This document shows positions 1 to 64,000 of a DNA stretch of 64,000 nucleotides, one piece after another. The notes under the pieces were generated by a model. The model saw only the letters and a program-made list of their open reading frames with translations. It ran no database searches and was not told the origin of the DNA. Within the stretch, counting starts at the first letter, position 1, and the number at the start of each line of letters is the position of its first letter. Position numbers and translations under genes: made by a program. Source of the DNA: Candidatus Moranbacteria bacterium RIFOXYA12_FULL_35_19. Its GTDB lineage: Bacteria; Patescibacteriota; Minisyncoccia; Moranbacterales; UBA2206. The DNA lies in contig MFSE01000021.1 of assembly GCA_001784805.1 (NCBI GenBank), forward strand, positions 4,241 through 68,240, given 5' to 3'.

Positions 1-3000
1 ATCAAACTTGCTGTGCCAGTTTCGCACATTTGGTTTTTGCGTGGAGTGCCTTCTAAAATTGGTTTGGCGCTAGGTATGGGGGTGCAAGATTTGGAAAAGA
101 TCGTTTATTTTTCCAGCTATATTGTTTTGAATGTGGATGAAAATGAAAGAGAAAAAACATTGATGCAACTTGATCAAGAATTTAAAAATAAACAAAAAGA
201 AATAGTGAAAAATTTCTCGGCTGATACCAAAGAAGGTTTGGAAAAGCAGGAAGAATTGAAAAATATTTACCGTTCTTCCAAAGAGGAATTGAAAAATTTA
301 CATAAACTACAAATAATTTCCGAAATAGATTATTTCAATTTGTCCACAAAATACGCGCAAGTTTTTTCTGCTTCAATTGGAGCAGAAGCGATTAGAAATA
401 TTCTTTGCGGGATGGATGTGAAACAAGAAATAGAAAAACTTAAAAAAAGTTTGCAAGAAGATGAAAATCAAGACAAAACGAAAATACTTAAAAGGATAAA
501 ACTTTTTCAAGGATTTTTGAAAGCCGGGATGCAATTGGAATGGATGCTTCCAACAATTATTCCGGTAATTCCACCGGACCTTCGTCCAATGGTGGCTTTG
601 GATGGTGGACGCTATGCGACAAGTGATCTAAATGATTTATATCGAAGAATCATCAACCGCAATAATCGTTTGAAAAAATTGATTGAAATTGGGGCGCCGG
701 AAGTGATCACGCGAAACGAAAAAAGAATGCTTCAAGAAGCAGTAGATGCTCTTTTTGACAATAGCGCTAGGCGTTCTCAAGTGAGCGTGGCAGCTTCGAC
801 CGGTCAAAGAAGACCTCTTCGATCTTTAGCGGATACTCTCAAAGGCAAGCAAGGACGATTCCGTCAGAATCTTTTGGGAAAACGAGTAGATTATTCCGGA
901 CGAAGCGTGATTGTGGTTGGTCCGACTTTGAAATTGCACCAATGTGGATTGCCGAAAAAAATGGCTTTGGAACTTTTCAAACCATTTATTATCAATAAAC
1001 TAATCGAAAGAGAATTGGCTTACAATGTTAGAAGCGCCGGAAAAATGGTGGAAGGAGAAATGGAAGAGGCCTATGATATACTAGACGAAATAATTTCTCA
1101 TCATTATGTGCTTTTGAATCGTGCTCCAACCTTGCATCGGCTTTCTATTCAAGCTTTTCAACCAATTTTGATTGAAGGAAAAGCCATCCAAATTCATCCG
1201 ATGGTTTGCAGTGCTTTCAACGCTGACTTCGATGGTGACCAGATGGCGGTGCATGTTCCTCTTACTGACAAAGCGCGCTGGGAATCAAAAAATTTGATGC
1301 TTTCTTCACAAAATCTTTTGAAGCCAGCCAGTGGAGAACCGATTACCACGCCGACTTTGGATATGGTTTTAGGTTGTTATTATATTACGCATATAGTTTC
1401 CGGTACTAAAGGCGAAGGGAAAATATTTTCCAATTTTGATGAAGCGATTTTAGCCAATGAACTTGGACAAGTGGATGTACGAGCCAAGATAAAGGTCAGA
1501 CATGAAAAAGAAATGCTAGAAACCTCGGTGGGAAGGATAAAATTAAATTTGATTATTCCTAAAGAAATTGGTTTTATCAATCAGGAAATGACCAAAAAAG
1601 AATTGAAACTTTTAGTGGCGAAAGTTTTGGAAGTTTGCGGGCGTGAAGCGGCGGCTATTTTTGTGGATAAGATAAAAGATTTAGGATTTAGCTCTGTTAC
1701 TAAATCAGGAATCAGTTGGGGAATGGATGATTTGGTGATTCCGGAAAATAAAAAAGAGATAATAAAAAAAGGCGAAGAAAAAGTGGAAATAATCAAAAAG
1801 CAATACAATATGGGGCTTTTGACTGAAGAGGAAAGAAAAAATAAAGTGATTGAAATTTGGAATGACGCTAAAAATCAAATTACCGATGCGGTTCGCGCTT
1901 CTATTGATAAGGAAGGTCCAGTTTATTCTATGGTTTATTCTAAAGCCAGAGGTTCTGAATCAGTGGTAGTGCAGATGGCGGGAATGAAGGGACTGATGGC
2001 GGGACCAACGGGAGAAACTATTGAACTGCCGGTTAAGAGTTGTTTCAAGGAAGGCTTGAATGTTTTGGAATATTTTATCTCTACTCACGGAGCGAGAAAA
2101 GGTATGGCGGACACGGCCCTTCGAACAGCTACAGCTGGATATCTAACTCGAAGACTAGTAGATGTGGCGCAAGATATTATCGTTCGAGAAGAAGATTGTA
2201 AAGATAAAATCGGAGCTTATCTTTTCCGAGAAGATTCAGACAGAATTGGTCAAGGTTTTGCCAGCCGAATAATTGGTCGAGTACTTACAGAAGATTTGCT
2301 CGATCCTAAGACGGGAGAAATTATTGCGGAAAAAGGCAATATGATAACCAAAGAGCAAGGAGAAAAAATTGATAAGTTGGCGATTGCTAAAGTAAAAATC
2401 AGAACGGTAGTCACTTGCAAAACTTCGCGAGGAGTTTGCCAAAAATGTTATGGCACTGATTTGGGACGAGGAAATTTGGTGGAAATCGGACAAGCAGTGG
2501 GAATTGTGGCAGCGCAAGCCATTGGTGAACCAGGAACACAGCTAACTATGCGTACTTTCCATATTGGAGGTATTGCTGGATCTGACATTACCCAAGGACT
2601 TCCTCGCGTGGAAGAAATTTTTGAAGCCAGACCACCTAAGGGTGAAGCGATTATTTCTGAAGTTAACGGTAAAGTGCTTTCTGTGGAAAAACTGGATAAA
2701 AATTTTGTGATTAAAATTGAAGCGCAGGATAAACAAAAAACTATCAAGGAATATCAAATACCTTCCGGCAGTACGCTCAAAATTTCCGAAGGAGAATTGG
2801 TGGGCAAAGGTTCTCAATTGTCTGAAGGACATATTGATCTCAAAAAACTTTACAAGACAATGGGCTGGGAAGAAGTGTACCGCTATATCATTCGCGAAAT
2901 TCAGGAAGTTTATGCGGCGCAGGGTGAAGGTATCAATGATAAACACATTGAAGTGATTGTCCGCCAAATGTTCAGCCGGATATTGATAATCAAAGAAGGC

Positions 3001-3288
3001 GATTCCGTTTTTTCTGTCGGAGATATAATTGAACAAGATGAATTTTCGGAAGCTAACGAAGAAATCAAAAAAACTGATGGAGAAAAAGCTATTGGCGATA
3101 AGATGCTTTTAGGCATTACTAAGGTAGCGCTTTCGACTGACAGTTTCCTTTCGGCTGCTTCTTTCCAAGAAACGGCTCGCGTTCTCATTAACGCTGCCTC
3201 GCAAGGCAAACAAGATAAACTCCGCGGTCTCAAAGAAAATGTGATCATCGGAAAATTGATTCCTGCCGGGACGGGATATAGAAAATAG
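1..3288 (+). CDS. rpoC: DNA-directed RNA polymerase subunit beta' (5'-truncated at window edge)
   Basis: NADFDGD catalytic motif and conserved beta' regions; frame is open from the window start. Confidence 0.95.
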
Positions 3289-3334
3289 CTTTTAGGTTTT
3301 TAATTTAAAAACTCATAAAAAAGGAGAGTGACAG

Positions 3335-3523
3335 ATGACCGTTAAAAGTAACATAAAAGACGAAAAAGCGTGTACTCATTTAGAGGTTGTAAATGTTGAA
3401 TCGGGTAATATGCTTGAACCCTTTTCAGAAGAAACCTCTTTTCTCCTTGTAAATGCGCTAAGAGAGCATGACATTTTTAAGGCAAAATCTCTCAGCATTG
3501 CTGGAGGGAAAGTAATTCGTTAA
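3335..3523 (+). CDS. small hypothetical protein (62 aa)
   Basis: ORF with a strong AAGGAG Shine-Dalgarno 8 nt upstream; no recognisable family. Confidence 0.3.
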   Translation: MTVKSNIKDEKACTHLEVVNVESGNMLEPFSEETSFLLVNALREHDIFKAKSLSIAGGKVIR

Positions 3524-3531
3524 TTCCGTCC

Positions 3532-3562
3532 CCCAATAGCATAACCTCGTTATGCTATTGGG
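3532..3562 (+). terminator. stem-loop after the rpoC/small ORF (cccaatagcataac-ctc-gttatgctattggg)
   Basis: 14-bp perfect inverted repeat followed by an AT/T-rich tract. Confidence 0.45.
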
Positions 3563-3593
3563 ATAATTCTTTAAATTTTTTATCTTTGAATAC

Positions 3594-3626
3594 AAAAAAC
3601 GCCTTGGAAAATCTGGGGTGTTTTTT
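3594..3626 (+). terminator. intrinsic terminator-like hairpin; near-copy of the 7071-7104 terminator
   Basis: aaacgcc-ttggaaaatctg-gggtgtttttt; same loop sequence as the hairpin after the 5930-7063 gene. Confidence 0.4.
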
Positions 3627-3685
3627 GAAACTTTATAAAAATACAAAATATTGACAAACTTTATAAAGTTTAGTATAATAGCTTT

Positions 3686-4609
3686 ATGAATACTAAGGAT
3701 AAACTAAAAATAATCCAAGAGTTGTCAGGTCTCACTCAGACCAAAATGGCCGATAAAATAGGCGTTTCTTTTGTGGCGTTCAATAATTGGTGGACTGAAA
3801 AATCCCAGCCAAGAAAAAAACAGGAAACGGCTATTGATGCAATGTATCTTGAGTATACTGGGCAGAAAAAAATTCCCGAAACTGTTTTGTTGGCTAAAAA
3901 AGAATTAATTATTAAGGAATCAGCAAAGCATAAAAATATTTTGGGAACTATCTTGAAAAATCCAGACATTCGTGATCAATTTATGCTTTCTCTTACTTAT
4001 AATTCCAATAAAATAGAAGGATCAACACTATCAGAAGATGAAACTGCCGATATTATGTTTAATGATAGAGCTATACCGGACAAAAGCTTGGTGGAACAGC
4101 TTGAGGTTAAAAACCATCAAACAGCTTTAAAATATCTTTTCATTCAAATGAAAAATGTGAAAAAGATTGACGAAGATTTAGTTTTAAAATTACATAGTAT
4201 CTTGATGAACGGAATTAGAGACGATGCGGGAATTTATCGTCGTCATGGAGTGAGAATTGTCGGCTCGAATGTGCCAACGGCGAACTATCTCAAGATTCCA
4301 AAATTAATGGAAGAAATTTTTGTAGATATAAGCAAAAAACAAAAAGATATAATCAGTCATATTTCAAATATTCACGCTAGATTTGAACAGATTCACCCAT
4401 TCTCTGATGGCAACGGACGAATTGGAAGATTGATTTTATCAGTGATGCTTATAAAAAGCAATATTGCTCCGGCAGTGATAAAACAAGAAAACAAGCGTTT
4501 GTATTATACTTATCTTCGCACAGCGCAACTCAAAAATGATGTCACTCAGCTGGAAGATTTTATTTGTGATGCGGTGATGATTGGATTTAATATTGTAAAT
4601 CGGAAATAA
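3686..4609 (+). CDS. Fic family protein with N-terminal HTH (class II Fic, AMPylation motif intact)
   Basis: HPFSDGNGRIGR Fic motif; upstream SNKIEG matches the inhibitory (S/T)xxxE(G/N) helix; N-terminal XRE-like HTH. Confidence 0.85.
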   Translation: MNTKDKLKIIQELSGLTQTKMADKIGVSFVAFNNWWTEKSQPRKKQETAIDAMYLEYTGQKKIPETVLLAKKELIIKESAKHKNILGTILKNPDIRDQFMLSLTYNSNKIEGSTLSEDETADIMFNDRAIPDKSLVEQLEVKNHQTALKYLFIQMKNVKKIDEDLVLKLHSILMNGIRDDAGIYRRHGVRIVGSNVPTANYLKIPKLMEEIFVDISKKQKDIISHISNIHARFEQIHPFSDGNGRIGRLILSVMLIKSNIAPAVIKQENKRLYYTYLRTAQLKNDVTQLEDFICDAVMIGFNIVNRK

Positions 4610-4884
4610 TTTTTTGATTTTGACTTTAGTAAAAGCACTTACTCCTTCTTGGGCAAAGGAAGTGCTTTTTGAAATCGCTGAAAAATTCAAAAATGTGAAA
4701 TTGCTTAACACCGAAAACGAAACAGTGCAAGCAACACTGAAAACTTTGCGGGAATATTCGGATTTGAAGATATAAATTTTTTATAAAATAAAAAGCTCTC
4801 TGGGAAAGTCCAAATGCGTTTCTTGACTTTTGGATGTGATTGCATACAATTAAAACAGTTGACTAATTATTAAATCGCTAAATT

Positions 4885-5661
4885 ATGTCAGAATTAGGAT
4901 TTCCAGAATTTAAATTAGAGAATAAAAAAAATATTCAGGAAAAAGTACATCTTCGTGAAGATATTACGCCAATAGGCAAAGAAATAGCAGACTTTGCTAT
5001 TGAAAATGAAGAATTAGAAGATTTGCGAGAACAAAACGAAGGCGATGCTAATAATGTTGATTTTGAAAATGGGGATTTGGACGCACTGAAAGAAAAAGGT
5101 TTTAAGACCGCAGGTTACGGATCATATTTGATCTCACCTATTGACGAAAGAGACTGGTACTCTGATCGTTATTTAAATTGTACAGCAGTAGTAGCGATAG
5201 GTAGAGATAAAGACACAAATAAGGACATATCATTCTTAAGTCATCAAAATCCAGAATATTTTATTGATGGGAATAGTGATGAAGTGGAATTTTTTTCACG
5301 AGAATTAAGTAAATCTTTGGAAGAATTAAAAACATGCTCGCAAGGAGACACTGTCGAGGTTTTAATCTTAGGAGGAAATTTTAATCCTAGCGCTAAAGAA
5401 AAAGAAGGAGATTATCAGCATCGACACTATCAACAATCAATTGAGAAACTTAGTAAAATTATTCAAGAAACACTAGGATTTGATCCTAAAGTTTTAACAG
5501 GGCCAAATAATAATGTTGGGTCTGAAACGGTGATTCTTGTTGAAACGCAAAAAAGAAAGGTTTGGGTTGAAAGAAGTAAACAATTGCCTGAATTCAATCA
5601 ATCCTACCAGGCGAGTAAATTTAAGGAGGAAGAAGCAAGATGGTTAACGGCGGGAAAGTAG
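4885..5661 (+). CDS. hypothetical protein
   Basis: 258-aa ORF with no recognisable motifs. Confidence 0.4.
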   Translation: MSELGFPEFKLENKKNIQEKVHLREDITPIGKEIADFAIENEELEDLREQNEGDANNVDFENGDLDALKEKGFKTAGYGSYLISPIDERDWYSDRYLNCTAVVAIGRDKDTNKDISFLSHQNPEYFIDGNSDEVEFFSRELSKSLEELKTCSQGDTVEVLILGGNFNPSAKEKEGDYQHRHYQQSIEKLSKIIQETLGFDPKVLTGPNNNVGSETVILVETQKRKVWVERSKQLPEFNQSYQASKFKEEEARWLTAGK

Positions 5662-5695
5662 CTATTTTGAGTAAGGGTTTCGGATGAAGAATACT

Positions 5696-5929
5696 ATATT
5701 TTTCCTAAAGCTTCGCTTTAGGAAATTTAGATTCTATATTCTATGCTAAAAAATTGCACCGACAAATATCAAAATTCAGCTTAAAATTGAGAATGTAATC
5801 GCATAATTTATACTAATTTTATGAATTATTCATCCTAAAGCTTCGCTTTAGGAAATCTGGACGGCGCTTGACAAATATCAAAATTTGGTATAATATTAGG
5901 AATATAATCCTATAATTTATACTAATTTT
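5696..5929 (+). repeat. tandem ~110-bp duplication of a promoter/5' region, each copy starting with the palindrome CCTAAAGCTTCGCTTTAGG
   Basis: Copy 1 at 5700-5830, copy 2 at 5832-5929. Shared blocks are cctaaagcttcgctttaggaaat, gacaaatatcaaaatt and ataatttatactaattttatgaatta. Copy 2 carries TTGACA / TGgTATAAT. Confidence 0.7.
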
Positions 5930-7063
5930 ATGAATTACATCCCAAGATTAATAGAAAAACAAATAAAAGAGCGCTTATTCAAGGGTAAATTGATCATTAT
6001 ATATGGAGCTAGGCAAGTGGGAAAAACGACATTAGCTAAAAAAATATTAGCAGATTATGGCGAAGATGGCACATATTTTAATTGCGAACTGTTATCTGTT
6101 CAAAAAGGACTTTCAGAACCAGAAGCGGAAAAATTGAAAAAATTTCTGGGAAACTATAAAATTATTTTGTTGGATGAAGCGCAAAACATTCCTAATATTG
6201 GGAAAATCTTGAAAATCATAGTTGATACCTATCCCGAAATACAAATTATTGCCACCGGCTCGTCCAGTTTTGATTTGGCGCAAAAAATTTCCGAACCGAT
6301 GACAGGCAGAACTTTTACTTTCATACTTTATCCTATTTCGCTTCAAGAAATAAATCAACAAGAAAATTTGTTTTCTGTTGAAGCTAAGCTGGAAAATTTA
6401 TTGAGATTTGGTAGTTATCCGGAAATACTTTCTTTGGGAGAAAATGAATCAATAGAACGGCTTCAAGAAATTTCCTCTAAATACTTATATAAAGATGTAT
6501 TGAGCTTCGAAGGATTGAAAAAATCCAGTTTAGTAAGAAATTTATTGGAACTTTTGGCTCTTCAATTGGGCAATGAAGTTTCCTATAACGAGTTGGCGGT
6601 TAACTTGGGAGTTGATCGGCTCACAGTGCAAAAGTATATTGACATTTTGGAACAATCCTTTGTAATTTTCAAGCTTAGAGCTTTTTCGCGCAATTTAAGA
6701 AAAGAAATCACCAAATCAATCAAAGTATATTTTTATGATCTAGGAATTCGAAATAGTTTGATTGAAAATTATAATCCGCTAGATATCAGAAATGATGTCG
6801 GGGCACTTTGGGAAAACTTTTGCATTTTGGAAAGAAAGAAAAATAATGACGCAGAGTTTAACTTTGTAAATTCATATTTTTGGCGAACTTATGATCAAAA
6901 AGAAATTGACTATATTGAAGAAAGCGGAGGAAAAATTCGCGGTTTTGAATTTAAATGGAATGAAAAAAAGAATTTCAAGGCGCCAAAAGAGTTTATTGAA
7001 AAATATGACGCTACGGTGGAAAAAATTGATAGAAGTAATTATTGGAAATTTTTGGGTCTGTAA
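5930..7063 (+). CDS. AAA+ ATPase with C-terminal DUF4143-like domain
   Basis: Walker A GARQVGKTT, Walker B ILLDEAQ; architecture typical of the AAA_14/DUF4143 family. Confidence 0.75.
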   Translation: MNYIPRLIEKQIKERLFKGKLIIIYGARQVGKTTLAKKILADYGEDGTYFNCELLSVQKGLSEPEAEKLKKFLGNYKIILLDEAQNIPNIGKILKIIVDTYPEIQIIATGSSSFDLAQKISEPMTGRTFTFILYPISLQEINQQENLFSVEAKLENLLRFGSYPEILSLGENESIERLQEISSKYLYKDVLSFEGLKKSSLVRNLLELLALQLGNEVSYNELAVNLGVDRLTVQKYIDILEQSFVIFKLRAFSRNLRKEITKSIKVYFYDLGIRNSLIENYNPLDIRNDVGALWENFCILERKKNNDAEFNFVNSYFWRTYDQKEIDYIEESGGKIRGFEFKWNEKKNFKAPKEFIEKYDATVEKIDRSNYWKFLGL

Positions 7064-7070
7064 ACGCAAG

Positions 7071-7104
7071 AAAACGCCTTGGGAAATCTGAGGCGTTTTT
7101 TGAT
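7071..7104 (+). terminator. intrinsic terminator (aaaacgcct-tgggaaatctg-aggcgttttttg)
   Basis: 9-bp stem plus U-tract; sequence-related to the hairpin at 3594-3626. Confidence 0.6.
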
Positions 7105-7133
7105 TTTCAGATTTTGTGCTAGAATAGATTTAT

Positions 7134-9521
7134 ATGGGAAGACATAAGAAAAATAAAAATATCGAAGAGGATAATTCAGAAGAAAGTGCTAAAGAGAAAA
7201 AGCCAAGGATTAATCTCAAGGGGGACGCTAAAAGAAGCGCTTTGGCGGTGGTTCTTTTTGCTTTGGCAGTGCTTTCCGTTTTGGGGTTTTTTGGTTGGGC
7301 GGGATCTTTTGGAGGATTTTTGAATCGAATGGTTGGCTATTCTATCGGCTATGTGAAATTTATTTTTCCGCTTTCACTAATAATTGCCGGAATAGTACTT
7401 CTCCTTCGTCGGGAAACAGCTTTTTATGTGACAAAATTTATCGGTTTAGCAATGTCTCTTTTGAGTATCGCGGGAATTTTTCATTGGTTTTATAAAACTG
7501 AAGAAATGTTAAAAGTAGCCAGCCAAGGTCAAGGTGGAGGATATCTTGGTTACACAATGAGTTATTTTTTAGGAAAATATTTAGGCGAAGCTGGAAGTTT
7601 GGTAGTGCTTTTGGCTATTTTTCTGTTGGGAATAATTTTGACTTTCAATTTTTCTATCGTGCATTTCTTTTTGAAATTTAGAAAACAGAAAGACACAGAA
7701 GAAATGCAGAATAACACAGAAATAGAAACTCAAAATAATGCAGAAATAAAACAAAACGAAGCAGAAGTCTTGCCGGAAATTAAGGATGAAAAAATTTCGC
7801 AAGAAGCGGAAATTGAAAAAAATATTGGCAAGATTGAATTTGTGGAAGGACGCGATCAATTTGTTTCTCCACTTTTGGCGGAGCAGGAATTGATAACGCC
7901 AGAAATCACTCCAAAAAAAATAATGGAAAGGCGTTCTTTAGATATGGATTTTCCTGCCAAAGAATTTAAATTTCCGAAAAAATCAGGCAAGTCAAAATGG
8001 ACTTATCCAACAGCTGATATGCTGGAAAAAACTTTTGGCGCTGCTCAAGGAGGTGATATTGAAAATAATTTTGCGATTATTGAAAAAACTCTCCACGATT
8101 TTGGCATTCAAGTCGAGAGAGGTACGGTCAAGATAGGACCATCAGTGACGCAATATAGTTTTCGTCCGGCAGTGGGAGTAAAAATTGCTAAAATTTTAGC
8201 GCTTCAAAATGATTTGTCGTTGGCGCTAGCGGCTCATCCAATTAGAATTGAAGCGCCGATTCCAGGGCAATCTCTGATTGGGATTGAAATTCCTAACAAG
8301 ACGGCGTTGGTGGTTCGATTGCGGGAAATGATTGAGGAATCGCAATTTAGAAAAAGAACTTCAAGTTTACTTTTAGCGCTAGGTGAAGATGTGGGAGGTA
8401 ATTGCATCTTTGGTGATCTGTCCAAGATGCCACACCTAATGATTGCTGGAGCAACGGGAACAGGAAAATCAGTTTGTATAAATTCAATCATCACTACACT
8501 GCTCTATCAAAATTCTCCGGAGGATTTGAAATTTATTATGGTTGATCCAAAAAGAGTGGAACTTTCGCTGTATAACGGAATAGCGCATTTACTTACGGAT
8601 GTGATTGTAGAAAACAGCAAAGTGATTAACACTTTGAAATGGGCGGTGGGAGAAATGGAAAGAAGGTATCGATTATTGCAAGATGCTGGATCAAGAGATA
8701 TAAATTCATATCGGGAAAAACTTCATTCAGGTTATAAAATAAAACGGACTGATCCAGAAACTAAGGAGACTTTTGAAGAAGATTTGAAAAATTTACCCTA
8801 CATTGTGATTGTGATTGATGAATTGGCAGATCTGATGGGTAGTCACGGCAAAGAAGTGGAAGGGGCGATTGTTCGAATTGCCCAGATGGCGCGAGCAGTG
8901 GGAATTCATCTGATTGTTTCGACTCAACGCCCTTCAGTAGAAGTGATCACAGGACTCATTAAAGCTAATATTACTACCCGAATTGCTTTTCAAGTAGCCA
9001 CGCAAATTGATTCTCGAACAATTTTAGATATGGGTGGAGCGGAAAAACTTTTGGGTAATGGCGATATGCTTTATTTGAGCGCCAGCTCTCCTAAGCCAAA
9101 AAGAATTCAAGGAGTTTTCATTAGTGAATCGGAAGTGAAAAGAGTAGTGAGTTTTATAAAAGATAAAAACAAAGAGGATAAAAAAGAAGATGAGGAAGAA
9201 ATAAAAATAACAGAAAATTTTCAAAAAGAAATTACAGAATTCAAGGCGGAGGAAGAAAATGGAGAGGATAGCGAATTATTGGTGAAAGTCGAAGAAGAAA
9301 TTAAAAAAAGCAAGAAAGCCAGTGCTTCATTTTTGCAAAGAAGATTTCGAATCGGCTATGCACGCGCTGCTAGAATCCTAGATATTTTGGAAGAAAAAGG
9401 CGTGATTGGACCATCAGATGGGGCTAAGCCAAGAGAAATTTATGGCGTCGAGGAACAAGAAAATATAAACTACGAAGACAAAATCGAAGATCAGGAGAAA
9501 AGGGATAAGTGGGAGATATAA
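7134..9521 (+). CDS. ftsK: DNA translocase FtsK/SpoIIIE
   Basis: N-terminal TM segments, low-complexity linker, motor domain with Walker A GATGTGKS, C-terminal gamma winged helix. Confidence 0.9.
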   Translation: MGRHKKNKNIEEDNSEESAKEKKPRINLKGDAKRSALAVVLFALAVLSVLGFFGWAGSFGGFLNRMVGYSIGYVKFIFPLSLIIAGIVLLLRRETAFYVTKFIGLAMSLLSIAGIFHWFYKTEEMLKVASQGQGGGYLGYTMSYFLGKYLGEAGSLVVLLAIFLLGIILTFNFSIVHFFLKFRKQKDTEEMQNNTEIETQNNAEIKQNEAEVLPEIKDEKISQEAEIEKNIGKIEFVEGRDQFVSPLLAEQELITPEITPKKIMERRSLDMDFPAKEFKFPKKSGKSKWTYPTADMLEKTFGAAQGGDIENNFAIIEKTLHDFGIQVERGTVKIGPSVTQYSFRPAVGVKIAKILALQNDLSLALAAHPIRIEAPIPGQSLIGIEIPNKTALVVRLREMIEESQFRKRTSSLLLALGEDVGGNCIFGDLSKMPHLMIAGATGTGKSVCINSIITTLLYQNSPEDLKFIMVDPKRVELSLYNGIAHLLTDVIVENSKVINTLKWAVGEMERRYRLLQDAGSRDINSYREKLHSGYKIKRTDPETKETFEEDLKNLPYIVIVIDELADLMGSHGKEVEGAIVRIAQMARAVGIHLIVSTQRPSVEVITGLIKANITTRIAFQVATQIDSRTILDMGGAEKLLGNGDMLYLSASSPKPKRIQGVFISESEVKRVVSFIKDKNKEDKKEDEEEIKITENFQKEITEFKAEEENGEDSELLVKVEEEIKKSKKASASFLQRRFRIGYARAARILDILEEKGVIGPSDGAKPREIYGVEEQENINYEDKIEDQEKRDKWEI

Positions 9522-9522
9522 T

Positions 9523-9629
9523 TTTACGAACTACGAAAATAATACGAAATACGAAAATACGAAAATAAAATAAAATACGGAAAATGTGTATAAATTTTTT
9601 CGTATTTCGCTTATTTCGTAGTTCGTAAA
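9523..9629. repeat. TACGAAA-family intergenic hairpin element
   Basis: Arm acgaactacgaaaataatacgaaatacgaaaatacgaaa; loop; arm tttcgtatttcgcttatttcgtagttcgtaa. Confidence 0.8.
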
Positions 9630-9635
9630 TGCCTT

Positions 9636-10646
9636 ATGAATGGCTTTACTAAAAAAACTGTTCAAACTTTGACACTGGGGGAAAAATTGAAAAAACTTAG
9701 AAGCGACAAAAGAGTTTCCCTTAGTGAAGTTTCTCGGCTGACAAAAATTCAGCCGGCTTATTTGGAATATTTAGAAGAAGGATGTTGGGAAAAATTGCCG
9801 GCCGATGTTTATGTAAAAGGATTTTTGCGAAGCTACGGCGAATTTTTAGGAGTGGATGAAAATATTCTCATCCGGCTTTATGAAAGAGAAAAAGAAATCA
9901 AAGAAAATTTAAATAAAAATAAAAAAAATAATACTGAAAAAAGAAAGCCGATAAATATTTCACCTTTTATTTTTACGCCTAAAAAAATAGCCATTTTAGT
10001 AATTTCCGCGTTGGTTGTTTTAAGTTTATCTTTGCTCTATCGGGAAATAAATTCTTTTGCCAGTGCGCCAAGTTTGATTATCTTTAATCCTCAAGACAAC
10101 AGTCAGATTGCAGGAGATTCGGTTTATATTGAAGGCATAACAGATCGAGAGGCGCTTCTTTTTGTAAATGGCCAGCCGGTTTTAGTGGGGGACGACGGTC
10201 GATTCAAGGAAAATTTGACTTTACAATCCGGACTCAATATTATAAATGTGAGAGCGATAAATAAATTTGACAAAGAAACAGTTGAAAATTTGAATGTTAA
10301 TTCCAATTATGAAAAAAAAGAAGAGAATCAAAAACAGGAAGCAGATGAAAATGAAAATATTTCTAATTTAGATAATAAAAAAGAAATTCAAATAGAAATC
10401 AAAGTTGAACCTGGACCAGTTTGGATAAGCGCAGAGGCGGATGGCAAGTTGGTTTTTAGCGGAACGATGTTAAGTGGCGCAGTGCAAATTTTCAAAGCGC
10501 AGGAAAAAATAATGCTAAGTTCGGGGAATGGAAAATCAACTTTCATTATTCTCAACGGGCAAGATTTGGGAGCACTTAGTCCAAATTCAGGGGCGGTTAA
10601 GGAAGTGATTTTTACGCCAGAAACTGAGCACTTGCCAGAATTGTAA
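9636..10646 (+). CDS. rodZ: RodZ-like cytoskeleton protein (HTH + TM + DUF4115-like C-terminus)
   Basis: N-terminal HTH LGEKLKKLRSDKRVSLSEVSRLTKIQPAYLEYLE, central TM, C-terminal beta-rich domain. Confidence 0.7.
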   Translation: MNGFTKKTVQTLTLGEKLKKLRSDKRVSLSEVSRLTKIQPAYLEYLEEGCWEKLPADVYVKGFLRSYGEFLGVDENILIRLYEREKEIKENLNKNKKNNTEKRKPINISPFIFTPKKIAILVISALVVLSLSLLYREINSFASAPSLIIFNPQDNSQIAGDSVYIEGITDREALLFVNGQPVLVGDDGRFKENLTLQSGLNIINVRAINKFDKETVENLNVNSNYEKKEENQKQEADENENISNLDNKKEIQIEIKVEPGPVWISAEADGKLVFSGTMLSGAVQIFKAQEKIMLSSGNGKSTFIILNGQDLGALSPNSGAVKEVIFTPETEHLPEL

Positions 10647-10670
10647 TGGAGTGATACAATATCAGTGAGG

Positions 10671-10737
10671 TTTTACGAAATACGAAATAAGCTAAATACT
10701 AAAAATTTTTCGTATTTCGTTTATTTCGTATTTAGTA
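10671..10737. repeat. TACGAAA-family intergenic hairpin element
   Basis: ttttacgaaatacgaaataagc ... tttcgtatttcgtttatttcgta. Confidence 0.75.
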
Positions 10738-10769
10738 AAGAATAAAAAATAATAATTAAACAAAAGTCT

Positions 10770-11783
10770 ATGAAAGATTCAAACGAAAAGGATGACAAAA
10801 AATTAATTGCGGTGGTGGATGGAATTAAGGAAAAATTCGGCGAAGGGGTAATTATGAAATTGGGAGATGTAAAAAGAGTGGATGTGGCGTCAATTCCAAC
10901 GGGAGCAATTTCACTTGACATTGCTTTGGGCATCGGTGGAATTCCGCGCGGAAGAGTGGTCGAAATTTATGGACCGGAATCAAGCGGGAAGACAACTTTG
11001 ACTTTGCATATCATTGCTAACGCGCAAAAAGCGGGTGGTGTGGCGGCGTTTATCGATGCCGAGCATGCCCTTGATCCAGAGTATGCCAAAAGAATCGGAG
11101 TCAATATTAACGATCTTTTGATTTCTCAACCAGACAATGGCGAGCAAGCGTTGGATATTGTGGAAACACTTGTGAGCTCTGGCGAAATTAGTATCATCGT
11201 GGTGGATAGCGTGGCGGCGCTGGTGCCAAAAGCGGAAATTGAAGGTGATATGGGTGATTCGCATATGGGACGGCAAGCGCGACTGATGTCGCAGGCTCTG
11301 CGAAAACTCACGGCTATCATTGCCAGATCAAATTGCACTGTGATTTTCATCAACCAAATCAGAATGAAAATCGGAGTGATGTTTGGCAATCCGGAAACAA
11401 CTACGGGAGGCAACGCACTTAAATTTTATGCTTCAGTGCGAATCGAAGTAAGAAGAAGCGCGCAAATTAAAAAAGGTGAAGATATTGTAGGCAACAGAAC
11501 GAAAGTTAAAATTGTTAAAAATAAAGTTGCTCCACCTTTCAAAACTACCGAGTTTGATATTATGTATAATGAAGGTATCAGCGCTTCTGGAGATGCGCTG
11601 GATACGGGCGTAAAATACGAAGTAATTGAAAAGAAAGGCAACTCCTACAATTTTGGCGAGATAAAATTAGGAGTCGGACGCGAAACGGCCAAGGCTACAC
11701 TCAAAGCTGACGCTAAATTGGTAAAAGAAATTTCTAAAAATATTTACGAAAAAATAAAAGAAAAAGAAAAAGCGGAAGAATAA
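10770..11783 (+). CDS. recA: recombinase RecA
   Basis: GPESSGKTT Walker A; RecA L1/L2 regions; full-length similarity pattern. Confidence 0.95.
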
Positions 11784-11795
11784 AAAATAATCAAG

Positions 11796-11969
11796 TTACT
11801 GAAGAATTAAAATTTTTCCAAAATTGAACTCAAATTCTAAATTTTATAAACAAAAATTTCCCTCAATCAACGGCTACCAATGGAAATTTTTGGATAAAAT
11901 TTGAATTTTCCCGCCTGCCGGCGAGGCAGGTCAAACAGTAATTTCGCAAAAATTTTAATTCTTCAGTTA
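11796..11969. mobile_element. MITE-like element: ~21-bp terminal inverted repeats enclosing ~130 bp with an internal GC hairpin
   Basis: Left arm ttactgaagaattaaaattttt is the reverse complement of right arm aaaaattttaattcttcagta; internal cccgcctgccggcgaggcagg hairpin. Confidence 0.45.
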
Positions 11970-11998
11970 TTTTATAATAATAATTAAAAAATAATTTT

Positions 11999-12613
11999 AT
12001 GGAACAGCATCCATCAAAAGAAAGAACGCTGGTGATTATCAAGCCAGACGGAGTGCAAAGAAGTTTAATCGGAGAAATTGTCAAAAGGTATGAGCGGGTC
12101 GGGTTGAAATTGATTGGTATAAAAATGGCAATTCCTACTAGAGAAATGGCGATAAAGCATTATTATGAAGTGGGAGGAGATGCTTGGCTGGAAGAAGTTG
12201 GTAGAAAAGCAAGAGAGAATTATGAAAAAAAAGGTTTGCAATCACCTTTTGCAACTAATATGGAAAATGGCAAAGCGATTATGGAAGCGAATGCAAAATA
12301 TCTTAGTTCTGGTCCCGTAGTAGCAATGATTTGGCAGGGAAATCAAGCAGTAGCATTAGTGCGAAAAATTACTGGAAGCACGGAACCACTTTCTTCTGAT
12401 GTGGGAACTATTCGAGGCGATTTGACTCTCGACACTTATCAAATGTCTGATTTAGATCAAAGAAGTATTCGAAATCTAATTCACGCTAGCGGGAATGTAT
12501 CTGAAGCAGAAAAAGAAATTCCAATTTGGTTTGAAAAATCGGAAATCCTAAATTATACTCATCTACAAGAAAAAATTCTTTATGATGTTAATATGGATGG
12601 AATTTTAGAATAA
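11999..12613 (+). CDS. ndk: nucleoside diphosphate kinase, with ~30-aa internal insertion
   Basis: TLVIIKPDGVQR N-terminus, SGPVVAMIWQG and NLIHAS (active-site His) motifs; longer than canonical NDK. Confidence 0.8.
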   Translation: MEQHPSKERTLVIIKPDGVQRSLIGEIVKRYERVGLKLIGIKMAIPTREMAIKHYYEVGGDAWLEEVGRKARENYEKKGLQSPFATNMENGKAIMEANAKYLSSGPVVAMIWQGNQAVALVRKITGSTEPLSSDVGTIRGDLTLDTYQMSDLDQRSIRNLIHASGNVSEAEKEIPIWFEKSEILNYTHLQEKILYDVNMDGILE

Positions 12614-12635
12614 ATTATACTTTCAAGACAAACAA

Positions 12636-12668
12636 AAAATCCCTGAAAATATTTCGGGGATTTTTTTA
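12636..12668 (+). terminator. intrinsic terminator after ndk
   Basis: aatccctgaaa-atatt-tcggggatt followed by ttttttt. Confidence 0.6.
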
Positions 12669-12680
12669 GACGCTAGCTTT

Positions 12681-12848
12681 TTATTTGGCCATTGTTTTTA
12701 GACATTTCGTGCAGACTTTTTTCGATTTATTGCCAATAGTTTTAGTTTGCAGATTGATTTTGTATTTTCGAAGAGTCTTGATATTGGAATGACTAACTTT
12801 GTTTCCAACTTGGGAGCCTCGGCCACAAACATCGCATATTCTAGACAT
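12681..12848 (-). CDS. rpmB: 50S ribosomal protein L28 (55 aa; below the ORF-track length cut-off)
   Basis: Minus-strand translation [55 protein letters not shown] matches the bL28 pattern (MSRxCxVxGK...NxxSHxxxxTKR). Confidence 0.75.
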
Positions 12849-12850
12849 AA

Positions 12851-12927
12851 TCATGAATCATGAAACATATAACATGAAACAAAAATGAAACAAAATTGTT
12901 TCATGTTTCATGTTGAGTGTTACATGG
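12851..12927. repeat. CATGAAA-family intergenic hairpin element
   Basis: catgaatcatgaaacatataacatgaaacaaaaatgaaac / gtttcatgtttcatgttgagtgttacatg. Confidence 0.75.
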
Positions 12928-13037
12928 TTGAGTTGATTTATTACAAGATATAATGTAGCATACAAGGGTAATAAAAGCAAGTGTTCGCGATGCGAATCTA
13001 CGAATGCATGCGAATCTACGAATAATAAAAAAAGTCT

Positions 13038-13727
13038 ATGCTTAATGAAGTTGTCCTAATTGTTTTCTATATCGCCATTCTGCTTTATAGCGTGATTATT
13101 CATGAGGTGGCACATGGGTTGGCAGCGCTTAGGCTTGGCGATACGACAGCTAAATATGCTGGTCGGCTTACAGCTAACCCTTTGAAGCATTTGGATATGG
13201 TGGGTTCATTTTTTGCGCCACTCTTTATGTATCTTTCTTTTGGCTTTGCTTTTGGCTGGGCCAAGCCTGTGCCATATAACCCTTATAATCTCAAGAATCA
13301 GAAATGGGGACCAATGTTAGTGGCGCTTGCTGGACCGGGAATAAATTTAATAGTAGCACTTTTTGCTGCACTTTTGGCCAGATTTATCGCTCTCCCTATA
13401 TATCTTAAAAAAGATATTATTGAAAATGTTAATGAATGGTCAACGGTTTCTGAACTAATTTCCGGATCAGTGAGTACGATATTTTATGAAATTCTAAGTA
13501 TTATTGTAATTATTAATGTCTTCTTGGCTTTTTTCAATTTGATTCCCATCCCACCACTAGATGGTTCCAAGATATTGTTCACTTTATTTCCTGTTAGAAT
13601 TGAAATACAAGCCATGCTCGAACAATTTGGCTTTGCCCTGCTTTTGTTTTTTATTTTCTTTTTTTCTACGCCTCTTCGCATCTTCCTTGGCACCGCCATC
13701 AACGCTTTTCTAAATATCGCGATTTAA
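13038..13727 (+). CDS. site-2 protease family zinc metallopeptidase (M50)
   Basis: HEVAHG (HExxH) in a TM helix, multiple TM segments, second LDG-type motif. Confidence 0.8.
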   Translation: MLNEVVLIVFYIAILLYSVIIHEVAHGLAALRLGDTTAKYAGRLTANPLKHLDMVGSFFAPLFMYLSFGFAFGWAKPVPYNPYNLKNQKWGPMLVALAGPGINLIVALFAALLARFIALPIYLKKDIIENVNEWSTVSELISGSVSTIFYEILSIIVIINVFLAFFNLIPIPPLDGSKILFTLFPVRIEIQAMLEQFGFALLLFFIFFFSTPLRIFLGTAINAFLNIAI

Positions 13728-13893
13728 CTTGACTTTTGTCGAAAGATGATGTATAATAGATAGGTAATGAGAAAGCGGGTGAATGCCGCTTTTTTTATTT
13801 TTACCCTGTTGAATAAATTTTGCAGAGCAAAATTATTTTTCCTCCGGAAAAATTATTCAACAGGGTGAACTAATTATTAAAAAAAACAAAAAT

Positions 13894-14037
13894 ATGGAAA
13901 AAGAAAAATGCGACTGCCCCCAATGTAAAATTAGGGAGGTACAAGAACAAGAAGCAGAGGAAATGAATTTTGCCGTGCTCGTGGCTTTAGTGCCAGTTCT
14001 CACTATCACGCTTTTTAACACGGTTGGTTTGATATAA
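13894..14037 (+). CDS. small Cys-rich membrane protein (47 aa), unlisted
   Basis: MEKEKCDCPQCKIREVQEQEAEEMNFAVLVALVPVLTITLFNTVGLI: CxC..CxxC followed by one TM helix. Preceded by the hairpin ccctgttgaataa...ttattcaacaggg and followed by a bidirectional terminator. Confidence 0.3.
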   Translation: MEKEKCDCPQCKIREVQEQEAEEMNFAVLVALVPVLTITLFNTVGLI

Positions 14038-14057
14038 AAAGCGGATAAAAACTTCAA

Positions 14058-14096
14058 ATAAAAAAAATCTGAATTTTAAGAATTCAGATTTTTTAT
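14058..14096. terminator. bidirectional terminator (aatctgaatt-ttaa-gaattcagatt flanked by A/T runs)
   Basis: Perfect 10-bp inverted repeat with T-runs on both strands, between the small ORF (+) and efp (-). Confidence 0.6.
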
Positions 14097-14654
14097 TTAG
14101 GCGCGGGAAACATACTCGCCTCGTTCAGTGTTGATGATAATTTCGTCACCCTCTTTGATGAAAAGTGGAGTGGAAACTTTCAAGCCCGTTTCAACTGTCA
14201 CAACTTTTCCGCCGGTGGAAACAGTGTTGCCTTTTATTCCTGGGGGAGCTTCGATAACTTTCAAAGTTATTTTTACCGGTAGCTCAATGTTGATCGGATT
14301 GCCACTCCAATTCAAAATTGAAACTTCCGTGCCTTCTTTTAAATAATTGATATTGTCTCCCAAAGCACTTTTGGAAAGAGTAAATTGCTCATAGGATTCA
14401 TTGTCCATAAAATTATAATTGTCATTTTCTTTGTAGGTGTATTGAGCTTTGGTTTTAGAAATGTCAGCTTCCTCGACTGATTCGGCGCCTTGAAAAGTTT
14501 TTTCTAATACTGTTCCATTGGCAAGATTTTTAAGTTTTGTGCGAAGCACTGATCCGGCCCGTCCCGTTTTAGAATGCTCATGATAAAGCACGATATAAGG
14601 AATATCATTTAGAATAATATTAGTTCCGGTTTTGATGTCTGAAATATTTAACAT
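14097..14654 (-). CDS. efp: elongation factor P
   Basis: N-terminus MLNISDIKTGTNIILNDIPYIV...KTGRAGSVLRTKLKNL; three OB-like domains. Confidence 0.9.
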   Translation of the reverse strand: MLNISDIKTGTNIILNDIPYIVLYHEHSKTGRAGSVLRTKLKNLANGTVLEKTFQGAESVEEADISKTKAQYTYKENDNYNFMDNESYEQFTLSKSALGDNINYLKEGTEVSILNWSGNPINIELPVKITLKVIEAPPGIKGNTVSTGGKVVTVETGLKVSTPLFIKEGDEIIINTERGEYVSRA

Positions 14655-14738
14655 AAAAGCATATTAACATTTTAACATATTAACAAAAAAAACAAATTAA
14701 GCATGCTAAAATGCTAAAATGTTAATATGATAGAATGA
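14655..14738. repeat. GCTAAAAT/TTAACAT-family hairpin element (paired with 16145-16225)
   Basis: gcatattaacattttaacatattaac ... gcatgctaaaatgctaaaatgttaatatg. Confidence 0.7.
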
Positions 14739-14739
14739 T

Positions 14740-14961
14740 TTACCGTGCGACAAAAGGCACTAGCGCCATTGTTCTGGCTTTTTTTATGGCGTTAGCTAAA
14801 GTTCTTTGATGATGGGTGCAAGTGCCGTGTCGTTTAGGCGGATAAATTTTTCCTTGTGAATTCATAAAACGACGCAAAAGATAAGCGTCCTTGAAATCAA
14901 TTTTTTCAATCTTGTTCTGGCAAAAATAGCATAATTTTTTTTCAGTTTGTTGTGTTTCCAT
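14740..14961 (-). CDS. rpsR: 30S ribosomal protein S18
   Basis: CYFCQNKIEKIDFKD...RHGTCTHHQRTLANAIKKARTMALVPF. Confidence 0.9.
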   Translation of the reverse strand: METQQTEKKLCYFCQNKIEKIDFKDAYLLRRFMNSQGKIYPPKRHGTCTHHQRTLANAIKKARTMALVPFVAR

Positions 14962-14966
14962 AATTA

Positions 14967-15057
14967 TAGTTTTACGAAATACGAAATTAATACTAAATAC
15001 GAAAGTACGAAAGGGGAATTTAGTTGTTTCGTATTTCGCTTATTTCGTAGTTCGTAA
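14967..15057. repeat. TACGAAA-family hairpin element between rpsR and ssb
   Basis: ttttacgaaatacgaaattaatactaaatacgaaagtacgaaa ... gtttcgtatttcgcttatttcgtagttcgtaa. Confidence 0.85.
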
Positions 15058-15060
15058 TTG

Positions 15061-15546
15061 TTAAAAGGGTACATCTTCAATTTTTACTTCATTCTCTTCC
15101 TCGTCTAAGTTGATAGTGGGAATTTCTTCAGCGGGTGCTTCTTGACTAGTTGGGGTTGGCTTGGCTGGAGCTGGAGCAGGATTGTTATAAGAAGAAGGAG
15201 TTGCTCCATAGGCACTTCTTGGCTTTGAACCAAGTTGCATATTTTCTGCTATGATTTCTGTTTTATAACGATCAACCCCACTTTTATCGGTAAATTTTGT
15301 GGTTTGAAGTCTGCCTTCAATGTAGGCTTCTTGGCCTTTAATTAGATATTGTCCAGCAATTTCTCCCAGTCTTCCCCAAAGAACGATATTGTGAAATTCA
15401 GTGCGTTCTTGTTTTTGACCATTTTTATCTTTCCAAGTGTGTCCTGTCGCAAGACCAATCGAAGCCACTGTTTGTCCAGAGGGAGTATTTCTCACTTCTG
15501 GATCGCGCGTGAGTCGTCCGACTAAAATAACTTTGTTGACATTCAT
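15061..15546 (-). CDS. ssb: single-stranded DNA-binding protein
   Basis: OB-fold N-terminus, Gly/Pro-rich linker, acidic C-terminal tail ending DVPF. Confidence 0.9.
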   Translation of the reverse strand: MNVNKVILVGRLTRDPEVRNTPSGQTVASIGLATGHTWKDKNGQKQERTEFHNIVLWGRLGEIAGQYLIKGQEAYIEGRLQTTKFTDKSGVDRYKTEIIAENMQLGSKPRSAYGATPSSYNNPAPAPAKPTPTSQEAPAEEIPTINLDEEENEVKIEDVPF

Positions 15547-15550
15547 AATA

Positions 15551-15639
15551 GTTTTACGAAATACGAAATTAATACTAAATACGAAAGTACGAAAGAGGAG
15601 TTTTAATGTTTCGTATTTCGCTTATTTCGTAGTTCGTAA
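15551..15639. repeat. TACGAAA-family hairpin element between ssb and rpsF; near-identical to 14967-15057
   Basis: About 90% identity to the upstream copy over ~90 bp. Confidence 0.85.
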
Positions 15640-15642
15640 TTG

Positions 15643-16143
15643 TTAAATATTAAGTATTTCTTCTAACTTTTTATCAAGGTCGTCATTTTTTGGAGATTCT
15701 GGCTGGGTTTTTTCGGAATTTTTTTCGAGACTAACTTCGGGAGTTTCTTTTATTCCAGCCTTTTTTTCTATAATTTCCTTTTTTTTGGCTTTGTTTTTTT
15801 GAACAGTTTCTTTTTTGGTCAAATCCTCCATTCTTTCGTTTTTAGTTTTGAGTTCTGGCAAGTCTTGTGCTTTGCTCAAAATAAATCTGGCAATATTAGT
15901 GTTAAGATTAAATTTGGCGGTAATTTCTTTTAGATTTTGAGTATCTTCCAGATTGAATCGGCGGGCAATGTAGATTCCGTGATTTTCTTTGCCGACAGTG
16001 TAAGAAAGTTTTCTTTTTTCTAGCGTTTCTTTTTCCAGAAACTCTCCACCAGCATCTTTTACGATTTTTTCCACTTCAGACTTAATGTTTTCTAGCTCGT
16101 TTTCTTTCGAAGCGCCGACTAGATAGAAAATTTCATAGGTCAT
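15643..16143 (-). CDS. rpsF: 30S ribosomal protein S6 with C-terminal acidic extension
   Basis: MTYEIFYLVGASKENELENIKSEVEKIVKDAGGEFLEKETLEKRKLSYTV S6 core. Confidence 0.85.
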   Translation of the reverse strand: MTYEIFYLVGASKENELENIKSEVEKIVKDAGGEFLEKETLEKRKLSYTVGKENHGIYIARRFNLEDTQNLKEITAKFNLNTNIARFILSKAQDLPELKTKNERMEDLTKKETVQKNKAKKKEIIEKKAGIKETPEVSLEKNSEKTQPESPKNDDLDKKLEEILNI

Positions 16144-16144
16144 A

Positions 16145-16225
16145 TTGTCATTTTAGCATGTTAGCATATTAACAAAAAGTTATTAGCATTTGTTAAAATG
16201 CTAAAATGTTAATATGTTAAAATGA
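16145..16225. repeat. GCTAAAAT/TTAGCAT-family hairpin element (paired with 14655-14738)
   Basis: ttttagcatgttagcatattaac ... gttaaaatgctaaaatgttaatatg. Confidence 0.7.
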
Positions 16226-16239
16226 ATTAAATTAAATCC

Positions 16240-16340
16240 GTTCAAAGAAAGTCCTTGACGGATGGTAGTTTTCTTATCTCATCGGGGTCCGCCTTCGCTA
16301 AAGCTATGGCGGGACAAGCGAGAAAACTATTGGACTTTTT
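16240..16340. repeat. nested GC-containing palindrome (~95 bp)
   Basis: Outer aaagtcc/ggacttt, middle tagttttct/agaaaacta, inner gtccgcc/ggcgggac. Confidence 0.6.
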
Positions 16341-16384
16341 TGATTGATTATAGGTTAGCAATAAATTTAGTTTAAGTCAAGGGC

Positions 16385-16494
16385 TTTACGAAATACCCGC
16401 CTCGACTCGCGGAGACCGCTTGTCGACGCGAGGCGGGCGAAATAAGCGAAATACTAAAGTACGAAAAGGGAACTTAATTGTTTCGTATTTCGTA
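16385..16494. repeat. TACGAAA-family hairpin carrying a 42-bp GC-rich palindromic insert at 16396-16437
   Basis: cccgcctcgactcgcggagaccgcttgtcgacgcgaggcggg sits inside the AT-rich arms. The insert is related, in reverse complement, to the in-frame element in dnaE at 58494-58571. Confidence 0.75.
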
Positions 16495-16498
16495 AAAA

Positions 16499-17551
16499 CT
16501 AAATTTTGAATTCTATTACATCGCCATCATTTACTATGTATTCTTTGCCTTCCGTGCGTAGTTTGCCGATTTCACGAGCTTTGGCCCAAGAGCCAGCTTT
16601 CAAAAGTTCATCCCATTGGATAACTTCGGCGCGAATAAATTTATCTTTGAAATCATTATGAATGGCGGTGCCGGCAATTGGCGCGGTGGAATTTTTTCGG
16701 ATCGTCCAAGCGCGAGTTTCATCGGTTCCCGTTGTGAGAAAAGTGATCAGGCCTAAAATTTCATACGCCTTGATTATCAATTCATCTAAATTAGATTTTA
16801 TTCCAAGTTCATTTGCTTCATCTTCCGACATTTCCAAAAGTTCTTCTTCGATTTTGATATCTAATTTTATATGATTTTTATTTTCTAAGACAGGCGATAA
16901 TTTTTGGCTGATGTTGTCGGTGTTAAAAGCATAAAGAAAAGGTTTCATTGTGAGCAGAGAAAGTTCGCGGACGATAATTTCGGCATTCTCTTCGGATAAA
17001 TCTAAATTAGTTTCATTGGCTAGACGGCCTTCTTCTAAATTTTTTTGGATTTTTTGCAAAACGGTTAATTGAATGTCGGCTCCTTTTTTGTTTCCACGAG
17101 CATCTTTTTCAATTCTTGTGCGGACTTTTTTGACTGTTTCTAAATCGGCGATAATTAGTTCAGCGTTGATTATCTCAATATCATTTTCCGGATCAATAAT
17201 ATTGTGCACATGAATAATTTTGTCATTTTGAAAAACTCGAACCACTTGGACAATCGAATCCACTTCGCGAATAGTCGCCAGAAATTTATTTCCGAGTCCT
17301 TCACCCGTAGAAGCACCCTTGACCAAGCCGGCAATATCGACAAATTCGATAACGGTCGGAATAATTTTGGCGCTATGGGACATCTCGGCGAGTTTTTCCA
17401 AACGAATATCAGGCACTTTTACAATTCCAACATTAGGTTCGATGGTGCAAAAAGGATAATTCTGAATATCTACCGGATTTTTGGTAAGAGCCTTAAAAAG
17501 TGTAGATTTTCCAACATTAGGCAGTCCAACAATTCCAATTTTTAGCGACAT
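16499..17551 (-). CDS. ychF: ribosome-binding ATPase YchF (Obg-family GTPase)
   Basis: MSLKIGIVGLPNVGKSTLF G1 motif; TGS-like C-terminus. Confidence 0.9.
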   Translation of the reverse strand: MSLKIGIVGLPNVGKSTLFKALTKNPVDIQNYPFCTIEPNVGIVKVPDIRLEKLAEMSHSAKIIPTVIEFVDIAGLVKGASTGEGLGNKFLATIREVDSIVQVVRVFQNDKIIHVHNIIDPENDIEIINAELIIADLETVKKVRTRIEKDARGNKKGADIQLTVLQKIQKNLEEGRLANETNLDLSEENAEIIVRELSLLTMKPFLYAFNTDNISQKLSPVLENKNHIKLDIKIEEELLEMSEDEANELGIKSNLDELIIKAYEILGLITFLTTGTDETRAWTIRKNSTAPIAGTAIHNDFKDKFIRAEVIQWDELLKAGSWAKAREIGKLRTEGKEYIVNDGDVIEFKI

Positions 17552-17604
17552 AAGAATTTAGTTAAAAGTTAGAAAGTTCATAAAGTCTATAAAGCCTATA
17601 AAGT

Positions 17605-17638
17605 CATTGTGTATGGAGAAAGTTTCTTTGTCAATGAA
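17605..17638. promoter_or_regulatory. 34-nt divergent-promoter module (copy 1); contains an overlapping TTGTCA/TTGACA core
   Basis: cattgtgtatggagaaagtttctttgtcaatgaa; identical 34-mer at 23797-23830. Confidence 0.5.
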
Positions 17639-17818
17639 TGGAAATTAAAAATTAATCAATAAACTTTCCTAAAGCTCGGCTTTAGGAAAGTAAGAGCAGG
17701 AGATTAGAATTGAAGAGGTATAAATTCAAGGATTTATGCACTGCTTTTTGGGCAGTTTTTTTATTTGCCAAAAGCCTTGCTTGGGGGTATATTTGATGTA
17801 TAAAAATAAATTAAAAAT

Positions 17819-18259
17819 ATGAAAATTTTTGGTTATAGATCTAAAAAATGTCTCTCTTATTTAGCTTTTGGCGTTGCTATTGCTGTTGGAATTTTTGCAA
17901 CTTACAAACTGTTTTTTAATTCAATTGATTTAGACCTTGGAATGTTTTTGATTAAGTCAGTTTTAATTATTTTTCTTTTTATAGGGTGGGCAATGCATAT
18001 TGATCCAGACCGAAAAAAAGAAGAGGATGATAATTTAGACCAGAATGAAAAAATTTCTAAAGAAAGGATCAAAATTATTAATAAAAAACTTAGAAAGTCC
18101 TTTTTTTGCTATACAGTAATTAGTTTTCTTCTTATATCACTCATAATTTTTGTGATTGATGACGAATTGGTAACTTCAATTTTTGCAGGTTTATTCTTTT
18201 CTATTTTTCTTTCAGTTATAATAATTTCTTTTCAGAAATATTTTCGGGATCGGAAATAA
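17819..18259 (+). CDS. small integral membrane protein (4 TM)
   Basis: Four hydrophobic helices; no known motif. Confidence 0.5.
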   Translation: MKIFGYRSKKCLSYLAFGVAIAVGIFATYKLFFNSIDLDLGMFLIKSVLIIFLFIGWAMHIDPDRKKEEDDNLDQNEKISKERIKIINKKLRKSFFCYTVISFLLISLIIFVIDDELVTSIFAGLFFSIFLSVIIISFQKYFRDRK

Positions 18260-18310
18260 AATTGGGACTTTGGTATGATAAAATTATTGTAATTTATTTT
18301 AATAATATTT

Positions 18311-18550
18311 ATGGATAATAAAAAAAATATTTTGAAACTTTGTTTTCACTGCGACCGTAGTATATTGGAAAATGGGAGAATATCAATTAGTTCTATAACC
18401 CACGCCGGATTGAAAGATAATATTTTAAAAAGGCACAGGGAAAAAATGAAGGCGATTACTAATTATGATGATTATGAACCTTATCTTATGCACTTGCGTT
18501 GCTATGATGATATTGCATCTGGATTGGGATTTGGTGATGGAGAATATTAA
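18311..18550 (+). CDS. hypothetical small Cys-containing protein
   Basis: CFHCDRS motif; 17 nt upstream of the helicase gene. Confidence 0.4.
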   Translation: MDNKKNILKLCFHCDRSILENGRISISSITHAGLKDNILKRHREKMKAITNYDDYEPYLMHLRCYDDIASGLGFGDGEY

Positions 18551-18566
18551 AAATAATTAAAAACAC

Positions 18567-21110
18567 ATGCTTATTAGGGGTAATTGTATTAGATGTCACG
18601 AATATGGAAACCTTCAGCCTGATAGATCTTTTAGGAAAGGTGTTTGTGAAATGTGTATCGACAAGGAAGAACGAGAGAAGATAAAGAAAGAGGAAATATT
18701 GGAGAAAAGCAGAATGGAAGTAGTTCTAAAAGATCTTGCGCCTGCACTATCTTTTTTAGACAAAGATAATTACTTTGAAGCCGATTGGTTTGTACTAGGA
18801 AAGCAATCTAGTGAGCTACTCAAAGAATATGAAAAAATAAAATTAAAGTTTGTTAAGGCAGATTTACTAAATTTAGAAAGAAAGATTGGAGAAAAGGAAG
18901 GATATTTCGATGATGAAAAAGCAACTGTGCTTTCAGCAACAGGCAAAAATATTCTTGTTCAAGCTCGTGCTGGTTCTGGAAAAACAACAGTGGTGGCATT
19001 ACGAGTAAGGCAACTAATTAAATATTACAAAGCAAAACCCAATGAGATTTTAGTGCTTGCTTTTAATAACAAAGCAGCTGATGAATTTCGTGATCGCATA
19101 GAGAAATATTGTGGAAAGGGATTTGCGACAAAGTCAAATACGCTTACCTTTCATGCCTTGGCGCGTCGCATTGCAAATTCAAATAAGAATCTTTTGGATG
19201 GAGAAAAAATTATTGGCACCGAAAATGATTGTCGTGGACAAGACAAGAAACTCCAAATTGATTTTATGCAGGAATGCTTTAATAATGTTGAAGAAAGAGA
19301 GAATGGTATTATAGAGAAATTATTTTATTATTTCTTAAAAACTGTTTCAGAAAAAATGAGAGGAGCGTTTCGGGATGATAAGGACTACTATTTTTATTTG
19401 AGGAATTTGCAACAAACAACTATTGCGGGGGAATTTGTAAAATCTAAAGGCGAAAAATATATTGCCGATTTTTTATTTGAACATAGAATTTCCAAAAATG
19501 GAAAAGAGCTTGAATATGTTTACGAACATAATATAAAGGATTTTATTAAAAGTGCTCGTGCATATTCGCCAGACTTTTCATTATTTTTTTCTGATGATGA
19601 GAAAAAAGAAAAACTACAGGCCGTAATAGAGTACTTTGGTTTTACAGAAAAAAATAAGGGATTTCCTGGTTTTTTTGAAACGGAAAAAGAAGCACAAGAT
19701 TATTTGGACGAAGCTAAGAATAAAAGACAATTATTCCAAGGTAAAAAAATCGCGTTTATTGAGATTTCACAAGATCATTTTGATCAAATCGCGGTTAATA
19801 ATTTTAGGGATGAAGAATCTGAGCGATTTGAGTTTGAAAATATTATTCGACGAAAGCTGATTAAATTAGGTTTTGATATTTCAGAGAATAGATTGGGTAT
19901 AAAAGAGATATTATCTAAAATACCTAGAATGGAAAGGCGAAAAAAAAAGTTAGTTTTTCAAATTACTCAATTTATTAATAAAGCTCAAAAATTATCCTAC
20001 GATCCAGATAAGATTAGAGAAAAAGCTGAAATTGAAAAGAAGAATGGCGATTTAAGTTCACGAAACGAATATTTTTTAAAAATTGTTTCTCGTGTTTACC
20101 GAGAGTATTGTGACCAATTAATAAAACAATCCTGCACCGATTTTGATGGTCTTTTTGTTGATGCAATTAATAAAATAAAAAATGAGGGTGGAAAATGCAA
20201 GATAGTATCAAAATACGGAGAAGTAGAGATTGCGAATATAAAATATATTCTCATTGATGAGTATCAAGATTTTTCAGAGCTTTTTTATAGGCTTATTGAT
20301 GAAATTAGGAATGTAAGCTTGCCAGTTTCTCTTTTTTGTGTCGGCGACGACTGGCAGGCAATTAATGGTTTTGCTGGATCAGATTTAGAATATTTTGAAA
20401 ATTTTGAAAGAAAATATTTTATCGGTGGGCGCAGAATATCACTCCTAACAAATTATCGGAGTGGTGGGGACATTGTTCGGCATGCTAATTTATTAATGGA
20501 TGGTCGTGGCCCTAGCGGAGAACCAGAAAAAAATAAATCAAATGGCGCCATATATCTTTCCAAATTGCTCAGAGTGGAATTAAGATCAAATCAAGACTAT
20601 ATAAAAGAATTTAATAATGATAAAAAATATAGATTAGCGGCACGGTCGCTCGTTGGTTTGCAAGATAAAGCTAAGAAAACCCCATTAGAGATTAGTCGAT
20701 ATCTTAAAACAGTAGAAGCCATTGCAAGGAATATAGGCAATAAAGATATTTGCTTACTATTTCGTACTAATAGTCTTTATGGTGTAGAAATATCACGATT
20801 TACGAAGGTAATTCTAACATGGTGTCCTCAGCAGCATATTATTTGCTCAACTGTGCATAGTTTTAAAGGCAAAGAAAAGGAAGTAGTTATTGTTGTTGAT
20901 GCAAATCGCAAAAAATTTCCTAAAATTCATCCAGATAATGAGCTTATGGACTTGCTTGGGGTCAATATGTTAAAAGTGCTAGAAGAAGAGCGGCGATTAT
21001 TTTATGTTGCAATTACAAGAGCTAAGGAAGAATTATATTTGTTGTATGATGAAGAAATTGGTTATTCAGATTTTATCTCTCCTGAGAGGTGGCGATATTT
21101 GCAAATCTAA
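18567..21110 (+). CDS. SF1 UvrD/Rep/HelD-like helicase with N-terminal Cys4 zinc ribbon
   Basis: CIRCHEYGN...CEMCID zinc ribbon. Motif I ARAGSGKTT, motif II ILIDEYQDF, motif III GDDWQAINGFAG, motif IV TNYRSG, motifs V/VI TVHSFKGKEKEVV / YVAITRAKEEL. Confidence 0.8.
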   Translation: MLIRGNCIRCHEYGNLQPDRSFRKGVCEMCIDKEEREKIKKEEILEKSRMEVVLKDLAPALSFLDKDNYFEADWFVLGKQSSELLKEYEKIKLKFVKADLLNLERKIGEKEGYFDDEKATVLSATGKNILVQARAGSGKTTVVALRVRQLIKYYKAKPNEILVLAFNNKAADEFRDRIEKYCGKGFATKSNTLTFHALARRIANSNKNLLDGEKIIGTENDCRGQDKKLQIDFMQECFNNVEERENGIIEKLFYYFLKTVSEKMRGAFRDDKDYYFYLRNLQQTTIAGEFVKSKGEKYIADFLFEHRISKNGKELEYVYEHNIKDFIKSARAYSPDFSLFFSDDEKKEKLQAVIEYFGFTEKNKGFPGFFETEKEAQDYLDEAKNKRQLFQGKKIAFIEISQDHFDQIAVNNFRDEESERFEFENIIRRKLIKLGFDISENRLGIKEILSKIPRMERRKKKLVFQITQFINKAQKLSYDPDKIREKAEIEKKNGDLSSRNEYFLKIVSRVYREYCDQLIKQSCTDFDGLFVDAINKIKNEGGKCKIVSKYGEVEIANIKYILIDEYQDFSELFYRLIDEIRNVSLPVSLFCVGDDWQAINGFAGSDLEYFENFERKYFIGGRRISLLTNYRSGGDIVRHANLLMDGRGPSGEPEKNKSNGAIYLSKLLRVELRSNQDYIKEFNNDKKYRLAARSLVGLQDKAKKTPLEISRYLKTVEAIARNIGNKDICLLFRTNSLYGVEISRFTKVILTWCPQQHIICSTVHSFKGKEKEVVIVVDANRKKFPKIHPDNELMDLLGVNMLKVLEEERRLFYVAITRAKEELYLLYDEEIGYSDFISPERWRYLQI

Positions 21111-21141
21111 TTCAATTAAAAGATATAAAAATTTTAAACTT

Positions 21142-22662
21142 ATGAACATAGAAGAGGGTGAAAGGAAGGGGAAAAAATGGTGGAAATATTTGCTGTATTT
21201 TTTTTGTGGGTGGTTATTTTTTTTCGCCCTGGCATGTTTTTTAATTATAAAAGGTGGATATAATTTAAGAGCAGAGTTAAAAGAGGATTGGATTATAGTT
21301 TTTTTTATTACAATTTTCCCTGCTATTATTTCAATACTTTTAATTGATTTTATAATCGTAAAAGAAAAAATGTTTACAAATTTTTATTACTACTGGATAT
21401 ATTTTTCTGCAGGATTATTTCTTTTCTCTCTTTGGCTATATGGAGCAGAGGATAATTTACAAGCTTTGGGTATAATGGCTATTTTAATGGGGTTAATGAT
21501 TTCAATTGTTGCAAACATTTCCTATAAATTAATTATTGGAAAAAAAGACTTAGATGATGATGAGAAAAGCATTTGGCCAAATCTTAATATTCCAGTTTTT
21601 AGAAAAATAATCAATCTATTGCGTAGAAAAAATCAGCGATGGGATTTCAAAAAGATCGGTGCTATTTTTTTGATTATTTTAGTAGTGATTGTGGTGTTCT
21701 TATATCAGAAAATCAGAATTGAATCAGCCTTTTTTTGTAGCAAGGAAAGTGTTAATAGGGCAGTTAAGGGGGTTGTTTTGATTGAGGGCAGTGAAGGCAG
21801 TGGCAGTGGATTTTTTATCTCCCCTAATATGGTACTGACAAATAATCATGTGGTTAGTTTCAATAAAGATCTTAGTATAAGTGGTTATAATGGGCATACT
21901 TCTGATGTTCGAGTAGTTGCTACGGATACGGTTATGGATCTTGCTATCTTGGAGGTCAAGGGAATAGAAGGGACAAAAGAATTGGGGTGGAGAAAAAATC
22001 CTATAAAACAATTAGATGAAGTCTATGCCGTAGGTTTTCCTAGTGGTAGAAAAAATATTTCAATAACCAGAGGAATTGTTTCTGCCTTAACACTGGATGA
22101 TTTTAATAGTAATCAATATATTCAAATGGATGCCGCAATTAACCCTGGTAATTCGGGTGGTCCATTGCTAGACGGATGTGGAAAAGTTGTCGGTATTAAT
22201 ACTTCTTCTTTGCGAAATGCTCAAAATATCGGATTCGCCATAAGAGCTAATCAGATTGAAGCACGCGTTGCAAAGATGCTGGAGAAAAGCAAGTTAGCTT
22301 CCAGAGAGGAAATAGAAAAAAACTATCCTAGCGATCAAGCAGAGGTTGTGGCCAGATATTATGATGCTCTTGGTGCTGGTATGCTAGAGGAAGCTTATGA
22401 TTTTTATTCGATAGATCGCAAGAAAAAAATTCCATTTGAAAACTGGAAAGAAGGATTCGATAACACTTATTTTATCACATTAAAAAAAGTAGAATTAACA
22501 CCTAATGAAAATACAGTCTTTGCTTCACTTCTTGCAACTGATTTTGGAGAAGAATTTTATACTTTTATAACTAAGGAATTTGAAGGTCAATGGAAATTGA
22601 TTCGTGAAGATGGACTTTGGAAATTAAATGAATCACAGATAGATGAAATACAAGATAATTAA
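21142..22662 (+). CDS. membrane-anchored trypsin-like serine protease (S1C/HtrA-like catalytic domain, no PDZ)
   Basis: N-terminal polytopic TM region, then GSGSGFFISPNMVLTNNHVV (His), DLAILEV (Asp), GNSGGPLLD (Ser). The start at 21142 is chosen over the overlapping 21004 start. Confidence 0.75.
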   Translation: MNIEEGERKGKKWWKYLLYFFCGWLFFFALACFLIIKGGYNLRAELKEDWIIVFFITIFPAIISILLIDFIIVKEKMFTNFYYYWIYFSAGLFLFSLWLYGAEDNLQALGIMAILMGLMISIVANISYKLIIGKKDLDDDEKSIWPNLNIPVFRKIINLLRRKNQRWDFKKIGAIFLIILVVIVVFLYQKIRIESAFFCSKESVNRAVKGVVLIEGSEGSGSGFFISPNMVLTNNHVVSFNKDLSISGYNGHTSDVRVVATDTVMDLAILEVKGIEGTKELGWRKNPIKQLDEVYAVGFPSGRKNISITRGIVSALTLDDFNSNQYIQMDAAINPGNSGGPLLDGCGKVVGINTSSLRNAQNIGFAIRANQIEARVAKMLEKSKLASREEIEKNYPSDQAEVVARYYDALGAGMLEEAYDFYSIDRKKKIPFENWKEGFDNTYFITLKKVELTPNENTVFASLLATDFGEEFYTFITKEFEGQWKLIREDGLWKLNESQIDEIQDN

Positions 22663-22754
22663 TTTGAAAATGGGCTAGTTATTTTTATTAAAGGTCGAAG
22701 GTGCTAAACTACCTCAAACGCTTAAAATTAAATTAAAAATTAAATTAAAAAAAT

Positions 22755-23507
22755 ATGAAAAAAATATTTATGCTCCTAGGTATCATGCTGTTTGTTGGTT
22801 TGGCTAATCATTGTGAGGCAAGTACATTTTTTGATGATTTCAATGATGGAAATGCTGATGGGTGGTCGGCTCATAGCCCATATCCTGGACGCAGTGATTT
22901 TGGAAATTGGAGAGTTGAAGATGGAATCGTAAAGCAAGATAATGGAGGGGATCATTATAAATTTCTTTTAGATAACCAGCCTATGTCTAGCCAATCCGTT
23001 GAAGCAAAAGTTCTATGGCATGATAATGGTTATGCAGGAATTACAGTTTGGTACCAAGACGATAAAAATTGGGTGGATGTATTTTACCCTTACGGCATAG
23101 GTTTTCGTGTTATGGAGGTAATCGACGGCAACTTTTACTATGGCGATTATCCAACTATATTTAGCGAAAGAAAGTGGCAAGATTTAAAAATTGATGCCAA
23201 TAGTATTACTGGAGAATTGGCGATATACTTAGATGACGAATATATTGCAACGCATACAGTTGTTACTCCTAATAGAACTGGACTATCTGGGATTAGTAGT
23301 GGAAATGCTGGCGGAAGCTTTGACGATTTTAGTTTAACTTCAAAACCTATTCTTGTTGGTCCTCCGACTAAATTGAATCAATGTGCAAAAAAAGGATGGA
23401 AAACTTTCAACAATCCTTCATTTAAGAATCAAGGAGCTTGCGTGAGCTATGTCCAGAAAGCAATTCTAAAAAAGATAAAAAAGGCCATAAAAAACGCTAA
23501 TAAATAA
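22755..23507 (+). CDS. secreted LamG/DUF1080-like (concanavalin-fold) protein
   Basis: Signal peptide MKKIFMLLGIMLFVGLANHCEA; FDDFNDGNADGW...W.VEDG pattern typical of DUF1080. Confidence 0.5.
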   Translation: MKKIFMLLGIMLFVGLANHCEASTFFDDFNDGNADGWSAHSPYPGRSDFGNWRVEDGIVKQDNGGDHYKFLLDNQPMSSQSVEAKVLWHDNGYAGITVWYQDDKNWVDVFYPYGIGFRVMEVIDGNFYYGDYPTIFSERKWQDLKIDANSITGELAIYLDDEYIATHTVVTPNRTGLSGISSGNAGGSFDDFSLTSKPILVGPPTKLNQCAKKGWKTFNNPSFKNQGACVSYVQKAILKKIKKAIKNANK

Positions 23508-23552
23508 AAGAAAGCATTAATAGTAAAAATAAGACTAAAACACTACAAATAA

Positions 23553-23586
23553 AAAGACGGATCCCCAAATTAGATCCGTCTTTATA
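23553..23586 (+). terminator. intrinsic terminator (aaagacggatc-cccaaatta-gatccgtcttt)
   Basis: 11-bp perfect stem followed by a T-rich tract. Confidence 0.65.
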
Positions 23587-23723
23587 GTTGGTTAATTTAC
23601 TACTTCTCTTTTTACGCTGTGGGTATGTGGAATAGTTTGCCAATTCGGAGCCGGAAGATCTAACTGGAACTCAAAAGGGACTACCTTATTCTCAAAATAA
23701 TGTTGGGTTGTGCTTTGAGTGTG

Positions 23724-23833
23724 CCAATTTTTAGCGACATAAAATTTAGTTATATAGTTTAAAAGTTATAAAGTTAGTATAGGGGGAATATAAACTCATT
23801 GTGTATGGAGAAAGTTTCTTTGTCAATGAAGGG
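23724..23833 (-). pseudogene. duplicated ychF 5' end (first 17 nt / 6 codons MSLKIG) plus its upstream divergent-promoter region
   Basis: ccaatttttagcgacat is identical to the ychF start at 17535-17551. It is followed by the related spacer and the identical 34-mer at 23797-23830. Confidence 0.6.
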
Positions 23834-23880
23834 AAATGTGGTATAATTTGTTTAGCGAAATAAAACTTTTAAAATTATTT

Positions 23881-24729
23881 ATGTCAGAAAAAAAAATACA
23901 AAAAAGAAATATAGAAAAAAGTGTTAAAATAAAAGTGCGAAAAGTAAAGAGTGAAAAAAATAAACCTGCCTCGTCGGCTCACAGGAAACCAAAAATTGCG
24001 ATTGTGAGTTTGACATCTTGCGAGGGTTGTCAGTTTGCTCTTTTGGATTTAGGGCAAAGATTTTTGGATTTCGCCAATTCGGTAGAAATGGTGGATTTTC
24101 GTTTGATTGAAGATGAAGAAGATTTGGGAAAAAAACTCGATTTAGTTTTAGTGGAGGGAAATCCCGTAACAAAAGATAATATAAAAACTTTGAAAGAAGC
24201 CAGAAAAAGAAGTCGAATTTTAGTAGCCATGGGAAATTGTGCGGCCATGGGCGGAATACCAGAAATAAAAAATTATCAAGAAAAAACCAATACGATTAAG
24301 CATGTCTATAAATATATTGCAGGCGTGTCCAATCCAGAGATAAAAGAAATTGATAATTTTGTGAAAGTTGATTTTTCTTTACCTGGTTGCCCAATAAATC
24401 CGGAAGAATTTTTGCGATATGTGCCGGAATTATTAAACGGCAAAATTCCAATTATCCTCGATCAGCCGGTTTGTGTGGAATGTAAAAAAGCCGGAAATCA
24501 ATGTTTGCTATTGGATAAAAAACCATGTTTTGGTCCAATGATTTTGGGTGGTTGCAATGCAGTTTGTCCTAGCGCTGGCATGATGTGTCAAGGTTGTCGC
24601 GGACTTCGACCAAAGGGCAATGTTTCGGCTATGCGAGCGACATTGAAAAATATGATGACAGATGAAGAATTTGAAAATGTTTCAGAGATATACGGGTTAA
24701 GAGATAGTATAGAAGAAAAAACAAAGTAG
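23881..24729 (+). CDS. [NiFe] hydrogenase small subunit, cytoplasmic (group 3-like; no Tat motif)
   Basis: KIAIVSLTSCEGCQF proximal-cluster cysteines; C-terminal CxxC...C ferredoxin-like clusters. The start could also be 23836. A TTGTCA-16-TGgTATAAT promoter lies at 23819-23846. Confidence 0.85.
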   Translation: MSEKKIQKRNIEKSVKIKVRKVKSEKNKPASSAHRKPKIAIVSLTSCEGCQFALLDLGQRFLDFANSVEMVDFRLIEDEEDLGKKLDLVLVEGNPVTKDNIKTLKEARKRSRILVAMGNCAAMGGIPEIKNYQEKTNTIKHVYKYIAGVSNPEIKEIDNFVKVDFSLPGCPINPEEFLRYVPELLNGKIPIILDQPVCVECKKAGNQCLLLDKKPCFGPMILGGCNAVCPSAGMMCQGCRGLRPKGNVSAMRATLKNMMTDEEFENVSEIYGLRDSIEEKTK

Positions 24730-24735
24730 CATCCC

Positions 24736-24766
24736 TACGAATTACGAAAATTTACGAATGTACGAA
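24736..24766. repeat. left terminal inverted repeat flanking the GxxExxY gene
   Basis: ctacgaattacgaaaatttacgaatgtacgaa; the reverse complement of 25167-25198 matches at 28/32 positions. Confidence 0.8.
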
Positions 24767-25159
24767 AATAAATATAAAATTAAAAAAGACATATTATATC
24801 CACAGGAAGTTTTTGAAATTGTGGGGATTATGTATGATGTTTGGGATAAGGTTGGTTATGGGCATAAAGAAATTTTTTATGAAAAGGCTGCTGCAGAAAT
24901 ATTTAGAAAGAAAAATAAAAAATTTAAAGAGCAATTAAGATGCAAAGTAAAATTAGGAGATAAGGATTTGGGAATATACATTTTTGATTTTATTTATGAA
25001 GAAAAAATAGTCATTGAATTAAAACAGGGAGAAAATTTTTCAAAACAAAATATTAATCAAGTTTATGCTTATTTGAAAGCGACTAATCTGAAACTTGGGT
25101 TGCTTATCAATTTTACAAGAAAAGGTGTAAAGTTTAAAAGAATTGTAAATATAAAATAA
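24758..25159 (+). CDS. GxxExxY family protein (PD-(D/E)xK nuclease-like, TIGR04256-type)
   Basis: VGYGHKEIFYEKA (GxxExxY), DFIYEEKIVIELK (D..E.K), and C-terminal LKLGLLINFTRKGVKFKRIVN family signature. Confidence 0.85.
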   Translation: MYENKYKIKKDILYPQEVFEIVGIMYDVWDKVGYGHKEIFYEKAAAEIFRKKNKKFKEQLRCKVKLGDKDLGIYIFDFIYEEKIVIELKQGENFSKQNINQVYAYLKATNLKLGLLINFTRKGVKFKRIVNIK

Positions 25160-25166
25160 TTAAGAA

Positions 25167-25198
25167 TTCGTACATTCGTATGATTTCGTAATTCGTAG
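25167..25198. repeat. right terminal inverted repeat flanking the GxxExxY gene
   Basis: ttcgtacattcgtatgatttcgtaattcgtag; ends 4 nt before the hydrogenase large-subunit ATG. Confidence 0.8.
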
Positions 25199-25202
25199 AG
25201 TT

Positions 25203-26462
25203 ATGAATATTAAGATTAATCACATAGCGAAAATGGAAGGGCATGCTGGTTTTATGGCGAGCGTAATGCGTGGTGATGTGAAATCTTCCAAACTGGAAGT
25301 GCAGGAAGGAATCCGCTTGATCGAAGGAGTTTTGATCGGCCGGCATTTTTCGGATATGCCCGTGATTGCCCAAAGGATTTGTGGAATTTGTCCTGTAGTG
25401 CATAATTTGACTGCGATAAAATCTATCGAAAATGCTTTTGGTATCAAAGTGAGTGAAGAAACAGAAAAACTTCGTGAGATAATGGAACTGGGGCAGATTA
25501 TTCATTCGCACGCACTGCATCTTTTCTTTTTGTCGCTGGCGGATTTTTTTAATATTGATAATGATTTGAAATTGACGGAAAAATATCCGCAGGAAACAAA
25601 AAAAGCCATCAGAATCAGGGAGTATGGAATGGAAATAGTGCGAGCGATTGGCGGAAGAGTGATTCACCCCTTGACCAATGAAGTGGGCGGATTCAAAAAA
25701 ATTCCTGATGTTTCCGAATTGAAAAAATTGGTTTTTTCTTCCGGAGAAATTTTAGAAGACGCCATTGATTTGGGAAAATTTTTCAAAAAAATAATCCTGC
25801 CAGATTTTTGGCGGAAAACTGAATATGTGGGTCTTTTGAAATCCGGCAAATATGCGATTTATGATGGAGATGTTGTTTCCAATTTCGGTTTGCATATTCC
25901 TGTTAGCAGTTTTGAAAATAATTTTCATGAATTGCAAAAACAAAAAGAAGTGATAAAAAGAGTGGAGCATAATGAAAAAAGTTATATGGTCGGAGCAATT
26001 GCCCGAGTCAATTTGAACAAAAATAAATTGCGACCGTCGGCACACCGATATTTAGAAAGTTTGGAATTGAAATTTCCTAATTATAATCCGTTTAACAATA
26101 TTTTATTTCAAATGGTGGAGGTAATTCATGTTATTGAAGAGTCATCGCTTCTGATCAAACAAATCCTTCATTCTAATATGGAAAATGTTTTGACAAAACC
26201 GTATGAGATAAAAGAAGGAGTGGGAGCAGCCGCGGTGGAAGCGCCCAGAGGGACACTGTATTATCACACAGAAATCGATGCCAAGGGCTATGTTAAAAAT
26301 GTTAATATTATTACGCCAACGGCCCAATTTTTGTCAAATTTAGAAAATGATATTGCTCAATATATTCCGAGTGTTATGAAATTAAAAAATAAAGATAGGG
26401 AAAGAAAATTGCGGGCTTTTATTCGAGCGTATGATCCGTGTATATCATGTGCAGTACACTAA
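25203..26462 (+). CDS. [NiFe] hydrogenase large subunit (ends at the terminal His; no cleavable C-terminal extension)
   Basis: N-terminal RICGICPVVH (RxCGxCxxxH), C-terminal DPCISCAVH (DPCxxCxxH) followed by the stop; EGH near the N-terminus. Confidence 0.9.
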   Translation: MNIKINHIAKMEGHAGFMASVMRGDVKSSKLEVQEGIRLIEGVLIGRHFSDMPVIAQRICGICPVVHNLTAIKSIENAFGIKVSEETEKLREIMELGQIIHSHALHLFFLSLADFFNIDNDLKLTEKYPQETKKAIRIREYGMEIVRAIGGRVIHPLTNEVGGFKKIPDVSELKKLVFSSGEILEDAIDLGKFFKKIILPDFWRKTEYVGLLKSGKYAIYDGDVVSNFGLHIPVSSFENNFHELQKQKEVIKRVEHNEKSYMVGAIARVNLNKNKLRPSAHRYLESLELKFPNYNPFNNILFQMVEVIHVIEESSLLIKQILHSNMENVLTKPYEIKEGVGAAAVEAPRGTLYYHTEIDAKGYVKNVNIITPTAQFLSNLENDIAQYIPSVMKLKNKDRERKLRAFIRAYDPCISCAVH

Positions 26463-26463
26463 T

Positions 26464-26556
26464 TCATGTAACATATAACATGAAACAATTTTTTAATAAT
26501 TTAATATTGTATGAATTGTGTAGCTTGTTGTATGCTACATGTTTCATGCTACATGA
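26464..26556. repeat. CATGAAA-family hairpin element
   Basis: catgtaacatataacatgaaaca ... tgtttcatgctacatg. Confidence 0.7.
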
Positions 26557-26933
26557 TTATGACAGAACTTAATCAAATTTATAAATGCAATGTTTGCGGG
26601 AACATTGTAGAGATGACTCATACTGGAATAGGTGAGTTGGTTTGTTGTGGACAACCGATGGAACTTAAACAAGAAAAAACGGAAGATGAAGGAATGGAAA
26701 AACATGTGCCCATAATTGAAAAAACGGCCATCGGCGTGATTGTGAGTGTAGGAAAAATTGCTCATCCGATGGAGTCAGCTCATTATATCGAATGGATTGA
26801 AGTAATCACGGAGCATCGAGTCTACAGAAAGCATCTTGAACCTAGTCAAGAACCATCGGCTGAATTTTGTCTGGAAGCGGAACGCATTGAAGCTAGGGCT
26901 TATTGTAATGTGCATGGACTTTGGAAATCCTAA
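26553..26933 (+). CDS. dfx: desulfoferrodoxin (2Fe superoxide reductase)
   Basis: N-terminal desulforedoxin CNVCGN...CCGQPM; C-terminal SOR domain HVPIIEKT...H..E..H; the start is trimmed from 26511 to avoid hairpin-encoded residues. Confidence 0.85.
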   Translation: MIMTELNQIYKCNVCGNIVEMTHTGIGELVCCGQPMELKQEKTEDEGMEKHVPIIEKTAIGVIVSVGKIAHPMESAHYIEWIEVITEHRVYRKHLEPSQEPSAEFCLEAERIEARAYCNVHGLWKS

Positions 26934-27001
26934 TAATCACGAATGGGAAAACGAATGGATGCGAATTATTCGAGTAAATTCGTTTAAACATTAGCGACAA
27001 T

Positions 27002-27283
27002 TTGAATATCGTGCATGACTTTATTTTAGCTAAAGAAATAATTGATGAATTGAAAAGAATTTCTCAAGAAAAAAAACTTGGGCAGATTCGCAGTGTGAAT
27101 GTGGAGATCGGGACAATCGCTTTGGCGCATGATGGATTTGAGGAACATACCGAAGACATATCACTGGAAAATTTACAGTTTGGATTGCAAAGTATTGCAA
27201 AAAACACTGAATTTTCGGAGGTTAAATTCAATATCAAAAAAGTAGCGGGAGAGAATTGGAAAATAACGGAGGTTGAGGTATAA
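27002..27283 (+). CDS. HypA-like N-terminal domain protein lacking the zinc-ribbon (putative Ni-insertion accessory)
   Basis: MNIVHDFILAKEIIDELK..IRSVNVEIGTIA resembles the HypA MHE..A..I N-terminal domain; no CxxC pairs. Confidence 0.35.
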   Translation: MNIVHDFILAKEIIDELKRISQEKKLGQIRSVNVEIGTIALAHDGFEEHTEDISLENLQFGLQSIAKNTEFSEVKFNIKKVAGENWKITEVEV

Positions 27284-27288
27284 TAAAG

Positions 27289-27386
27289 ACATATAACATG
27301 TAACATACAACATGTAACATGCAACAAAAGGCAAGAATTTCATAAATTTTTATGCTATATGTTTCATGCTTCATGTTTCATGAATT
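27289..27386. repeat. CATGAAA-family hairpin element
   Basis: acatataacatgtaacatacaacatgtaacatgcaac ... gtttcatgcttcatgtttcatg. Confidence 0.7.
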
Positions 27387-28379
27387 ATGATTAAGCTTGC
27401 AATCAACGGTTTTGGCCGGATTGGCCGACCAAGTTTCAAAATCGCTTTTTCCAAAGATGATGTGGAAATTGTGGCGATAAATGATTTGACGGATCTCAAA
27501 ACTGTGGCGCATCTTTTGAAATACGATTCTTCCTATGGTATTTATGAAAAAGAAATTTCCGTGGATGAAGAAAATTCAGAACTTATTGTAGATGGAACGC
27601 GGATAAAATATTTTATGGAGCCTGATCCAACAAAGTTACCCTGGAAAGATTTGGGGGTGGATGTGGTTTTGGAATGCAGTGGAGTTTTTGATACGCACGA
27701 AAAGGCGCAAAAACATCTTTCGGCGGGAGCAAAAAAAGTTGTTCTTAGTGCGCCGGCCAAAGATGATACGCCAGTTTATATTCTAGGCATCAATAAACAG
27801 GAATATAAAAATGAGGAAATTATTTCCAATGGATCTTGCACCACTAATTGTTTGGCGCCGATGATAAAAGTGCTCGATGATAATTTTGGAGTAGAAAAAG
27901 GTTTTATGACAACCACGCATTCCTATACTAATGATCAAAGGTTGCAAGATTTGCCTCACAAAGATTTGCGGCGCGCTCGAGCGGCAGCGCTTAATATTAT
28001 TCCAACCACGACTGGTGCAGCGAAAACTGTAGGAAAGGTTATAAAACACCTAGTGGGGAATTTAGACGGGATATCGTTACGCGTGCCAACGCCCGTAGTT
28101 TCAATTGTTGATTTTATTTGCAATCTCAAAAAAGAAGCGACTAAGGAGGAAATTAACCAAGCTTTCAAAGAGGCCTCGAAGAATGGTCTAAAAAATATTT
28201 TAGCAGTGAGTGAAGAAGATCTTGTCTCAATGGATTTCAAAGGCAATCCTAACAGCGCCATTGTGGATTTGCCTCTTACTATGGCCAATGGAAATTTAGT
28301 AAAAGTTGTCGGTTGGTATGATAATGAATGGGGATATTCCAATCGATTGGTTGAAATGGCAGAGTTTATCACAAAATAA
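27387..28379 (+). CDS. gap: glyceraldehyde-3-phosphate dehydrogenase
   Basis: INGFGRIGR NAD-binding motif; SCTTNCLAP catalytic cysteine motif. Confidence 0.95.
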   Translation: MIKLAINGFGRIGRPSFKIAFSKDDVEIVAINDLTDLKTVAHLLKYDSSYGIYEKEISVDEENSELIVDGTRIKYFMEPDPTKLPWKDLGVDVVLECSGVFDTHEKAQKHLSAGAKKVVLSAPAKDDTPVYILGINKQEYKNEEIISNGSCTTNCLAPMIKVLDDNFGVEKGFMTTTHSYTNDQRLQDLPHKDLRRARAAALNIIPTTTGAAKTVGKVIKHLVGNLDGISLRVPTPVVSIVDFICNLKKEATKEEINQAFKEASKNGLKNILAVSEEDLVSMDFKGNPNSAIVDLPLTMANGNLVKVVGWYDNEWGYSNRLVEMAEFITK

Positions 28380-28458
28380 AAAGTTATCCACAACTCAAGA
28401 CTTGCTAAAATTGAATATAGTGATATAATATCATTGTAAAAAATGTTATTATAAAAAA

Positions 28459-29307
28459 ATGAAAAAAGAAAAAAATAATATTGAAAATGATAGTCAAATT
28501 GCTATTTTTAGAGGCAAGAAGATTAGGAAAATTATTTTTCAAAAAGAATGGTGGTTTTCAGTGGTGGATATCGTGGGCGTATTAACGGGGAGTGTAGATG
28601 CGGGAGCTTATTGGAGAAAGTTAAAACAACGACTAATAGAAGAAGGAAGTGAAGTCGTGACATTTTGTCACGGGTTGAAGCTAGAGGCTCCTGATGGCAA
28701 GATGCGAGAAGCTGATTGTGCTAATACTGAAGGAATGTTTAGGATTATTCAGTCTATTCCTTCTCCAAAAGCTGAACCAATGAAGCGTTGGCTGGCTCGG
28801 GTCGGTTATGAAAGAATTCAGGAAATTGAAGATCCAGAATTGGCAACCAAAAGAACAAAAATATTATACAAACTCAAAGGCTATCCTGACGATTGGATCG
28901 AAAAAAGAATGCGCGGGATTGCGGTGCGAGAAGAATTGACGGACGAATGGCAAAAACGCGGAGCGCGAGAGCAAAAAGATTATGAAATTTTAACGGCGGA
29001 AATAACACGGGCGACTTTTGGAATTACGCCATCGGAATACAAGAAGCACAAAGGGCTGAAAAGAGAAAATTTGCGTGATCATATGGATGATTTTGAATTG
29101 ATCTTGACTATGCTAGGAGAACGCACCACGACTGAAATTCATCGCACTAATGATTCTAAAGGCGTGCCAAGGCTCAAAGATGACGCTAGGGTTGGCGGAC
29201 AAATTGCCGGTTCAGCCCGAGCGCAAATAGAGAGAAAGCTCAAAAGATCAATTGTGTCAAAAAAGAATTTTTTGAAAAATAATAATCGCAAAAAAATAAA
29301 AAAATAA
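28459..29307 (+). CDS. BRO-N domain (phage antirepressor-like) protein
   Basis: FRGKKIRKIIFQKEWWFSVVDIVGVL...EGMFRIIQSIPSPKAEPMKRWLARV fits the BRO-N pattern; basic C-terminal tail. Confidence 0.6.
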   Translation: MKKEKNNIENDSQIAIFRGKKIRKIIFQKEWWFSVVDIVGVLTGSVDAGAYWRKLKQRLIEEGSEVVTFCHGLKLEAPDGKMREADCANTEGMFRIIQSIPSPKAEPMKRWLARVGYERIQEIEDPELATKRTKILYKLKGYPDDWIEKRMRGIAVREELTDEWQKRGAREQKDYEILTAEITRATFGITPSEYKKHKGLKRENLRDHMDDFELILTMLGERTTTEIHRTNDSKGVPRLKDDARVGGQIAGSARAQIERKLKRSIVSKKNFLKNNNRKKIKK

Positions 29308-29352
29308 AATATTTTTTTATTATGAAATTTGTAATGGATTAACATTTACTTT

Positions 29353-31299
29353 ATGGAAAACCCCAATTTTCTCAAACAAAAATTCAATCTTCACAATGCT
29401 AAAGAAGTCAAGGCGGCGGCTAAGCACCCTGATGAAAAAATTCCCAACAATCCAGATGACCAAATCCAAAATTATCTGAATCGTTTGGAAAACTTAGTCA
29501 TCGATTCGGAAAAGAAACAAAAAAGAAAAATGCTTGACGGAGAGCAACGCCCACGAGCTCTTTTTCTTCTGCGAGAAATGCTCCTGAATAAATATGTAAG
29601 ACAAAATAAAGAAAAAATGGCGGAGGGTGCCGTTAGAGTGGAAGAGCGAGCGGCCAGAGAATTGGGAATTGACGCGCATTATGGCGAAGATGAAATTGAA
29701 CAAAGAGGCAATATTGCAGTTAGTGATTTGGAAAAATCATTAGATAATTGGATAACTTATCTCACTGATGCTAACGAATCATATCCGACTTGGTTTCGTT
29801 ACTATGCTTTTCGTAGCATTTTAGGTCTTGGCGATTATGATAAAGACAAAGGAGAATTCCCTAATCGTTCTCAAGGTACAGCTAAACTTTTTCCTGATAT
29901 TGATCGAGGAGCTTTGGCTTACATCCGAGATATCATTGAAGCGGAAAAAGATCCAATAATTTTGGAAAGACTAAAAAAAGCCCAACAAGCTAATCAAACT
30001 CCCGAAGATCAACAAATCACCAAGGAAAAAGCTGAAAAATTTGCCAAACTTTCTTTTGCCAAGCAATATAAAGAAGGAATCAAGCAAGCTGGCGAAATTA
30101 CTCCCGAAATGCGAGAGATTACCGAAGGCAAGTGGGTGAAATATCAAAAAGATACTGATCCCACCGCTCTTTGGGTAAGCTTGCAAAACAAAGGTACAGC
30201 TTGGTGCACGAAAGGTTTTGCCACTGCCGAAACTCAACTGCAAGGCGGAGATTTTTATGTTTATTACACTCTCGACAAACAAGGCAAACCAACTATTCCG
30301 AGAATTGCCATCAGAATGCAAGACAATCAAATTTTTGAAACTCGTGGTGTTTCTGATAATCAACAAAATCTTGAAAGCAATATGATTGACATTGCCGAAA
30401 AGAAAATGGATGAACTTCCTGGTAAAGAAAAATACAAAAAAACTTCTGCTGATATGAAACAACTGACTGAAATTGAAAAGAAAACCAAATCTAATCAAGA
30501 ATTAACCAAGGAAGAATTAGTTTTTCTTTATGAAATAGATGATAAAATTCAAGGTTTTGGATATAATGAAGACCCAAGAATAAAAGAGATTAGGGAGCAA
30601 AGAAAACCAAATATCCAAAAAGACGCATCAATCATTCTTGAATGTGAATCCAATCAAATCGCCAATAAACCAGAAGACATCAATGAAAATACCAAGGCAT
30701 ATATTGGAGAACTAAAATCAGAAATTTTCGAATCAATTCAAAAATATAACATTGAAAATATTTATACCTCATTTCCTGAAGGTAAAATAGAAAAATTTGA
30801 GATGGAACTAGGAGGAAGAACAAAACCAGAAATTGAAAGTGAATTGGAAAAAAGAAAAAAAGCAGAGGGAGATGAAAAAATATACACTTCTGATTATGCT
30901 GAAAGTATGCTAAAAAAACCAGAATTTTTTGTGCAAGAAAAAAAAGAACAATCCAGTTTCGTTAAAATAAAAGTAGGAGATCTCGGTTTTCCTAATGGAG
31001 CAACTGTGCAAGAAATTTATGAAAAAGCCGAAAAACTAGGCTTGGAACTGTGTCCACCAGAAACAGGACCAACAATCAGATTGGATTATGAGAAAATTTT
31101 TCAAAAAGAACAACCAAGAAGAGAATATTTTTGGATTGCGATGAAACAAATAGCCGGCTCTGACGGCTATCCGAGCGTGTTCCGTGTGGGTCGCGGCGAT
31201 GGCGGCGAGTCGTGGCTGGGTGACCGTTGGGCGCGGCCTGACGGCGAGTGGGGTGCTGGCATTGGGGTTGTCTTTCGCCTCCGCAAATTTGAAACTTAA
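29353..31299 (+). CDS. DGR target protein with C-terminal C-type-lectin-like (DUF1566/FGE-like) variable domain
   Basis: The C-terminus ...SDGYPSVFRVGRGDGGESWLGDRWARPDGEWGAGIGVVFRLRK is encoded by VR; no signal peptide; N-terminal 590 aa unassigned. Confidence 0.8.
   Translation: MENPNFLKQKFNLHNAKEVKAAAKHPDEKIPNNPDDQIQNYLNRLENLVIDSEKKQKRKMLDGEQRPRALFLLREMLLNKYVRQNKEKMAEGAVRVEERAARELGIDAHYGEDEIEQRGNIAVSDLEKSLDNWITYLTDANESYPTWFRYYAFRSILGLGDYDKDKGEFPNRSQGTAKLFPDIDRGALAYIRDIIEAEKDPIILERLKKAQQANQTPEDQQITKEKAEKFAKLSFAKQYKEGIKQAGEITPEMREITEGKWVKYQKDTDPTALWVSLQNKGTAWCTKGFATAETQLQGGDFYVYYTLDKQGKPTIPRIAIRMQDNQIFETRGVSDNQQNLESNMIDIAEKKMDELPGKEKYKKTSADMKQLTEIEKKTKSNQELTKEELVFLYEIDDKIQGFGYNEDPRIKEIREQRKPNIQKDASIILECESNQIANKPEDINENTKAYIGELKSEIFESIQKYNIENIYTSFPEGKIEKFEMELGGRTKPEIESELEKRKKAEGDEKIYTSDYAESMLKKPEFFVQEKKEQSSFVKIKVGDLGFPNGATVQEIYEKAEKLGLELCPPETGPTIRLDYEKIFQKEQPRREYFWIAMKQIAGSDGYPSVFRVGRGDGGESWLGDRWARPDGEWGAGIGVVFRLRKFET
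31154..31286 (+). repeat. DGR variable repeat (VR)
   Basis: 133 nt aligning to 31628-31760; about 22 mismatches, every one at an adenine of TR. Confidence 0.9.
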
Positions 31300-31315
31300 A
31301 TTTTTTGAATTTTTG

Positions 31316-31333
31316 ATCCGCCAGTTGGCGGAT
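31316..31333 (+). promoter_or_regulatory. GC-rich hairpin 30 nt downstream of VR (atccgcc-agtt-ggcggat)
   Basis: 7-bp GC stem with a 4-nt loop, placed just 3' of the VR-TR homology as in characterised DGRs. Confidence 0.6.
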
Positions 31334-31627
31334 TGAAACTTTGAAACTTTATTACTTTGACACTTTCTTTCGCGCGAATTTTTTGGTATCATTAATTTGG
31401 ATTGGTTGCATCGAACGGTTACGACTTTTCGAGACCTTTCTCGCAAGCGCAAATTGAGAGCGCGGACGGTCAAGACTTTCCGCGGAGGATTTGCGTCAAG
31501 TTTTCTAAAAAGAAAAAATTTGGTGTGCTGTGCTGGTGGATTTTAGATTCCAAATAAAATACAGCGTTGCTCCTTTTGCCAAATAGCGAATTGAGTAGGC
31601 AGTGGAATAGATGGCATGGCATACAAA

Positions 31628-31760
31628 ACCGACTCTGACGGCTATCCGAACGTGTTCAATGTGAATCGCAACGATGACGGCAAGTCGTGGCTGAATGACA
31701 ATTGGGCGAAGCCTGACAACAAGTGGAATGCTGACAATGAGATTGTCTTTCGCCTCCGAA
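31628..31760 (+). repeat. DGR template repeat (TR)
   Basis: Adenine-rich (AAC/AAT codons in the VR frame); ends with gtctttcgcctccgaaag (IMH*-like); lies in a locally GC-richer, probably structured transcript region. Confidence 0.9.
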
Positions 31761-31778
31761 AGTATTTTCTTTTCCGCA

Positions 31779-32129
31779 TTATTCAAAAGTGCGGTTTTTC
31801 TTTGGCGAATTTTCCAGTTTATTTTTCCAGCCCCATAACATCCTGCCAACTTCTTCAAGTTTGAGTGCAATTTCTTCGTATTGTTTATGAGAAATCAGTT
31901 TTGCGTCCCATGCTACGGAAATGATGAACTTAAGTTTGTCCAAAAGGAAAATACATTCAGAAATTTTTTCAATCTTTTCTTCTTTTTTGGAAAAATAAGT
32001 GATATAGCCAAGTTCTAATAAATCAAGAAGTTTATTTTCAATTCTTGCGCCGATGGTGTAGCGCGCATTTTTCTGTATATGAGGAACAATATTAATCCAA
32101 ATCAAATATCCCTCTTTGATTCTTTGCAA
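31779..32129 (-). CDS. avd: Avd-like accessory variability determinant (four-helix-bundle, TIGR02436-like)
   Basis: 116 aa; the C-terminus ISHKQYEEIALKLEEVGRMLWGWKNKL matches the family pattern ..EE.L....EI.KML.GL; opposite strand to TR/RT and overlaps the RT start by 14 nt. Confidence 0.6.
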   Translation of the reverse strand: MQRIKEGYLIWINIVPHIQKNARYTIGARIENKLLDLLELGYITYFSKKEEKIEKISECIFLLDKLKFIISVAWDAKLISHKQYEEIALKLEEVGRMLWGWKNKLENSPKKNRTFE

Positions 32130-33192
32130 AATCGAAGCATTATTCGAGAGAGAGAGAGAGAGTAAAAGGCTTTTCCATATTTATGATGATATCATCTCTT
32201 TTGAAAATTTGCTAATTTCGTGGCAAGAATTTTTGTGTGGAAAAAGAAAACGTAAAGATGTGGCAGAATTTTCTTTGAATTTTATGGACAATATTTTCGC
32301 GCTTCATAAAGAACTCAAAGAAAGAACTTATCAACACGGTGGATATCAAGCTTTCAAAATTAGCGATCCAAAACCGAGAGATATTCATAAGGCCAGTGTT
32401 CGTGATCGACTAGTACATCACGCTATTTATCGGATTGTATACCCATATTTTGAGGAGAAATTCATTTTTGATTCTTATTCTTGCCGAATCAAAAAAGGCA
32501 CGCATAAAGCGATAAATCGTTTTCGATATTTTAGCCTAAAAGTTTCAAAAAATAATACTCAAACTTGTTGGATTTTGAAATGCGACATCAGAAAATTTTT
32601 CGCCAATATTGATCACCAAGTTCTCAAAAATATTTTAGCCAAAAATATCGTGGATGAAAATGTTTTATGGCTTATGACGCAAGTTATTGATAGTTTTACC
32701 TCGCCCCAGCCCTCTCCTTGTAAAGGAGAGGGGATTAAAGGTCTTCCGCTGGGCAATTTAACTAGCCAGCTTCTGGTGAATATTTATATGAATGAATTTG
32801 ATCAATATGCGAAAAGAGAATTAAAAACGAAATATTATATCCGCTACGCTGATGACTTTGTGATTTTTCACGAAAACAAAAATTATTTAGAAGATCTTAT
32901 CTCTGAAATTTCTAAATTTTTGGAAAATAAACTCAAACTTTCTCTCCATCCGGATAAAGTTAGCATAAATACGCTATCTTCGGGCGTTGATTTTCTTGGC
33001 TGGGTGAATTTTTCGAAACATAGAATTTTACGGACAAGCACAAAAAGAAGGATGATAAAAAAAATTAAGAAAAATACCACGCCAGAAGCAGTTGCTTCTT
33101 ATTTGGGTTTACTTTTGCATGGAAATACATATAAATTGGCAAATAAAATAACAAAGCTCTATTTTGAAAAGAAGAAGATTTCCAATATTTGA
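32116..33192 (+). CDS. DGR reverse transcriptase
   Basis: NLL..W.EF..GKRKRKDVAEF N-terminal region, RDRLVHHA, CRIKKGTH, LPLGNLTSQLLVNIY (DGR-specific SQ motif), IRYADDFVIF. Confidence 0.9.
   Translation: MILCKIEALFERERESKRLFHIYDDIISFENLLISWQEFLCGKRKRKDVAEFSLNFMDNIFALHKELKERTYQHGGYQAFKISDPKPRDIHKASVRDRLVHHAIYRIVYPYFEEKFIFDSYSCRIKKGTHKAINRFRYFSLKVSKNNTQTCWILKCDIRKFFANIDHQVLKNILAKNIVDENVLWLMTQVIDSFTSPQPSPCKGEGIKGLPLGNLTSQLLVNIYMNEFDQYAKRELKTKYYIRYADDFVIFHENKNYLEDLISEISKFLENKLKLSLHPDKVSINTLSSGVDFLGWVNFSKHRILRTSTKRRMIKKIKKNTTPEAVASYLGLLLHGNTYKLANKITKLYFEKKKISNI
32146..32162 (+). repeat. (GA)8 dinucleotide microsatellite inside the 5' end of the RT ORF
   Basis: gagagagagagagagag within codons 11-16 of the annotated RT start. 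Confidence 0.9.
32710..32733 (+). repeat. GC palindrome (ccctctcctt-gtaa-aggagaggg) in-frame in the RT, just before the SQ motif
   Basis: Encodes SPQPSPCKGEG. The Bordetella-type RT has no equivalent residues here. Same ccctctc/gagaggg termini as elements in miaA, dnaE and 33265-33319. Confidence 0.7.
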
Positions 33193-33264
33193 AAAAAATG
33201 GTATAATATCTATAAGAGTTGAAGAAATATAAAATAAAATTATTAAAATTTTTGTGAGGTCTTA

Positions 33265-33319
33265 TCCCTCTCTGTCTCGATGAGTACATTGAGACATCTC
33301 TCCCTAAGGGAGAGAAGGA
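33265..33319. repeat. GC-rich compound palindromic element (family 1), intergenic copy
   Basis: tccctctctgtctcgatgagtacattgagacatctctccctaagggagagaagga. Confidence 0.75.
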
Positions 33320-33332
33320 TAATAGAAAATCT

Positions 33333-34904
33333 ATGTACGACATTTTAATTAAAAACGGAAAGATAATTGATGGCACGGGGAAGCTGGGGTTTTTTGCAGA
33401 TGTTGCGATCAAAGAAGATAAGATTATAAAGATTGGCGAATTGCATAATGAAAAGGGAGAAATTGAAATTGATGCCATGGGAAAAATTGTTTGTCCGGGG
33501 TTTGTGGATGTGAATAATCATAGCGATACTTTTTGGCAGATATTTTTGAATCCTGATTTGGAAAGTCTGGCCTATCAAGGCATTACCACGATTATCGGCG
33601 GAGCCTGCGGATCTTCGCTGGCACCACTCGCAACTCCTCTGACCATTGAATCAATTCAAAAATGGGTAGATCTTAGAAATATAAATTTTAGCTGGTTGTC
33701 CATGAAAGAATTTCTAAAAATAATGGAGGTTAAAAAAATATCAGTTAATTTTGCAACATTAGTGGGTCATGAAAATTTACGGCGAGGGATATTGAAAAAC
33801 GAATTGCGTTCGCTTAATCCAAAAGAAATAAAATTTATTGAAAAAACATTTCAGGATTCTTTGCAGGCAGGTGCGCTCGGACTTTCTACGGGTCTTGTTT
33901 ACACTCATGCTCGACTAGCGACAAGTGAGGAGCTGATGAATCTCGCTAATATTGTTAAAAAATATGACGGAGTTTATGTAACGCATATTCGCGATGAAGC
34001 CAGAGAAGTTATTGAATCGGTCGAAGAGGCGATTAAAATTGGCCGAGAAGTCAAGATGAAACTACATATCGCTCATCTCAAGATAATGGGAAAAGAGAAT
34101 TGGAAAAAAATGAATGAAGTTTTGGAACATATTTCCTTAGCTAAAAAATCTGGAATAGATATCTCTTTTGATGTGTATCCTTATACCAATACCGGTTCGG
34201 TATTGTATGCAATGCTTCCAAGTTGGGTAGCGGAAGGCGGGAGAAAAATAATGCTTCATCGTCTAAAAGACCCAGCTATTCGGATAAAAGTTATAACAGA
34301 AATGAAAAAATCCGGTTTTGAATATGAAAAAATTGAAATTGCATCCAGCCTGATGGATAAAACTTTGACAAGCCGAAAAATAACGGAAATTGCAATTTCG
34401 CAAAATAAAACAGTGGAAGAAGCGATTATTGATGTTTTAATTGCTTCAGAAGGTCGAGTAATAACTTCCATGGAAATTTTAAGTGAAGAAAATGTGAGAA
34501 TGGCAATTGCTCATCCGCTTTCAATGATTGCGTCCAACGGAGCTGGGTACAGCTTGAATCATGCAAAAACTGGAGAGCTGGTTCATCCAAGATCATTTGG
34601 CACATACATCAAAGTTTTGGAAAAATATGTTTTAGAGGAAAAAATAATTTCTTTTGAAGAAGCTATTCGAAAAATGACCTCGTTTCCGGCAGAAAAATTT
34701 GGAGTTGTCAAAAGAGGAAAACTGGCAAAAGGATTTTTCGCTGATGTTTTAGTTTTAGATAAAAATAAAATTTCTGCTCCAGCCGATAAGGAACGACCAT
34801 ACCAATATTCACAAGGAGTTGATTATTCTTTGGTAAATGGTAAAATGGTTATTCAGGAAGGGAAATATATGGGGATGAGGAATGGGAAAGTAATAAGGCG
34901 GTAA
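33333..34904 (+). CDS. amidohydrolase family, N-acyl-D-amino-acid deacylase (D-aminoacylase)-like
   Basis: MYDILIKNGKIIDGTG...VCPGFVDVNNHSD metal-binding HxH-type motif and overall architecture. Confidence 0.8.
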   Translation: MYDILIKNGKIIDGTGKLGFFADVAIKEDKIIKIGELHNEKGEIEIDAMGKIVCPGFVDVNNHSDTFWQIFLNPDLESLAYQGITTIIGGACGSSLAPLATPLTIESIQKWVDLRNINFSWLSMKEFLKIMEVKKISVNFATLVGHENLRRGILKNELRSLNPKEIKFIEKTFQDSLQAGALGLSTGLVYTHARLATSEELMNLANIVKKYDGVYVTHIRDEAREVIESVEEAIKIGREVKMKLHIAHLKIMGKENWKKMNEVLEHISLAKKSGIDISFDVYPYTNTGSVLYAMLPSWVAEGGRKIMLHRLKDPAIRIKVITEMKKSGFEYEKIEIASSLMDKTLTSRKITEIAISQNKTVEEAIIDVLIASEGRVITSMEILSEENVRMAIAHPLSMIASNGAGYSLNHAKTGELVHPRSFGTYIKVLEKYVLEEKIISFEEAIRKMTSFPAEKFGVVKRGKLAKGFFADVLVLDKNKISAPADKERPYQYSQGVDYSLVNGKMVIQEGKYMGMRNGKVIRR

Positions 34905-35039
34905 AGAAAATTTTTAATTTGAAATTTTGTAATTTTTAGTTAATTTGAAATTTTTAATATTAAAAATTCATTAAAAATTTCTAATTAAAAACTAAAAATT
35001 AAATAACAGTAACTTAATTTAATGGAAAATATATAGGAA

Positions 35040-36437
35040 ATGGATATCATTGATCTAAAAAACAAGCGAATTACAGTTATGGGTTTGGGTCTTCATGGAG
35101 GCGGTGTGGGAACCGTCCGTTTTTTATTTGAAGTGGGAGCGAAAATTACGGTAACGGATTTGAAATCCAAGGAAGAATTAGCCTCTTCGCTTGAGAAATT
35201 AAAAGATTTGAAAAATATTTCTTATGTTTTTCAACAACATCGTCCGGAAGATTTTCTTAGTGCTGATATGGTAATAAAAAATCCAAGTGCGCCATGGAAC
35301 AATAAGCAAATAAAGTTGGCGTTGGAAAATAAAATTCCAGTGGAAATTGATTCCAGTCTTTTTTTCAAATTATGTAAAAATCCAATAATCGGTGTTACGG
35401 GCACCAAGGGAAAAACAACTACCGCCACTTTGATTTATGAAATTTTGCGTTTAGCCGGAAAAAATCCAATCAAAGTCGGCATTGGTCAAACTTCTGTATT
35501 GGATAAACTCAAAGAGCTTAAAAAAGATTCAGCTGTTGTTTTTGAGCTTTCCAGCTGGCGATTATCTGCTTTGGGAAAAAATAAAATTAGTCCAGAAACG
35601 GCGTTAATTACCAACATTTATCCAGATCATTTGAATTATTATAAATCAATGGATGAATATATTACGGATAAAAAAAATATTTTTCTTTATCAGAAAAATG
35701 AAAATAGTTGTGTGATAAATAATGATAATGAATTGATCAAAAAATTTGAAGGAGAGATAAAATCAAAATTGATTAAGTTTTCAAAAAATAAAATTTCAGA
35801 AGGCAGAGCGGTTTATCTGGACAAGGGTGTGATTTATTTCAATGACGGAATGGATGAAAAAAAGATTGTAGAGGTAAGCGAAATAAAAATAAAAGGCGAG
35901 CATAATTTGGAAAATATTATGGCCGCCTCGGCTGTTTCTTTGGCTATCGGAATAAAAATAGAAATAATTCAAAAAGCCATTAAAGAATTTTCTGGAATAG
36001 CACATCGGCTGGAATTGGTGCGAGAATTAGATGGAATAAAATATATAAATGATACGGCAGCAACCACTCCGGAAGCGGGAATTTCTGCGCTTAAATCTTT
36101 CTCGGAGCCAATAATTCTAATAGCTGGAGGTTCAGATAAAAATTTAGATATGACTGAATTTTCTAAAATTATTTGTAAGAAGGTAAAAGGCGTGGTTTTT
36201 TTGAAAGGTGTGGCGACGGAAAAAATAATTACAGAAATGAAAAAAAATGATAGTTGTCTAGATGCAGAAAATCTTAGAATAGTTGAATCAATGGAAAAAG
36301 CGGTGGAATTGGCAAGGTCGGTGGCGGAAAAAGGCGATATAATTTTGCTTTCTCCTGGTTCGGCCAGCTTTGGATTATTCATTAATGAATTTGATCGAGG
36401 GGATAAATTTAAGGAGGTGGTGGGAAAATTGAAATAA
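35040..36437 (+). CDS. murD: UDP-N-acetylmuramoylalanine--D-glutamate ligase
   Basis: GVTGTKGKTTT P-loop; Mur ligase middle and C-terminal domains; N-terminal Rossmann GLGLHGGG. Confidence 0.9.
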   Translation: MDIIDLKNKRITVMGLGLHGGGVGTVRFLFEVGAKITVTDLKSKEELASSLEKLKDLKNISYVFQQHRPEDFLSADMVIKNPSAPWNNKQIKLALENKIPVEIDSSLFFKLCKNPIIGVTGTKGKTTTATLIYEILRLAGKNPIKVGIGQTSVLDKLKELKKDSAVVFELSSWRLSALGKNKISPETALITNIYPDHLNYYKSMDEYITDKKNIFLYQKNENSCVINNDNELIKKFEGEIKSKLIKFSKNKISEGRAVYLDKGVIYFNDGMDEKKIVEVSEIKIKGEHNLENIMAASAVSLAIGIKIEIIQKAIKEFSGIAHRLELVRELDGIKYINDTAATTPEAGISALKSFSEPIILIAGGSDKNLDMTEFSKIICKKVKGVVFLKGVATEKIITEMKKNDSCLDAENLRIVESMEKAVELARSVAEKGDIILLSPGSASFGLFINEFDRGDKFKEVVGKLK

Positions 36438-36439
36438 AA

Positions 36440-36464
36440 AAACTCCTATCCGGGAGTTTTTATT
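36440..36464. terminator. bidirectional terminator (aactcc-tatccg-ggagtt with flanking A/T runs)
   Basis: Between murD (+) and the tRNA genes (-). Confidence 0.55.
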
Positions 36465-36466
36465 TG

Positions 36467-36540
36467 TGGGCGATTCAAGATTCGAACTTGAGACCTCGTC
36501 ATTATCAGTGACGCGCTCTAACCAACTGAGCTAATCGCCC
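36467..36540 (-). tRNA. tRNA-Ile (GAU); CCA not encoded
   Basis: gggcgattagctcagttggttagagcgcgtcactGATaatgacgaggtctcaagttcgaatcttgaatcgccca cloverleaf. Confidence 0.9.
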
Positions 36541-36590
36541 GCATGTGGACCCTATCCCGCTTTAAGCGGGATCACCCCTCAGATTTTATG
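36541..36590 (-). repeat. degenerate duplicate of the tRNA-Ala 3' end (T-arm replaced by a cccgcttaaagcggg hairpin)
   Basis: ggggtgatc[...]gatagggtccacat repeats the last ~33 nt of tRNA-Ala. Confidence 0.6.
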
Positions 36591-36663
36591 TGGACCCTAT
36601 CGGGCTCGAACCGATCACCCCCTGCTTGCAAAGCAGGTGCTCTACCAAATGAGCTAAGGGCCC
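36591..36663 (-). tRNA. tRNA-Ala (UGC) with G3:U70; CCA not encoded
   Basis: gggcccttagctcatttggtagagcacctgctTTGCaagcagggggtgatcggttcgagcccgatagggtcca; anticodon UGC. Confidence 0.9.
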
Positions 36664-36706
36664 AAATTTTCAAAACTATATTTTATTGTAAAGCAAAAAA
36701 ACAGTA

Positions 36707-36735
36707 TTGACAAGAGTATATACATAATATATAAT
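36707..36735 (+). promoter_or_regulatory. sigma70-type promoter for the secE-nusG-rplK-rplA cluster
   Basis: TTGACA-17 nt-TATAAT, followed by the hairpin aagcccggaggggctt in the leader. Confidence 0.6.
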
Positions 36736-36781
36736 CAAGTCAATAAAGAAAGCCCGGAGGGGCTTTTAAAAGACCCTAATT

Positions 36782-36967
36782 ATGAACAAGATATTAAATT
36801 TTTTGAAAGATGCCAAGGTGGAACTGACAAAAGTTAATTGGCCAACACGCAAAAAAACAATCAACTATACAATAATTGTAGTTGGTATTAGTTTGGCGGT
36901 GGCGGCGTTTTTAGGTGGACTGGATTATTTTTTTGGGTATTTACTTAAGATATTTATTTTAAAATAA
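36782..36967 (+). CDS. secE: preprotein translocase subunit SecE
   Basis: VELTKVNWPTRKK motif plus a single TM helix. Confidence 0.85.
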   Translation: MNKILNFLKDAKVELTKVNWPTRKKTINYTIIVVGISLAVAAFLGGLDYFFGYLLKIFILK

Positions 36968-36977
36968 TTATACAATT

Positions 36978-37523
36978 ATGGCAAAACAATCTCAACATCA
37001 TGGCCGAGCTTGGTATGTATTACATACTTACTCTGGCTATGAAGATAATGTATCAAGAAATTTGCGTCAAAGAATTGAATCAATGGATATGCAGGATTTA
37101 ATTTTTGATGTGATGGTGCCGATTGAAAAGAAAATTAAAATTAAAGCGGGAAAAAGAACAGTGGTAGAAGAAAAAATATACCCAGGGTATGTTTTGGTAG
37201 ATATGATAGTCACGGATGCTTCTTGGTATGTAGTTCGAAACACGCCAAATGTTACGGGTTTTATCGGACTAGGAACAACACCTACGCCTGTTGATCCGCG
37301 GGAAATTGAAACGCTCAAGAAAAGAATGGGTGTGGCGGAACCGAAATATAAAATTGATGTCAAATCAGGCGACTCGGTTAAGATTATTGATGGACCATTT
37401 AAGGAATTTGATGGCAAAGTGGATGAAGTCGATGAACAAAAAGGCCGAATCAAAGTGTTAGTTTCTATTTTCGGACGGGAAACGCCGGTCGAGTTGGACT
37501 TTTTGCAAATAAACAAGATATAA
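36978..37523 (+). CDS. nusG: transcription antiterminator NusG
   Basis: NGN domain WYVLHTYSGYE; C-terminal KOW GDSVKIIDGPFKEFDGKV. Confidence 0.9.
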   Translation: MAKQSQHHGRAWYVLHTYSGYEDNVSRNLRQRIESMDMQDLIFDVMVPIEKKIKIKAGKRTVVEEKIYPGYVLVDMIVTDASWYVVRNTPNVTGFIGLGTTPTPVDPREIETLKKRMGVAEPKYKIDVKSGDSVKIIDGPFKEFDGKVDEVDEQKGRIKVLVSIFGRETPVELDFLQINKI

Positions 37524-37600
37524 CAGAAAAATACAGAAAATAGCAGAACAACACAGAAAAATTCTGTGTCATTCTGTAGGATTCTGTGTAGCTCTGTGCA
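37523..37600. repeat. ACAGAAA-family hairpin element
   Basis: aacagaaaaatacagaaaatagcagaacaacacagaaaa / ttctgtgtcattctgtaggattctgtgtagctctgtg. Confidence 0.7.
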
Positions 37601-37606
37601 AATAAA

Positions 37607-38029
37607 ATGGCAAAGAAAATTAAGACAGTTATCAAGCTTCAAATTCAAGCGGGTAAAGCTAATCCGGCGCCTCCAGTTGGGCCAGCGTTAGGTCAACACG
37701 GATTAAATATCCAAGAATTTTGTGTTAAGTTTAATGAAGCGACCAAAGACAAAATGGGCGATATTATTCCAGCAGAAATTACGGTTTTTGAAGATCGAAC
37801 ATTTAGTTTTGTTTTGAAAACTCCTCCAGCTTCGGATCTTTTGCGAAAAGCGGCTGGCATTGAAAAAGGGGCGGGCAATCCTTTGAAAGATAAAGTGGGA
37901 ACAATTTCCAAAGCGAAACTGCGAGAAATAGCGGAAAAGAAAATGCCTGATCTAAATGCCGTGACAATCGAAGGCGCAGAAAAAATAATTGCTGGAACGG
38001 CGAGGAGTATGGGGATAAAAATTGAATAA
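37607..38029 (+). CDS. rplK: 50S ribosomal protein L11
   Basis: [34 protein letters not shown]. Confidence 0.95.
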
Positions 38030-38032
38030 GCT

Positions 38033-38127
38033 CCTACAAAATTACAAAAACATACAAAAATACAAAAGTACAAAAAATTAGAATTTCGTAATTTTGTACT
38101 TTTGTAAAAATTTGTATTTTTGTAGGG
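38033..38127. repeat. TACAAAA-family hairpin element (pair partner at 38973-39066)
   Basis: acaaaattacaaaaacatacaaaaatacaaaagtacaaaa / gtacttttgtaaaaatttgtatttttgtagg. Confidence 0.75.
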
Positions 38128-38197
38128 TTATAAATATTAATTAAGTGGGAGAATCTAACTGTTTTAAAAAAGATTCATTATTACCACAGAAAACTAT

Positions 38198-38887
38198 ATG
38201 AAAAGAAGTAAAAAATATCGAGCAGTAGAAGAGAAAATTGACCGCAATAAAGTTTATTCTTTGGAAGAAGCGGTAAAGATTGTGAAAGAAAATAAAATTG
38301 CTAAGTTTGATGAGTCAATTGAAATTCACATAAAGACTAATGTTGACACAAAAAAAGGTGATCAGCAAATTCGTGGCACGGTGGAGCTTCCGCACGGAAC
38401 AGGAAAATCAAAAATAATCGCGGTGATCACTTCAACGCATGCTAAAGATGCCAAAGAGGCTGGTGCGGACATTGTCGAAGGCGAAGAATTTATCGAAAAG
38501 ATAAAATCCGGTAAAGCTTTTTCCGGTAAAGATAAATTTGATATTCTTGTGGCTACTCCCGAAATGATGCCAAAGTTGGCGCCTGTGGCCAAAATTCTTG
38601 GGCCAAAAGGTTTGATGCCAAATCCAAAAACTGAAACCGTAACCACTAAAATTAAGGAAACGGTCTTGGCTCTCAAAAAAGGCAAGGCAGCTTTCAAGAA
38701 TGATGATGGAGGTAACATTCATCAGACTGTGGGAAAAGTTTCTTTTGAGGATGCAAAATTAATTGAAAATATTAAAATTCTAATATCTAATATCGAAAAA
38801 TCTAAACCAGCAACTCTTAAAGGGAAACTAATTTCAGGAATAACTATTTGTTCAACGATGGGGGTAGGATTGAGAATTAGTATCTAG
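38198..38887 (+). CDS. rplA: 50S ribosomal protein L1
   Basis: Full-length L1 pattern (AVEEKIDRNKVYSLEEAVKIVKEN..., GTVELPHGTGK). Confidence 0.9.
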   Translation: MKRSKKYRAVEEKIDRNKVYSLEEAVKIVKENKIAKFDESIEIHIKTNVDTKKGDQQIRGTVELPHGTGKSKIIAVITSTHAKDAKEAGADIVEGEEFIEKIKSGKAFSGKDKFDILVATPEMMPKLAPVAKILGPKGLMPNPKTETVTTKIKETVLALKKGKAAFKNDDGGNIHQTVGKVSFEDAKLIENIKILISNIEKSKPATLKGKLISGITICSTMGVGLRISI

Positions 38888-38902
38888 TATTTAGAACAAA
38901 GG

Positions 38903-38925
38903 GCACTATTTAGTGCTTTTTGTAT
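38903..38925 (+). terminator. intrinsic terminator after rplA (gcacta-tt-tagtgc + ttttt)
   Basis: Stem-loop followed by a T-run. Confidence 0.5.
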
Positions 38926-38972
38926 TGACGAAAAACAATAAAACTGATAGAATTATTAGGTGTTTTTATCCA

Positions 38973-39066
38973 CTACAAAATTACAAAAACATACAAAAAT
39001 ACAAAAGTACAAAAAAGTAGAATTTTGTAATTTCGTAATTTTGTAAAAATTTGTATTTTTGTAGGT
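38973..39066. repeat. TACAAAA-family hairpin element (near-identical to 38033-38127)
   Basis: ctacaaaattacaaaaacatacaaaaatacaaaagtacaaaaaagtagaattttgtaatttcgtaattttgtaaaaatttgtatttttgtagg. Confidence 0.75.
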
Positions 39067-39074
39067 TCACAATT

Positions 39075-39641
39075 ATGTCAAGCAAAATAGTTATAGGGCT
39101 TATAGGAGAAAAAGGTTCTGGGAAAGGTACTGTTTCGGATTATCTGATTGAAAAATATGGCGCGATTCATTATGGAACTTCCAAGATTCTGCGGCGCACT
39201 TTGGAGGATTTACATGTTCCTGTCACTCGGGATAATTTAGTGAAACTTGCATTAGTGCTCAAGGAAGGTTATGGTCCGTCAATCATTATCGATTCTTTGA
39301 TAACGGATATGGAAAAAAATGGATCAGATATTATTATTGCCGATGGAATCAGAATGCACGGCGATGTCGAACCTTTTCGCAAAAAATACAAAAGGAATTT
39401 CTTTTTAGTTTATGTGACTGCTGATTTGAAATTGCGTTACGCGCGAACGAAAAAAAGAAAAGAAAAAGATGGAGAGGATAAAACTACTTTCGAGCAATTT
39501 CTTGAAGAGGAAGGCAAGCTTACCGAAGTTTCTATTCATGAAATTGGAAGAAGCGCAGAATTCAAAATGAATAACAACGGTACAGCCGAAGAACTCAAGG
39601 CGCAAGTGGATAAAATGATAAAAAAGATAAAAACTCACTAA
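39075..39641 (+). CDS. P-loop nucleoside/nucleotide kinase family protein (dephospho-CoA kinase / dNMP kinase-like)
   Basis: IVIGLIGEKGSGKGTV Walker A; small alpha/beta kinase size; start taken at MSSKIV (39075) rather than inside the hairpin. Confidence 0.5.
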   Translation: MSSKIVIGLIGEKGSGKGTVSDYLIEKYGAIHYGTSKILRRTLEDLHVPVTRDNLVKLALVLKEGYGPSIIIDSLITDMEKNGSDIIIADGIRMHGDVEPFRKKYKRNFFLVYVTADLKLRYARTKKRKEKDGEDKTTFEQFLEEEGKLTEVSIHEIGRSAEFKMNNNGTAEELKAQVDKMIKKIKTH

Positions 39642-39792
39642 TTCTAGCTAAGCAAAAGCTAAAAAAAGTGGGTAAAGCATTAAAATAATAAAGAATAAAT
39701 TAAGGCAAATGTCAAATTTGCTTTTTTTTGACGAACATTTTTTTAGGTGATAATATGAATAAAGAGTTCTCTTTATTTTTTCACTTTAACCA

Positions 39793-40317
39793 ATGGAATA
39801 TGAGGAGGGGAATATGAAGGATATTCTTTGTCCAAGAGAAAAAATAATATTAAGCCCAAGTGAATTGAAGCATAAGCTGGATTTTTTTAGAAAACTTGGA
39901 GCGAAAATTTGTTTAACAACTGGGGCGTTTGATATCCTTCATGAAGGACATCTGAAGTATTTTCTTGAAGCTAAAAAATACGGAGATGCTCTTGTTGTGG
40001 GGGTTGATTCAGACATTTTTGTAAAAAAACAAAAAGGAGAAGGGAGGCCAGTTAATAAACAGGAGAATAGAGAATTTGTTGTGGCTGGATTTGGGTGTGT
40101 GGATTTAGTCACAAGAAGAGATGATATTATGGATTTGATACGAATAATTAGGCCAGATTATTTTATCAGATCTAAAACCACAGCAGCTGATATTGAAGGA
40201 AGGCAGGATTGTGTTTGGGTAAAAGAAAATTGCGGGCAAGTAATTATTCTTGACCCAATGTCAGAAAATCACACCTCTCGGATTATTGAAATTGTGCAGA
40301 GGAGCAAAGGGGTATAG
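39793..40317 (+). CDS. cytidylyl/adenylyltransferase (HxGH nucleotidyltransferase) family protein
   Basis: TGAFDILHEGHLKYF (HxGH); small alpha/beta NT fold as in TagD/RfaE-II/PPAT. Confidence 0.65.
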   Translation: MEYEEGNMKDILCPREKIILSPSELKHKLDFFRKLGAKICLTTGAFDILHEGHLKYFLEAKKYGDALVVGVDSDIFVKKQKGEGRPVNKQENREFVVAGFGCVDLVTRRDDIMDLIRIIRPDYFIRSKTTAADIEGRQDCVWVKENCGQVIILDPMSENHTSRIIEIVQRSKGV

Positions 40318-40343
40318 GGGAGCTTAAATATTTAAGCTCCCCA
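40317..40343 (+). terminator. perfect 13-bp palindrome hairpin (ggggagcttaaata/tatttaagctcccc)
   Basis: Immediately after the 39793-40317 gene. Confidence 0.4.
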
Positions 40344-40356
40344 ACCAACATAATTT

Positions 40357-40836
40357 ATGAAAATATTTGAACCAAGCAGAGCTATTTACAGAAAAAAAAC
40401 AAGTAGAATTAAAATTTGTGAATTTTGTAATTTAAAAAATATAAAAAAACAAGAAAGTAAATTTCTATCGGGGAAATACTGGAGAGTTTTAGTCAACCTG
40501 TATCCATATATGGATGGAAATTTAATGCTTATTCCCAAAAGACATATTATAGATACGAACGAACTGAATAGCGACGAAAAGGCGGAATTTTTTGAAGTTT
40601 TAGAAAAGACAAAAAATAAACTAGGGAAAATATTTAAGACAAAAGATTTTAATATTGGTTTGAATTTAGGTAGAAATGCAGGTGCATCAATCGAGCATTT
40701 GCATTGGCAAATAATTCCTAGAAAGTTTAAAATTGAAAATGCGAGTAACATTTTCGCTGATATTCAAATTATGACGATGCTCCCAGGGGAGTTTAAAAAA
40801 ATATTAGATGCAGAAATTAATTTAAGAAATAATTAA
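40357..40836 (+). CDS. HIT family hydrolase
   Basis: Histidine-triad EHLHWQIIP. Confidence 0.75.
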   Translation: MKIFEPSRAIYRKKTSRIKICEFCNLKNIKKQESKFLSGKYWRVLVNLYPYMDGNLMLIPKRHIIDTNELNSDEKAEFFEVLEKTKNKLGKIFKTKDFNIGLNLGRNAGASIEHLHWQIIPRKFKIENASNIFADIQIMTMLPGEFKKILDAEINLRNN

Positions 40837-40847
40837 TAAATAAAAAT

Positions 40848-41402
40848 ATGGTAGATAAAAACAACCCGAAAACAAAAAGAACGAGTTGGGACGAAACTTT
40901 TATAAATTTGGCTATTATGGTTTCAAAAAGAGCCGCTTGTAAATTTCATGAAACAGGTTGTGTTTTTGTGGACAATAATCACAGGATTATTTCTATGGGA
41001 TATAACGGTCCGACTGAAGGAGATTATCATTGTATTGATGTTGGATGTGCCAAAATAGATGGTGATCCAAAAACTAAAAAACTCAAAAGATGTCGAGGGG
41101 CGCATGCTGAAATTAATGGAATAATAAATGCTCAAGATAGTCGAAGATTAAAAGGCGCTACTTTATATAGCGTCTTATCTCCTTGCTATGATTGTATGAA
41201 AGCGCTCAATAATGTTGGAATTAAGGAGATTGTTTATTATAAAGGTTATGAAAGAATTCAGACAGGCGGGGAAAAGAAAGAAGAAGAAGATGAATCTCTT
41301 GAATTAGCTGAGAAAAGAGGAATAAAAATTAGGAAATATGAAGGCAGAGTACTTTTAAAAGAGGATAATGTAGGAAATTCATGCGTTTGCCCTAATTGTT
41401 AA
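40848..41402 (+). CDS. dCMP deaminase (cytidine/deoxycytidylate deaminase family)
   Basis: Zinc-binding HAEINGI and PCYDCMKAL motifs. Confidence 0.8.
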   Translation: MVDKNNPKTKRTSWDETFINLAIMVSKRAACKFHETGCVFVDNNHRIISMGYNGPTEGDYHCIDVGCAKIDGDPKTKKLKRCRGAHAEINGIINAQDSRRLKGATLYSVLSPCYDCMKALNNVGIKEIVYYKGYERIQTGGEKKEEEDESLELAEKRGIKIRKYEGRVLLKEDNVGNSCVCPNC

Positions 41403-41423
41403 TTTAATTTAATTTAATTTTTT

Positions 41424-42422
41424 ATGGAACAAAATAAAAAACATCCAGAATATCAATATTTAGATTTAATGCGTGACTTAATTGATCATGGAGCAGAGCA
41501 AGTTGATGCTGGAACCGGAGTTAAGACCTATAGTTTATTTGGTAGACAGTTACGCTTTGATTTGAATGAGGGTTTCCCATTATTAACAACAAAAAAAGTT
41601 TTTTGGAAAGGTGTTCTGTATGAACTCTATTGGTTTGCATCAGGACAATCTAATATAAAATATTTAGTAAATAATAATATCCATATTTGGGATGATTATC
41701 CTTTTAGAATTTATATGGAAAAAATGGAAAAGGGCGAGGAGCCAGAAATGACAAAAGATGAGTTTATAGAAAAAATAGCTAAGGATGATGAATTTGCAAA
41801 AAAACATGGAAATTTACCACATGTTTATGGAGATATGTGGAGAAATTGGCCGGCAAAAAATGGAAGAAAAATTGACCAGCTACAATGGATGATTGATAAT
41901 GTCAGAAAAGATAAAAGCACACATAGTGCACTTCTAAATGTTTGGAATCCAGAATATTTATATGATATGGCATTAAAAGAGGAAGCTTGCAGATTCCCAA
42001 TTTGTCACAATATGTTTCAAATTAATGTAAATAATGGGAAATTATCCTTACAACTTTATCAAAGAACAGCTGATATTTTTCTTGGAGTACCTTTTAATAT
42101 CGCCAGTTATGCTCTTTTGGCAATGATTATTGCCCAAATAACCGGATATGAATTAGGTGAATTTATTCATACATTTGGTGATGTTCATATTTATGAAGAT
42201 CATTTTGCTGCCGCCAGAGAACAACTCGAAAGAGACCCTCGTAATTTTCCTAAAGTAAAAATTGATTCATCTATTAAAGAAATTGATGATTTTACTCCTG
42301 ATAAAGTAGAGCTTATTAATTATGATTCCCACGAATCTATAAAAGCACCTCTTTCTCCAACTGGAGGAATTGTTACAGATAGCTGGAAAAAATTTGTTCA
42401 AGATGCTAAAAATAAAAAATAA
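41424..42422 (+). CDS. thyA: thymidylate synthase (ThyA type)
   Basis: FPICHNMFQ (catalytic Cys), RTADIFLGVPFNIASYALL, DVHIYEDH. Confidence 0.9.
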   Translation: MEQNKKHPEYQYLDLMRDLIDHGAEQVDAGTGVKTYSLFGRQLRFDLNEGFPLLTTKKVFWKGVLYELYWFASGQSNIKYLVNNNIHIWDDYPFRIYMEKMEKGEEPEMTKDEFIEKIAKDDEFAKKHGNLPHVYGDMWRNWPAKNGRKIDQLQWMIDNVRKDKSTHSALLNVWNPEYLYDMALKEEACRFPICHNMFQINVNNGKLSLQLYQRTADIFLGVPFNIASYALLAMIIAQITGYELGEFIHTFGDVHIYEDHFAAAREQLERDPRNFPKVKIDSSIKEIDDFTPDKVELINYDSHESIKAPLSPTGGIVTDSWKKFVQDAKNKK

Positions 42423-42425
42423 ATT

Positions 42426-42896
42426 ATGATTTCAATGATTTGTGCGATTGGAAAAAATCGCGAAATAGGTTTTCGGAATAAGTTACTTTGGAATTTACCG
42501 GAAGATATGAAACATTTTGTTCAAGTTACTTCTAATCATACCGTGATTATGGGTGAAAAAACTTTTCAATCTATTGGAAAACCGTTGCCTAATAGAAAGA
42601 ATATTGTTGTGAGTTTGAGCAAAGATTTTCAAGCACCAGGCTGTGAGATTAGCAATGATCTTTTCGCGGTTCTGAATAAATATAAAAATGTTGAAGAAGA
42701 AGTTTTTGTTATCGGTGGCGGAATGATTTATAAGTTATCTTTACCTATGGCGGATAAATTATATTTAACATTAGTAGATGATGCTCCAGAAGCTGACACA
42801 TTTTTTCCAGATTATTCGGAATTTAGGAATATTTTAAAAAAAGAAGAAATTAATAATGGAAAATATAAATTTAAATTTATAGAATTAATAAAATAA
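42426..42896 (+). CDS. folA: dihydrofolate reductase
   Basis: MISMICAIGKNREIGF...LLWNLPEDMKHF...VIMGEKTFQSIGKPLPNRKNIVVS. Confidence 0.85.
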   Translation: MISMICAIGKNREIGFRNKLLWNLPEDMKHFVQVTSNHTVIMGEKTFQSIGKPLPNRKNIVVSLSKDFQAPGCEISNDLFAVLNKYKNVEEEVFVIGGGMIYKLSLPMADKLYLTLVDDAPEADTFFPDYSEFRNILKKEEINNGKYKFKFIELIK

Positions 42897-42903
42897 AAAA
42901 ATT

Positions 42904-43572
42904 ATGAAATACGAAGTTGAAATTAAAAGTCTTTTACAGACAGAAGAAAATGCTCAAAAACTTAGAGATAAGTTAGCTGAGCAAGGTATTAAGTTATCAA
43001 ATAAATATAAGCAGCTGAATCATTATTTTTTGAATGACGGAGATTTTTCTAAATTAGAAGAAAAGCTTTTGTCGCTCTTTGATAATGAGAAAAAAGAAAA
43101 ATTAAAAAAAATATTAGAAGAAGGAAAAGAACATTCACTTAGAACTAGAGAAATGAATGGAGAAGCTTTTTTTGTAGTCAAAGCTTCTGTCGATGACACA
43201 ACTTCATCGAATGGAATTTTGCGAATGGAGTTTGAAGAAGGAGTGGAAATTTCCTTGGACGAGCTAAACAAAATTTTGGAAGATGCGGGTTTTAGTTATC
43301 AAGCTAAGTGGTCTCGAGAAAGAGAAGAATACGGGAAAGATGATTTCTATATTACGATTGATAAAAATGCAGGATACGGTTATCTTTCAGAATTTGAAAT
43401 TCAAACAGAAGTGCAAGAAAAATTAGATGAAACAAAACAAAAAATTATGGATTTTATGGGGGAACTTGGACTTAAAGAACTTTCTCAAGATAGGCTTGAG
43501 CGAATGTTTGAGTTTTACAATAAGAATTGGCGAGATTATTATGGGACAGAAAAAGTTTTTAATATAGAATAA
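42904..43572 (+). CDS. CYTH-domain (triphosphate tunnel metalloenzyme) family protein, putative
   Basis: N-terminal EVEIK (ExExK) signature plus downstream acidic residues. Confidence 0.4.
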   Translation: MKYEVEIKSLLQTEENAQKLRDKLAEQGIKLSNKYKQLNHYFLNDGDFSKLEEKLLSLFDNEKKEKLKKILEEGKEHSLRTREMNGEAFFVVKASVDDTTSSNGILRMEFEEGVEISLDELNKILEDAGFSYQAKWSREREEYGKDDFYITIDKNAGYGYLSEFEIQTEVQEKLDETKQKIMDFMGELGLKELSQDRLERMFEFYNKNWRDYYGTEKVFNIE

Positions 43573-43617
43573 GAGAAGAGTTAGAAAATAATTATTAGAG
43601 ATATTTGTGCTATATTA

Positions 43618-45102
43618 GTGCAAATTAGCGATCCTATGAAGTATACTCCCGTTATCGGCATGGAAATCCATGTTGAGCTAAAAACTAAATCGAAAATGTT
43701 TTGTCAGTGTAAAAATGGTTTGGGGCTTGAAAAAAAGCCAAATATTGATATTTGTCCTGTTTGTACGGCGCAACCAGGAACACTGCCGGTGCCAAACATT
43801 CAAGCAATTGAATTTGTTCAGTTGGCTGGTTTGGCGTTGGGTTGCAATTTGCGTCAAATTTCAAAGTTTGATCGTAAGAACTATTTTTATCCGGATATTC
43901 CCAAGGGCTATCAAATTTCTCAATATGATCAACCATTCTGCGAAAAAGGAAAATTGAAAATAAATGACAAAGAAATTGGGATCACTCGCATTCATCTCGA
44001 AGAAGACACGGGAAAATTAATTCATCCAAAAGGAGTAGAATATACTCTAGTGGATTTTAATCGGGCGGGAGTACCACTGATGGAGCTGGTGACGGAACCA
44101 GACATTGAAACGGGCGAAGAAGCGCGAATTTTTTGTCAAAAATTGCAACAGATTTGTCGCTATTTGGAAATTTCTGATGCCGACATGGAAAAAGGTAATA
44201 TGCGTTGTGAAGCCAATATTTCACTTTATAAAGAAGGTGAGGAAAAATTATCAGGTACGAAAGTGGAAGTGAAAAATATCAATTCATTTAAGTTTGTGGA
44301 AAAAGCCATCAATTTTGAAATAGAAAGGCAAACAGAACTTTTGGATAAAGGTGAGAAGATTGTTCAAGAAACTCGCGGATGGGATGCGAACAAGGGCGAA
44401 ACAATTTCGCAGCGAAAAAAAGAATCGGCGCATGACTATCGCTATTTTCCGGAACCAGATATTCCGCCGTTTAGTTTCGATGAAGAATATATAAATGATC
44501 TAAAAAGAAAATTACCAGAATTGCCGGCGCAAAAAGAAGAAAGATTTCGAAAGGAATATAATCTTCCCGCAGGCGATGTGGATGTTTTAACGAATGATAA
44601 AGATTTGGCTGAATATTTCGAACAAGTCGTAAGTGAGATTAAAGAAAAGATAAAATGTAAAGAATATGAATGTGTTGAAGACAAAGCAATAAAATTATCC
44701 GCTAATTATGTGATAACAGAGCTTAGAAAATATATGGTTTTGGAAAATCACAAAATTCAAGATCTGAAAATTACGCCAGAAAATTATGCGGAACTAATTT
44801 GTATTGTCGCAGGGGGAAAAATAAATTCCAGCGCGGCGCAAGCAGTGCTTGCCGAAATGTATAAAACAGGAGGGGACCCCTCACAAATTATCGAAGAAAA
44901 AAATTTGGCGCAAATGGATAATTCAGAAGAGCTGGAAAAAGTTATTGATGAATTATTGGCTAAAAATGAAAAATCAGTCGCTGATTTCAAGTCCGGCAAG
45001 GAAAACGCACTAAAATTTTTAATTGGGCAAACTATGGCGATGACAAAAGGCAAAGCTAATCCGCAAATAGTGCAGGAAATAATTAAGAAAAAACTAATTT
45101 AA
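43618..45102 (+). CDS. gatB: Asp-tRNA(Asn)/Glu-tRNA(Gln) amidotransferase subunit B
   Basis: VIGMEIHVELKTKSKMFC N-terminus and full-length GatB pattern. Confidence 0.9.
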   Translation: MQISDPMKYTPVIGMEIHVELKTKSKMFCQCKNGLGLEKKPNIDICPVCTAQPGTLPVPNIQAIEFVQLAGLALGCNLRQISKFDRKNYFYPDIPKGYQISQYDQPFCEKGKLKINDKEIGITRIHLEEDTGKLIHPKGVEYTLVDFNRAGVPLMELVTEPDIETGEEARIFCQKLQQICRYLEISDADMEKGNMRCEANISLYKEGEEKLSGTKVEVKNINSFKFVEKAINFEIERQTELLDKGEKIVQETRGWDANKGETISQRKKESAHDYRYFPEPDIPPFSFDEEYINDLKRKLPELPAQKEERFRKEYNLPAGDVDVLTNDKDLAEYFEQVVSEIKEKIKCKEYECVEDKAIKLSANYVITELRKYMVLENHKIQDLKITPENYAELICIVAGGKINSSAAQAVLAEMYKTGGDPSQIIEEKNLAQMDNSEELEKVIDELLAKNEKSVADFKSGKENALKFLIGQTMAMTKGKANPQIVQEIIKKKLI

Positions 45103-46110
45103 AAACTTTTTCACTTCTTTTTCTACATCCTTGTATTTCGGAAGCCAAATTATTCTTTTGTCTTTTTGAAACCAAGTCATTTGGCGCTTGGCGTAATTTT
45201 TTTCGGCGAGATAAATTTGTTCAAATAGTTCCCTGTTAAATACGGCTTCGCCTGTTTCGCTTCGCTCAAATTTAACAGGGTAAACCTCTTTGCGTAAATA
45301 TTCCGAGATTATCTTATAACCTAAACCGAAACTTTCCAATCTTTTCCAGCTGATTTTATTTTCGAAATGTAATTTTTTAACTTCCTTGATCATGCCTGCG
45401 AAGAATCTTTGCTTCAATCTTTTTTGGATATTCTGATAAAGTTTTTCTTTGGGGAGGTTGATTCCTATTTGTAGTGTTTCGTACTTTCGTTTATTTCGTA
45501 GTTCGTAAATGCTAGGGATTTTGCCGATACTTTTACAAATTTCAATAGCGCGAATGAGACGGACTGGATTTTTGGCGTCAATATTTTTTGCGCGAACCGA
45601 ATCTAATTTTTTTAGCATCTGGAATAATTTTTTGGCTGAATAATTATGTAATTTATTACGTAATTCCCAATCTGGTGCAACTTCTGGATAAATGACATTA
45701 TCAACCAGTGCTTTTATCCAAAAGCCGGTGCCACCACAAATAATCGGGATTTTCTCGCGCCCTAGAATATCTTTGATTATTTTGTCAGCATACTTTTTGA
45801 ATTTAGCCGAATTATATTCGGTCTTTGGACTTATAATGTCAATACCGTAATGAGGAATTCTTTCTGAGTAAAAAGTTCCCCCCTCTCTGTCGCGAGTACG
45901 CGACATCTCTCCCAAAGGGAGAGAGGGATATGAATTATCTTTTTCAATTTTTCCAGTACCAACATTCATGCCACGATAAATTTGGCGAGAATCCGCACTA
46001 ATTATTTCTCCGTTAAATTTTTTGGCAAGTTTAATTGCCACAGCTGATTTGCCAGATGAGGTTGGACCGAGAATAACAATTATTTTATTGTTTGCATAAG
46101 ATTCGCGCAT
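45094..46110 (-). CDS. miaA: tRNA dimethylallyltransferase, with in-frame repeat-element insertions
   Basis: IVILGPTSSGKSAVAIKLA P-loop, ADSRQIYRGMNVGT; insertion PSLPLGEMSRTRDREGG encoded by the GC palindrome. Confidence 0.9.
   Translation of the reverse strand: MRESYANNKIIVILGPTSSGKSAVAIKLAKKFNGEIISADSRQIYRGMNVGTGKIEKDNSYPSLPLGEMSRTRDREGGTFYSERIPHYGIDIISPKTEYNSAKFKKYADKIIKDILGREKIPIICGGTGFWIKALVDNVIYPEVAPDWELRNKLHNYSAKKLFQMLKKLDSVRAKNIDAKNPVRLIRAIEICKSIGKIPSIYELRNKRKYETLQIGINLPKEKLYQNIQKRLKQRFFAGMIKEVKKLHFENKISWKRLESFGLGYKIISEYLRKEVYPVKFERSETGEAVFNRELFEQIYLAEKNYAKRQMTWFQKDKRIIWLPKYKDVEKEVKKFLN
45478..45515. repeat. TACGAAA-family half-element inside the miaA coding sequence
   Basis: gtttcgtactttcgtttatttcgtagttcgtaaa matches the repeat consensus gtttcgtatttcgcttatttcgtagttcgtaa; encodes SIYELRNKRKYET. 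Confidence 0.7.
45878..45927. repeat. GC-rich compound palindromic element (family 1) in-frame in miaA
   Basis: cccccctctctgtcgcgagtacgcgacatctctcccaaagggagagaggg; about 22 extra residues relative to E. coli MiaA between GTGK and HYGIDI. Confidence 0.8.
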
Positions 46111-46115
46111 TTGTA

Positions 46116-47258
46116 TTATAATAAATTTCGTAAAACTTTTTCTCTTCTTTTTTTCTCATCCCAGGAAATTGGGTCGCCTAATTTATAGGCAGTGGTTCCG
46201 GGGCGAGGGGAATATTTATTGATGTAGGCTTCGTTAAATTGCACTTTTTTAAAAACTTTGACTGATTCCTGAAAATCTTTTTCAGTTTCACTAGGAAAGC
46301 CAACAATTACATCAGTGGTAAAACTCACGCTGGGGATTATTTTTTGCGCTTTTTTAATTAAATCTAGATAATGTTTTTGGGTGTATGGCCGATTCATGGC
46401 TTTCAAAATTTTGTTGCTTCCAGATTGAATGGGCAGATGAATTTCTCGGGAAATATTTTTATTTTTGGCAATTACTTTCATTAACTTTTCGGAAAAGTCT
46501 TTAGGGTGAGAAGTCAAGAATTTAAATTTAATTTCAGGAAAAGATTGAGCGAGGGAATTAAGAAGTTTCGGAAAATTATAATTACCCGCCTCATCGGCGG
46601 ATGAATTCTTATCGATAAATCGATAAGAATTCACATTCTGTCCCAACAAAATTATTTCTTTGCAATTTTTTTTCGCTAGATTTTTAATTTCTTTTAAAAT
46701 ATCTTGAATTGGTCTTGAAATTTCTCGACCTCGGGCATAAGGCACGACGCAGTATGAGCAGAAATTATTGCAGCCAGTCATAATGGGGATATAGGCGGTG
46801 TGTTGGTTGGTGTATTTTGGGATAATAGTTAGATAATTGTCATTGCGAGGGAGCGTAGCGACCGTGGCAATCTCATTCTTAGCAATATTTTGCTTAATAT
46901 TTCGAGATTGCTTCGCTATGCTCGCAATGACATCAGGAAAATCCTTTATCTCGCAAAATAAATCAACTTTATCTTTTAATCTTCTCTGCACATCTTTTCG
47001 ATTAGCAAGGCAACCCGTAAGAATTATAAGTGGTTTTTTTGTTTCATGCTTCATGTTGCGTGCTACATGAATATTATGTATTTGCCCATAAACACGATCC
47101 TCCGCCATTTGTCGCACACCGCAAGTATTGAAAATAACCAAATCAGCTTTGTTTATTTCTTTTGTCGGTTTAATTTTTTGCGATTCTAAAAAGCCTGCAA
47201 TTCGCTCGGAATCACTCTCGTTCATTTGACAACCGAAGGTTTTAATGTAATAATTCAT
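46116..47258 (-). CDS. miaB: tRNA-i6A37 methylthiotransferase (radical SAM MTTase), with in-frame repeat-element insertions
   Basis: MNYYIKTFGCQMNESDSE N-terminus, CNNFCSYCVVPYARG radical-SAM motif. Confidence 0.9.
   Translation of the reverse strand: MNYYIKTFGCQMNESDSERIAGFLESQKIKPTKEINKADLVIFNTCGVRQMAEDRVYGQIHNIHVARNMKHETKKPLIILTGCLANRKDVQRRLKDKVDLFCEIKDFPDVIASIAKQSRNIKQNIAKNEIATVATLPRNDNYLTIIPKYTNQHTAYIPIMTGCNNFCSYCVVPYARGREISRPIQDILKEIKNLAKKNCKEIILLGQNVNSYRFIDKNSSADEAGNYNFPKLLNSLAQSFPEIKFKFLTSHPKDFSEKLMKVIAKNKNISREIHLPIQSGSNKILKAMNRPYTQKHYLDLIKKAQKIIPSVSFTTDVIVGFPSETEKDFQESVKVFKKVQFNEAYINKYSPRPGTTAYKLGDPISWDEKKRREKVLRNLL
46839..46931. repeat. 93-nt palindromic element (family 3) in-frame in miaB
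   Basis: gtcattgcgag...ctcgcaatgac termini; the reverse complement is ~85% identical to 63313-63405 in argS; encodes VIASIAKQSRNIKQNIAKNEIATVATLPRNDN. Confidence 0.85.
47040..47075. repeat. CATGAAA-family half-element inside the miaB coding sequence
   Basis: gtttcatgcttcatgttgcgtgctacatgaa encodes NIHVARNMKHE. Confidence 0.6.
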
Positions 47259-47332
47259 TTTCTAGTTCTTAAGAAGATAGTACTCTAAATAGAGTACTAA
47301 AATATAAACATTTAGGCAACAAGGAGGAGGAT

Positions 47333-47623
47333 GTGATGGATAAGGAACATTTAAGAATATTAGAAGAAGCTCACCGGACGGGAGGTGCTGTTAATATTAT
47401 TTTTAAAAAGAGTAATATTATACCCGATTCTGTTGGAGTGATTACGGAGATACTTGATCTGTATAATAATGATGAGCCGTGGATAGAATTGTTTAATGGA
47501 GAAGAAGGATTGAGATATAACTGTCGATCTATCGAAAAAGTCGAAGCTAAATCTATAAAAGATTTGCTTCGTATGTTCAAAGAAAAGATAGCGAAGGTAA
47601 AAAGATTTTTAGATAATGTTTGA
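47333..47623 (+). CDS. hypothetical protein
   Basis: 96-aa ORF diverging from miaB; the palindrome tagtactct-aaat-agagtacta lies in the shared upstream region. Confidence 0.4.
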   Translation: MMDKEHLRILEEAHRTGGAVNIIFKKSNIIPDSVGVITEILDLYNNDEPWIELFNGEEGLRYNCRSIEKVEAKSIKDLLRMFKEKIAKVKRFLDNV

Positions 47624-47640
47624 AAAAAAGTCAAACTACT

Positions 47641-47677
47641 AAAAAAAGTGGGCATGTTCCTTGGAACTGTCCACTTT
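47641..47677. terminator. bidirectional terminator (aagtgg-gcatgttccttggaactgtc-cactt)
   Basis: Between the 47333 gene (+) and thrS (-). Confidence 0.5.
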
Positions 47678-47733
47678 TAATTTTTATAAAGAAGGTATAT
47701 AGGAAGATTGAAGTGTACCTTTTTTTATTTTTT

Positions 47734-49530
47734 CTACTTAATTTCTGCAATAACCTTTTCAATAAACTTTTCAACTTTCATAACTTCTTGCTTGCCCGCC
47801 ATAGCTTTAGCGTCGGCGGGCTCTTTTTCCTTTCTTGATCGAACAGCGACAGAATTATCGGCTTCTTCTTTTTCTCCCACTACTAGCATGTATGGAATTT
47901 TTTGTTTTTCGGCTTCGCGAATTCTTTTGCCAAGCGATTCTGATTCGTCGCTAATTTCTACACGAATATTATTTTCTAATAATTGCGAATATATTTTTTG
48001 CGCGTAAGAATTAAATTTTTCACTCACTGGTAAAATAGCCACTTGCACTGGAGAGAGCCAAAGCGGAAACGCGCCAGCGAAATGTTCAATGAGAAGAACC
48101 AAAAATCTTTCGTAAGATCCTAAAATTGCACGATGCACCATAACTGGAGGAACTTTTTCACCTTTTTCATTTATATACTCAAGGCCGAATCTTTTTGGAG
48201 TGGCAAAGTCAATTTGGACAGTAGGAATTTGAATTTCTCGTCCAGTCGCATCCTTAAACATAAAATCTAATTTTGGTCCATATAATGCTGCTTCGCCCTC
48301 TCTTTTTTGAGCATCTAATTTTATTTCATCAGAGATTTCTTGAAGCATTTTTTCACAAATGTCCCAGTCTGATGATTCGCCTATATATTTTTCTGGATGA
48401 TCATAGTCTCTAACAGAAAGAGAAACCCAATGATTATCCCATAAACCAATAGAACTATATAAATCCTTAATAATATTTACCATATTTTTAATCTCATTTT
48501 TTACTTGATCAACTCTACAAAAAGAATGACCATCTTCAACTGTGATGGCATAAACCCTAGAGAGTCCACCGACCTCGCCGGTTTTTTCAGCTCGGTACAT
48601 TTTATCTGATTCCATATATCTTATAGGTAAATCTTTGTAGGATCTTGTTTTAGAAGCATAAAGCTGGGTATGATGAGGGCATTGAACTGGTTTTAGGACA
48701 AAATTATGTTTTTTATCTGATGTCACATGAAACAATTCATCGCCAAATTTTTTAGCATGCCCAGAAGTTTCAAAAAGTTCAATCTTTGCTAATGCCGGAG
48801 CCGATACTTTTTCAAATCCATAATGGCGACAAATTTTTTCTACTTCTTTTTTAAGCTCCTCTATTATAGTTGTTCCTTTGGGAGTAAAAAGGGGAAGTCC
48901 TGGACCGACTAAATCAGAAAAACAAAACAGATCTAATTCTTTCCCAAGTTTTCGATGATCTCTTTTTTCCGCTTCTTCGAGCATATGCAAATATTCATCT
49001 AATTCTTTTTTAGTTTCAAAGGCGACGCCATAAATTCGCTGAAGCATTTTGTTTTTTTCATCTCCTCGCCAATAGGCACCGGAAATTTTGGTGAGTTTGA
49101 AGGCGTCAAAAGGAATTTCGCCAGTAGAATCAAGATGTGGGCCAGAGCAGAGGTCGATGAAGTTGCCGGATTTGTAAACAGAAACCATTTTGTCTGCCGA
49201 TGAGGCAGATTTTTTCTCTAAATCCTTAATCAACTCAACCTTATATGGTTGTTTCGCCTTTTTGAAATCTTTCAAAGCTTCTTCGATTGAAATTTCTGCT
49301 TTTTCAAAAGGATGATTGGCTTTGATAATAGCTTTCATTTTTTCTTCCAAAATTTCCAAGTCTTCTGGAATGAGAGTTCGCGGAAGATCAAAATCATAAT
49401 AGAATCCGTTTTCAATCGCTGGTCCAATGGCAAACTTAGCTTCCGGAAACATTTGGAGAACTGCTGATGCTAAAACATGGGAAGTTGAGTGGCGCAAGAT
49501 GTCTAAATTAGTTTGTGATTTTTTTGGCAT
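47734..49530 (-). CDS. thrS: threonine--tRNA ligase (no N-terminal TGS extension)
   Basis: Class II aaRS motifs, HRKLGKELDLF, anticodon-binding C-terminus. Confidence 0.9.
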   Translation of the reverse strand: MPKKSQTNLDILRHSTSHVLASAVLQMFPEAKFAIGPAIENGFYYDFDLPRTLIPEDLEILEEKMKAIIKANHPFEKAEISIEEALKDFKKAKQPYKVELIKDLEKKSASSADKMVSVYKSGNFIDLCSGPHLDSTGEIPFDAFKLTKISGAYWRGDEKNKMLQRIYGVAFETKKELDEYLHMLEEAEKRDHRKLGKELDLFCFSDLVGPGLPLFTPKGTTIIEELKKEVEKICRHYGFEKVSAPALAKIELFETSGHAKKFGDELFHVTSDKKHNFVLKPVQCPHHTQLYASKTRSYKDLPIRYMESDKMYRAEKTGEVGGLSRVYAITVEDGHSFCRVDQVKNEIKNMVNIIKDLYSSIGLWDNHWVSLSVRDYDHPEKYIGESSDWDICEKMLQEISDEIKLDAQKREGEAALYGPKLDFMFKDATGREIQIPTVQIDFATPKRFGLEYINEKGEKVPPVMVHRAILGSYERFLVLLIEHFAGAFPLWLSPVQVAILPVSEKFNSYAQKIYSQLLENNIRVEISDESESLGKRIREAEKQKIPYMLVVGEKEEADNSVAVRSRKEKEPADAKAMAGKQEVMKVEKFIEKVIAEIK

Positions 49531-49619
49531 TTCTTTACGAATTACGAATCTCGTACACCTGCCTGCCGATAGGCAGGAATATACGAAATAAGAATTCTAA
49601 ATTATTTAACTTAAGCTTA

Positions 49620-49960
49620 AAACAACAAAACCCCGTCTCAAAAATTCAAAGTACTACGCATAGTACAGAATTCTTGGGACGGGGCTCTTTTTTTATTTAC
49701 GTAAATAAGTAAGTATTATAATACGTATTAAAATATGTAATTCCCGCGGTTCCACCCAGATTTATTTACCTTGTCATCCTGAACTTGTTTCAGGATCCCG
49801 AGAGAGATGCTGAAATAAATTCAGCATGACAGATAAAGACACTTTTTGACTAAACGCTAGTTCTAGCGGAAGCTCCGCGATTGGTGAGGTCGCATCGACG
49901 CTTCTAAATAAGAGTCTAATATTTTTTACTGTTTTAGTCAAATGGGGCTTTACGCATTTC
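49620..49960 (-). promoter_or_regulatory. T-box riboswitch leader upstream of thrS
   Basis: Minus strand reads aaatcUGGGUGGAACCGCGGgaa (T-box motif) at 49743-49762. Downstream terminator ccccgtc...gacgggg + UUUUGUUGU at 49621-49700. ACC triplets in the upstream stem. Confidence 0.6.
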
Positions 49961-50017
49961 TTTTTATATGCTAGAATAAAATTTCTAAAATAATAAGCAA
50001 TTTAGGTAAAAATCATT

Positions 50018-51229
50018 ATGAAAACTCCAGAGGAAATTAGAAAACACAAGAGAAATCAGAATATTATTTCCGCATTAATATTAATTTTAGGAACTTTTTT
50101 TGCTTATATTTTTTTTGGTCCGAAAAATCAGGATAAGCAAATAGAAAGTGTTCAGGAAACAGCTTCTTTGGTTAAGGTTATGACCATTTCGCAGGATTCT
50201 TCAAAAAAAGCTAAATTAGAAAAAACAGTTTCTCTAAGCGCTGGTGGAGGACAAGCTCAAGTCATTTCAGAATTTTCCGGAAGAATAAAAGCGGTTAATT
50301 TTGAAGTAGGAGAAAAAGTTAGTGAAGGACAAGTGTTAGCTATTTTTGATCAATCCGAAAGTCAAAATTCTCTAAGGGTTTCTTTGGAATCAGTTGAAAA
50401 AAATTATCAGTTGACTAAGGATAATTTAGAAGAGACTAAGGATTTAGTGGAAAAAAATATCGATCTAGCTAATCGCGCAGTTAAGATAGCTGAAATTGGA
50501 AAAGATCAAGCCAATACGGATGATGAGAAAAATTTAGCTGAACAAAATTTGAAAATTGCTAAAGATCAAAAAAAGCAAGCGGAGGTTTCAGCTGAAATTC
50601 AAATTAATGGAGCAAAAATTCAGTTGGAACAAGTTGCTCAAGCCTTGAAGCAGTCAAAAATTGCTTATGAGAAAACAATTATAAAGTCTCCAATTTCTGG
50701 GGTAATTAATTCAAAGAAAATAAACCCCCAAGATTTTCTAAGTCTAGGGCAAGTCGTAGCTTCAGTTGTGGGAGAAGGAAAGGTTGAAACCGTGCTGTAT
50801 CTAAATCAAGAGGAAATTGATCGGATAAAAATAAATGATAGCGTAGAGATAGTAATTGATGGAAAAAATTATAGTGGAAAAATAGATTCGTATTCGAAGA
50901 TTGCTAATGAGAATAATGGTCGTTTTGAAGTGAAAATAGTTTCTACGGATAATATATCTAGAAACGCTAATCAGACGGCGGAAGTTTTTTTGAATATATA
51001 TTTAGCCAATCAAGCTTCATTTTTTGTGCCGTTGGACTCAGTTAACATCGGGCAAACTAAAAAAGAAGTTTTCGTTGTAAGGGACGGAAAGGCTGTGGCG
51101 AAAAATGTTGAACTGGGGAAAATAATCGGAACGCAAATAGAAATTTTAAGTGGCCTCGAAAACGGAGAGGTTCTAGTAGTTGAAAATAGTCGCAATTTAC
51201 AAGATGGACAATTAGTAAAGTTAAAATAA
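50018..51229 (+). CDS. efflux RND periplasmic adaptor (HlyD/membrane-fusion family)
   Basis: N-terminal TM, long coiled-coil, beta-barrel C-terminus; translationally coupled to the RND permease. Confidence 0.8.
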   Translation: MKTPEEIRKHKRNQNIISALILILGTFFAYIFFGPKNQDKQIESVQETASLVKVMTISQDSSKKAKLEKTVSLSAGGGQAQVISEFSGRIKAVNFEVGEKVSEGQVLAIFDQSESQNSLRVSLESVEKNYQLTKDNLEETKDLVEKNIDLANRAVKIAEIGKDQANTDDEKNLAEQNLKIAKDQKKQAEVSAEIQINGAKIQLEQVAQALKQSKIAYEKTIIKSPISGVINSKKINPQDFLSLGQVVASVVGEGKVETVLYLNQEEIDRIKINDSVEIVIDGKNYSGKIDSYSKIANENNGRFEVKIVSTDNISRNANQTAEVFLNIYLANQASFFVPLDSVNIGQTKKEVFVVRDGKAVAKNVELGKIIGTQIEILSGLENGEVLVVENSRNLQDGQLVKLK

Positions 51230-51230
51230 A

Positions 51231-54200
51231 ATGGAAGAAGATATAATGCGAGAAAAAGAAAAACTTGAAAAGGAGGCGAAGGAATTTGAAAATTCTCCTT
51301 GGCTTTTTTTTGTGAGAAAAAGCAAACTAACATACCTTGTGATTATTTTTCTTTTGATATTTGGAATTTCTACTATTAAAAATTTACCAAAAGAACTTAA
51401 TCCAGAAGTTGAAATTCCAATTGTGCTAGTTATTACGGCATACCCGGGAGCCTCTCCAAGTGATGTCGAAGATCAGATTACTGATAAGATAGAAAGTCAG
51501 ATAGGTGATTTGGAAGGGGTAAAAAAAATTACATCAGATTCTTCATTAGGTGTTAGCGCTATCACGGTTGAATTTGAAGCTGGGGAGGATTTGGATGTGT
51601 CTGTGCGAAAACTTAAGGATAAGGTTTCTGAAGTGACTGACTTGCCAGAAGATGTAATAACGCCAATTGTTAAAGAAATTAATTTAAACGATCAGCCAAT
51701 TATAACGGCGGCTATTTCGGGCGCTAATTATGATTTGACTGAACTCAAGACTTTTGCCGAAAATTTGAAAGATAATATAAAAGGAGTTCCTTTTGTTTCA
51801 GATGTCGTAGTGGTGGGAGGAGTTGAAAAACAAATAAGGATTGATATAAATTCCCAAAAACTTTCTGCCTATGGTTTTTCTCTGCAACAGATAATCGCAA
51901 TTATTTCAGCTAATAATTTAGATTTTCCAATTGGAGAAATTGCATTAGAAAATTCAAACTATTCAGTTCGTATGACTGGCCAACTCAAAAATGTTGGGGA
52001 AATTTCCATGCTTCAAATAGGGGAAAAATTAGGCGTGCCAATTTATCTTGAAGATGTGGCAAAGGTGACAGACACTTTTGAAAAAGTAAGTTCAAAATCT
52101 AGAATTTCTACAAACGGAGGAGAGGCGCTGAACGCTGTTTCAATTCAAATTTATAAAAGAACAGGTGGGGACATAATAAAAGTGGCAAGCGAGGCAAGAG
52201 AAAAAATTGAAAATGCTCGCGGAGCAGATTATCCTCAAGATGCGAAGGTGACTATTACATTGGATTTTTCTGAAATGATAAATGAGAGTATCGACACTCT
52301 AAGTAGTAATGGAATTCAAACAGTAATCCTTATTCTGGTTTTACTTTTCTTTTTCCTAGGTTTAAGGGAGGCTCTTATCGCAGGACTTAGCGTGCCATTT
52401 TCTTTTTTTGTGGCGTTTATTACGATGAGCATTTTTGGGGAGAGTTTAAATTTTATCTCACTCTTTTCATTAGTGTTAGCACTGGGGCTCTTAGTTGATT
52501 CAGCCGTAGTGATTGTAGAAGGGATGTATGAAAAAGTTTCTGTTTTTGGTCTTAGCGGATTTCAATCAGCTGTTTTGACAATTAAAGAGTATTCTGCGCC
52601 ACTTCTTTCAGGGATGCTCACAACAATTGGAGCTTTTATCCCACTTCTTTTTGTGATTGGAATTTTCGGTCAATTTATCAAGACTATTCCCGTAGTAGTG
52701 ATATCAACTCTTACGGCCGCTCTTTTCGTTTCTCTCACCATAATCCCAGCTATTGGAGCGGCAGTGATGCAACCTATAAAAAATGGTAACGAAGAAAAAG
52801 GAAGAATAGGCAAATTATTAGCGCGCATAAATTCAGAAATATTCCAAAAAATTTGTCAAAAAATATCTTTTATTTGCAAATCTAAACCAAGAAAAAGAAG
52901 AATGGCCACCCGTGCTTTTGAAAAAATTTCAAATAGCTACTGTGATTTTATTCCAAAAATCATTTCAACAAAAAAACAGAGAGTAAGAGTAATAGCGGGA
53001 GTGTGGATACTTCTTGCGGTTAGTTTTCTTTTGCCGTTGACGGGAGTTTTGAAGATGCAATCTTTTGTTCCGGCTGATACCGAATTCTTTTTTGTAAATT
53101 TAAAGATGCCCAATGGTACGGTTCTAGAAAAAACTGACGAGGTTGTTAGAAAAATTGAAGATATAATTAGGAAAGAACCCCAGGCGGATAATTTTGTGAC
53201 TAATGTTGGTGCGGGACTTGGATCTGCTTCGGGAATTTCTGGTGGGAATAATTCCTCTTCTAGTAACAGAGCTTTTTTGCAAGTTAATTTGACCAAGAAA
53301 GAGAATCGAGATGAAAAGAGTTTTGAAATTTCTAGTCGAGTTAGGAAGGAACTGGAGCGGGAGATAACTGAAGGCGAGATTATAATCGAAGAACAAGAAT
53401 CGGGCCCTCCAACTGGCGCAGCAGTTGAGGCAAGAGTCGAGGGACCTGATTTATTAGTACTTAGCCAAATAGCTTTAGATTTGAAACGGGAGTTAGAAAA
53501 AATTCCCACAGTTATTGATGCTAAGACTTCTATAAACCAAGCTTCTGGTGAATTTGTTTTTATCCCAAACAAGAAAGTTATTGCGGAGAATGGATTGAGC
53601 GTGGCTCAATTAGGTTTAGAAATTAGAAACGGAGTGAATCGAAACACAGATGAAAATATCAAAAAAGAAGGAGAAGAAATTTTTATAAATATTGGGCTAG
53701 AAGAAGACAAACTGAAATCAATTGAAGGCCTCAAGGATATTTCTGTGATAACTCCGAGAGGAAAAAAGATGTTTATCTCAGAATTAGGTCGTATTGAGCT
53801 TCAGCCATCACTGGCTTCTATTGAACATTATGACAAGGAAAGAATTATTTCGATAACAGGCGGAACCGATGGCGGAAATCCAACTGAAATTACCAATATC
53901 TTCAAAGAAAAAATATCGAAGATGGATATACCTGCAGGTTATCGGATTGATTTCGGCGGGGAATCTCAAGAATTGCAAGAAGTTTTTATGGATATGTTTA
54001 CTAAAATGATTATTGGAATAATCCTGATTTTGTTTATTCTCATAATTCAATTTAATTCTTATCGTCAAGTGCTAATCATTCTCTTTACCATCCCTTTGGC
54101 AATGATCGGCGTGATTTGGGGAATGGCACTGGCACGTTTAACTGTTGATATTCCGTCGTTTATCGGGATTGTTTCGCTAGCTGGAATCGTTGTTAACAAT

Positions 54201-54482
54201 GCGATAATTTTGATTGATGAAATTAATCGGGAATTATCAAGAGGAAAATATGTTATTGACGCAGTAATCAATGCTGGCAGAGTGCGACTTCGTCCAGTAT
54301 TTTTGACGACTGTCACAACAGTTTTTGGATTACTTCCACTTTCTATTACCCAACCCGATTGGCGCAATATGGGTTTTACAATTATTTTTGGACTAACCTT
54401 TTCAACTTTTCTGACATTGGTTATTGTCCCAACACTTTACATTAGTTTTTATAAAGGAAAACTAAAGAAAGAAAACATATAA
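51231..54482 (+). CDS. RND family efflux permease (AcrB/AcrD/AcrF-like)
   Basis: 12-TM architecture with two large periplasmic loops; 1083 aa. Confidence 0.85.
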   Translation: MEEDIMREKEKLEKEAKEFENSPWLFFVRKSKLTYLVIIFLLIFGISTIKNLPKELNPEVEIPIVLVITAYPGASPSDVEDQITDKIESQIGDLEGVKKITSDSSLGVSAITVEFEAGEDLDVSVRKLKDKVSEVTDLPEDVITPIVKEINLNDQPIITAAISGANYDLTELKTFAENLKDNIKGVPFVSDVVVVGGVEKQIRIDINSQKLSAYGFSLQQIIAIISANNLDFPIGEIALENSNYSVRMTGQLKNVGEISMLQIGEKLGVPIYLEDVAKVTDTFEKVSSKSRISTNGGEALNAVSIQIYKRTGGDIIKVASEAREKIENARGADYPQDAKVTITLDFSEMINESIDTLSSNGIQTVILILVLLFFFLGLREALIAGLSVPFSFFVAFITMSIFGESLNFISLFSLVLALGLLVDSAVVIVEGMYEKVSVFGLSGFQSAVLTIKEYSAPLLSGMLTTIGAFIPLLFVIGIFGQFIKTIPVVVISTLTAALFVSLTIIPAIGAAVMQPIKNGNEEKGRIGKLLARINSEIFQKICQKISFICKSKPRKRRMATRAFEKISNSYCDFIPKIISTKKQRVRVIAGVWILLAVSFLLPLTGVLKMQSFVPADTEFFFVNLKMPNGTVLEKTDEVVRKIEDIIRKEPQADNFVTNVGAGLGSASGISGGNNSSSSNRAFLQVNLTKKENRDEKSFEISSRVRKELEREITEGEIIIEEQESGPPTGAAVEARVEGPDLLVLSQIALDLKRELEKIPTVIDAKTSINQASGEFVFIPNKKVIAENGLSVAQLGLEIRNGVNRNTDENIKKEGEEIFINIGLEEDKLKSIEGLKDISVITPRGKKMFISELGRIELQPSLASIEHYDKERIISITGGTDGGNPTEITNIFKEKISKMDIPAGYRIDFGGESQELQEVFMDMFTKMIIGIILILFILIIQFNSYRQVLIILFTIPLAMIGVIWGMALARLTVDIPSFIGIVSLAGIVVNNAIILIDEINRELSRGKYVIDAVINAGRVRLRPVFLTTVTTVFGLLPLSITQPDWRNMGFTIIFGLTFSTFLTLVIVPTLYISFYKGKLKKENI

Positions 54483-54486
54483 AATA

Positions 54487-54515
54487 AAAAACTAGGCGTT
54501 GGCCTAGTTTTTTGA
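54487..54515. terminator. bidirectional terminator (aaaaactaggc-gtt-ggcctagtttttt)
   Basis: GC stem with A/T runs on both sides, between the RND permease (+) and the AI-2E gene (-). Confidence 0.65.
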
Positions 54516-54525
54516 TTTTGTATAA

Positions 54526-55638
54526 CTATTGATTCATTTTTTCTAATTCAGTTTTGAATTCAATTTGGTAAATTTCTAAAAGAGAGACAAGTAGGACAAT
54601 AATGACTGGACCAAGAAGAATTCCAATTAGTCCAAAAAGAGCGATTCCGCCGAGGGTGGAGAAGAAAACTAAAAGAGGATGGAGGCTAGTTTCTTTGCCG
54701 ACTAATTTTGGTCGAAGAATATTGTCTATCGTGCTCACAGCCAAGGCGCCAAAAGATAAAATTAGTATCCCTTGCCAGACATTTCCTAAAAAGAGCATGA
54801 TGATTCCCGCGGGAAGCCAAATGAGGGCAGCGCCTAGCATCGGGATGAGTGAAACAATAGTGGTGATCACTCCCCAGATAACAGGAGAGGGTACGCCAGT
54901 TATCCAAAGAACGAAAGACATCAAAATTCCTTGGATGATGGCGATAATCAAAGAGCCTTTGAGAGTGGCTTTAGAAACAGAAATAAAATTATCCAAAAGC
55001 TTACTTTCCTGATTGTTTCGAAGCGGGCTAAGGGACATTATTTTTTTAATGATGGCGTCGCTGTCTTTGAAAAGATAATAAAGCGAAAAGAAAACTACAA
55101 AAGCCATAAAAACAAAATGAGTTACGCTCTGATATGTTTTTCGAAGAGCCGAGAAGATAAAATTGCTGGCATTTTGAACGCCCTGAACTATTTTTCCAGA
55201 ATTATCAGTGCCAATATTTTGCACATCAAGAGTTTTTATATCTATCCCGAGATTTTTCAAAAATTGATTTTGTGAAGCGGAGCTAAGATAGGTTTGCCAA
55301 TCAGACTGTTGGACATTTCGGTAAAGATCAGAAGCTTCTTTGGCAACTAAACTGGCGGTTAAGAAAAAAGGAAGGACTAAAATAAAAAATAAAATAACGC
55401 AAAGTGTCAAAGATGCTAGTGACGGGCGGTTGCCAAATTTTTGATTAATTTTTTCATACCATTTTTTGAAAAGTTGCGAGATGATAAAGGCCAGAAAAAG
55501 AGCGACTAAAAACGGCTTAAAGACCAAATAAGCGCATATTCCAGCCAAAATAATGAGGATTAATAAAAAAGCGGAGTTTAAATTAGTTTTCATATTTTTT
55601 GTAAATTTAGTTTGTTTAATGATTCTATTATACAGCAA
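54526..55638 (-). CDS. AI-2E family transporter (PerM/YhhT-like)
   Basis: 370 aa, about 8 TM helices, central hydrophilic loop typical of the family. Confidence 0.65.
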   Translation of the reverse strand: MLYNRIIKQTKFTKNMKTNLNSAFLLILIILAGICAYLVFKPFLVALFLAFIISQLFKKWYEKINQKFGNRPSLASLTLCVILFFILVLPFFLTASLVAKEASDLYRNVQQSDWQTYLSSASQNQFLKNLGIDIKTLDVQNIGTDNSGKIVQGVQNASNFIFSALRKTYQSVTHFVFMAFVVFFSLYYLFKDSDAIIKKIMSLSPLRNNQESKLLDNFISVSKATLKGSLIIAIIQGILMSFVLWITGVPSPVIWGVITTIVSLIPMLGAALIWLPAGIIMLFLGNVWQGILILSFGALAVSTIDNILRPKLVGKETSLHPLLVFFSTLGGIALFGLIGILLGPVIIVLLVSLLEIYQIEFKTELEKMNQ

Positions 55639-55771
55639 ATTTAACCTTGCGGAAAGTGCCTATTGCGCACATTTACAAAAAGCCTTATAATACAAGGGTA
55701 AATAGGGGAATAAATAATAATTAATTAAGTTTCATTCTTTTCTCACAAAAAAGAACGAAGCAAAAAAAGCA

Positions 55772-56053
55772 ATGACAAAAATGACAAAGTCACAACTGAT
55801 GTCAGCTTTGGCTGAAAAAACCGGACTTTCCAAAAAGGATGTCATCGGTTTTATGGATACGCTGGTTGAAATGGCGTATTCAGAAGTGAAGAAGAACGGA
55901 GTTTTCGTTCTTCCTGGTTTTGGAAAAATGGTCAAGGTTAACCGAAAAGCTCGAGTGGGAATCAACCCAGCTACAGGAGCAAAAATTAACATTGCTGCAA
56001 AAACTGTAGCAAAGTTCCGATTGGCAAAAGCTGCCAAGGAAGCTGTGATGTAA
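55772..56053 (+). CDS. hup: DNA-binding protein HU
   Basis: MTKSQLMSALAEKTGLSKKDV...GFGKMVKVNRKARVGINPATGAKINIAAK. Confidence 0.9.
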   Translation: MTKMTKSQLMSALAEKTGLSKKDVIGFMDTLVEMAYSEVKKNGVFVLPGFGKMVKVNRKARVGINPATGAKINIAAKTVAKFRLAKAAKEAVM

Positions 56054-56123
56054 TTTTACTTGAAACTGAAAAAGGCCTTGCGAAAGCCTGCCTCATCGGC
56101 AGACAAGCGGGGTCTTTTTTTAT

Positions 56124-56210
56124 GTTTTACGAACTACGAAATAAGCGAAATACGAAACAATAAAACTTTCTTTTCGTATTTCGTTAGTTTCGTAGTTCGT
56201 AAATTAAAAA
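56124..56210. repeat. TACGAAA-family hairpin element
   Basis: ttttacgaactacgaaataagcgaaatacgaaac ... ttttcgtatttcgttagtttcgtagttcgtaa. Confidence 0.85.
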
Positions 56211-56227
56211 TCTGTTATAATTAAAAA

Positions 56228-56779
56228 ATGCAAAAAGAAATTATTTTAAACAACCAAAAAATTCCTTATACTTTTCGCAAAAGCCGACGATCGAGATGTA
56301 TGCGCCTAACAATCAAAACTGACGCGACTTTGGTGGTGAGTGTGCCATGGCTGTTGAGTGGAAAAAAGGCGGAAGATTTTATCATGCAAAAGGCGGATTG
56401 GATTTTGGGGAAGATAAAACATTTTCAAAATAAGGAATCGAGCTTGCCGTCGGCAACGAGAAAAGATTATTTGAAATATAAAAATTTGGCGCGTGAGATT
56501 GTTGAAAAAAAGTTGAAATATTTCAATGAATTTTATGGTTTTTCATATAATCGAGTTTTCATTCGCAATCAAAAGACTCGTTGGGGGAGTTGTTCTAAGG
56601 TGGGCAACCTAAATTTCAGCTACCGGATAATCTATCTTTCCGAAAAACTTTGCAACTATATAATCGTCCACGAACTTTGCCACCTCGGCGAGTTCAATCA
56701 CTCCCAAGATTTTTGGGATCTCGTGGCAAAAACCGTGCCGGAGTATAAGAAGATAAGGAAAGAGATTAAGGGAATGTGA
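56228..56779 (+). CDS. YgjP/SprT-like (DUF45) zinc metallohydrolase
   Basis: C-terminal IIVHELCHLGEFNH (HExxH). Confidence 0.7.
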   Translation: MQKEIILNNQKIPYTFRKSRRSRCMRLTIKTDATLVVSVPWLLSGKKAEDFIMQKADWILGKIKHFQNKESSLPSATRKDYLKYKNLAREIVEKKLKYFNEFYGFSYNRVFIRNQKTRWGSCSKVGNLNFSYRIIYLSEKLCNYIIVHELCHLGEFNHSQDFWDLVAKTVPEYKKIRKEIKGM

Positions 56780-56785
56780 TTTTTG

Positions 56786-56850
56786 TTTTAAAAAAAGATA
56801 TGAAAAAAAGAGGCTTTTGACGGTTGTGTCGAAGCCTCTTTTTGCTGTAA
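56786..56850. terminator. bidirectional terminator (aagaggctt-ttgacggttgtgtcg-aagcctctt)
   Basis: Between the ygjP-like gene (+) and the 56856 gene (-). Confidence 0.5.
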
Positions 56851-56855
56851 TGGAT

Positions 56856-57404
56856 TTATGGGAGCTTTTGGTTTCTTGTGAATTCTCGATATGTTTCTTC
56901 CGCGGATATGTGGTGGCATCCACAGAGGCCTTCCTTAGCTTCTTCTAAGGTGTAATTTTCAACAAGACACTTATCGCATATTCCACCTCGCTGAGGCCAT
57001 AGAATATTATGATAAGCGGGACATTTTTTGCATTTTCTCCAACCGTGAATAACCTCTCTCCCTCTTTCAATGAGGTCATCTTCAATTTCTTCCAGAATAG
57101 ATATCTTGGAGATTGTAAGATACAGAAAAATTGCAATGATTACTGTGATAATAGGATTGGAGATGGTTAGTATTGTTTCATAACCGCAATAAAATAGTGT
57201 CACGAAGCAAAAAATAATAGCCATAAATACTAGTGCATAAAGCACTAAAGCAAATATTTTAAGTTTTATTATCAATGTCGCTGTCTCCGATTGATGCCGA
57301 TATTGCAAAGAACTTTGTTTCATTTTTCCACCTCCTGGATAAAAAATGATTGTTATTATAAAATCGCCTAATGGCAGTGTGGCATATAAAATTGTTTTTT
57401 TCAA
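56856..57404 (-). CDS. membrane protein with C-terminal Cys4 zinc-ribbon
   Basis: Two or three TM helices, then CKKCPAY...CDKC...CGCH. Confidence 0.45.
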   Translation of the reverse strand: MKKTILYATLPLGDFIITIIFYPGGGKMKQSSLQYRHQSETATLIIKLKIFALVLYALVFMAIIFCFVTLFYCGYETILTISNPIITVIIAIFLYLTISKISILEEIEDDLIERGREVIHGWRKCKKCPAYHNILWPQRGGICDKCLVENYTLEEAKEGLCGCHHISAEETYREFTRNQKLP

Positions 57405-57419
57405 GTGTCTGTCTTTTTT

Positions 57420-60400
57420 TTACCAAATATCAACCTTCCCCTCCGGCACAATTATTTTCAAAGCTTTTTCGAGCTCTGTGGTGTTTTGGATGCAGTAGGG
57501 GGTTTCGAGCTTGGATCCGCCAATGGAAAGATATACTTTCATAGCACCTAGTTCGCAACGATCAAATAGGGAGGAGAGATTTTTTAGGATGGCTTTGTCG
57601 AAATTTGGTGGGAGGGTAATAATTAATCTGGAAGATTTATTTGCCCTCTCTTGTCCCGACAAAGTCGGGATATACTCTCCCAAGGGGAGAGGAGGATTTT
57701 GAAGAGATTTTTTTGTAGGCTCACCGCCATTGTTTCTTTGCGTGTGGAGAATTCTTTTGAAATTTTCTAATTCTTGCTGGTTGATTGATTTGGCGCTGTC
57801 GCAAAGCAATTTGAATTCGCCGTCTTTGTCGGAAATTTTTCCCGTGGCTAAAATAATTTTGTCTACTTCCCAGATTGAACCGGTGGCTTCTAGAGTTTTG
57901 GGAAAAATCAAAATTTCCATTTGAGAAGTCGTATCTTCAATGGTGGCAAAAGCCATCATTTTTTGATTTTTGAGATAAATCTTTTTTATTTTGGAAATTA
58001 TTCCGCCGATGGAAACGGTTTGTCCAACCAGTTGAGGATTTATATTTCGAATTGGCACGGCCATTTTTTCTAAATAATCTTGATAATCTCGAACCGGATG
58101 ATCGCTAATATAAAGTCCAAGGAGTTCCTTTTCCCAAGCAAGCTTTTCTTTTTTAGAAGCCTCCACGGAAATCTCCAATTTTATTTCTGGCAATTTCATA
58201 TCTGCTTCTCCAAAAAGACTATTTTGTTTAGTACTTGAAATTTTTTCCAAATTTTTGGAGTGAGCGAGAATGTTTTCAATAGAAGATAAAACGGCATTTC
58301 TTTCGGCCAATTCTTCTAGCGCACCAACTTTTGAGAGAGCCTCAATGGATTTTTTATTCAAATCTTTATGCTTTACTCTTTCAATGAAATTAGTTAGACT
58401 CAAAAATTTTCCGCCTCTTTTTCTTTCTTCGACAATTTCATGAGCGACTGTGTGGCCGACATTTTTTACCGCATTTAATCCAAAGCGGATTTTCCCGCCT
58501 CGCGTCGACTCGCCTCGATCCGACAATCGAGTCGGAGCGGGCGAGCGATCGTCTCCGCGAGTCGAGGCGGGTTTAGTATTATTTTCTTCATTCATGATCA
58601 CGGCAAACTGCTCAAAACTTTCATTGACATTCGGGGACAGAACTTCGATGCCCATTTCTCGACACTCGGCAATTTCAATGGCGACACGATCAATATTGTC
58701 TTGATCAGAAGTGAGAAGCGCGGCCATAAATTCGGCTGGAAAATGCGCTTTCAGATAAGCGGTTTGATAGCCGACTAGCGCATAACACGCGGCATGACTT
58801 CTATTAAACCCATATCCCGCAAAAGGTTCGATGTAGGCAAAAACTTTTTCTCCAATAGTTCCGGCGATGCCTTGTTTCATACAGCCTTCAATGAATTTAT
58901 GTTTTTGCTCGGTAATCAGCGCAAAGATTTTTTTACCCATTGCTTTTCGAAGTACATCGGCTTCACCAAGAGTGAATCCGGCCAAGGCTTGAGCGATTTG
59001 CATCACTTGCTCTTGATAGACTGCCACACCGTAAGTTTTTTCTAAAATCGGTTTCAAATTCGGATGCAAATATTTAATTTCTTTCTCGCCGTGTTTTCTG
59101 GCGATAAAATCCGGAATCCAATCCATAGGACCGGGGCGATATAGCGCTACCATAGCAATAATGTCTTCAAGAACATTGGGCTTCAAGAGTTTTAGATATC
59201 TTTTCATTCCAGAACTTTCTAGTTGAAATACGCCGGTGGTGCGAGCTTCTTGCAAAAGGCGAAAAGTTTTTTTGTCATCCAGTGGTATATCGTCAATGTT
59301 GATTTCTTTTTGGCGAGTTTTTTTTACGATCTTAAGCGTGTTTTGAATAATAGTTAAATTTTTTAGTCCCAAAAAGTCCATTTTCAAAAGGCCAATTTTT
59401 TCCACAAAACTATATTTAGTCGAAGAAGAATATTGCGTCACAGTGCCGTCGCCTTTGCCGGTTATTTTTTGCAACGGAGTATATTCACTCACAGGTTCTT
59501 TGGTGATAACTACTCCGCAAGCATGCATCGAGGCATGACGCACCACACCTTCGAGCCGTCCGGCGCTGTCAATTAATTTTTTTCCTCCCTCATTATTTTT
59601 ATGCAAATCGCTAAATTCTTTGACATTTTCTAAAGCATCGGAAATTGTAGAAAACATCGGAATCATTTTAGCGGTTTTGTCGCAAAAGTCATAAGGCAGA
59701 CCGAGCGCCCGACCAGCGTCGCGGATGGCAGCGCGGGCGGCCATAGTTCCAAAAGTGATGATTTGCGCCACATGATCATTGCCATATTTTTTTCTCACAT
59801 ATTCCAAAACTTCATCTCTTCTGTCATCGGCAAAATCCATATCGACATCAGGCATAGAAATTCTTTCAGGATTCAAAAATCTTTCAAATAGTAAATCGTA
59901 TTTTATCGGATCAATATTAGTGATACCGATGAGATAGGAAACGAAACTTCCGGCAGCGCTACCGCGGCCGGGGCCAACCACGATGCCTTGTTCTTTGGCC
60001 CAATTGACAAAATCTTGCACGATCAAAAAGTAAGAAGCAAAACCAGTTTTTCTAATCACATCTAATTCATATTCCATTCTTTGTTTTTGCTCGGAGTCAA
60101 TATTCTCGCCAAATCTTTTTTTGAGTCCATCTTCGGTAAGACGCCGAAGATAAGTTTCAGCCGTATAACTTTGCGGAACATCAAATTCCGGAAGTTGAGT
60201 CTCCCCAAGTTTTATAGTAAGGTTGCATTTATCCACGATTTCTTGAGTATTAGCCAGTGCTTCGGGAATATTTTTGAAATGCTCGGCCATTTCCTCGGGG
60301 CTTTTGAGATAGAGCTCAAAAGCCATCAAATTCATGCGATTAGTTTCAGTAACTTTTTTGTTAGTCTGAATACACAGTAAAATATCTTGAATTTCATTGT

Positions 60401-61043
60401 CTTCTTTTTTTACATAGTGAATGTCATTGGTAGCGACTAGAGGAATATCTAATTTTTTAGAAATTGCGACAAGGGCATTATTGGCAATACTTTGGTTTTC
60501 AAATTTCGGATGATGTTGGATTTCTAAATAAAAATTACCTTTACCAAAAATTTCTTGATATTCTAGCGCCAACTTTTCTGCTTTTTCAAGATTGCCGGAA
60601 ATGGCGGTGGAAGGAACTTCTCCTTCGGCGCAAGCTGATAGCCCGATTAGTCCTTCAGAATATTTTCGAAGAATTTCTTTGTTGATTCTGGGTTTGTAAT
60701 AGAATCCTTCCAAATGAGCAATGGAAATTAGTTTCATCAAATTCTTATAGCCTTTTTCATTTTTGCAGAGTAAAATCAAATGATAGCGAGTTTTATCTTC
60801 TTGAGTATTATTTTTACTTAGATAATCTCCCGCGGTGAGATACATTTCACAGCCGATAATTGGTTTTATTCCTCGCTCTTTGGCTTTGATATAAAACTCA
60901 ATGGCGCCATAAAGCACGCCATGATCAGTAATGGCGAGAGAATCCATTCCCAATTCTTTGGCACGATCAAGAATGTCATCGACCTTGGCGAGACCGTCTA
61001 ATAGTGAATAGTGAGTATGGACATGGAGGTGGGTGAATTTCAT
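57420..61043 (-). CDS. dnaE: DNA polymerase III alpha subunit, carrying two in-frame GC-rich palindromic insertions
   Basis: PHP domain MKFTHLHVHTHYSLLDG, polymerase core, OB-fold; 1207 aa. Confidence 0.95.
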   Translation of the reverse strand: MKFTHLHVHTHYSLLDGLAKVDDILDRAKELGMDSLAITDHGVLYGAIEFYIKAKERGIKPIIGCEMYLTAGDYLSKNNTQEDKTRYHLILLCKNEKGYKNLMKLISIAHLEGFYYKPRINKEILRKYSEGLIGLSACAEGEVPSTAISGNLEKAEKLALEYQEIFGKGNFYLEIQHHPKFENQSIANNALVAISKKLDIPLVATNDIHYVKKEDNEIQDILLCIQTNKKVTETNRMNLMAFELYLKSPEEMAEHFKNIPEALANTQEIVDKCNLTIKLGETQLPEFDVPQSYTAETYLRRLTEDGLKKRFGENIDSEQKQRMEYELDVIRKTGFASYFLIVQDFVNWAKEQGIVVGPGRGSAAGSFVSYLIGITNIDPIKYDLLFERFLNPERISMPDVDMDFADDRRDEVLEYVRKKYGNDHVAQIITFGTMAARAAIRDAGRALGLPYDFCDKTAKMIPMFSTISDALENVKEFSDLHKNNEGGKKLIDSAGRLEGVVRHASMHACGVVITKEPVSEYTPLQKITGKGDGTVTQYSSSTKYSFVEKIGLLKMDFLGLKNLTIIQNTLKIVKKTRQKEINIDDIPLDDKKTFRLLQEARTTGVFQLESSGMKRYLKLLKPNVLEDIIAMVALYRPGPMDWIPDFIARKHGEKEIKYLHPNLKPILEKTYGVAVYQEQVMQIAQALAGFTLGEADVLRKAMGKKIFALITEQKHKFIEGCMKQGIAGTIGEKVFAYIEPFAGYGFNRSHAACYALVGYQTAYLKAHFPAEFMAALLTSDQDNIDRVAIEIAECREMGIEVLSPNVNESFEQFAVIMNEENNTKPASTRGDDRSPAPTRLSDRGESTRGGKIRFGLNAVKNVGHTVAHEIVEERKRGGKFLSLTNFIERVKHKDLNKKSIEALSKVGALEELAERNAVLSSIENILAHSKNLEKISSTKQNSLFGEADMKLPEIKLEISVEASKKEKLAWEKELLGLYISDHPVRDYQDYLEKMAVPIRNINPQLVGQTVSIGGIISKIKKIYLKNQKMMAFATIEDTTSQMEILIFPKTLEATGSIWEVDKIILATGKISDKDGEFKLLCDSAKSINQQELENFKRILHTQRNNGGEPTKKSLQNPPLPLGEYIPTLSGQERANKSSRLIITLPPNFDKAILKNLSSLFDRCELGAMKVYLSIGGSKLETPYCIQNTTELEKALKIIVPEGKVDIW
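57643..57695. repeat. GC-rich compound palindromic element (family 1) in-frame in dnaE
   Basis: gccctctcttgtcccgacaaagtcgggatatactctcccaaggggagaggagg encodes PPLPLGEYIPTLSGQERA; compare the miaA insertion SLPLGEMS. Confidence 0.8.
58494..58571. repeat. GC-rich palindromic element (family 2, cccgcctcg...cgaggcggg) in-frame in dnaE
   Basis: 78 nt = 26 codons (TKPASTRGDDRSPAPTRLSDRGESTR), absent from E. coli DnaE at this position; the reverse complement matches the intergenic copy at 16396-16437. Confidence 0.8.
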
Positions 61044-61046
61044 AAT

Positions 61047-61132
61047 GTTTTACGAAATACGAAATAAGCGAAATACGAAACGATTAAACTTCATTTTCGT
61101 ACTTTCGTATTTCGTTCATTTTGTAGTTCGTA
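61047..61132. repeat. TACGAAA-family hairpin element upstream of dnaE
   Basis: ttttacgaaatacgaaataagcgaaatacgaaacg ... ttttcgtactttcgtatttcgttcattttgtagttcgtaa. Confidence 0.85.
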
Positions 61133-61219
61133 ATTTGAGCGAAATAAAAACTGGTTCAAGCTAGTTGATAATCCAGTCGTTTAAAATAAAATAAAGTTTT
61201 GTCATATGATTATGTTCTC

Positions 61220-61700
61220 CTCATAGCCCGGGTTGCCCCGTTGGGTTTTGCAGGAGAATTAATAGCGATGCATATAGTTTAGCATAAAAATGAAACTTGA
61301 CAAAAAGCTGATGATAATATAAAAATTAAATATGTAGAGGGGCTCGTTTTTTGAACCCCATGGCGAAAACTATTTTTTTTTCTGCAGGAGTCCATGCTGA
61401 TGGGCTCCTGCAACAAGGAGGTGTAACATGAAAAGTCGTGGACACCCGGCGGTTTTCACCGCCAACACCAGAAGAGCAGTCTAAGTTGCCAAAGTGGCAG
61501 GATCCCTGAGTCGGCATTGCCCATTCAGGGTTCCTGCTCGCATATTGAGCCTTTAGTAGAAAGTTTCTTGTCTTTTATCCAAAAGACAAGAACAATACTT
61601 GAGGTTCTTTTTTTATGGAAAAATAAAAAAAGGGCTTCGCGCGGTTGTTGCGGAAACCCTTTCATGGGTTTTTTGGTGCCCTGTTTTAAGGGCACTGGAT
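61220..61700 (+). ncRNA. GC-rich structured region, candidate non-coding RNA (identity unresolved; RNase P RNA is one possibility)
   Basis: Local GC well above the surroundings. Multiple long hairpins, e.g. cagga-t-ccctga-N14-tcaggg-t-tcctg, ggcgg-ttttca-ccgcc, cttgtctttt-atcc-aaaagacaag. Ends with aaaccc-tttcat-gggttttttgg. GAGUCCAUGCU..GGGCUCC weakly resembles the P4 5' strand. Confidence 0.35.
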
Positions 61701-61970
61701 GTTGAATAGTTCGATTTTTTGCGGGAGCATCTCCTTCTTCATAAAAGTCGGAGAAATTAAATATTTTTCCCGTTGAAGATTAAATTCCTTAATATCAGAA
61801 TTTAACTCACATTTTTCTTCCTCGGGAATATCCTTTTGAGCGTTGGTAATTTGTGCCGAAAAGGAATTTAGTTCCTCAAGAATTTTAATTTCAGGATCGT
61901 CGTGATTTTTTCCGCAACCGAAAAGTATTATAGAAATAATGATACCGATAAAAATAACTCTTTTTTTCAT
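61686..61970 (-). CDS. putative lipoprotein
   Basis: MKKRVIFIGIIISIILFGCGKN signal peptide with lipobox Cys. Confidence 0.5.
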   Translation of the reverse strand: MKKRVIFIGIIISIILFGCGKNHDDPEIKILEELNSFSAQITNAQKDIPEEEKCELNSDIKEFNLQREKYLISPTFMKKEMLPQKIELFNIQCP

Positions 61971-62120
61971 TAGAAAACTCCTTTCTTTAGAGATCCGATT
62001 TTCTGATTAGTTTTAAAAAACATGGGAAAGAGTGGAGATAACTGACGAGGCAATTCCATCTCTCATCCGTCTTTCTTAAGATCTCGCGAATTACTACGCA
62101 GAATCCATCTGGTAATGTGA

Positions 62121-62360
62121 TCACTTGATCAATTTCCAGCTTTTTGTTTTTGCTGGAATATATTCTTGACAATCGCCAAGATCAATTCCGCTTTTAATAT
62201 CTCCTCCGATGCGACGAAAAGTTTTTGTAAAAATCTGATTTAACTTCTCGTCCCTTAATGTGCAGTTTACAACGGTCTTTTTTACGGAAAAATATAATAC
62301 AGCCAGAGATTTTCCGTAAAATTTCATTGTTGCGCCTTTATCTATGGAGCCTATAATCAT
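62121..62360 (-). CDS. hypothetical protein
   Basis: 79-aa ORF upstream of the lipoprotein gene on the same strand. Confidence 0.3.
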   Translation of the reverse strand: MIIGSIDKGATMKFYGKSLAVLYFSVKKTVVNCTLRDEKLNQIFTKTFRRIGGDIKSGIDLGDCQEYIPAKTKSWKLIK

Positions 62361-62431
62361 AACGGTTTCCTCCCTAATAGTTTATTGTTAAAAAACTTCC
62401 TCCTATTTTAACTATAGGTTATAATAGAATT

Positions 62432-63091
62432 ATGATTAAAGCAACCTTTAAATTAGAGGAGGAATTTTTAAGCAAAGGATATAAATTTATCATTGGTATT
62501 GATGAAGTGGGGAGAGGACCATTGGCTGGTCCTGTTGTTGCGTGCGCGGCTTCGATTAGGACATCGGATGTCCTCTTTGGACATCCGATGTCCAAAGAAT
62601 TTGAATTGATTCGTGACTCCAAAATGCTTTCGGAAAAGCAGAGGGAAAGCCTGTTTGATTTTATAGCTGAAAATTTTTATGTGGGCGTGGGGATTTGTGA
62701 TCATCGGACAATTGACCGAATAAACATCTTAGAAGCGAGCTTTTTGGCGATGAAGAGCGCGGTTTCGCAACTGAAATCAAAAATAAAAAATTTAGATAAT
62801 TCTAAATTAATAATATTATTAGATGGCAACAAAAAAATTCCCAACTTTTCTTTTGAACAACGGGCGATTGTGAGTGGAGATAAAATTGTAAAATCAATTT
62901 CGGCCGCTTCGATTTATGCCAAAGTGACCCGTGATCGCATGATGGGCGAAATGCATAAAATTTATCCCGAGTATAATTTTGCCCAGCACAAGGGCTATGG
63001 CACAAAAATCCATATGGACGCCCTCAAAAAGCACGGCCCCTGCGAAATCCACCGCAAAAGTTTCCGGCCAGTGAGGAAGTGTATGGTATAA
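62432..63091 (+). CDS. rnhB: ribonuclease HII, with small in-frame palindromic insertion
   Basis: GIDEVGRGPLAGPVVACA catalytic N-terminus; DSKMLSEKQRE; full-length RNase HII pattern. Confidence 0.9.
   Translation: MIKATFKLEEEFLSKGYKFIIGIDEVGRGPLAGPVVACAASIRTSDVLFGHPMSKEFELIRDSKMLSEKQRESLFDFIAENFYVGVGICDHRTIDRINILEASFLAMKSAVSQLKSKIKNLDNSKLIILLDGNKKIPNFSFEQRAIVSGDKIVKSISAASIYAKVTRDRMMGEMHKIYPEYNFAQHKGYGTKIHMDALKKHGPCEIHRKSFRPVRKCMV
62559..62593. repeat. two tandem 15-nt palindromes (ggacatcggatgtcc, ggacatccgatgtcc) in-frame in rnhB
   Basis: Encodes RTSDVLFGHPMS, absent from E. coli RnhB between AAV and DSKKLS. Confidence 0.7.
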
Positions 63092-63129
63092 AGTTGATTT
63101 TAGTTAGTATTTGAGATAATATGAAGTTA

Positions 63130-64000
63130 TGAAACACGAAATTCAAAAACTTATTAAAAAAGCAGTAAAAGAGCTTGGCTATAAAATAGACGAGGTTGAA
63201 GTTGACTATCCGAAAGTCGAAAATTTTGGTGATTATACGACGAATGTGGCGATGGTTTTGGCCAAGGGTGCGAAGAAGAATCCAATGGAAATTGCTGAGG
63301 AAATAATTGCTGTCATTGCGAGCGAAGCGAAGCAATCTCATAGTGTTAAGACTAATCTTGCTAAGAATGAGATTGCCACAGTCGCTATGCTCCTTCGCAA
63401 TGACAATAAGCTTTTCGAAAAAGTTGAGGTTGTGAAGCCGGGGTATGTTAATTTCTATCTGTCGAAAAAATATTTGCAAGATAAAGTTCAAGAGATAAAT
63501 AAACTAGAAAATAAATTTGGCGATGGCGAAAAGAAAAAAGAAAAAATAATGGTTGAATATTCCCAGCCGAATACACACAAAGAATTTCATATTGGGCATT
63601 TGCGAAATGTTTTTATTGGAAATTCTTTGGTTAATATTTTAAAGAAAGTTAAAAATAATGTTATTTCGGCTAATTATATTGGCGACACGGGAACGCATAT
63701 TGCTAAGTGTCTTTGGGGGATGGTGAAATTTTATTCAGACGAAAATTTAGACAGTATCAAGAATAAAGCGGAGTTTTTAGGAAAAGCTTATTCGCAGGCG
63801 TCAAAGGCTATCGAAGAAAATTCAGAACTCGAAAAAGAATTTAAGGATTTGCAAAAACAATTTGAAGCAGGCGATAAAAAATTAATTGAAATATGGGAAA
63901 AAACCAAACAATGGTCGTTGGATGAATTCCAAGAAATATACAAAGAATTAGGAGTGGATTTTGATGTTTATTTTTGGGAAAGTGAAGAAGAAAAAGCTGG
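63130..64000 (+). CDS. argS: arginine--tRNA ligase (3'-truncated by window edge), with in-frame 93-nt palindromic insertion
   Basis: FHIGHLRN (HIGH) motif; N-terminal add-1 domain; ORF runs off the window end. Confidence 0.85.
63313..63405. repeat. 93-nt palindromic element (family 3) in-frame in argS
   Basis: gtcattgcgagcgaagcgaagcaatctc...gagattgccacagtcgctatgctccttcgcaatgac; encodes VIASEAKQSHSVKTNLAKNEIATVAMLLRNDN, about 27 aa more than E. coli ArgS at this site. Confidence 0.85.

Follow-up and report, generated by a model that had tools for sequence, protein, structure and literature searches.

Organization of the locus

The window analysed here is a stretch of 64,000 nt from Candidatus Moranbacteria bacterium RIFOXYA12_FULL_35_19 (contig MFSE01000021.1). 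The region 29353-33192 within it carries, in order, a target gene containing a repeat (VR), a second copy of this repeat (TR), an avd gene on the opposite strand and an RT gene. The target gene (29353-31299, + strand) is a 648-aa ORF encoding a protein of 75 kDa and pI 5.4, which matches the public entry OGI35702.1 (Candidatus Moranbacteria) exactly. The avd gene (31779-32129, - strand; 116 aa) lies head-to-head with the RT gene (32116-33192, + strand; 358 aa from a TTG at 32116), and their predicted starts overlap by 14 nt. The earlier note placed an Avd-like gene between TR and RT, which is correct, but missed that it is on the minus strand. The cassette arrangement recurs in 15 related genome loci (same order in 11, block-inverted in three), in which the position and strand of avd are alike. 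Wu et al. (2018, PMC5758913) named the order of TR, reverse-strand avd and RT architecture B3, written TR-(avd)-RT, and the window cassette has this architecture. A search for an RT promoter gave no convincing one.

Avd scores 55.8 bits against Pfam PF22296 (bAvd), above the cutoff of 40, and 59 bits against NCBIfam NF033474 (DivGenRetAVD), under the stricter cutoff of 80. The RT belongs to RVT_1, has an N-terminal extension that is kept in homologues and, on re-inspection, contains both motifs reported for it previously, LGNLTSQ and YADD. Its best match in the PDB is the 328-aa chain 8ub7_A (E = 1.7e-40, 142 bits), in which IGSLTSQ aligns with LGNLTSQ; group II intron RTs in the PDB match with E = 2.7e-21. 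The record is titled only 'Reverse transcriptase', and we take the chain to be the Bordetella phage enzyme from its length and the bRT literature. The RT reaches none of the curated cutoffs set for RTs of the group II, retron, Drt and Abi families (TIGR04416, group II intron, 150.6 against 300; Drt3a, 78 against 200; Drt2, 63 against 390; retron St85, 59 against 235; AbiA, 26 against 250). RTs of the diversity-generating type carry (I/L/V)GxxxSQ instead of QGxxxSP, together with YxDD. Taken together, the motifs, the closest PDB chain and the family cutoffs suggest that the RT is of the diversity-generating retroelement (DGR) type.

The VR/TR pair is adenine-specific

The VR (31150-31286, + strand) codes for the last 45 residues preceding ...RKFET of the target, and the TR (31625-31761, + strand) contains 41 adenines. 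Each is 137 nt long when their extent is set by allowing mismatches at TR adenines only, and the offset between them is 475. Previously the pair had been given as 133 nt (VR 31154-31286, TR 31628-31760), coordinates that imply an offset of 474, and with about 22 differences; we count 26 inside that VR span. Over the full length, 28 of 137 positions differ. Tabulating the alignment by TR base bears out that every difference is at a TR adenine (28 of 28; A>G, 22; A>C, 4; A>T, 2), with 13 of the 41 adenines unaltered in the VR. The probability of every mismatch hitting an adenine by chance is 1.5e-19 (hypergeometric). The changes of AAC and AAT codons to AGC, CGT, GGT and GGC described before are likewise seen.

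In the target ORF, 27 of the 28 mismatches affect the first or second base of a codon. An A at position 1 or 2 is found in 24 of the 45 TR codons, AAY accounting for nine, and the theoretical number of protein variants from the TR is approximately 1e22. The window holds a single copy of the VR, and 15 related loci show 274 adenine mismatches within their maximal adenine-only VR/TR extents. Of the two repeats, the TR is thus the master that stays unchanged, and the VR is a copy of it mutagenised at adenines.

The homology between the repeats stops at 31286. The last part of the VR (31268-31286, + strand) aligns with the TR as 16 identical nucleotides followed by a fixed C (VR 31284) in place of A (TR 31759), and the same difference, CCGCAAG in the VR and CCGAAAG in the TR, is seen again in related loci. 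By analogy, this block may set the 3' boundary in the way that the IMH does in Bordetella phage. The GC hairpin said to follow the VR is present at 31316-31333 (ATCCGCC-AGTT-GGCGGAT; stem of 7-8 bp, loop of 4 nt, DNA fold z = -3.75). It has strong counterparts at two related loci (L008 and L015) but, because it is absent from three others (L011, L017 and L022), it is no conserved feature of the family.

The target protein

The target sequence has no match in Pfam, NCBIfam or the PDB, although more than 2,269 homologues with about 60% identity are found across Patescibacteria, which makes the family very large and highly conserved. No signal peptide had been seen in the protein, and our scan agrees: there is neither a TM segment nor a signal-like N-terminus, and no hydrophobic segment (maximum 19-residue Kyte-Doolittle mean, 0.52). 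The target is thus predicted to be soluble and is probably cytoplasmic. The core of its N-terminal part (29665-30390, + strand; residues 105-346) has many invariant W, Y, F, R and D residues and no match in Pfam. An exhaustive search found this module in 1,403 representative clusters, always at about residues 110-350 of proteins of 450-1,067 aa, most of which end in other C-terminal regions.

The C-terminal domain (30946-31296, + strand; about residues 532-648) contains the VR and was modelled as a compact C-type-lectin fold with the VR on display, so that the diversified residues would sit in a domain of this fold, as they do in DGR variable proteins of the Mtd/TvpA type. None of the Pfam lectin families matched the tail. 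The tail had been called CLec/DUF1566-like, and the model favours the first half of this description; as to the second, neither DUF1566 (Lcl C-terminal) nor FGE-sulfatase gave a significant family HMM match. Within the family, alignment columns of adenine-coded codons have an entropy of 2.61 bits and the other columns 0.89 bits (p = 4e-7), and the family is hypervariable exactly at the adenine-coded columns. A related genome has two target paralogues, 290 kb apart, that are both matched by one TR (TR of L045 against VR of L025, 23 adenine mismatches and one other), so that targeting can act in trans.

The TR lies in a predicted structured RNA

We infer that the TR is transcribed inside a discrete RNA of about 400 nt (approximately 31399-31803). 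A predicted extended -10 box (31384-31392, + strand; TGGTATCAT, family consensus TTTTTTTGGTATAAT) is located at the start of the conserved block and is kept in 15 loci, and is likely to act as the promoter of this RNA.

Between the box and the TR is a 5' domain of about 230 nt with six covarying helices (P1-P3 and P5-P7). Part 1 (31395-31526, + strand) comprises the P1 hairpin (31411-31432), the P2 helix (31448-31454 pairing with 31489-31495), the P3 hairpin (31461-31484) and an A-rich strand (31507-31518), and the loop CGGTyAnGnyTT is common to P1 and P3. RNAalifold found compensatory changes in 13 of 17 pairs of this part, and its covariance model (R1) has a sole match in the window, of 130 bits. 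When 46 metagenome sequences independent of these were examined, pairing held in 92.8% of cells and 22 of 24 pairs were compensatory; the score on these sequences is 0.88, compared with at most 0.18 when slid. Part 2 (31523-31624, + strand) comprises the 12-bp P5 helix (31523-31534 pairing with 31613-31624), the 3' strand of which abuts the first base of the TR, the P6 hairpin (31538-31551), followed by the conserved single-stranded AAAUAAAAUACAGC, and P7 (31564-31600). RNAalifold found compensatory changes in 19 of 21 pairs here; its input was 51 sequences aligned with MAFFT and fitted to no structure. The distribution of the domain follows the RT clade.

Beyond the TR is a U-rich strand (31763-31773, + strand; UAUUUUCUUUU) to which the A-rich strand is complementary. 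With the register fixed, pairs form in 78.2% of cells, compared with 70.5 +/- 1.3% when shuffled (0 of 2,000), and duplexes with the own partner are more stable than those across loci (-5.3 and -3.4 kcal/mol; 0 of 5,000), but the pairing is of low complexity and a reversed-strand control also favours the own partner. We have moderate confidence in a long-range duplex of these strands that brackets P5-P7 and the TR. A stem-loop with a U-run, identified in a terminator scan (31774-31803, + strand; CCGCAUUAUUCAAAAGUGCGG), starts 13 nt past the TR and extends into the end of the avd coding sequence on the opposite strand. Of 73 related units, 64 have a hairpin and T-run, with differing stem sequences, and in 56 of 73 it is at the expected position, approximately 200-290 nt past the 5' domain. 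This points to an intrinsic-terminator-like end of the TR RNA. The hairpin could, however, be only an Avd-binding element or an attenuator, and transcription could read through it into the antisense avd and RT.

A search of 31280-32200 against Rfam 15 gave no family even at E <= 10. A literature search gave no description of the 5' RNA domain, of this 640-aa target family or of stand-alone TR RNA units (considered below), which lie beside targets with no RT or Avd near them, and the RNA arrangement is possibly new.

Two related assemblies differ only in the VR

We compared the window with related strain records, which are assemblies and not reads. For two independent ones (L140 and L141), 6,986 columns were compared, and the 17 that are not identical to the window all lie in the VR. 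Substitutions account for 15 of the 17, all at TR-adenine positions; the other ~6.8 kb compared, including the TR, have no differences. The TR and the TR RNA gene are identical in all four related strain records. Because L140 and L141 differ from the window only in the VR and the substitutions are all at TR-adenine sites, the element has been active recently.

Comparison with known systems

The DGR of Bordetella phage BPP-1 (mtd-avd-TR-brt) shares with the window adenine-specific transfer from TR to VR, an Avd partner, the RT motifs (I/L)GxxxSQ and YxDD and the location of the VR in a CLec fold at the C-terminus; a hairpin past the VR and a putative 3' boundary block that does not vary are seen as well. 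A stem-loop after the TR and TR flanks that pair with each other are also shared, here as predictions, and the A-rich:U-rich duplex is topologically similar to the Bordetella 'stop duplex'. The 3' stem-loop may by analogy be the counterpart of the one that binds Avd past the TR of Bordetella phage. In contrast with BPP-1, the target is a cellular, soluble protein and not a phage tail fibre, avd separates TR from RT and is encoded on the opposite strand, and RT identity is low (the 142 bits to 8ub7). The large structured non-template RNA is predicted to be 5' of the TR in the window, whereas that of BPP-1 is a 140-nt 3' spacer, and the window unit ends in a hairpin and U-run about 40 nt past the TR. 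In Bordetella phage, for which an RNP structure has been described, the RT-binding elements are 3' of the TR (Handa et al., bioRxiv 10.1101/2023.10.23.563531); the RT-binding stem-loop and 'thumb ring' of its approximately 140-nt 3' spacer were not found in the window, where the 3' flank is antisense avd.

A further likeness is to the DGRs of CPR/Patescibacteria (Paul et al., 2017), termed 'DGR clade 2' (Roux et al., 2021, PMC8144416) or the 'CPR set' (Wu et al., 2018, PMC5758913). They agree with the window cassette in the lineage of the host, in lying on the chromosome and in how the genes are ordered and oriented. Their targets are without a recognisable TM or conserved domain, the domain with the VR is unclassified and may be a new variant of CLec, and at the system level there is no difference. 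The type of system is itself ordinary and well known, and this element has probably been catalogued already, because the surveys used the same Rifle aquifer MAGs. The 'antigen sensor' or conflict-protein DGRs of multicellular bacteria (PMC10907252) also have an apparently intracellular modular target with a conserved N-terminal part and a diversified C-terminal binding domain. However, the window host belongs to an ultra-small episymbiont lineage, no NTPase or other recognisable conflict-system domain was detected here, and a defence role of the target would be pure speculation. Finally, the RT-associated RNA motifs RT-1 to RT-19, of which RT-10 is between TR and RT in BPP-1 (Weinberg et al., 2017, PMC5737381), are likewise covarying structured RNAs beside a bacterial RT gene that are proposed to be partners of the retroelement. 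The window motif differs in being 5' of the TR, with antisense avd between it and the RT.

Alternative explanations

The VR and TR might be an ordinary diverged duplication or a gene-conversion tract beside an unrelated RT of a retron, group II intron or defence system. RVT_1 is a generic assignment and, consistent with this idea, the top match in PADLOC is a generic RT model and DRT models score too. Against this, the mismatches fall on adenines to an extent that chance does not explain, the RT is under the curated group II, Drt3a and retron St85 cutoffs and its E-value to 8ub7 is lower by some 19 orders of magnitude than its E-value to group II RTs, and a bAvd gene is present. The base-specificity test and the strain comparison refute this explanation, to which we give practically no weight. 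A relic, in which the adenine pattern records past activity and the target is no longer diversified, is improbable. Three VR alleles are recorded, and in two the reading frame is shifted, by a 2-nt insertion in L140 and L141 and by a 19-nt deletion in L142 and L143. The latter strains have additionally lost 26 nt (31365-31390), and with them most of the predicted -10 box of the TR RNA. At eight related loci the TR RNA is retained with no RT or Avd within 5 kb. The frameshifted alleles could be real defective alleles or assembly artefacts of a heterogeneous VR. In the window, however, the RT, Avd, TR and VR are intact and in frame, and a strain difference confined over some 7 kb to the VR, with its 15 adenine-templated sites, means that the rewriting postdates every point mutation of this region.

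A further alternative concerns the RNA and is unlikely, although less so than a relic. The 230 nt or so upstream of the TR would then be outside the template RNA, as a separate small RNA, a leader or a signal in the DNA, for example for transcription, for a regulator or for target recognition. The functional DGR RNA would instead continue 3' of the TR across the antisense avd, like that of Bordetella phage. The single-sequence fold z-score is only -0.98, the RT-binding elements of Bordetella phage are on the other side of the TR, and read-through of the hairpin would supply the mRNA of the RT, for which we found no promoter. However, the 3' strand of P5 directly adjoins the TR, the predicted partner of the A-rich strand is on the far side of the TR, and the covariation of 19 of the 21 pairs in part 2 favours RNA over DNA signals. 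The domain is also specific to one strand, and inverted cassettes still have it at its usual place with respect to the TR. Additionally, at L008 and L026 complete units are located before unrelated genes, which follow the hairpin, and each has 18 VR/TR mismatches, all at adenines.

Proposed mechanism

In summary, the VR/TR adenine pattern, the RT motifs, Avd and the strain comparison uphold the earlier interpretation of the locus as a DGR. We consider that 29353-33192 is a complete, recently active DGR of the Patescibacteria (CPR) type with its template in a predicted structured RNA, with a probability of about 0.9. We propose that the TR RNA would start from its own extended -10 promoter and that its 5' domain is likely to be the scaffold that recruits RT-Avd. 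The A-rich:U-rich duplex would join both ends of the TR, P5 at the 5' end of the TR would act as the stop for cDNA synthesis, and the 3' hairpin and U-run would terminate the RNA and may bind Avd. RT-Avd would copy the TR into cDNA with misincorporation opposite adenines, and the cDNA would replace the VR, with the IMH-like block fixing the 3' boundary. The proposed outcome is a target with a diversified, ligand-binding surface of up to approximately 1e22 variants.

The VR/TR pair and its recent activity

When the extent of the repeats is defined by tolerating mismatches at TR adenines only, VR lies at 31150-31286 and its partner TR at 31625-31761 (both 137 nt, plus strand), an offset of 475 nt. 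All 28 mismatches between the two are at TR adenines (22 A>G, 4 A>C and 2 A>T), 13 of the 41 TR adenines are identical in VR, and the chance of 28 random mismatch positions all hitting adenines is 1.5e-19. The earlier note had proposed this pair and called for its tabulation by TR base, and the repeat and its adenine-only mismatches both stand; its coordinates, however, imply an offset of 474 nt, at which the mismatches look random, and the correct register is 475 nt. With respect to the ORF 29353-31299, 27 of the 28 VR mismatches are in codon position 1 or 2. There are nine AAY codons in TR and 24 codons with an A at position 1 or 2, so that approximately 1e22 protein variants are possible. 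No second VR-like copy is present on either strand of the 64 kb window.

OGI35702.1, from a Candidatus Moranbacteria MAG, is identical to the window target, and two other members of its 90% cluster have the same residues 1-601 with a different VR. The DNA of related records was aligned to the window over approximately 7 kb. In the two ENA assemblies L140 and L141 there are 17 differing columns, all of them inside VR: 15 are substitutions, every one at a TR-adenine position, and the other two are a single 2 nt insertion. There is no difference outside VR, the TR RNA gene included. This is a population-level signature of mutagenic retrohoming, drawn from a comparison of assemblies, not reads, and at that level VR is polymorphic and not monomorphic; a monomorphic VR was the outcome that the earlier note had set against its own claim. 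The inserted bases (TC, equivalent to window 31181) frameshift the target.

Two further records, L142 (GenBank LBQM01000001.1, Moranbacteria GW2011_GWF2_35_39) and L143 (an independent Logan assembly), have the VR of the window minus 19 nt (31157-31175), which frameshifts VR, and a 26 nt deletion (31365-31390) that takes out the predicted -10 box of the TR RNA. They are otherwise identical to the window over approximately 7 kb and may represent a naturally inactivated allele. The frameshift in the public annotation KKP80310.1 is accounted for by these deletions. The metagenomes behind OGI35702.1, ERZ27254751, ERZ28564009 and SRR29904084 are Rifle aquifer samples. Of the three VR alleles, two are thus out of frame, either as assembly artefacts of a heterogeneous VR or as indels introduced during retrohoming. 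Taken together, the data show that information passes adenine-specifically from a TR that does not vary to a VR that does.

RT, avd and cassette order

The RT (32116-33192, plus strand) matches RVT_1. Among solved structures, the closest is the 328-aa RT chain 8ub7_A (E = 1.7e-40, compared with 2.7e-21 for group II intron RTs), in which IGSLTSQ and YMDD align opposite LGNLTSQ and YADD, the two motifs already noticed in the sequence. The chain is labelled only 'Reverse transcriptase'; its length and the associated literature suggest that it is the DGR RT of Bordetella phage. The window RT scores far under the curated cutoffs of the group II, retron, Drt and Abi families. Between TR and RT, where an Avd-like gene had been proposed, there is a 116-aa ORF (avd, 31779-32129, minus strand) that passes the Pfam bAvd threshold and scores below the stricter Avd cutoff of NCBIfam. 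With avd predicted to start at 32129 (minus strand) and RT at TTG 32116 (plus strand), the two genes overlap head-to-head by 14 nt; no RT promoter was found. Gene callers differ on the RT start (310 or 358 aa), and a (GA)7 tract at approximately 32148-32162 encodes ERERE, conserved as RERERE-like sequence in homologous RTs.

The target(VR)-TR-(avd)-RT order is the published architecture B3 (Wu et al. 2018, PMC5758913). It recurs in related loci, three of which have it inverted, as one block, with respect to the target. The DGR is real and complete, as the earlier note had held; it is of a published type and has been active recently.

A phage origin of the DGR was considered and rejected: the closest IMG/VR RTs are at most 62% identical and those of cultured phages at most 39%, and the neighbours in the window are housekeeping genes (GAPDH, amidohydrolase and a long ORF that we read as MurD-like). 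Directly upstream of the target is a Bro-N domain gene (28459-29307, plus strand) that aligns end to end with the PADLOC defence-candidate family PDC-S13 (E = 1.8e-115). Of 139 related loci only one (L024) has a homologue alongside, so a functional tie was set aside and the gene is probably unrelated to the DGR. Two tRNA genes (36467-36540 and 36591-36663, minus strand) lie approximately 3.3 kb downstream of RT and are the sole matches in the window at the Rfam gathering threshold.

The target protein family

The 648-aa target has no sequence match in Pfam, NCBIfam, PADLOC or PDB. There is no hydrophobic segment and the N-terminus is hydrophilic, in keeping with the earlier reading that it has no signal peptide. 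This agrees with the CPR DGR targets described by Roux et al. (2021; PMC8144416), which have no recognisable transmembrane or conserved domains and for which true non-membrane status was left open. More than 2,269 homologues at approximately 60% identity are found in many Patescibacteria lineages. In 114 aligned members, column entropy is 2.61 bits at TR codons with an A at position 1 or 2, compared with 0.89 bits in other VR columns and 0.95 bits in the rest of the protein (p = 4e-7), so diversification falls on the same positions throughout the family.

AlphaFold models are confident over the C-terminal half. The proposed CLec/DUF1566-like tail is right as to the CLec fold, but the protein falls outside the sequence families DUF1566 and FGE-sulfatase. 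A superfamily of 1,403 representative clusters shares the N-terminal core (residues 105-346), mostly in combination with other C-terminal regions. In distant representatives (P0127, P0169, P0259, P0265 and others) C-terminal short-repeat arrays (e.g. ...SLTSAEGLxLP...) or helical repeats replace the lectin tail, which suggests that the N-terminal module is a conserved unit fused to interchangeable binding domains. The module may have a PcfJ-like motif; PcfJ-like or SUKH identity was rejected, the only match being to SUKH_6 below threshold (E = 0.0024, with 18.8 bits where the cutoff is 27). Nothing was found for the module in 10 relatives or 10 distant members, and the public records have no informative names.

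A structured RNA domain upstream of TR

Approximately 230 nt upstream of TR are conserved throughout the first 15 elements studied, inverted cassettes included. The conserved block starts at an extended -10-like box (31384-31392, plus strand), which is a predicted promoter. Hairpins P1 and P3, which have a common conserved loop (CGGUyAnGnyUU), and the helix P2 that encloses them are backed by RNAalifold and by explicit pair counts; the TR RNA unit has the loop sequence CGGUUACGACUU. A covariance model trained on 10 sequences gives a single match in the window (31395-31526, 130 bits), 28 matches in target-anchored loci and 46 in 80 RT-anchored metagenome loci, all of the latter on the RT strand and most of them approximately 650-800 nt upstream of RT. 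Across these 46 independent sequences 92.8% of cells pair, 22 of the 24 pairs have compensatory changes and the covariation score is 0.88, compared with at most 0.18 in slid registers. The next 100 nt hold a 12 bp helix, P5, the 3' strand of which ends at the last base before TR, and hairpins P6 and P7; in this part 19 of 21 pairs have compensatory changes in an alignment not fitted to any structure. The case for the structure is made by covariation, not energy: folded as a single sequence, the whole RNA has an MFE short of significance (z = -0.98).

The A-rich strand at 31507-31518 has its complement in a U-rich strand just after TR (31763-31773) and the two co-vary between loci; the signal reaches significance but low complexity inflates it. 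At its end the unit has a terminator-like hairpin and U-run (31774-31803, plus strand), the stem sequences of which differ between loci; unrelated genes follow it in L008 and L026, two of the loci compared. Pairing of the conserved GGAG motif after P3 with the TR 3' end (CCUCCG) was also considered; it fits some loci, is missing in others and was rejected. A mechanically called 82-aa ORF over TR (31616-31864) is not a gene, because its start is inside P5 and the repeat is followed directly by in-frame stops in related TRs. A run of short motifs with a period of approximately 8-10 nt (TTGAAACTT / CTTTGA) lies between the target stop codon and the predicted TR RNA promoter (31285-31373), with similar motifs at the same place in related loci. 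These could be phased T-tracts, UP-like elements or a regulator binding array.

No family in Rfam 15 matches the domain. It follows the RT clade: scores are strong at RT identities of at least 56%, matches are partial and statistically weak at 45-49% (E 0.05-0.7, chiefly the P3 hairpin), and below that range the domain is absent. On an IMG/VR contig with an RT 62% identical (L148:1740-1878) the domain is approximately 1 kb downstream of RT on the same strand, which is a further cassette arrangement.

Linkage to RT and action in trans

In the 38 family loci for which 2.5 kb or more of sequence downstream is available, the TR RNA domain is present in 22 and RT in 15; eight have the RNA without RT or Avd and 15 have neither. 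Loci in which the domain adjoins the target with no RT or Avd within 5 kb are L003, L008, L026, L030, L032, L035, L045 and L057; in L032, L035 and L057 it is upstream of the target on the opposite strand. L008 and L026 each have 18 adenine-only VR/TR mismatches. Additionally, on one Komeilibacteria contig with target copies 290 kb apart, the TR beside one matches the VR of the other (23 mismatches at adenines and one elsewhere), so one TR can serve distant paralogues.

Discussion

The protein and RNA parts of this DGR and their conservation are established by these comparisons. Thousands of DGRs are known and CPR genomes are enriched in them, so this one adds little as a DGR; its most novel feature is the 5'-structured, apparently autonomous, template RNA. 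The start of this RNA (near 31399) and its 3' end (near 31803), approximately 400 nt apart, are both predicted. The 5' domain would recruit RT-Avd, P5 and the long-range duplex would halt cDNA synthesis at the TR 5' end, and the IMH-like block would fix the 3' limit of replacement; the 3' hairpin may be a transcription terminator, an Avd binder or both. These putative protein-recruiting and stop elements are 5' of TR, in contrast with Bordetella phage, the only characterised DGR RNA, in which the RT-binding elements are 3' of TR. The published survey was confined to the 40 nt before and the 100 nt after each TR.

We put at roughly one in two the probability that the template RNA of this CPR clade is an autonomous small-RNA gene with a permuted layout, in which the protein-recruiting and stop elements precede TR, and that its six-helix 5' domain, with twin CGGUyAnGnyUU-loop hairpins, is an undescribed RNA family marking TRs independently of RT genes. 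On the same reading the unit would be separable from RT-Avd and able to serve targets in trans, because it has its own predicted promoter and terminator.

The strain comparison is an unusually clean natural display of DGR activity, approximately 7 kb being identical between populations save for adenine-templated VR positions and one 2 nt VR insertion. The family also offers one concrete, very large case for the question, left open by Roux et al. (2021; PMC8144416), of whether the targets of CPR DGRs are indeed not bound to membranes. Its 640-aa protein is predicted to be soluble and is highly conserved, with a lectin-fold tip of minimal size, and the N-terminal module is reused with other C-terminal domains. 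The covariance model finds template RNAs even where there is no nearby RT, which serves both annotation and the choice of compact DGRs for engineering. Finally, if the covarying 5' domain is the RT-Avd scaffold, the architecture of DGR RNAs would not be fixed.

Follow-up and report, generated by a model that had tools for sequence, protein, structure and literature searches.

Does the run of GA dinucleotides at the point where the avd and RT genes of this DGR meet act as a switch for both? No known natural system diversifies proteins more powerfully than DGRs, which abound particularly in CPR bacteria, organisms that are uncultured and whose biology is hard to reach; to our knowledge, the control of DGR activity is largely open. 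The locus lies in a 64-kb stretch of DNA from Candidatus Moranbacteria (hereafter the window), and its first-pass annotation had suggested that the tract is prone to slippage and could switch mutagenic retrohoming on and off. On balance, we favor the view that (GA)n is a slipped-strand switch for Avd and RT. The suggestion is supported by length polymorphism of the tract and by conservation of its position across the clade, and we infer the regulatory effect.

The locus is an active DGR. It comprises an RT, the Avd accessory protein and a TR/VR pair with adenine differences, laid out as target (plus strand), TR (plus), avd (minus) and RT (plus). The target gene (29353..31299, plus strand, 648 aa) carries at its 3' end the VR (approximately 31153..31287), which aligns at a 475-nt offset with the TR (approximately 31628..31762, plus strand). 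Every mismatch between the two regions falls at a TR adenine, so we consider the DGR genuine. The VR is also the sole region that differs among otherwise identical contigs: L001/L013 matches the window perfectly over 13 kb outside the VR, and within the VR L001 carries 14 substitutions relative to the window, each of them at a TR-A position, as well as a 2-nt insertion (31182-31183), which is evidence of ongoing diversification. Directly after the TR, a consensus scan placed a terminator-like hairpin with a T-run (31774..31804, plus strand) that overlaps the Avd stop codon. The RT ORF as annotated (32116..33192, plus strand; 358 aa from a TTG start, with the RT body from about 32163), which we refer to as the A-form, matches RVT_1 (E=9.6e-25), and the best 120 homologues listed are RVT_1 proteins of 63-80% identity, mostly from CPR genomes. 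The Avd body (31779..32129, minus strand; a 116-aa ORF with a TTG start at 32129) matches Pfam bAvd (E=7.6e-15; 55.8 bits, above the 40-bit cut-off) and NCBIfam DivGenRetAVD (59-61 bits, below the 80-bit equivalog cut-off). The first-pass annotation had drawn attention to the antisense orientation of Avd to TR and RT, which is real but not unusual: Avd adjoins RT and is antisense in 142 of 160 related CPR loci. Wu et al. 2018 (PMC5758913) state in their text that 90% of their CPR DGRs have the B3 sub-architecture, to which the present layout may correspond. The DGR of Bordetella phage BPP-1 (mtd-avd-TR-brt) likewise has a target with a 3' VR, a TR, Avd, an RT and adenine-specific TR/VR differences; in BPP-1, however, avd, TR and brt lie on one strand as an operon, without a repeat. 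The antisense Avd is ordinary and the new part is the junction repeat; the DGR papers, within the portions of text that our search returned, mention neither leaders nor a repeat where avd and RT meet, nor that the starts of the two genes overlap.

In every frame, the repeat, (GA)8G at 32146..32162, translates as (ER)n from the plus strand and as (LS)n from the minus strand, and neither strand has a stop codon within it. It lies within the first 16 codons of the annotated RT, as had been noted (codons 11-16, ERERES). Its presumed rarity is also borne out: it is the sole dinucleotide run of more than four units in the window, and in 300 first-order Markov simulations such runs reached at most six units. 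We compared the locus to related DGRs of CPR/Patescibacteria (RT 58-84% identical), drawn from two scans with at least 580 and at least 590 tblastn-confirmed matches (together at least about 1170). A simple repeat (GA, poly-G, GT or CT) was found at the Avd/RT junction in 133 of 140 related loci; among 5722 control windows taken from these loci, the proportion was 1.6%. The motif varies by lineage, from (GA)5-21 and G6-12 to GT and CT, and the GA-class tracts span 10-43 nt.

The tract also varies in length between otherwise identical sequences, so that the repeat count, which the first-pass annotation had proposed to check in related strains, is not invariant. Specifically, about 16-19 Moranbacteria contigs carry (GA)8, and three assemblies carry (GA)9 in DNA that is otherwise 100% identical to the window, with zero further differences over 1.8-3.9 kb. 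The (GA)9G allele is present in L020 and L181-L183, and the three (GA)9 contigs possibly represent one or two samples assembled three ways. A Woesebacteria relative has (GA)9, (GA)10 and (GA)12 alleles (on 5, 2 and 3 contigs, respectively, by exact-protein look-up), again with zero further differences over 6.2 kb. More generally, repeat lengths or N-terminal forms differ in 9 out of 10 RT clusters (90% identity), whose members vary by ER units and N-terminal form, and junction variation was absent among nine contigs of a relative without the repeat. Exact look-ups of the (GA)6 and (GA)12 protein forms of the window species gave no match. The poly-G relative P0115 is uninformative on length variation because just two of its contigs are informative, both G10. 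As at contingency loci, we thus observe a repeat able to slip, within coding sequence, and polymorphic in length in identical backgrounds.

Which start codons does this repeat connect to which genes? The annotated Avd and RT ORFs overlap by 14 nt (32116-32129), also in GCA_001784915.1. The coordinates of this overlap, reported in the first-pass annotation, are correct, but the TTG starts that define it are probably non-native, and conserved ATGs lie at 32079 and 32178. We rejected TTG 32129 as a conserved Avd start: it is a Leu codon (Leu1) with a codon identity of 0.27 and free synonymous usage, and is TTG in just 15 of 52 relatives. TTG 32116 was rejected as a conserved RT start, being a product of leader Phe-Asp codons (TTTGAT) that lie antisense to the constrained Avd Ile4-Lys5 codons (ATC AAA). 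The RT gene is called at 310, 302 or 358 aa for identical DNA. Downstream of 32116, the RT frame contains no ATG, GTG or TTG before the ENLL motif, in agreement with the first-pass annotation, which had also named a start beyond the tract as evidence to the contrary; we looked for a canonical one and it is absent. A non-canonical start after the tract was rejected as well, since the ATG present in some relatives is replaced here by AGG, from which bacteria initiate very poorly. By eye, the window sequence contains no obvious Shine-Dalgarno sequence ahead of any candidate start.

Upstream of the tract, we found an RT leader ORF (32079..32165, plus strand) that begins with ATG 32079, continues as MRNNINPNQISLFDSLQNRSII(ER)n and, in (GA)8, stops at TAA 32163-32165. 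With (GA)9 it is fused in silico to the RT body, giving 371 aa, and leader-bearing RTs were found among the homologues; the predicted N-terminal peptide of such an RT is MRNNINPNQISLFD. The leader ATG and its open frame are present in all 53 GA-class loci, whatever their state, with the ATG about 66 nt upstream, at -63 to -71 nt. As a control, we took the same frame deeper in Avd: it stays open over 20 codons or more in 39% and contains an ATG in 13%. Frame C is closed in 100%. ATG 32079 is the antisense of the CAT codon of Avd His17, and His-CAT occurs in 52 of 52 GA-class loci, a count that, like the others in these comparisons, overstates independence because the compared sequences are phylogenetically related; in poly-G loci this residue is His in just 27%. 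Moreover, synonymous variation in Avd is suppressed at the RT leader ATG region: in the GA class, synonymous codon identity is 0.635 in the overlap versus 0.45-0.51 elsewhere in Avd, and it is not raised there in the poly-G class.

The opposite strand mirrors this arrangement. The Avd leader (32163..32178, minus strand) begins with ATG 32178-32176, the exact antisense of the RT His21 codon CAT, continues with EKPF, and shares the frame of the Avd body only at n = 9, 6 and 12. In phase, its frame is open in 53 of 53 GA-class and 61 of 73 poly-G loci, with the other two frames open in 8-18% of poly-G loci. Between the tract and TTG 32129, the codons SNNASI (32130..32145, minus strand) are open, are conserved as xxNAS-I in relatives, and form part of Avd whenever the ATG leader is in frame. 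The NCBIfam profile aligns to the 133-aa Avd from model position 2 and to the TTG form from position 5, gene callers report the 133-aa Avd on the three (GA)9 contigs, and the Avd of the repeat-less relative begins MTNNISILERIKE. By a per-column census, Avd has no conserved start downstream of the tract (any start in 17 of 52 loci, ATG in 1, none in 35). Avd also carries a conserved internal TTG at Leu9.

The number of repeat units therefore sorts these starts into three states. In state A, that of the (GA)8 window, RT and Avd have TTG starts only (32116 and 32129); in state B (n = 9, 6 and 12 in the window species) both ATGs are joined to their genes, n = 9 giving in silico a 371-aa RT and a 133-aa Avd, each from an ATG; and in state C, (GA)7 or (GA)10, the RT is left without any start. 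The 53 GA-class loci fall into states A, B and C in 24, 15 and 14 cases, and 16 of them have no canonical RT start in their present state, including 13 of the 14 in state C. In silico, unit changes would thus alter frame and start availability as at contingency loci. Such a mixture is typical of contingency loci sampled in mixed on and off states; a near-uniform distribution is equally expected from a length-neutral tract. The first-pass annotation had held that a slip of one unit in either direction would frameshift the RT. This applies to the loss, (GA)7, which removes every RT start; the gain, in contrast, joins the ATG leaders of both RT and Avd. Because one added unit joins these leaders, and (GA)7 and (GA)10 remove the RT starts, (GA)8 is more likely an attenuated or off allele than the on allele. 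Its expression would probably be weak or off, since both ATGs are cut from their genes and the TTG starts alone remain.

We propose that a hypermutable (GA)n at the center of a head-to-head avd/RT overlap, which measures about 100 nt between the two ATGs, would frame both genes together. The RT would start at ATG 32079, with a 22-aa leader that continues through the tract, translated as an (ER)n linker, to the RT body. Avd would start at ATG 32178 and continue through the tract, translated as (LS)n, to its own body, with a predicted N-terminal peptide of MEKPFT(LS)n. We infer that these two ATGs are the starts really used and that state B is the ON state. As each leader runs codon-in-phase antisense to the body of the opposite gene, a single tract-length class would join both genes, and since the antisense overlap is symmetric, 5' to 5', with a frame-neutral repeat inside it and each ATG antisense of a His codon in the other gene, one slippage event could turn Avd and RT on or off. 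Given that the tract sets the frame of conserved start codons, a random on/off switch is its most likely role: replication slippage would toggle the RT-Avd complex, and thereby mutagenic retrohoming, stochastically and reversibly within the population, so that switching would alter DGR activity. In the poly-G relatives, Avd alone would be gated, because their RT has its own ATG after the tract. Two observations weigh against such a switch. The VR differs between two samples that are both (GA)8, and the lineage has thus diversified while its consensus allele was in the supposed off or low state; either the TTG starts make state A leaky, or the population went through a (GA)9 phase. In addition, state B is found in just 28% of GA-class loci, which would leave the majority of the sampled DGRs off or attenuated.

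The alternative that survives best, although we consider it unlikely, is that the repeat is a self-perpetuating and harmless linker or spacer, that RT and Avd use any available start (here TTG 32116 and TTG 32129) or non-canonical codons, and that the leaders merely reflect conservation of the protein encoded on the other strand. The near-uniform state distribution fits this, the A-form TTG does arise as a by-product of constraint on the other strand, and the window species has usable TTGs for both RT and Avd. Leaderless RTs also function in some relatives: the repeat-less relative and the 12 of 53 GA-class loci whose tract is closely followed by an ATG indicate that the RT needs no leader for catalysis. 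A harmless spacer, however, would not hold one position in 95% of loci against a background of 1.6%, nor would different motifs replace each other at the same spot. It also sits poorly with the GA-class loci that lack a canonical RT start (16/53) or an Avd start after the tract (35/52), with the AGG at the post-tract ATG position here, and with the fact that the invariant His17-CAT and the synonymous suppression are confined to the class without a post-tract RT start.

A comparably doubtful explanation is recoding, in which RNA polymerase slippage or ribosomal re-pairing after a shift of 2 nt in either direction, on the (GA)n or poly-G run, would mix the frames whatever the allele, such that some RT and Avd would always be produced, the repeat tunes dosage and its length in DNA is irrelevant. 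GAG re-pairs perfectly after a 2-nt shift, the tract is stop-free in every frame of both strands, all three frame states are common in relatives, and the VR diversified in a (GA)8 background. Nevertheless, the tract contains neither a known slippery heptamer nor an A/T run, and the 24/15/14 division shows no preferred state that could serve as the one genomic frame for a defined frameshift. In these features the tract does not resemble a programmed frameshifting or transcriptional slippage site. The DNA-level length polymorphism is real and frequent, and would suffice for switching without recoding.

Less likely still is that the tract acts as a nucleic-acid element, namely as a promoter spacer, as a purine-rich ribosome-binding or structured element of the TR-to-RT RNA, or as a DNA structure (H-DNA or G-quadruplex) that keeps the divergent transcription units apart. 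The first of these has a precedent in the hifA/hifB fimbrial switch of Haemophilus influenzae, where (TA)n lies in overlapping divergent promoters. As in hifA/hifB, a single repeat between divergent genes would co-regulate both here, judging from sequence, but hifA/hifB is transcriptional (-35/-10 spacing), whereas the evidence here points to translational frame. A 9/12 promoter-like match on the minus strand does have the tract as its 16-nt spacer; yet a -35/-10 spacer, which measures 16-18 nt, leaves no room for GA tracts of 10-43 nt, and promoter-like matches were not above background (4 versus 2.7 expected from shuffles), which led us to reject promoter-spacer phase variation. With regard to ribosome binding, some poly-G loci have a G-run about 10 nt before the RT ATG, like a G-rich Shine-Dalgarno sequence, and such a role is plausible for the poly-G subset only, as anything from 9 to about 52 nt separates the G-run from the RT ATG, and GA, GT and CT have neither a pairing property nor a Shine-Dalgarno character in common. 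GC-rich hairpins were seen by eye beside the G-run in many poly-G loci. A conserved hairpin 5' of the tract was nevertheless rejected as the source of the synonymous constraint: RNAalifold gave no consensus structure beside the tract, and a hand-specified candidate hairpin lacked covariation and was 85% paired versus 84% in shuffles. Finally, it is very improbable that errors of sequencing or assembly created the (GA)8/(GA)9 difference in a tract that is stable in vivo, given that, although dinucleotide repeats are error-prone in library PCR and the (GA)9 contigs may share one or two samples, (GA)9 is the consensus in three assemblies with (GA)8 in the sister run SRR1658473, a second species has three alleles, length variants occur in 9 of 10 clusters, and the repeat-less control shows no variation.

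We therefore return to a slipped-strand switch as the preferred reading. Contingency loci with intragenic repeats include the Neisseria opa genes (CTCTT), Haemophilus lic1 (CAAT), the poly-G genes of Campylobacter, and the phase-variable mod 'phasevarions'. The locus described here shares with them a repeat in the 5' coding region, a unit number that sets the frame, length polymorphism, and homologues in mixed frame states. In contrast to them, one repeat is predicted to gate two divergent overlapping ORFs, the gated product is a mutagenesis machine rather than a surface or modification gene, and the hosts are CPR/Patescibacteria. As in antisense dual-coding genes, both strands are read in codon-phase over about 100 nt, and synonymous variation is suppressed; unlike in those genes, the overlap is 5'-to-5', the starts are antisense to His codons, and a frame-neutral repeat lies mid-overlap.

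If correct, this reading would account for the many annotated RT and Avd genes of CPR DGRs that look truncated, start-less or inconsistently called, and would give annotators a rule for the true RT and Avd starts; a compact two-gene frame switch is also a possible design for synthetic biology. For the related DGRs of CPR/Patescibacteria, we see an even chance that hypermutation is under a second, stochastic switch, a bidirectional translational phase-variation device that would provide a 'mutator on demand'. Only a subpopulation would then mutate the target protein at any time, which would limit the cost of hypermutation while the capacity for it is kept.

The region is a complete DGR of a member of Candidatus Moranbacteria from Rifle groundwater (KKP80311/2 and OGI32465/6), and exact-protein look-ups found the locus on about 20 public contigs. 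The target gene (a 648-aa ORF, 29353-31299, plus strand) carries the VR at its 3' end (about 31153-31287, plus), and comparison with the VR places the TR 475 nt downstream of that copy (about 31628-31762, plus). The minus strand carries the Avd ORF (31779-32129; Pfam bAvd, 7.6e-15; NCBIfam DivGenRetAVD, 59 bits, below the 80-bit cut-off), and the plus strand the RT ORF (32116-33192; RVT_1, 9.6e-25). Every TR/VR mismatch falls at a TR adenine. One retrieved contig (L001/L013) shows no difference from the window over 13 kb other than 14 substitutions and a 2-nt indel. These are confined to the VR, with 14 of 14 substitutions at TR-adenine positions, and we therefore conclude that the DGR was active recently.

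Several other features of the locus were observed. The 2-nt insertion in L001/L013 (relative to window 31182-31183; target ORF called as 661 rather than 648 aa) reflects either a frameshift in the VR or chimeric assembly of VR variants. Another locus (L004/L014, a Logan contig) lacks 19 nt of the VR (31156-31174) and 26 nt of the spacer between VR and TR (31365-31390) and is identical elsewhere; the deletions may be real or an assembly artefact from VR heterogeneity. A terminator-like hairpin (CCGCATTATTCAAAAGTGCGG, then a T-run; 31774-31804, plus) lies directly after the TR, across the Avd stop codon, and a second small hairpin marks the TR 3' end (31747-31762), which suggests that transcription of the TR may yield a short RNA of its own, not continuing into the RT. 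Directly upstream of the target gene lies a protein with a Bro-N domain (28459-29307, plus), typical of phage/virus anti-repressor-like proteins. Within the RT gene, a GC-rich perfect palindrome (CCCTCTCCTTGTAAAGGAGAGGG, 32710-32732) codes for a 7-aa loop insertion, SPQPSPC, that is absent from most homologues, although in one relative's protein (P0065) a larger insertion occupies this site. Comparable CTCTCC…GGAGAG palindromes occur at 33298, 45907, and 57675, so that the sequence may be one copy of a small, dispersed palindrome. In contig L016, which is otherwise identical, 31 substitutions cluster where the MurD-like gene begins (35030-35171); they are local recombination or strain variation unconnected with the DGR. 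Contig L017 (ERZ4902887 NODE_6350), with the RT split into 130-aa and 205-aa calls (relative to window 32551-32572), five substitutions clustered at 32559-32572, and 367 initial nt that do not align to the window, is probably chimeric or recombinant.

The first-pass annotation described an antisense Avd whose start overlaps that of the RT by 14 nt, and this agrees with both the automatic ORF list and the GenBank entry, in which each ORF opens with TTG. It also placed a (GA)8 repeat in the RT 5' coding region; (GA)8G indeed occupies 32146-32162 and forms RT codons 11-16. Its claim that such tracts are rare holds as well, since this is the only dinucleotide run longer than four units in the 64 kb and 300 Markov-1 simulations yielded six units at most. 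It noted no other in-frame ATG ahead of the conserved motif, and the RT frame indeed contains no further ATG, GTG, or TTG before ENLL. A slip of one unit was expected to frameshift the RT. When we computed the RT and Avd frames in silico for varied tract lengths, this proved true for n = 7, which (like n = 10; state C) leaves the RT without a start codon and Avd with TTG 32129 only, but n = 9 instead links the RT to ATG 32079. At n = 8 (the window; state A), the RT is in frame with TTG 32116 only and Avd with TTG 32129 only. At n = 9, 6, or 12 (state B), the RT is joined to ATG 32079 (leader MRNNINPNQISLFDSLQNRSII, 371 aa) and the Avd body to ATG 32178 (MEKPFT(LS)n…, 133 aa). Read on the opposite strand, ATG 32178 coincides exactly with the RT His21 codon CAT, and ATG 32079 with the Avd His17 codon CAT; thus, each leader is codon-in-phase with the body of the opposite gene, and one length class therefore joins both genes. 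The repeat itself is stop-free, encoding ER in all three plus frames and LS in all three minus frames. In most loci with a GA repeat at this junction (GA class), TAA or TAG directly follows the tract (window TAA, 32163-32165), which in the window's state ends the RT leader ORF right behind the repeat; some relatives have an ATG 2 nt past this stop (TAGAATG), an arrangement resembling translational coupling.

The number of units, which the first-pass annotation suggested counting, is not invariant across contigs. Retrieval through the neighboring amidohydrolase gene, which is independent of RT/Avd gene calling, recovered one contig with (GA)9G that is otherwise identical to the window. The (GA)9-specific 133-aa Avd occurs in three contigs from three assemblies (ERZ4902911, ERZ28564294/SAMN03203004, and ERZ909591/SRR1658472), all 100% identical to the window save one extra GA; SRR1658473, the sister run of SRR1658472, has (GA)8. 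Exact-protein look-ups did not find the (GA)6 and (GA)12 forms of this species. The (GA)9 contigs (L181-L183) are all short, with TR-side ends at 31301 (target gene/VR 3' edge) or 31706 (inside the TR) and other ends at 33488-35225, two of them close to a stretch that varies between strains at the 5' end of murD, whereas several (GA)8 contigs continue through the VR for more than 100 kb. These breaks would fit greater VR heterogeneity in the (GA)9 sample, but low coverage or a mixture of strains would explain them just as well.

Among relatives, 160 related loci were retrieved with their DNA. Avd is antisense to the RT in 142 of them and on the same strand in none; this appears to match a CPR-typical architecture described by Wu et al. 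(2018, PMC5758913), who give sub-architecture B3 for 90% of CPR DGRs, and the antisense Avd is thus not new. Immediately before the RT His21 codon, 133 of 140 loci have a simple repeat of a motif other than A/T, compared with 1.6% of 5722 control windows drawn from the same loci, and this motif follows lineage (non-redundant loci: GA of 10-43 nt in 53, G6-12 in 73, GT in 2, CT in 1). The best 120 RT homologues (63-80% identical, mostly CPR) have (ER)n stretches that differ in length, preceded by a MILCKIEAL… or MRNNINPNQISLFD… extension, which correspond to the window's two upstream frames, or are truncated calls. N-terminal variation was found in 9 of 10 RT clusters (90% identity): whole ER units, an N-terminus like that from TTG 32116 in the window versus the leader form (like that from ATG 32079), one glycine (poly-G), or truncated calls. 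A Woesebacteria relative has (GA)9, (GA)10, and (GA)12 across samples in 6.2 kb of otherwise identical DNA. In a repeat-less relative (P0037, L184-L192), no junction variation was seen in nine contigs; its Avd (beginning MTNNISILERIKE) and RT start codons adjoin without overlap as a palindrome, CAT|ATG, and this cassette is a natural "unswitched" version. Many poly-G loci (e.g. L030, L038, L048, L076, L032, and L050) have a perfect 6-9-bp GC-rich hairpin abutting the G-run (about 25 nt 5' of it, in the first Avd codons; for instance, cttttgcc-agga-ggcaaaag or agcgcc-gag-ggcgct).

In the GA class, the RT leader frame has an ATG 63-71 nt upstream of the tract and is open to the tract in 53 out of 53 loci, whatever their state, while the third frame is closed in all; deeper in Avd, that leader frame stays open over 20 codons or more in 39% and contains an ATG in 13%. 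Avd position 17 is His encoded by CAT in 52 out of 52 GA-class loci, versus His in 27% of poly-G loci, of which 57 out of 73 have their own RT ATG after the tract. Synonymous codon identity in the GA class is 0.635 in the overlap, with its peak at codons 4-9, versus 0.45-0.51 elsewhere in Avd; in the poly-G class, it does not rise in this way. On the Avd side, the leader frame (from the ATG antisense to His21 to the tract) is open in 53 out of 53 GA-class and 61 out of 73 poly-G loci, the other two frames being open in 8-18% of poly-G loci. An ATG, GTG, or TTG between the tract and Avd Ile4 occurs in 17 out of 52 GA-class loci (ATG in one), and the curated Avd profile aligns from three positions farther upstream on the 133-aa form. 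Given these data, the conserved ATGs of both genes lie beyond the far sides of the repeat. Two other candidate starts were rejected: TTG 32129 is an ordinary Leu codon (CTC in 16, TTG in 15, CTT in 11, and CTG in 5 GA-class loci), and TTG 32116 sits in the leader Phe-Asp codons, opposite Avd Ile-Lys codons.

The 53 GA-class loci comprise 15 in state B, 24 in the window's state A, and 14 in state C, a split that by our own estimate does not differ significantly from uniform (chi-square about 3.4, 2 d.f., p about 0.18); the poly-G frames split 30/19/24. A canonical RT start is absent from 13 of the 14 state C loci and from 16 of the 53 overall, and 12 of the 53 have an ATG directly after the tract. 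Conserved coding leaders joined by a tract of effectively randomized length are the signature of a contingency locus. Our preferred explanation is that slipped-strand switching probably determines which frame is translated, for Avd in every class and, in loci of the GA class, for the RT as well. On this view, full activity would belong to state B (in this species, (GA)9), while (GA)8, as in the window, would be attenuated or off and (GA)7 or (GA)10 would be RT-null. Several points argue against a switch: the VR differs between two samples that are both (GA)8, which would therefore imply leaky TTG starts or passage of the lineage through (GA)9; the majority of sampled loci would count as "off"; and in some relatives the RT can do without a leader for catalysis. 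The comparative counts also span kin loci and are not phylogenetically independent.

Because a length-neutral tract would likewise give near-equal states, switch function is something we infer, and the same expectation favors a tolerated neutral linker, which we nonetheless consider unlikely. Recoding at the RNA level seems a shade less probable. We give still less weight to a nucleic-acid element (promoter spacer, RBS, or structure): an RNA hairpin as the cause of the synonymous constraint was rejected, as RNAalifold returned no structure and a hand-drawn hairpin paired no better than shuffles. An artefact is very improbable given the same (GA)9 in three assemblies and the three lengths in the Woesebacteria relative.

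Phase variation by intragenic repeats is a well-known class of mechanism. In the literature searched, no connection was found between DGRs and simple-sequence repeats, slipped-strand switching, or overlapping starts of avd and the RT; an earlier mention is possible, notably in Paul et al. (2017), the central study of CPR DGRs. The use of intragenic-repeat phase variation on a DGR appears to be new, as do a single repeat common to two overlapping divergent ORFs whose ATG and His codons are mutually antisense and the conservation of this device across the related CPR DGRs examined.

Follow-up and report, generated by a model that had tools for sequence, protein, structure and literature searches.

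Hairpin-expanded repeats of probable BoxC/PIT/TMECO kinship in a gene leader and in frame within genes of a CPR bacterium

Four short GC-rich repeats lie in the 64,000-nt stretch of the Candidatus Moranbacteria bacterium RIFOXYA12_FULL_35_19 (CPR) genome analysed here (the window). What kind of element are they, and how does much the same DNA come to stand in front of one gene and inside three others? Three of the repeats are compound palindromes of 49-55 nt (33266-33320, 45881-45929, and 57644-57697); the other, shorter one (32698-32735) lies in a reverse-transcriptase (RT) gene. All had been picked out in the original prediction, and each is there to within 3 nt of the coordinates it gave. 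The copies and the genes that hold them are as follows:

32116-33192, plus strand: gene for a DGR-type reverse transcriptase, 358 aa (RVT_1 E = 1e-24; GLPLGNLTSQ motif)
32698-32735, plus strand: canonical BoxC/TMECO-type copy without inner hairpin, within the RT gene; sense reading TSPQPSPCKGEGI
33266-33320, plus strand: hairpin-expanded BoxC/TMECO-type copy in the 5' leader of an amidohydrolase gene, ATG at 33333
45094-46110, minus strand: miaA (tRNA dimethylallyltransferase), 338 aa; homologues carry PF01715/PF01745 and the NCBI name MiaA
45881-45929, plus strand: hairpin-expanded copy within miaA, antisense to its host; encodes PSLPLGEMSRTRDREGG, MiaA residues 62-78
57420-61043, minus strand: dnaE (DNA polymerase III alpha subunit), 1207 aa; homologues carry PF07733, PF02811, and related domains
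57644-57697, plus strand: hairpin-expanded, partly degenerate copy within dnaE, its host lying on the minus strand; encodes PPLPLGEYIPTLSGQERA

These copies form a real repeat family. The core CTCTCCC-NNN-GGGAGAG occurs three times in the window, against 0.04 expected from shuffles, and only these repeat loci came up when homopyrimidine hairpins preceded by a mirror block were searched for. Each copy folds 3.5-4.8 sd better than its shuffles in ViennaRNA, which considers Watson-Crick and wobble pairs only. A covariance model, a kind of check suggested in the original prediction, was trained solely on 84 copies from other genomes and then run on the window. It matched exactly three full copies, those in miaA (62.2 bits, E = 8e-14), in the leader (59.1 bits, E = 5e-13), and in dnaE (46.2 bits, E = 8e-10), with no further full-length match in the window.

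The hairpin-expanded variant consists, in order, of a pyrimidine block, a covarying GTC…GAC mini-hairpin, a second pyrimidine block that mirrors the first, a loop of 3 nt, and a complementary block of purines. The parts of the three copies are:

33266-33273: leader copy, block 1, CCCTCTCT
33274-33295: leader copy, inner hairpin, GTCTCGATGAGTACATTGAGAC
33296-33297: leader copy, AT linker
33298-33304: leader copy, block 2, CTCTCCC
33305-33307: leader copy, loop, TAA
33308-33314: leader copy, block 3, GGGAGAG
33315-33320: leader copy, tail, AAGGAT
45881-45888: miaA copy, block 1
45889-45904: miaA copy, hairpin, GTCGCGAGTACGCGAC
45905-45906: miaA copy, AT linker
45907-45913: miaA copy, block 2
45914-45916: miaA copy, loop, AAA
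45917-45923: miaA copy, block 3
45924-45929: miaA copy, tail, AGGGAT
57644-57652: dnaE copy, block 1, CCCTCTCTT
57653-57671: dnaE copy, hairpin, GTCCCGACAAAGTCGGGAT
57672-57674: dnaE copy, ATA linker
57675-57681: dnaE copy, block 2
57682-57684: dnaE copy, loop, AAG
57685-57691: dnaE copy, block 3
57692-57697: dnaE copy, tail, GAGGAT

Block 1 is an exact mirror of block 2 in the leader and miaA copies and has one mismatch in the dnaE copy. Of 104 hairpin-type copies collected, 103 are distinct, and at position 8 of blocks 1/2/3 these read C/C/G in 51, T/T/A in 49, and otherwise in 3; the third-strand rule (C with G-C, T with A-T) is therefore obeyed in both subfamilies, and as the three-way covariation comes from just two subfamilies it represents few independent events. 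The inner hairpin takes 65 distinct sequences, yet its stem positions 4 and 5 are paired in 91% and 95% of an ascertainment-free subset, by C-G, G-C, A-T, and T-A. Its covariation score is 0.114 against 0.031 when shuffled, and the signal is lost in slid registers. The expectation that the stems would vary in sequence while remaining paired is thus borne out. Selection on structure, which the original prediction drew from this pairing, is one reading of it; strand-symmetric upkeep of a palindrome by template switching or gene conversion would yield the same pattern. The helix holds 3 G-T wobble cells and 13 outright mismatch cells, and because wobbles are the rarer, DNA-level symmetry fits better than an RNA-only constraint.

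BoxC/PIT/TMECO, an intrastrand triplex motif known since the 1990s, is found in more than 260 genomes (Holder et al., NAR 2015, PMC4666352). Its copies in E. coli K-12 are always intergenic, and Holder et al. did not find a stable triplex in duplex DNA or in vivo (PMC4666352). We used the TMECO pattern CCCTCNCCC-N3-6-GGGNGAGGG-N3-GGGNGAGGG, or its reverse complement, with 1 mismatch permitted. The RT copy had been described as a short form, but its upstream block makes it a canonical three-block copy spanning 32698-32735:

32698-32707: RT copy, block 1, aCCTCGCCCC
32708-32709: RT copy, AG connector
32710-32719: RT copy, block 2, CCCTCTCCTT
32720-32722: RT copy, loop, GTA
32723-32733: RT copy, block 3, AAGGAGAGGGG
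32734-32735: RT copy, AT end

Its three blocks and both loop lengths fit the TMECO pattern with 2-3 deviations. By BLAST it matches an unannotated intergenic E. coli BoxC locus over 86% of its length with 85.7% identity (E = 5e-4), and it has partial matches in 2974 genomes. A canonical copy from a Moranbacteria genome (L011) is found by BLAST in 5378 of 5426 E. coli genomes, at a median of 16 unannotated intergenic places in each, and the E. coli loci that the RT copy matches are the same ones. When the 3' half of the element was scanned against one genome per species, at least 118 loci were recovered from many phyla. Most of them read CCCTCACCCC-N3-CCCTCTCCC-N3-GGGAGAGGG, the reverse complement of the published TMECO pattern, and the motif is seen in Chloroflexi, Planctomycetes, Proteobacteria, cyanobacteria, and CPR. 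Canonical and hairpin forms are linked by hybrids with a hairpin-type 5' side and the canonical third block GGGGTGAGGG (L159, L169, and L222), and by CPR copies whose block 1, CCCTCACCT, bridges the two. Hairpin-expanded repeats also occur in CPR, in marine contigs, and in Firmicutes-like human-gut contigs, the last being non-CPR DNA of about 50% GC with bcd-etfAB genes. Counting against membership, the window hairpin copies depart from the strict pattern in connector length (18-25 nt, not 3) and block length (7-8 nt, not 9), a BLAST search with hairpin copy 45870-45940 found no match in E. coli, and three of the four window copies lie in frame within genes instead of between them. Overall, we consider it probable that all four are members of the BoxC/PIT/TMECO superfamily, three of them hairpin-expanded and the RT copy canonical. 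The original prediction had supposed such elements to be undescribed in CPR-like genomes; a reading of this one as undescribed and particular to CPR is at odds with its BoxC/PIT/TMECO termini, its spread over many phyla, and the hairpin form in non-CPR contigs.

The copies in miaA, dnaE, and the RT gene were predicted to be insertions that keep the reading frame, and alignment of the host proteins to orthologues confirms this, placing each in a variable loop. MiaA residues 62-78 (PSLPLGEMSRTRDREGG) are missing from orthologues P0006, P0007, P0009, and P0013 (66-68% identity, BLASTP) and kept in P0001-P0004 (97-69% identity). The element proper accounts for 17 residues and not the roughly 22 first claimed, a figure reckoned against orthologues also lacking a pre-existing extension. 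An AlphaFold2 model of MiaA, as the original prediction had advised, has pLDDT below 50 at residues 66-76 and is confident over the remainder (mean 87), and the insert is predicted to be a disordered loop. Among orthologues the miaA element is 96-98% identical, compared with 83-87% for its flanks. Near-identical copies with the GTCGCGAGTACGCGAC hairpin occupy a second locus in other genomes (L089, L143, and L166) and are paralogous. In DnaE, PPLPLGEYIPTLSGQERA falls in a variable linker, being present in P0121-P0125 and missing from P0126-P0130 in the protein alignment. DNA alignment with the dnaE orthologues L238, L240, and L241 shows the hairpin replaced, with compensatory change. The dnaE gene of P0126 was considered as a virgin "empty" site and rejected, as its DNA alignment shows a deletion remnant of the element. 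The RT has about 10 additional residues ahead of the GLPLGNLTSQ motif relative to all close homologues; the VR (31141-31286) and TR (31616-31761) of this DGR both lie upstream of the RT gene. Most likely, each of the three copies adds a floppy loop of 10-18 residues to its host protein.

Such residence is not confined to the window. In other low-GC genomes at least 15 copies are likewise in frame within Pfam-confirmed genes, inside or between the Pfam matches; the hosts include RecG, ArgRS, HsdM, BacA-family proteins (UppP, twice), a MiaB-like radical-SAM enzyme, ComEC, RNase HII, GluRS, GH31, and a PD-(D/E)XK nuclease-domain protein. Different elements in different lineages have come to occupy the same protein loops, and in close relatives those loops hold unrelated inserts or none. 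Neither a clean empty site nor a target-site duplication turned up, so the copies may have arrived by conversion and not by insertion.

The leader copy (fold z = -4.8) was first called intergenic, but 13 nt separate its end from the ATG at 33333, which places it in a 5' leader. Moranbacteria UBA2206 (L111) carries its orthologous counterpart, and synteny with the window ends at 33227. The main role of the element could be that of a cis-acting RNA or a module for translation initiation, as a structured cassette in 5' leaders. Its purine tail (GGAGAGGAGGA / AAGGA) would provide a Shine-Dalgarno sequence, mask one, or govern mRNA stability, and in-gene copies would be tolerated by-products. In 14 of the 70 low-GC copies an ATG opens an ORF of at least 80 aa on the same strand, 8-30 nt beyond the 3' side of block 3; the opposite side gives 2 of 70, and random positions 9%. 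The leader arrangement is kept in UBA2206, many inner hairpins have cTTCGg-type loops on the pyrimidine-first strand, and change in the miaA copy is slower than in its flanks. Most copies, however, adjoin no start codon. The 12 hairpin-type copies found within long ORFs split into 10 antisense and 2 sense to the host gene, so the conserved thing cannot be a single RNA form. The scarcity of G-U wobbles relative to mismatches also speaks against an RNA, as does the lack of a matching Rfam family, and earlier E. coli work, cited in PMC4666352, saw neither promoter nor terminator activity in PIT/BoxC copies. We regard this explanation as unlikely.

Kinship with BoxC would be illusory if the repeats were a lineage-specific mobile element of CPR resembling the Rickettsia palindromic elements (RPEs), with CCCTCTCCC/GGGAGAGGG termini that are convergent since any GC-rich purine/pyrimidine palindrome looks alike. 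They are, as RPEs are, palindromic, multi-copy, and in frame in housekeeping genes, and the hairpin form lacks a BLAST match in E. coli. Yet the window's own canonical RT copy matches E. coli BoxC, there are hybrid and intermediate copies, and the hairpin form extends to the bcd-etfAB contigs outside CPR. At 49-55 nt it is much shorter than RPEs, and at least 20 positions are identical across phyla, far above composition (by our own estimate about 0.3 chance matches, against at least 118). Convergence is thus quite improbable. Selection on the protein is harder still to credit. It would favour a recurrent PLPxGE…RE(G) peptide module adding a function such as an interaction loop, and around half of the 12 internal hairpin-type copies do share an antisense frame (P[PS]LP[LS]GE…), with the insert kept across MiaA orthologues of 69-97% identity. 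The same DNA, however, is also intergenic and is read in at least five different frames within genes, and the middle of the peptide, which the hairpin encodes, shows no relation from copy to copy. A disordered insert is predicted, and close relatives have unrelated inserts or nothing at all in the same loops.

We tentatively favour copying at the DNA level. Within one strand, blocks 2 and 3 would pair as a hairpin, along whose purine arm the first block would then be placed as third strand, giving an H-DNA-like intrastrand triplex. In three of the four window copies the GTC…GAC mini-hairpin stands in place of the 3-nt connector between the pyrimidine blocks; the RT copy retains a short one. 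The repeats, having no protein of their own, would be multiplied or homogenised by a host- or trans-encoded process that most plausibly works on the folded single strand in replication or repair. No mobility gene was seen among the 10 window ORFs in a Pfam scan, in agreement with the E. coli literature. The element has no stop codon in any of six reading frames and the insertions are multiples of three bases (about 30-54 nt), so copies in permissive surface loops or linkers would be read through and retained as disordered inserts of 10-18 residues; we infer their translation solely from the preserved frame. Most other copies persist only between genes, often with the purine, Shine-Dalgarno-like tail toward a start codon. 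The inserts may be selectively neutral, but the slower change of the miaA copy than of its coding flanks and the 14:2 orientation bias at start codons hint at function beyond neutrality. The broadest form of the proposal is possible though doubtful: hairpin-expanded triplex repeats would be cross-phylum, structure-defined mobile DNA, copied as folded single strands and, in ultra-small CPR genomes, repeatedly turned coding in the loops of essential enzymes, with turnover at fixed hot spots. If true, different element families would meet at the same codon positions of MiaA, MiaB-like, and DnaE proteins, repeats would drive the evolution of protein loops, and the 30-year-old question of the role of BoxC repeats would gain a natural handle.

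Several known systems share part of this behaviour. In bacterial MITE-like repeats, such as the Correia elements of Neisseria and ERIC/IRU of enterobacteria, terminal inverted repeats and target-site duplications point to movement by a transposase. The present elements, at which neither terminal inverted repeats nor target-site duplications were seen, are likewise small and non-autonomous, sit in leaders, may alter expression, and occasionally extend ORFs. With REP/BIME (RAYT, IS200/IS605-like) they have in common short GC-rich imperfect palindromes, inverted pairs between genes, and presumed folded single strands. REPs are species-specific and extragenic by definition, whereas the motif here is nearly identical across phyla and occurs within genes; the alignment of copies has no conserved GTAG-type head, and no RAYT, other HUH, or transposase gene was seen among the 10 window ORFs.

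The parallel with RPEs drawn in the original prediction is apt for in-gene behaviour, as the miaA, dnaE, and RT copies are in-frame palindromic repeats missing from orthologues. Both are non-autonomous palindromes that sit in frame within housekeeping genes, in genomes that are reduced, would form extra surface segments once translated, and are patchy among orthologues, with decay and deletion over time. RPEs are AT-richer, are known only from Rickettsia and relatives, reportedly measure about 100-150 bp, and are not known to have purine/pyrimidine mirror blocks, whereas the window repeats are 38-55 nt long and have them.

The closest likeness is to BoxC/PIT/TMECO, with which the repeats share the three-block logic, near-identical block sequences (CCCTCNCCC, CCCTCTCCC, and GGGAGAGGG), a hairpin loop of 3-6 nt, multiple copies with no encoded protein or associated mobility gene, frequent inverted pairs, and local rearrangement nearby (here a synteny break about 40 nt from the leader copy). 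Unlike BoxC, three window copies have as their second loop a covarying hairpin of 16-22 nt with a 2-3 nt AT(A) linker, and the hosts are genomes of 35-42% GC. E. coli copies are always intergenic, whereas three of the four here, and many in relatives, lie in frame within genes. The hairpin-expanded architecture and this frequent in-frame residence in housekeeping genes look to be what is new.

The GC-rich compound palindromes described in the original prediction were all found in the window, at four positions:

32698-32735: copy within the RT gene, canonical (three blocks with a short connector)
33266-33320: copy in the 5' leader of an amidohydrolase gene, hairpin-type (connector replaced by a GTC…GAC mini-hairpin)
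45881-45929: copy within miaA, hairpin-type
57644-57697: copy within dnaE, hairpin-type

Dinucleotide-preserving shuffles predict 0.04 occurrences of the core CTCTCCC-NNN-GGGAGAG in the window, which has three. Scanning for a homopyrimidine hairpin with an upstream mirror block returned only the three full-copy loci and the RT hairpin, the same scan of Markov shuffles giving ~0.6 motifs per window. Each copy folds 3.5-4.8 standard deviations better than shuffles. A covariance model trained on 84 copies, all from genomes other than that of the window, recovered the three full copies (E = 8e-14, 5e-13, and 8e-10) and no further full-length copies in the window. The element matches no Rfam family, a scan of the whole window at gathering thresholds returning two tRNAs only. 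On the + strand, every full copy contains the same parts in the same order:

Block 1 (+ strand): CCCTCTC(T or CT)
Inner hairpin (+ strand): GTC at its start and GAC at its end
Linker (+ strand): AT(C)
Block 2 (+ strand): CTCTCCC
Loop (+ strand): 3 nt
Block 3 (+ strand): GGGAGAG
Purine tail (+ strand): RRGGAT

Block 2 mirrors block 1, and block 3 is the Watson-Crick complement of block 2. The RT copy, previously regarded as a short form, is preceded by aCCTCGCCCC-AG and is instead a complete three-block copy lacking the inner hairpin. An outer Watson-Crick stem (5' ATCC with 3' GGAT) appears in some folds but was rejected as a feature of the family, being missing from the copies on ~50% GC contigs, where the tail is ACAAGT.

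The 3' half of the element (CTCTCCCWARGGGAGAGRRGGAT) was found at no fewer than 118 loci in a scan of one genome per bacterial species, roughly 0.3 being expected by chance on our own estimate. The matches listed belong to Chloroflexi, Planctomycetes, Proteobacteria (including Enterobacter and Pseudomonas), cyanobacteria, and CPR, most of those listed having the form CCCTCACCCC-N3-CCCTCTCCC-N3-GGGAGAGGGGGAT. An identical motif, in reverse complement CCCTCNCCC-N3-6-GGGNGAGGG-N3-GGGNGAGGG, is known under the names BoxC, PIT element, and TMECO (Holder et al. 2015, PMC4666352). The TMECO census comprises 3610 copies in 262 genomes, with 23 copies in E. coli K-12 that are intergenic without exception; TMECO has no link to a transposase, promoter, or terminator, and its loci have been tied to local genomic instability (PMC4666352). 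A canonical Moranbacteria copy (L011) has matches in 5378 of 5426 complete E. coli genomes, at a median of 16 unannotated places in each, and the window RT copy matches the same E. coli loci. No E. coli match was found for the hairpin-type miaA copy. Rather than a new family private to CPR, the window elements are probably the BoxC/PIT/TMECO triplex-motif repeat, present as one canonical and three hairpin-expanded copies. This repeat is among the most widely conserved short bacterial repeats, and has no accepted function or copying mechanism.

Copies built like the three in the window are numerous in CPR genomes (Moranbacteria, Parcubacteria, and "Patescibacteria group"). A metagenome scan requiring only the string GACAT(N)CTCTCCC-NNN-GGGAGAG identified at least 119 loci and revealed that the hairpin-expanded architecture exists outside CPR too. 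A very uniform hairpin-type family, GCCCTCTCTGTCGCTGCGCGACATCTCTCCCAGAGGGAGAGACAAGT, is present at L133, L165, L168, L198, and about 40 more metagenome loci, on ~50% GC contigs of which several bear a human-gut metagenome label. L133 carries the genes for butyryl-CoA dehydrogenase and EtfAB (bcd-etfAB), so its host is not a member of CPR. Two further hairpins often lie upstream of GCCCTCTCTGTCGCTGCGCGACATCTCTCCCAGAGGGAGAGACAAGT copies. Other hairpin-type variants occur on contigs of 29-35% GC, at least one of which is marine (a TARA scaffold). Three loci (L159, L169, and L222) are hybrids that link the two forms, being of the hairpin type on the 5' side and ending 3' in a canonical GGGGTGAGGG block. 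Intergenic regions of Parcubacteria and Moranbacteria often contain head-to-head pairs of type-1 and type-2 hairpin copies, ~100-150 nt apart with an AT-rich spacer (L102:1013-1183 and 2263-2434; L098:6359-6529; L085:3473-3608; L049:3828-3975; L089:5778-5943).

Among 103 distinct hairpin-type copies (104 collected), position 8 of blocks 1/2/3 is C/C/G in 51, T/T/A in 49, and another combination in three. Both subfamilies therefore keep the Watson-Crick pair and the third-strand rule; this is the pattern that a triplex or mirror constraint would predict, but the independent states number only about two. Sixty-five distinct inner-hairpin sequences were counted. Within a subset to which none of our own filters had been applied, pairing is seen at stem position 4 in 91% of copies and at position 5 in 95%, with C-G, G-C, A-T, and T-A all used. 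The covariation score of the aligned hairpins is 0.114, compared with 0.031 for shuffles, and collapses in every slid register. Mismatches (13 cells) outnumber wobble pairs (3 cells), which suggests a strand-symmetric palindrome acting at the DNA level rather than a helix formed only in RNA. Replacement of the connector by a mini-hairpin, with mirror symmetry kept, narrows the conserved features down to the three blocks with their symmetry, and the hairpin-type copies constitute a natural mutational series for biophysics. Literature searches with the junction strings of hairpin-type copies (GACATCTCTCCC and CCCTCTCTGTC, each with its complement) returned nothing relevant, and we could not find this architecture with its covarying connector described in the literature searched.

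The proposed in-frame insertions in miaA, dnaE, and the RT gene were borne out by comparison with orthologues. In MiaA, residues 62-78 (PSLPLGEMSRTRDREGG) lie between the GTGK and IPHY motifs; the four homologues nearest to the window protein (97-69% identity) share this insert, which is missing from P0006, P0007, P0009, and P0013 (66-68% identity, BLASTP). The window comes from a relative of Candidatus Moranbacteria; its MiaA is 97% identical to a metagenome protein and 81% identical to a named Moranbacteria MAG protein, and other Moranbacteria MiaA proteins have quite different inserts at the same position. The AlphaFold2 model of MiaA is confident (mean pLDDT 87) except at residues 66-76, where a pLDDT below 50 is consistent with an exposed, floppy loop. 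A second segment with pLDDT below 50, residues 279-283 (~45262-45276, minus strand) within …VKFERSETGEAVFNREL…, may be another lineage-specific insert. Window DnaE, 91% identical to a protein assigned by NCBI to a Moranbacteria MAG, carries PPLPLGEYIPTLSGQERA in a variable linker ahead of the last conserved segment. The insert is present in P0121-P0125 and missing from P0126-P0130, with related inserts scattered among more distant homologues. P0126 was rejected as a clean empty site, as block remnants remain and it is therefore a deletion derivative. The closest RT homologues are ~10 residues shorter directly before GLPLGNLTSQ. The element has no stop codon in any of its six reading frames, all of which were translated. 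The inserts, whose junction peptides would include DNSYPSLPLGEMSR (MiaA) and SLQNPPLPLGEYIPTLSGQER (DnaE), are most likely translated, because uninterrupted frames in all the host genes, those of other genomes below included, would be unexpected were the element removed from the mRNA. Annotators and structure predictors should be cautious, since some apparent "CPR-specific protein insertions" are repeat-derived.

In-frame copies in other low-GC genomes lie inside or between the Pfam matches of their host genes. Hosts of hairpin-type copies encode RecG, ArgRS, HsdM, BacA-family proteins (UppP, twice), a MiaB-like radical-SAM enzyme, ComEC, and RNase HII, and those of canonical copies encode GluRS, a GH31 glycosidase, a Wzy_C ligase, and a PD-(D/E)XK nuclease-domain protein. 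Of the hairpin-type copies lying within a long ORF, 10 of 12 are antisense to the host gene and two are sense; the bias is weak, as several of the 12 represent a single locus in different orthologues.

Three orthologues share the miaA copy at 96-98% identity, compared with 83-87% in the flanks, and its GTCGCGAGTACGCGAC hairpin recurs at another locus in other genomes (the same in L089 and L143, one base different in L166). Together, these observations indicate recent copying, homogenisation, or constraint at the nucleotide level. The dnaE copy, unlike the miaA copy, is decaying. Its orthologous copies keep the blocks and differ in their hairpins. GTCTCG/CGAGAC and GTCGCG/CGCGAC form a true compensatory pair among dnaE orthologues, the window stem being different altogether.

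In L187, a relative with conserved synteny, the gene for the MiaB-like protein contains two adjacent copies, one canonical and one hairpin-type, at a single codon position (…TPSPQPSPEYGRGGNSYPSLPSGEMSRCTHRDREG…, L187:3170-3270). The window MiaB-like gene (46116-47258, minus strand) has a different small GC palindrome, TCCGCCGATGAGGCGGG, at that position (~46590-46610), and was thus rejected as a clean empty site. The comparison represents element turnover at a single protein loop. No target-site duplication could be defined at the dnaE (P0126) or MiaB-like (L187 versus window) sites. Across Moranbacteria, the MiaA loop (window residues 54-87) and the DnaE loop (residues 815-850, near 823) hold several unrelated inserts, for example PDRPGEIPRKF…KFxSG, KSKVKSQKSKLQ, and KKSLALRNSES. 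L084 miaA contains an additional element of a second family, Family-2, of 46 nt (L084:3619-3664) and 100% identical to window 16393-16438. The Family-2 copy in window DnaE is in frame near residue 823 and missing from 70 of 70 aligned orthologues, and P0121 has a different insert at this site. The same few protein loops are occupied by different elements in different lineages. Insertion may be random, with these loops the only ones to tolerate it, or elements may home to existing palindromes. That different element families reuse the same loops makes it possible to test targeted insertion against pure tolerance filtering. As with the hairpin-expanded architecture, we could not find frequent in-frame residence in essential genes, or turnover at fixed protein loops, described in the literature searched, nor any earlier description there of palindromic in-frame elements in CPR/Patescibacteria.

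Several other palindrome families are present in the window:

58477-58580 (inside dnaE) and 16378-16451: Family-2 copies, GC-rich, CCCGCCTCG…CGAGGCGGG (also at L084:3619-3664)
16276-16324 and 47782-47830: another GC-rich palindrome with common CGCTAAAGCTATGGCGGG, one on each strand
10672-10739, 56119-56210, 61050-61133, 38043-38129, 38982-39067, 14660-14729, and 16140-16225: long AT-rich intergenic palindromes of several families (TTACGAAATACGAAATAAGCGAAATACGAAA, TACAAAAACATACAAAAATAC, CATATTAACATTTTAACA), the first of which (TTACGAAATACGAAATAAGCGAAATACGAAA) is also present in the Moranbacteria locus L099

The leader copy at 33266 ends 13 nt ahead of an ATG at 33333. Among 70 low-GC copies, an ORF of 80 aa or more with an ATG start begins 8-30 nt past block 3 on the same strand in 14, compared with 2 on the other side and a random-position rate of 9%. 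Taken with the Shine-Dalgarno-like purine tail and the position of the leader copy, this bias suggests that some intergenic copies may be retained for supplying or modulating a ribosome-binding site. A lagging-strand-template bias was rejected, as orientation relative to local GC skew is mixed among the 70 low-GC copies (type-1 copies ~19 to 11 by our count). Two copies neighbour the DGR, one within the RT gene and another 73 nt past the RT stop:

29353-33192: DGR
31141-31286: variable repeat (VR), at the 3' end of a 648-aa ORF without a Pfam match
31616-31761: TR, 78% identical to the VR
32116-33192: RT

The downstream copy is kept beside the same amidohydrolase gene in the related Moranbacteria UBA2206, which has no DGR, and was rejected as a DGR component; since that copy exists without a DGR, the adjacency looks like a rearrangement boundary. 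Searches for carriage on mobile DNA gave weak partial matches only. Six faecal contigs named "Bacteriophage sp.", all unannotated, weakly match the GCCCTCTCTGTCGCTGCGCGACATCTCTCCCAGAGGGAGAGACAAGT family; there are also matches on two plasmids, and just one of these, from Martelella, covers most of the element.

A break in synteny with UBA2206 falls ~40 nt from the leader copy, which agrees with the instability that TMECO loci are reported to show. The likeness originally drawn to Rickettsia palindromic elements (RPEs) holds as to behaviour: RPEs likewise reside in frame within the genes of a reduced genome, although the CPR element itself is different. In-frame copies in CPR genes for replication, tRNA modification, aminoacyl-tRNA synthetases, and repair extend the RPE phenomenon to another reduced-genome lineage.
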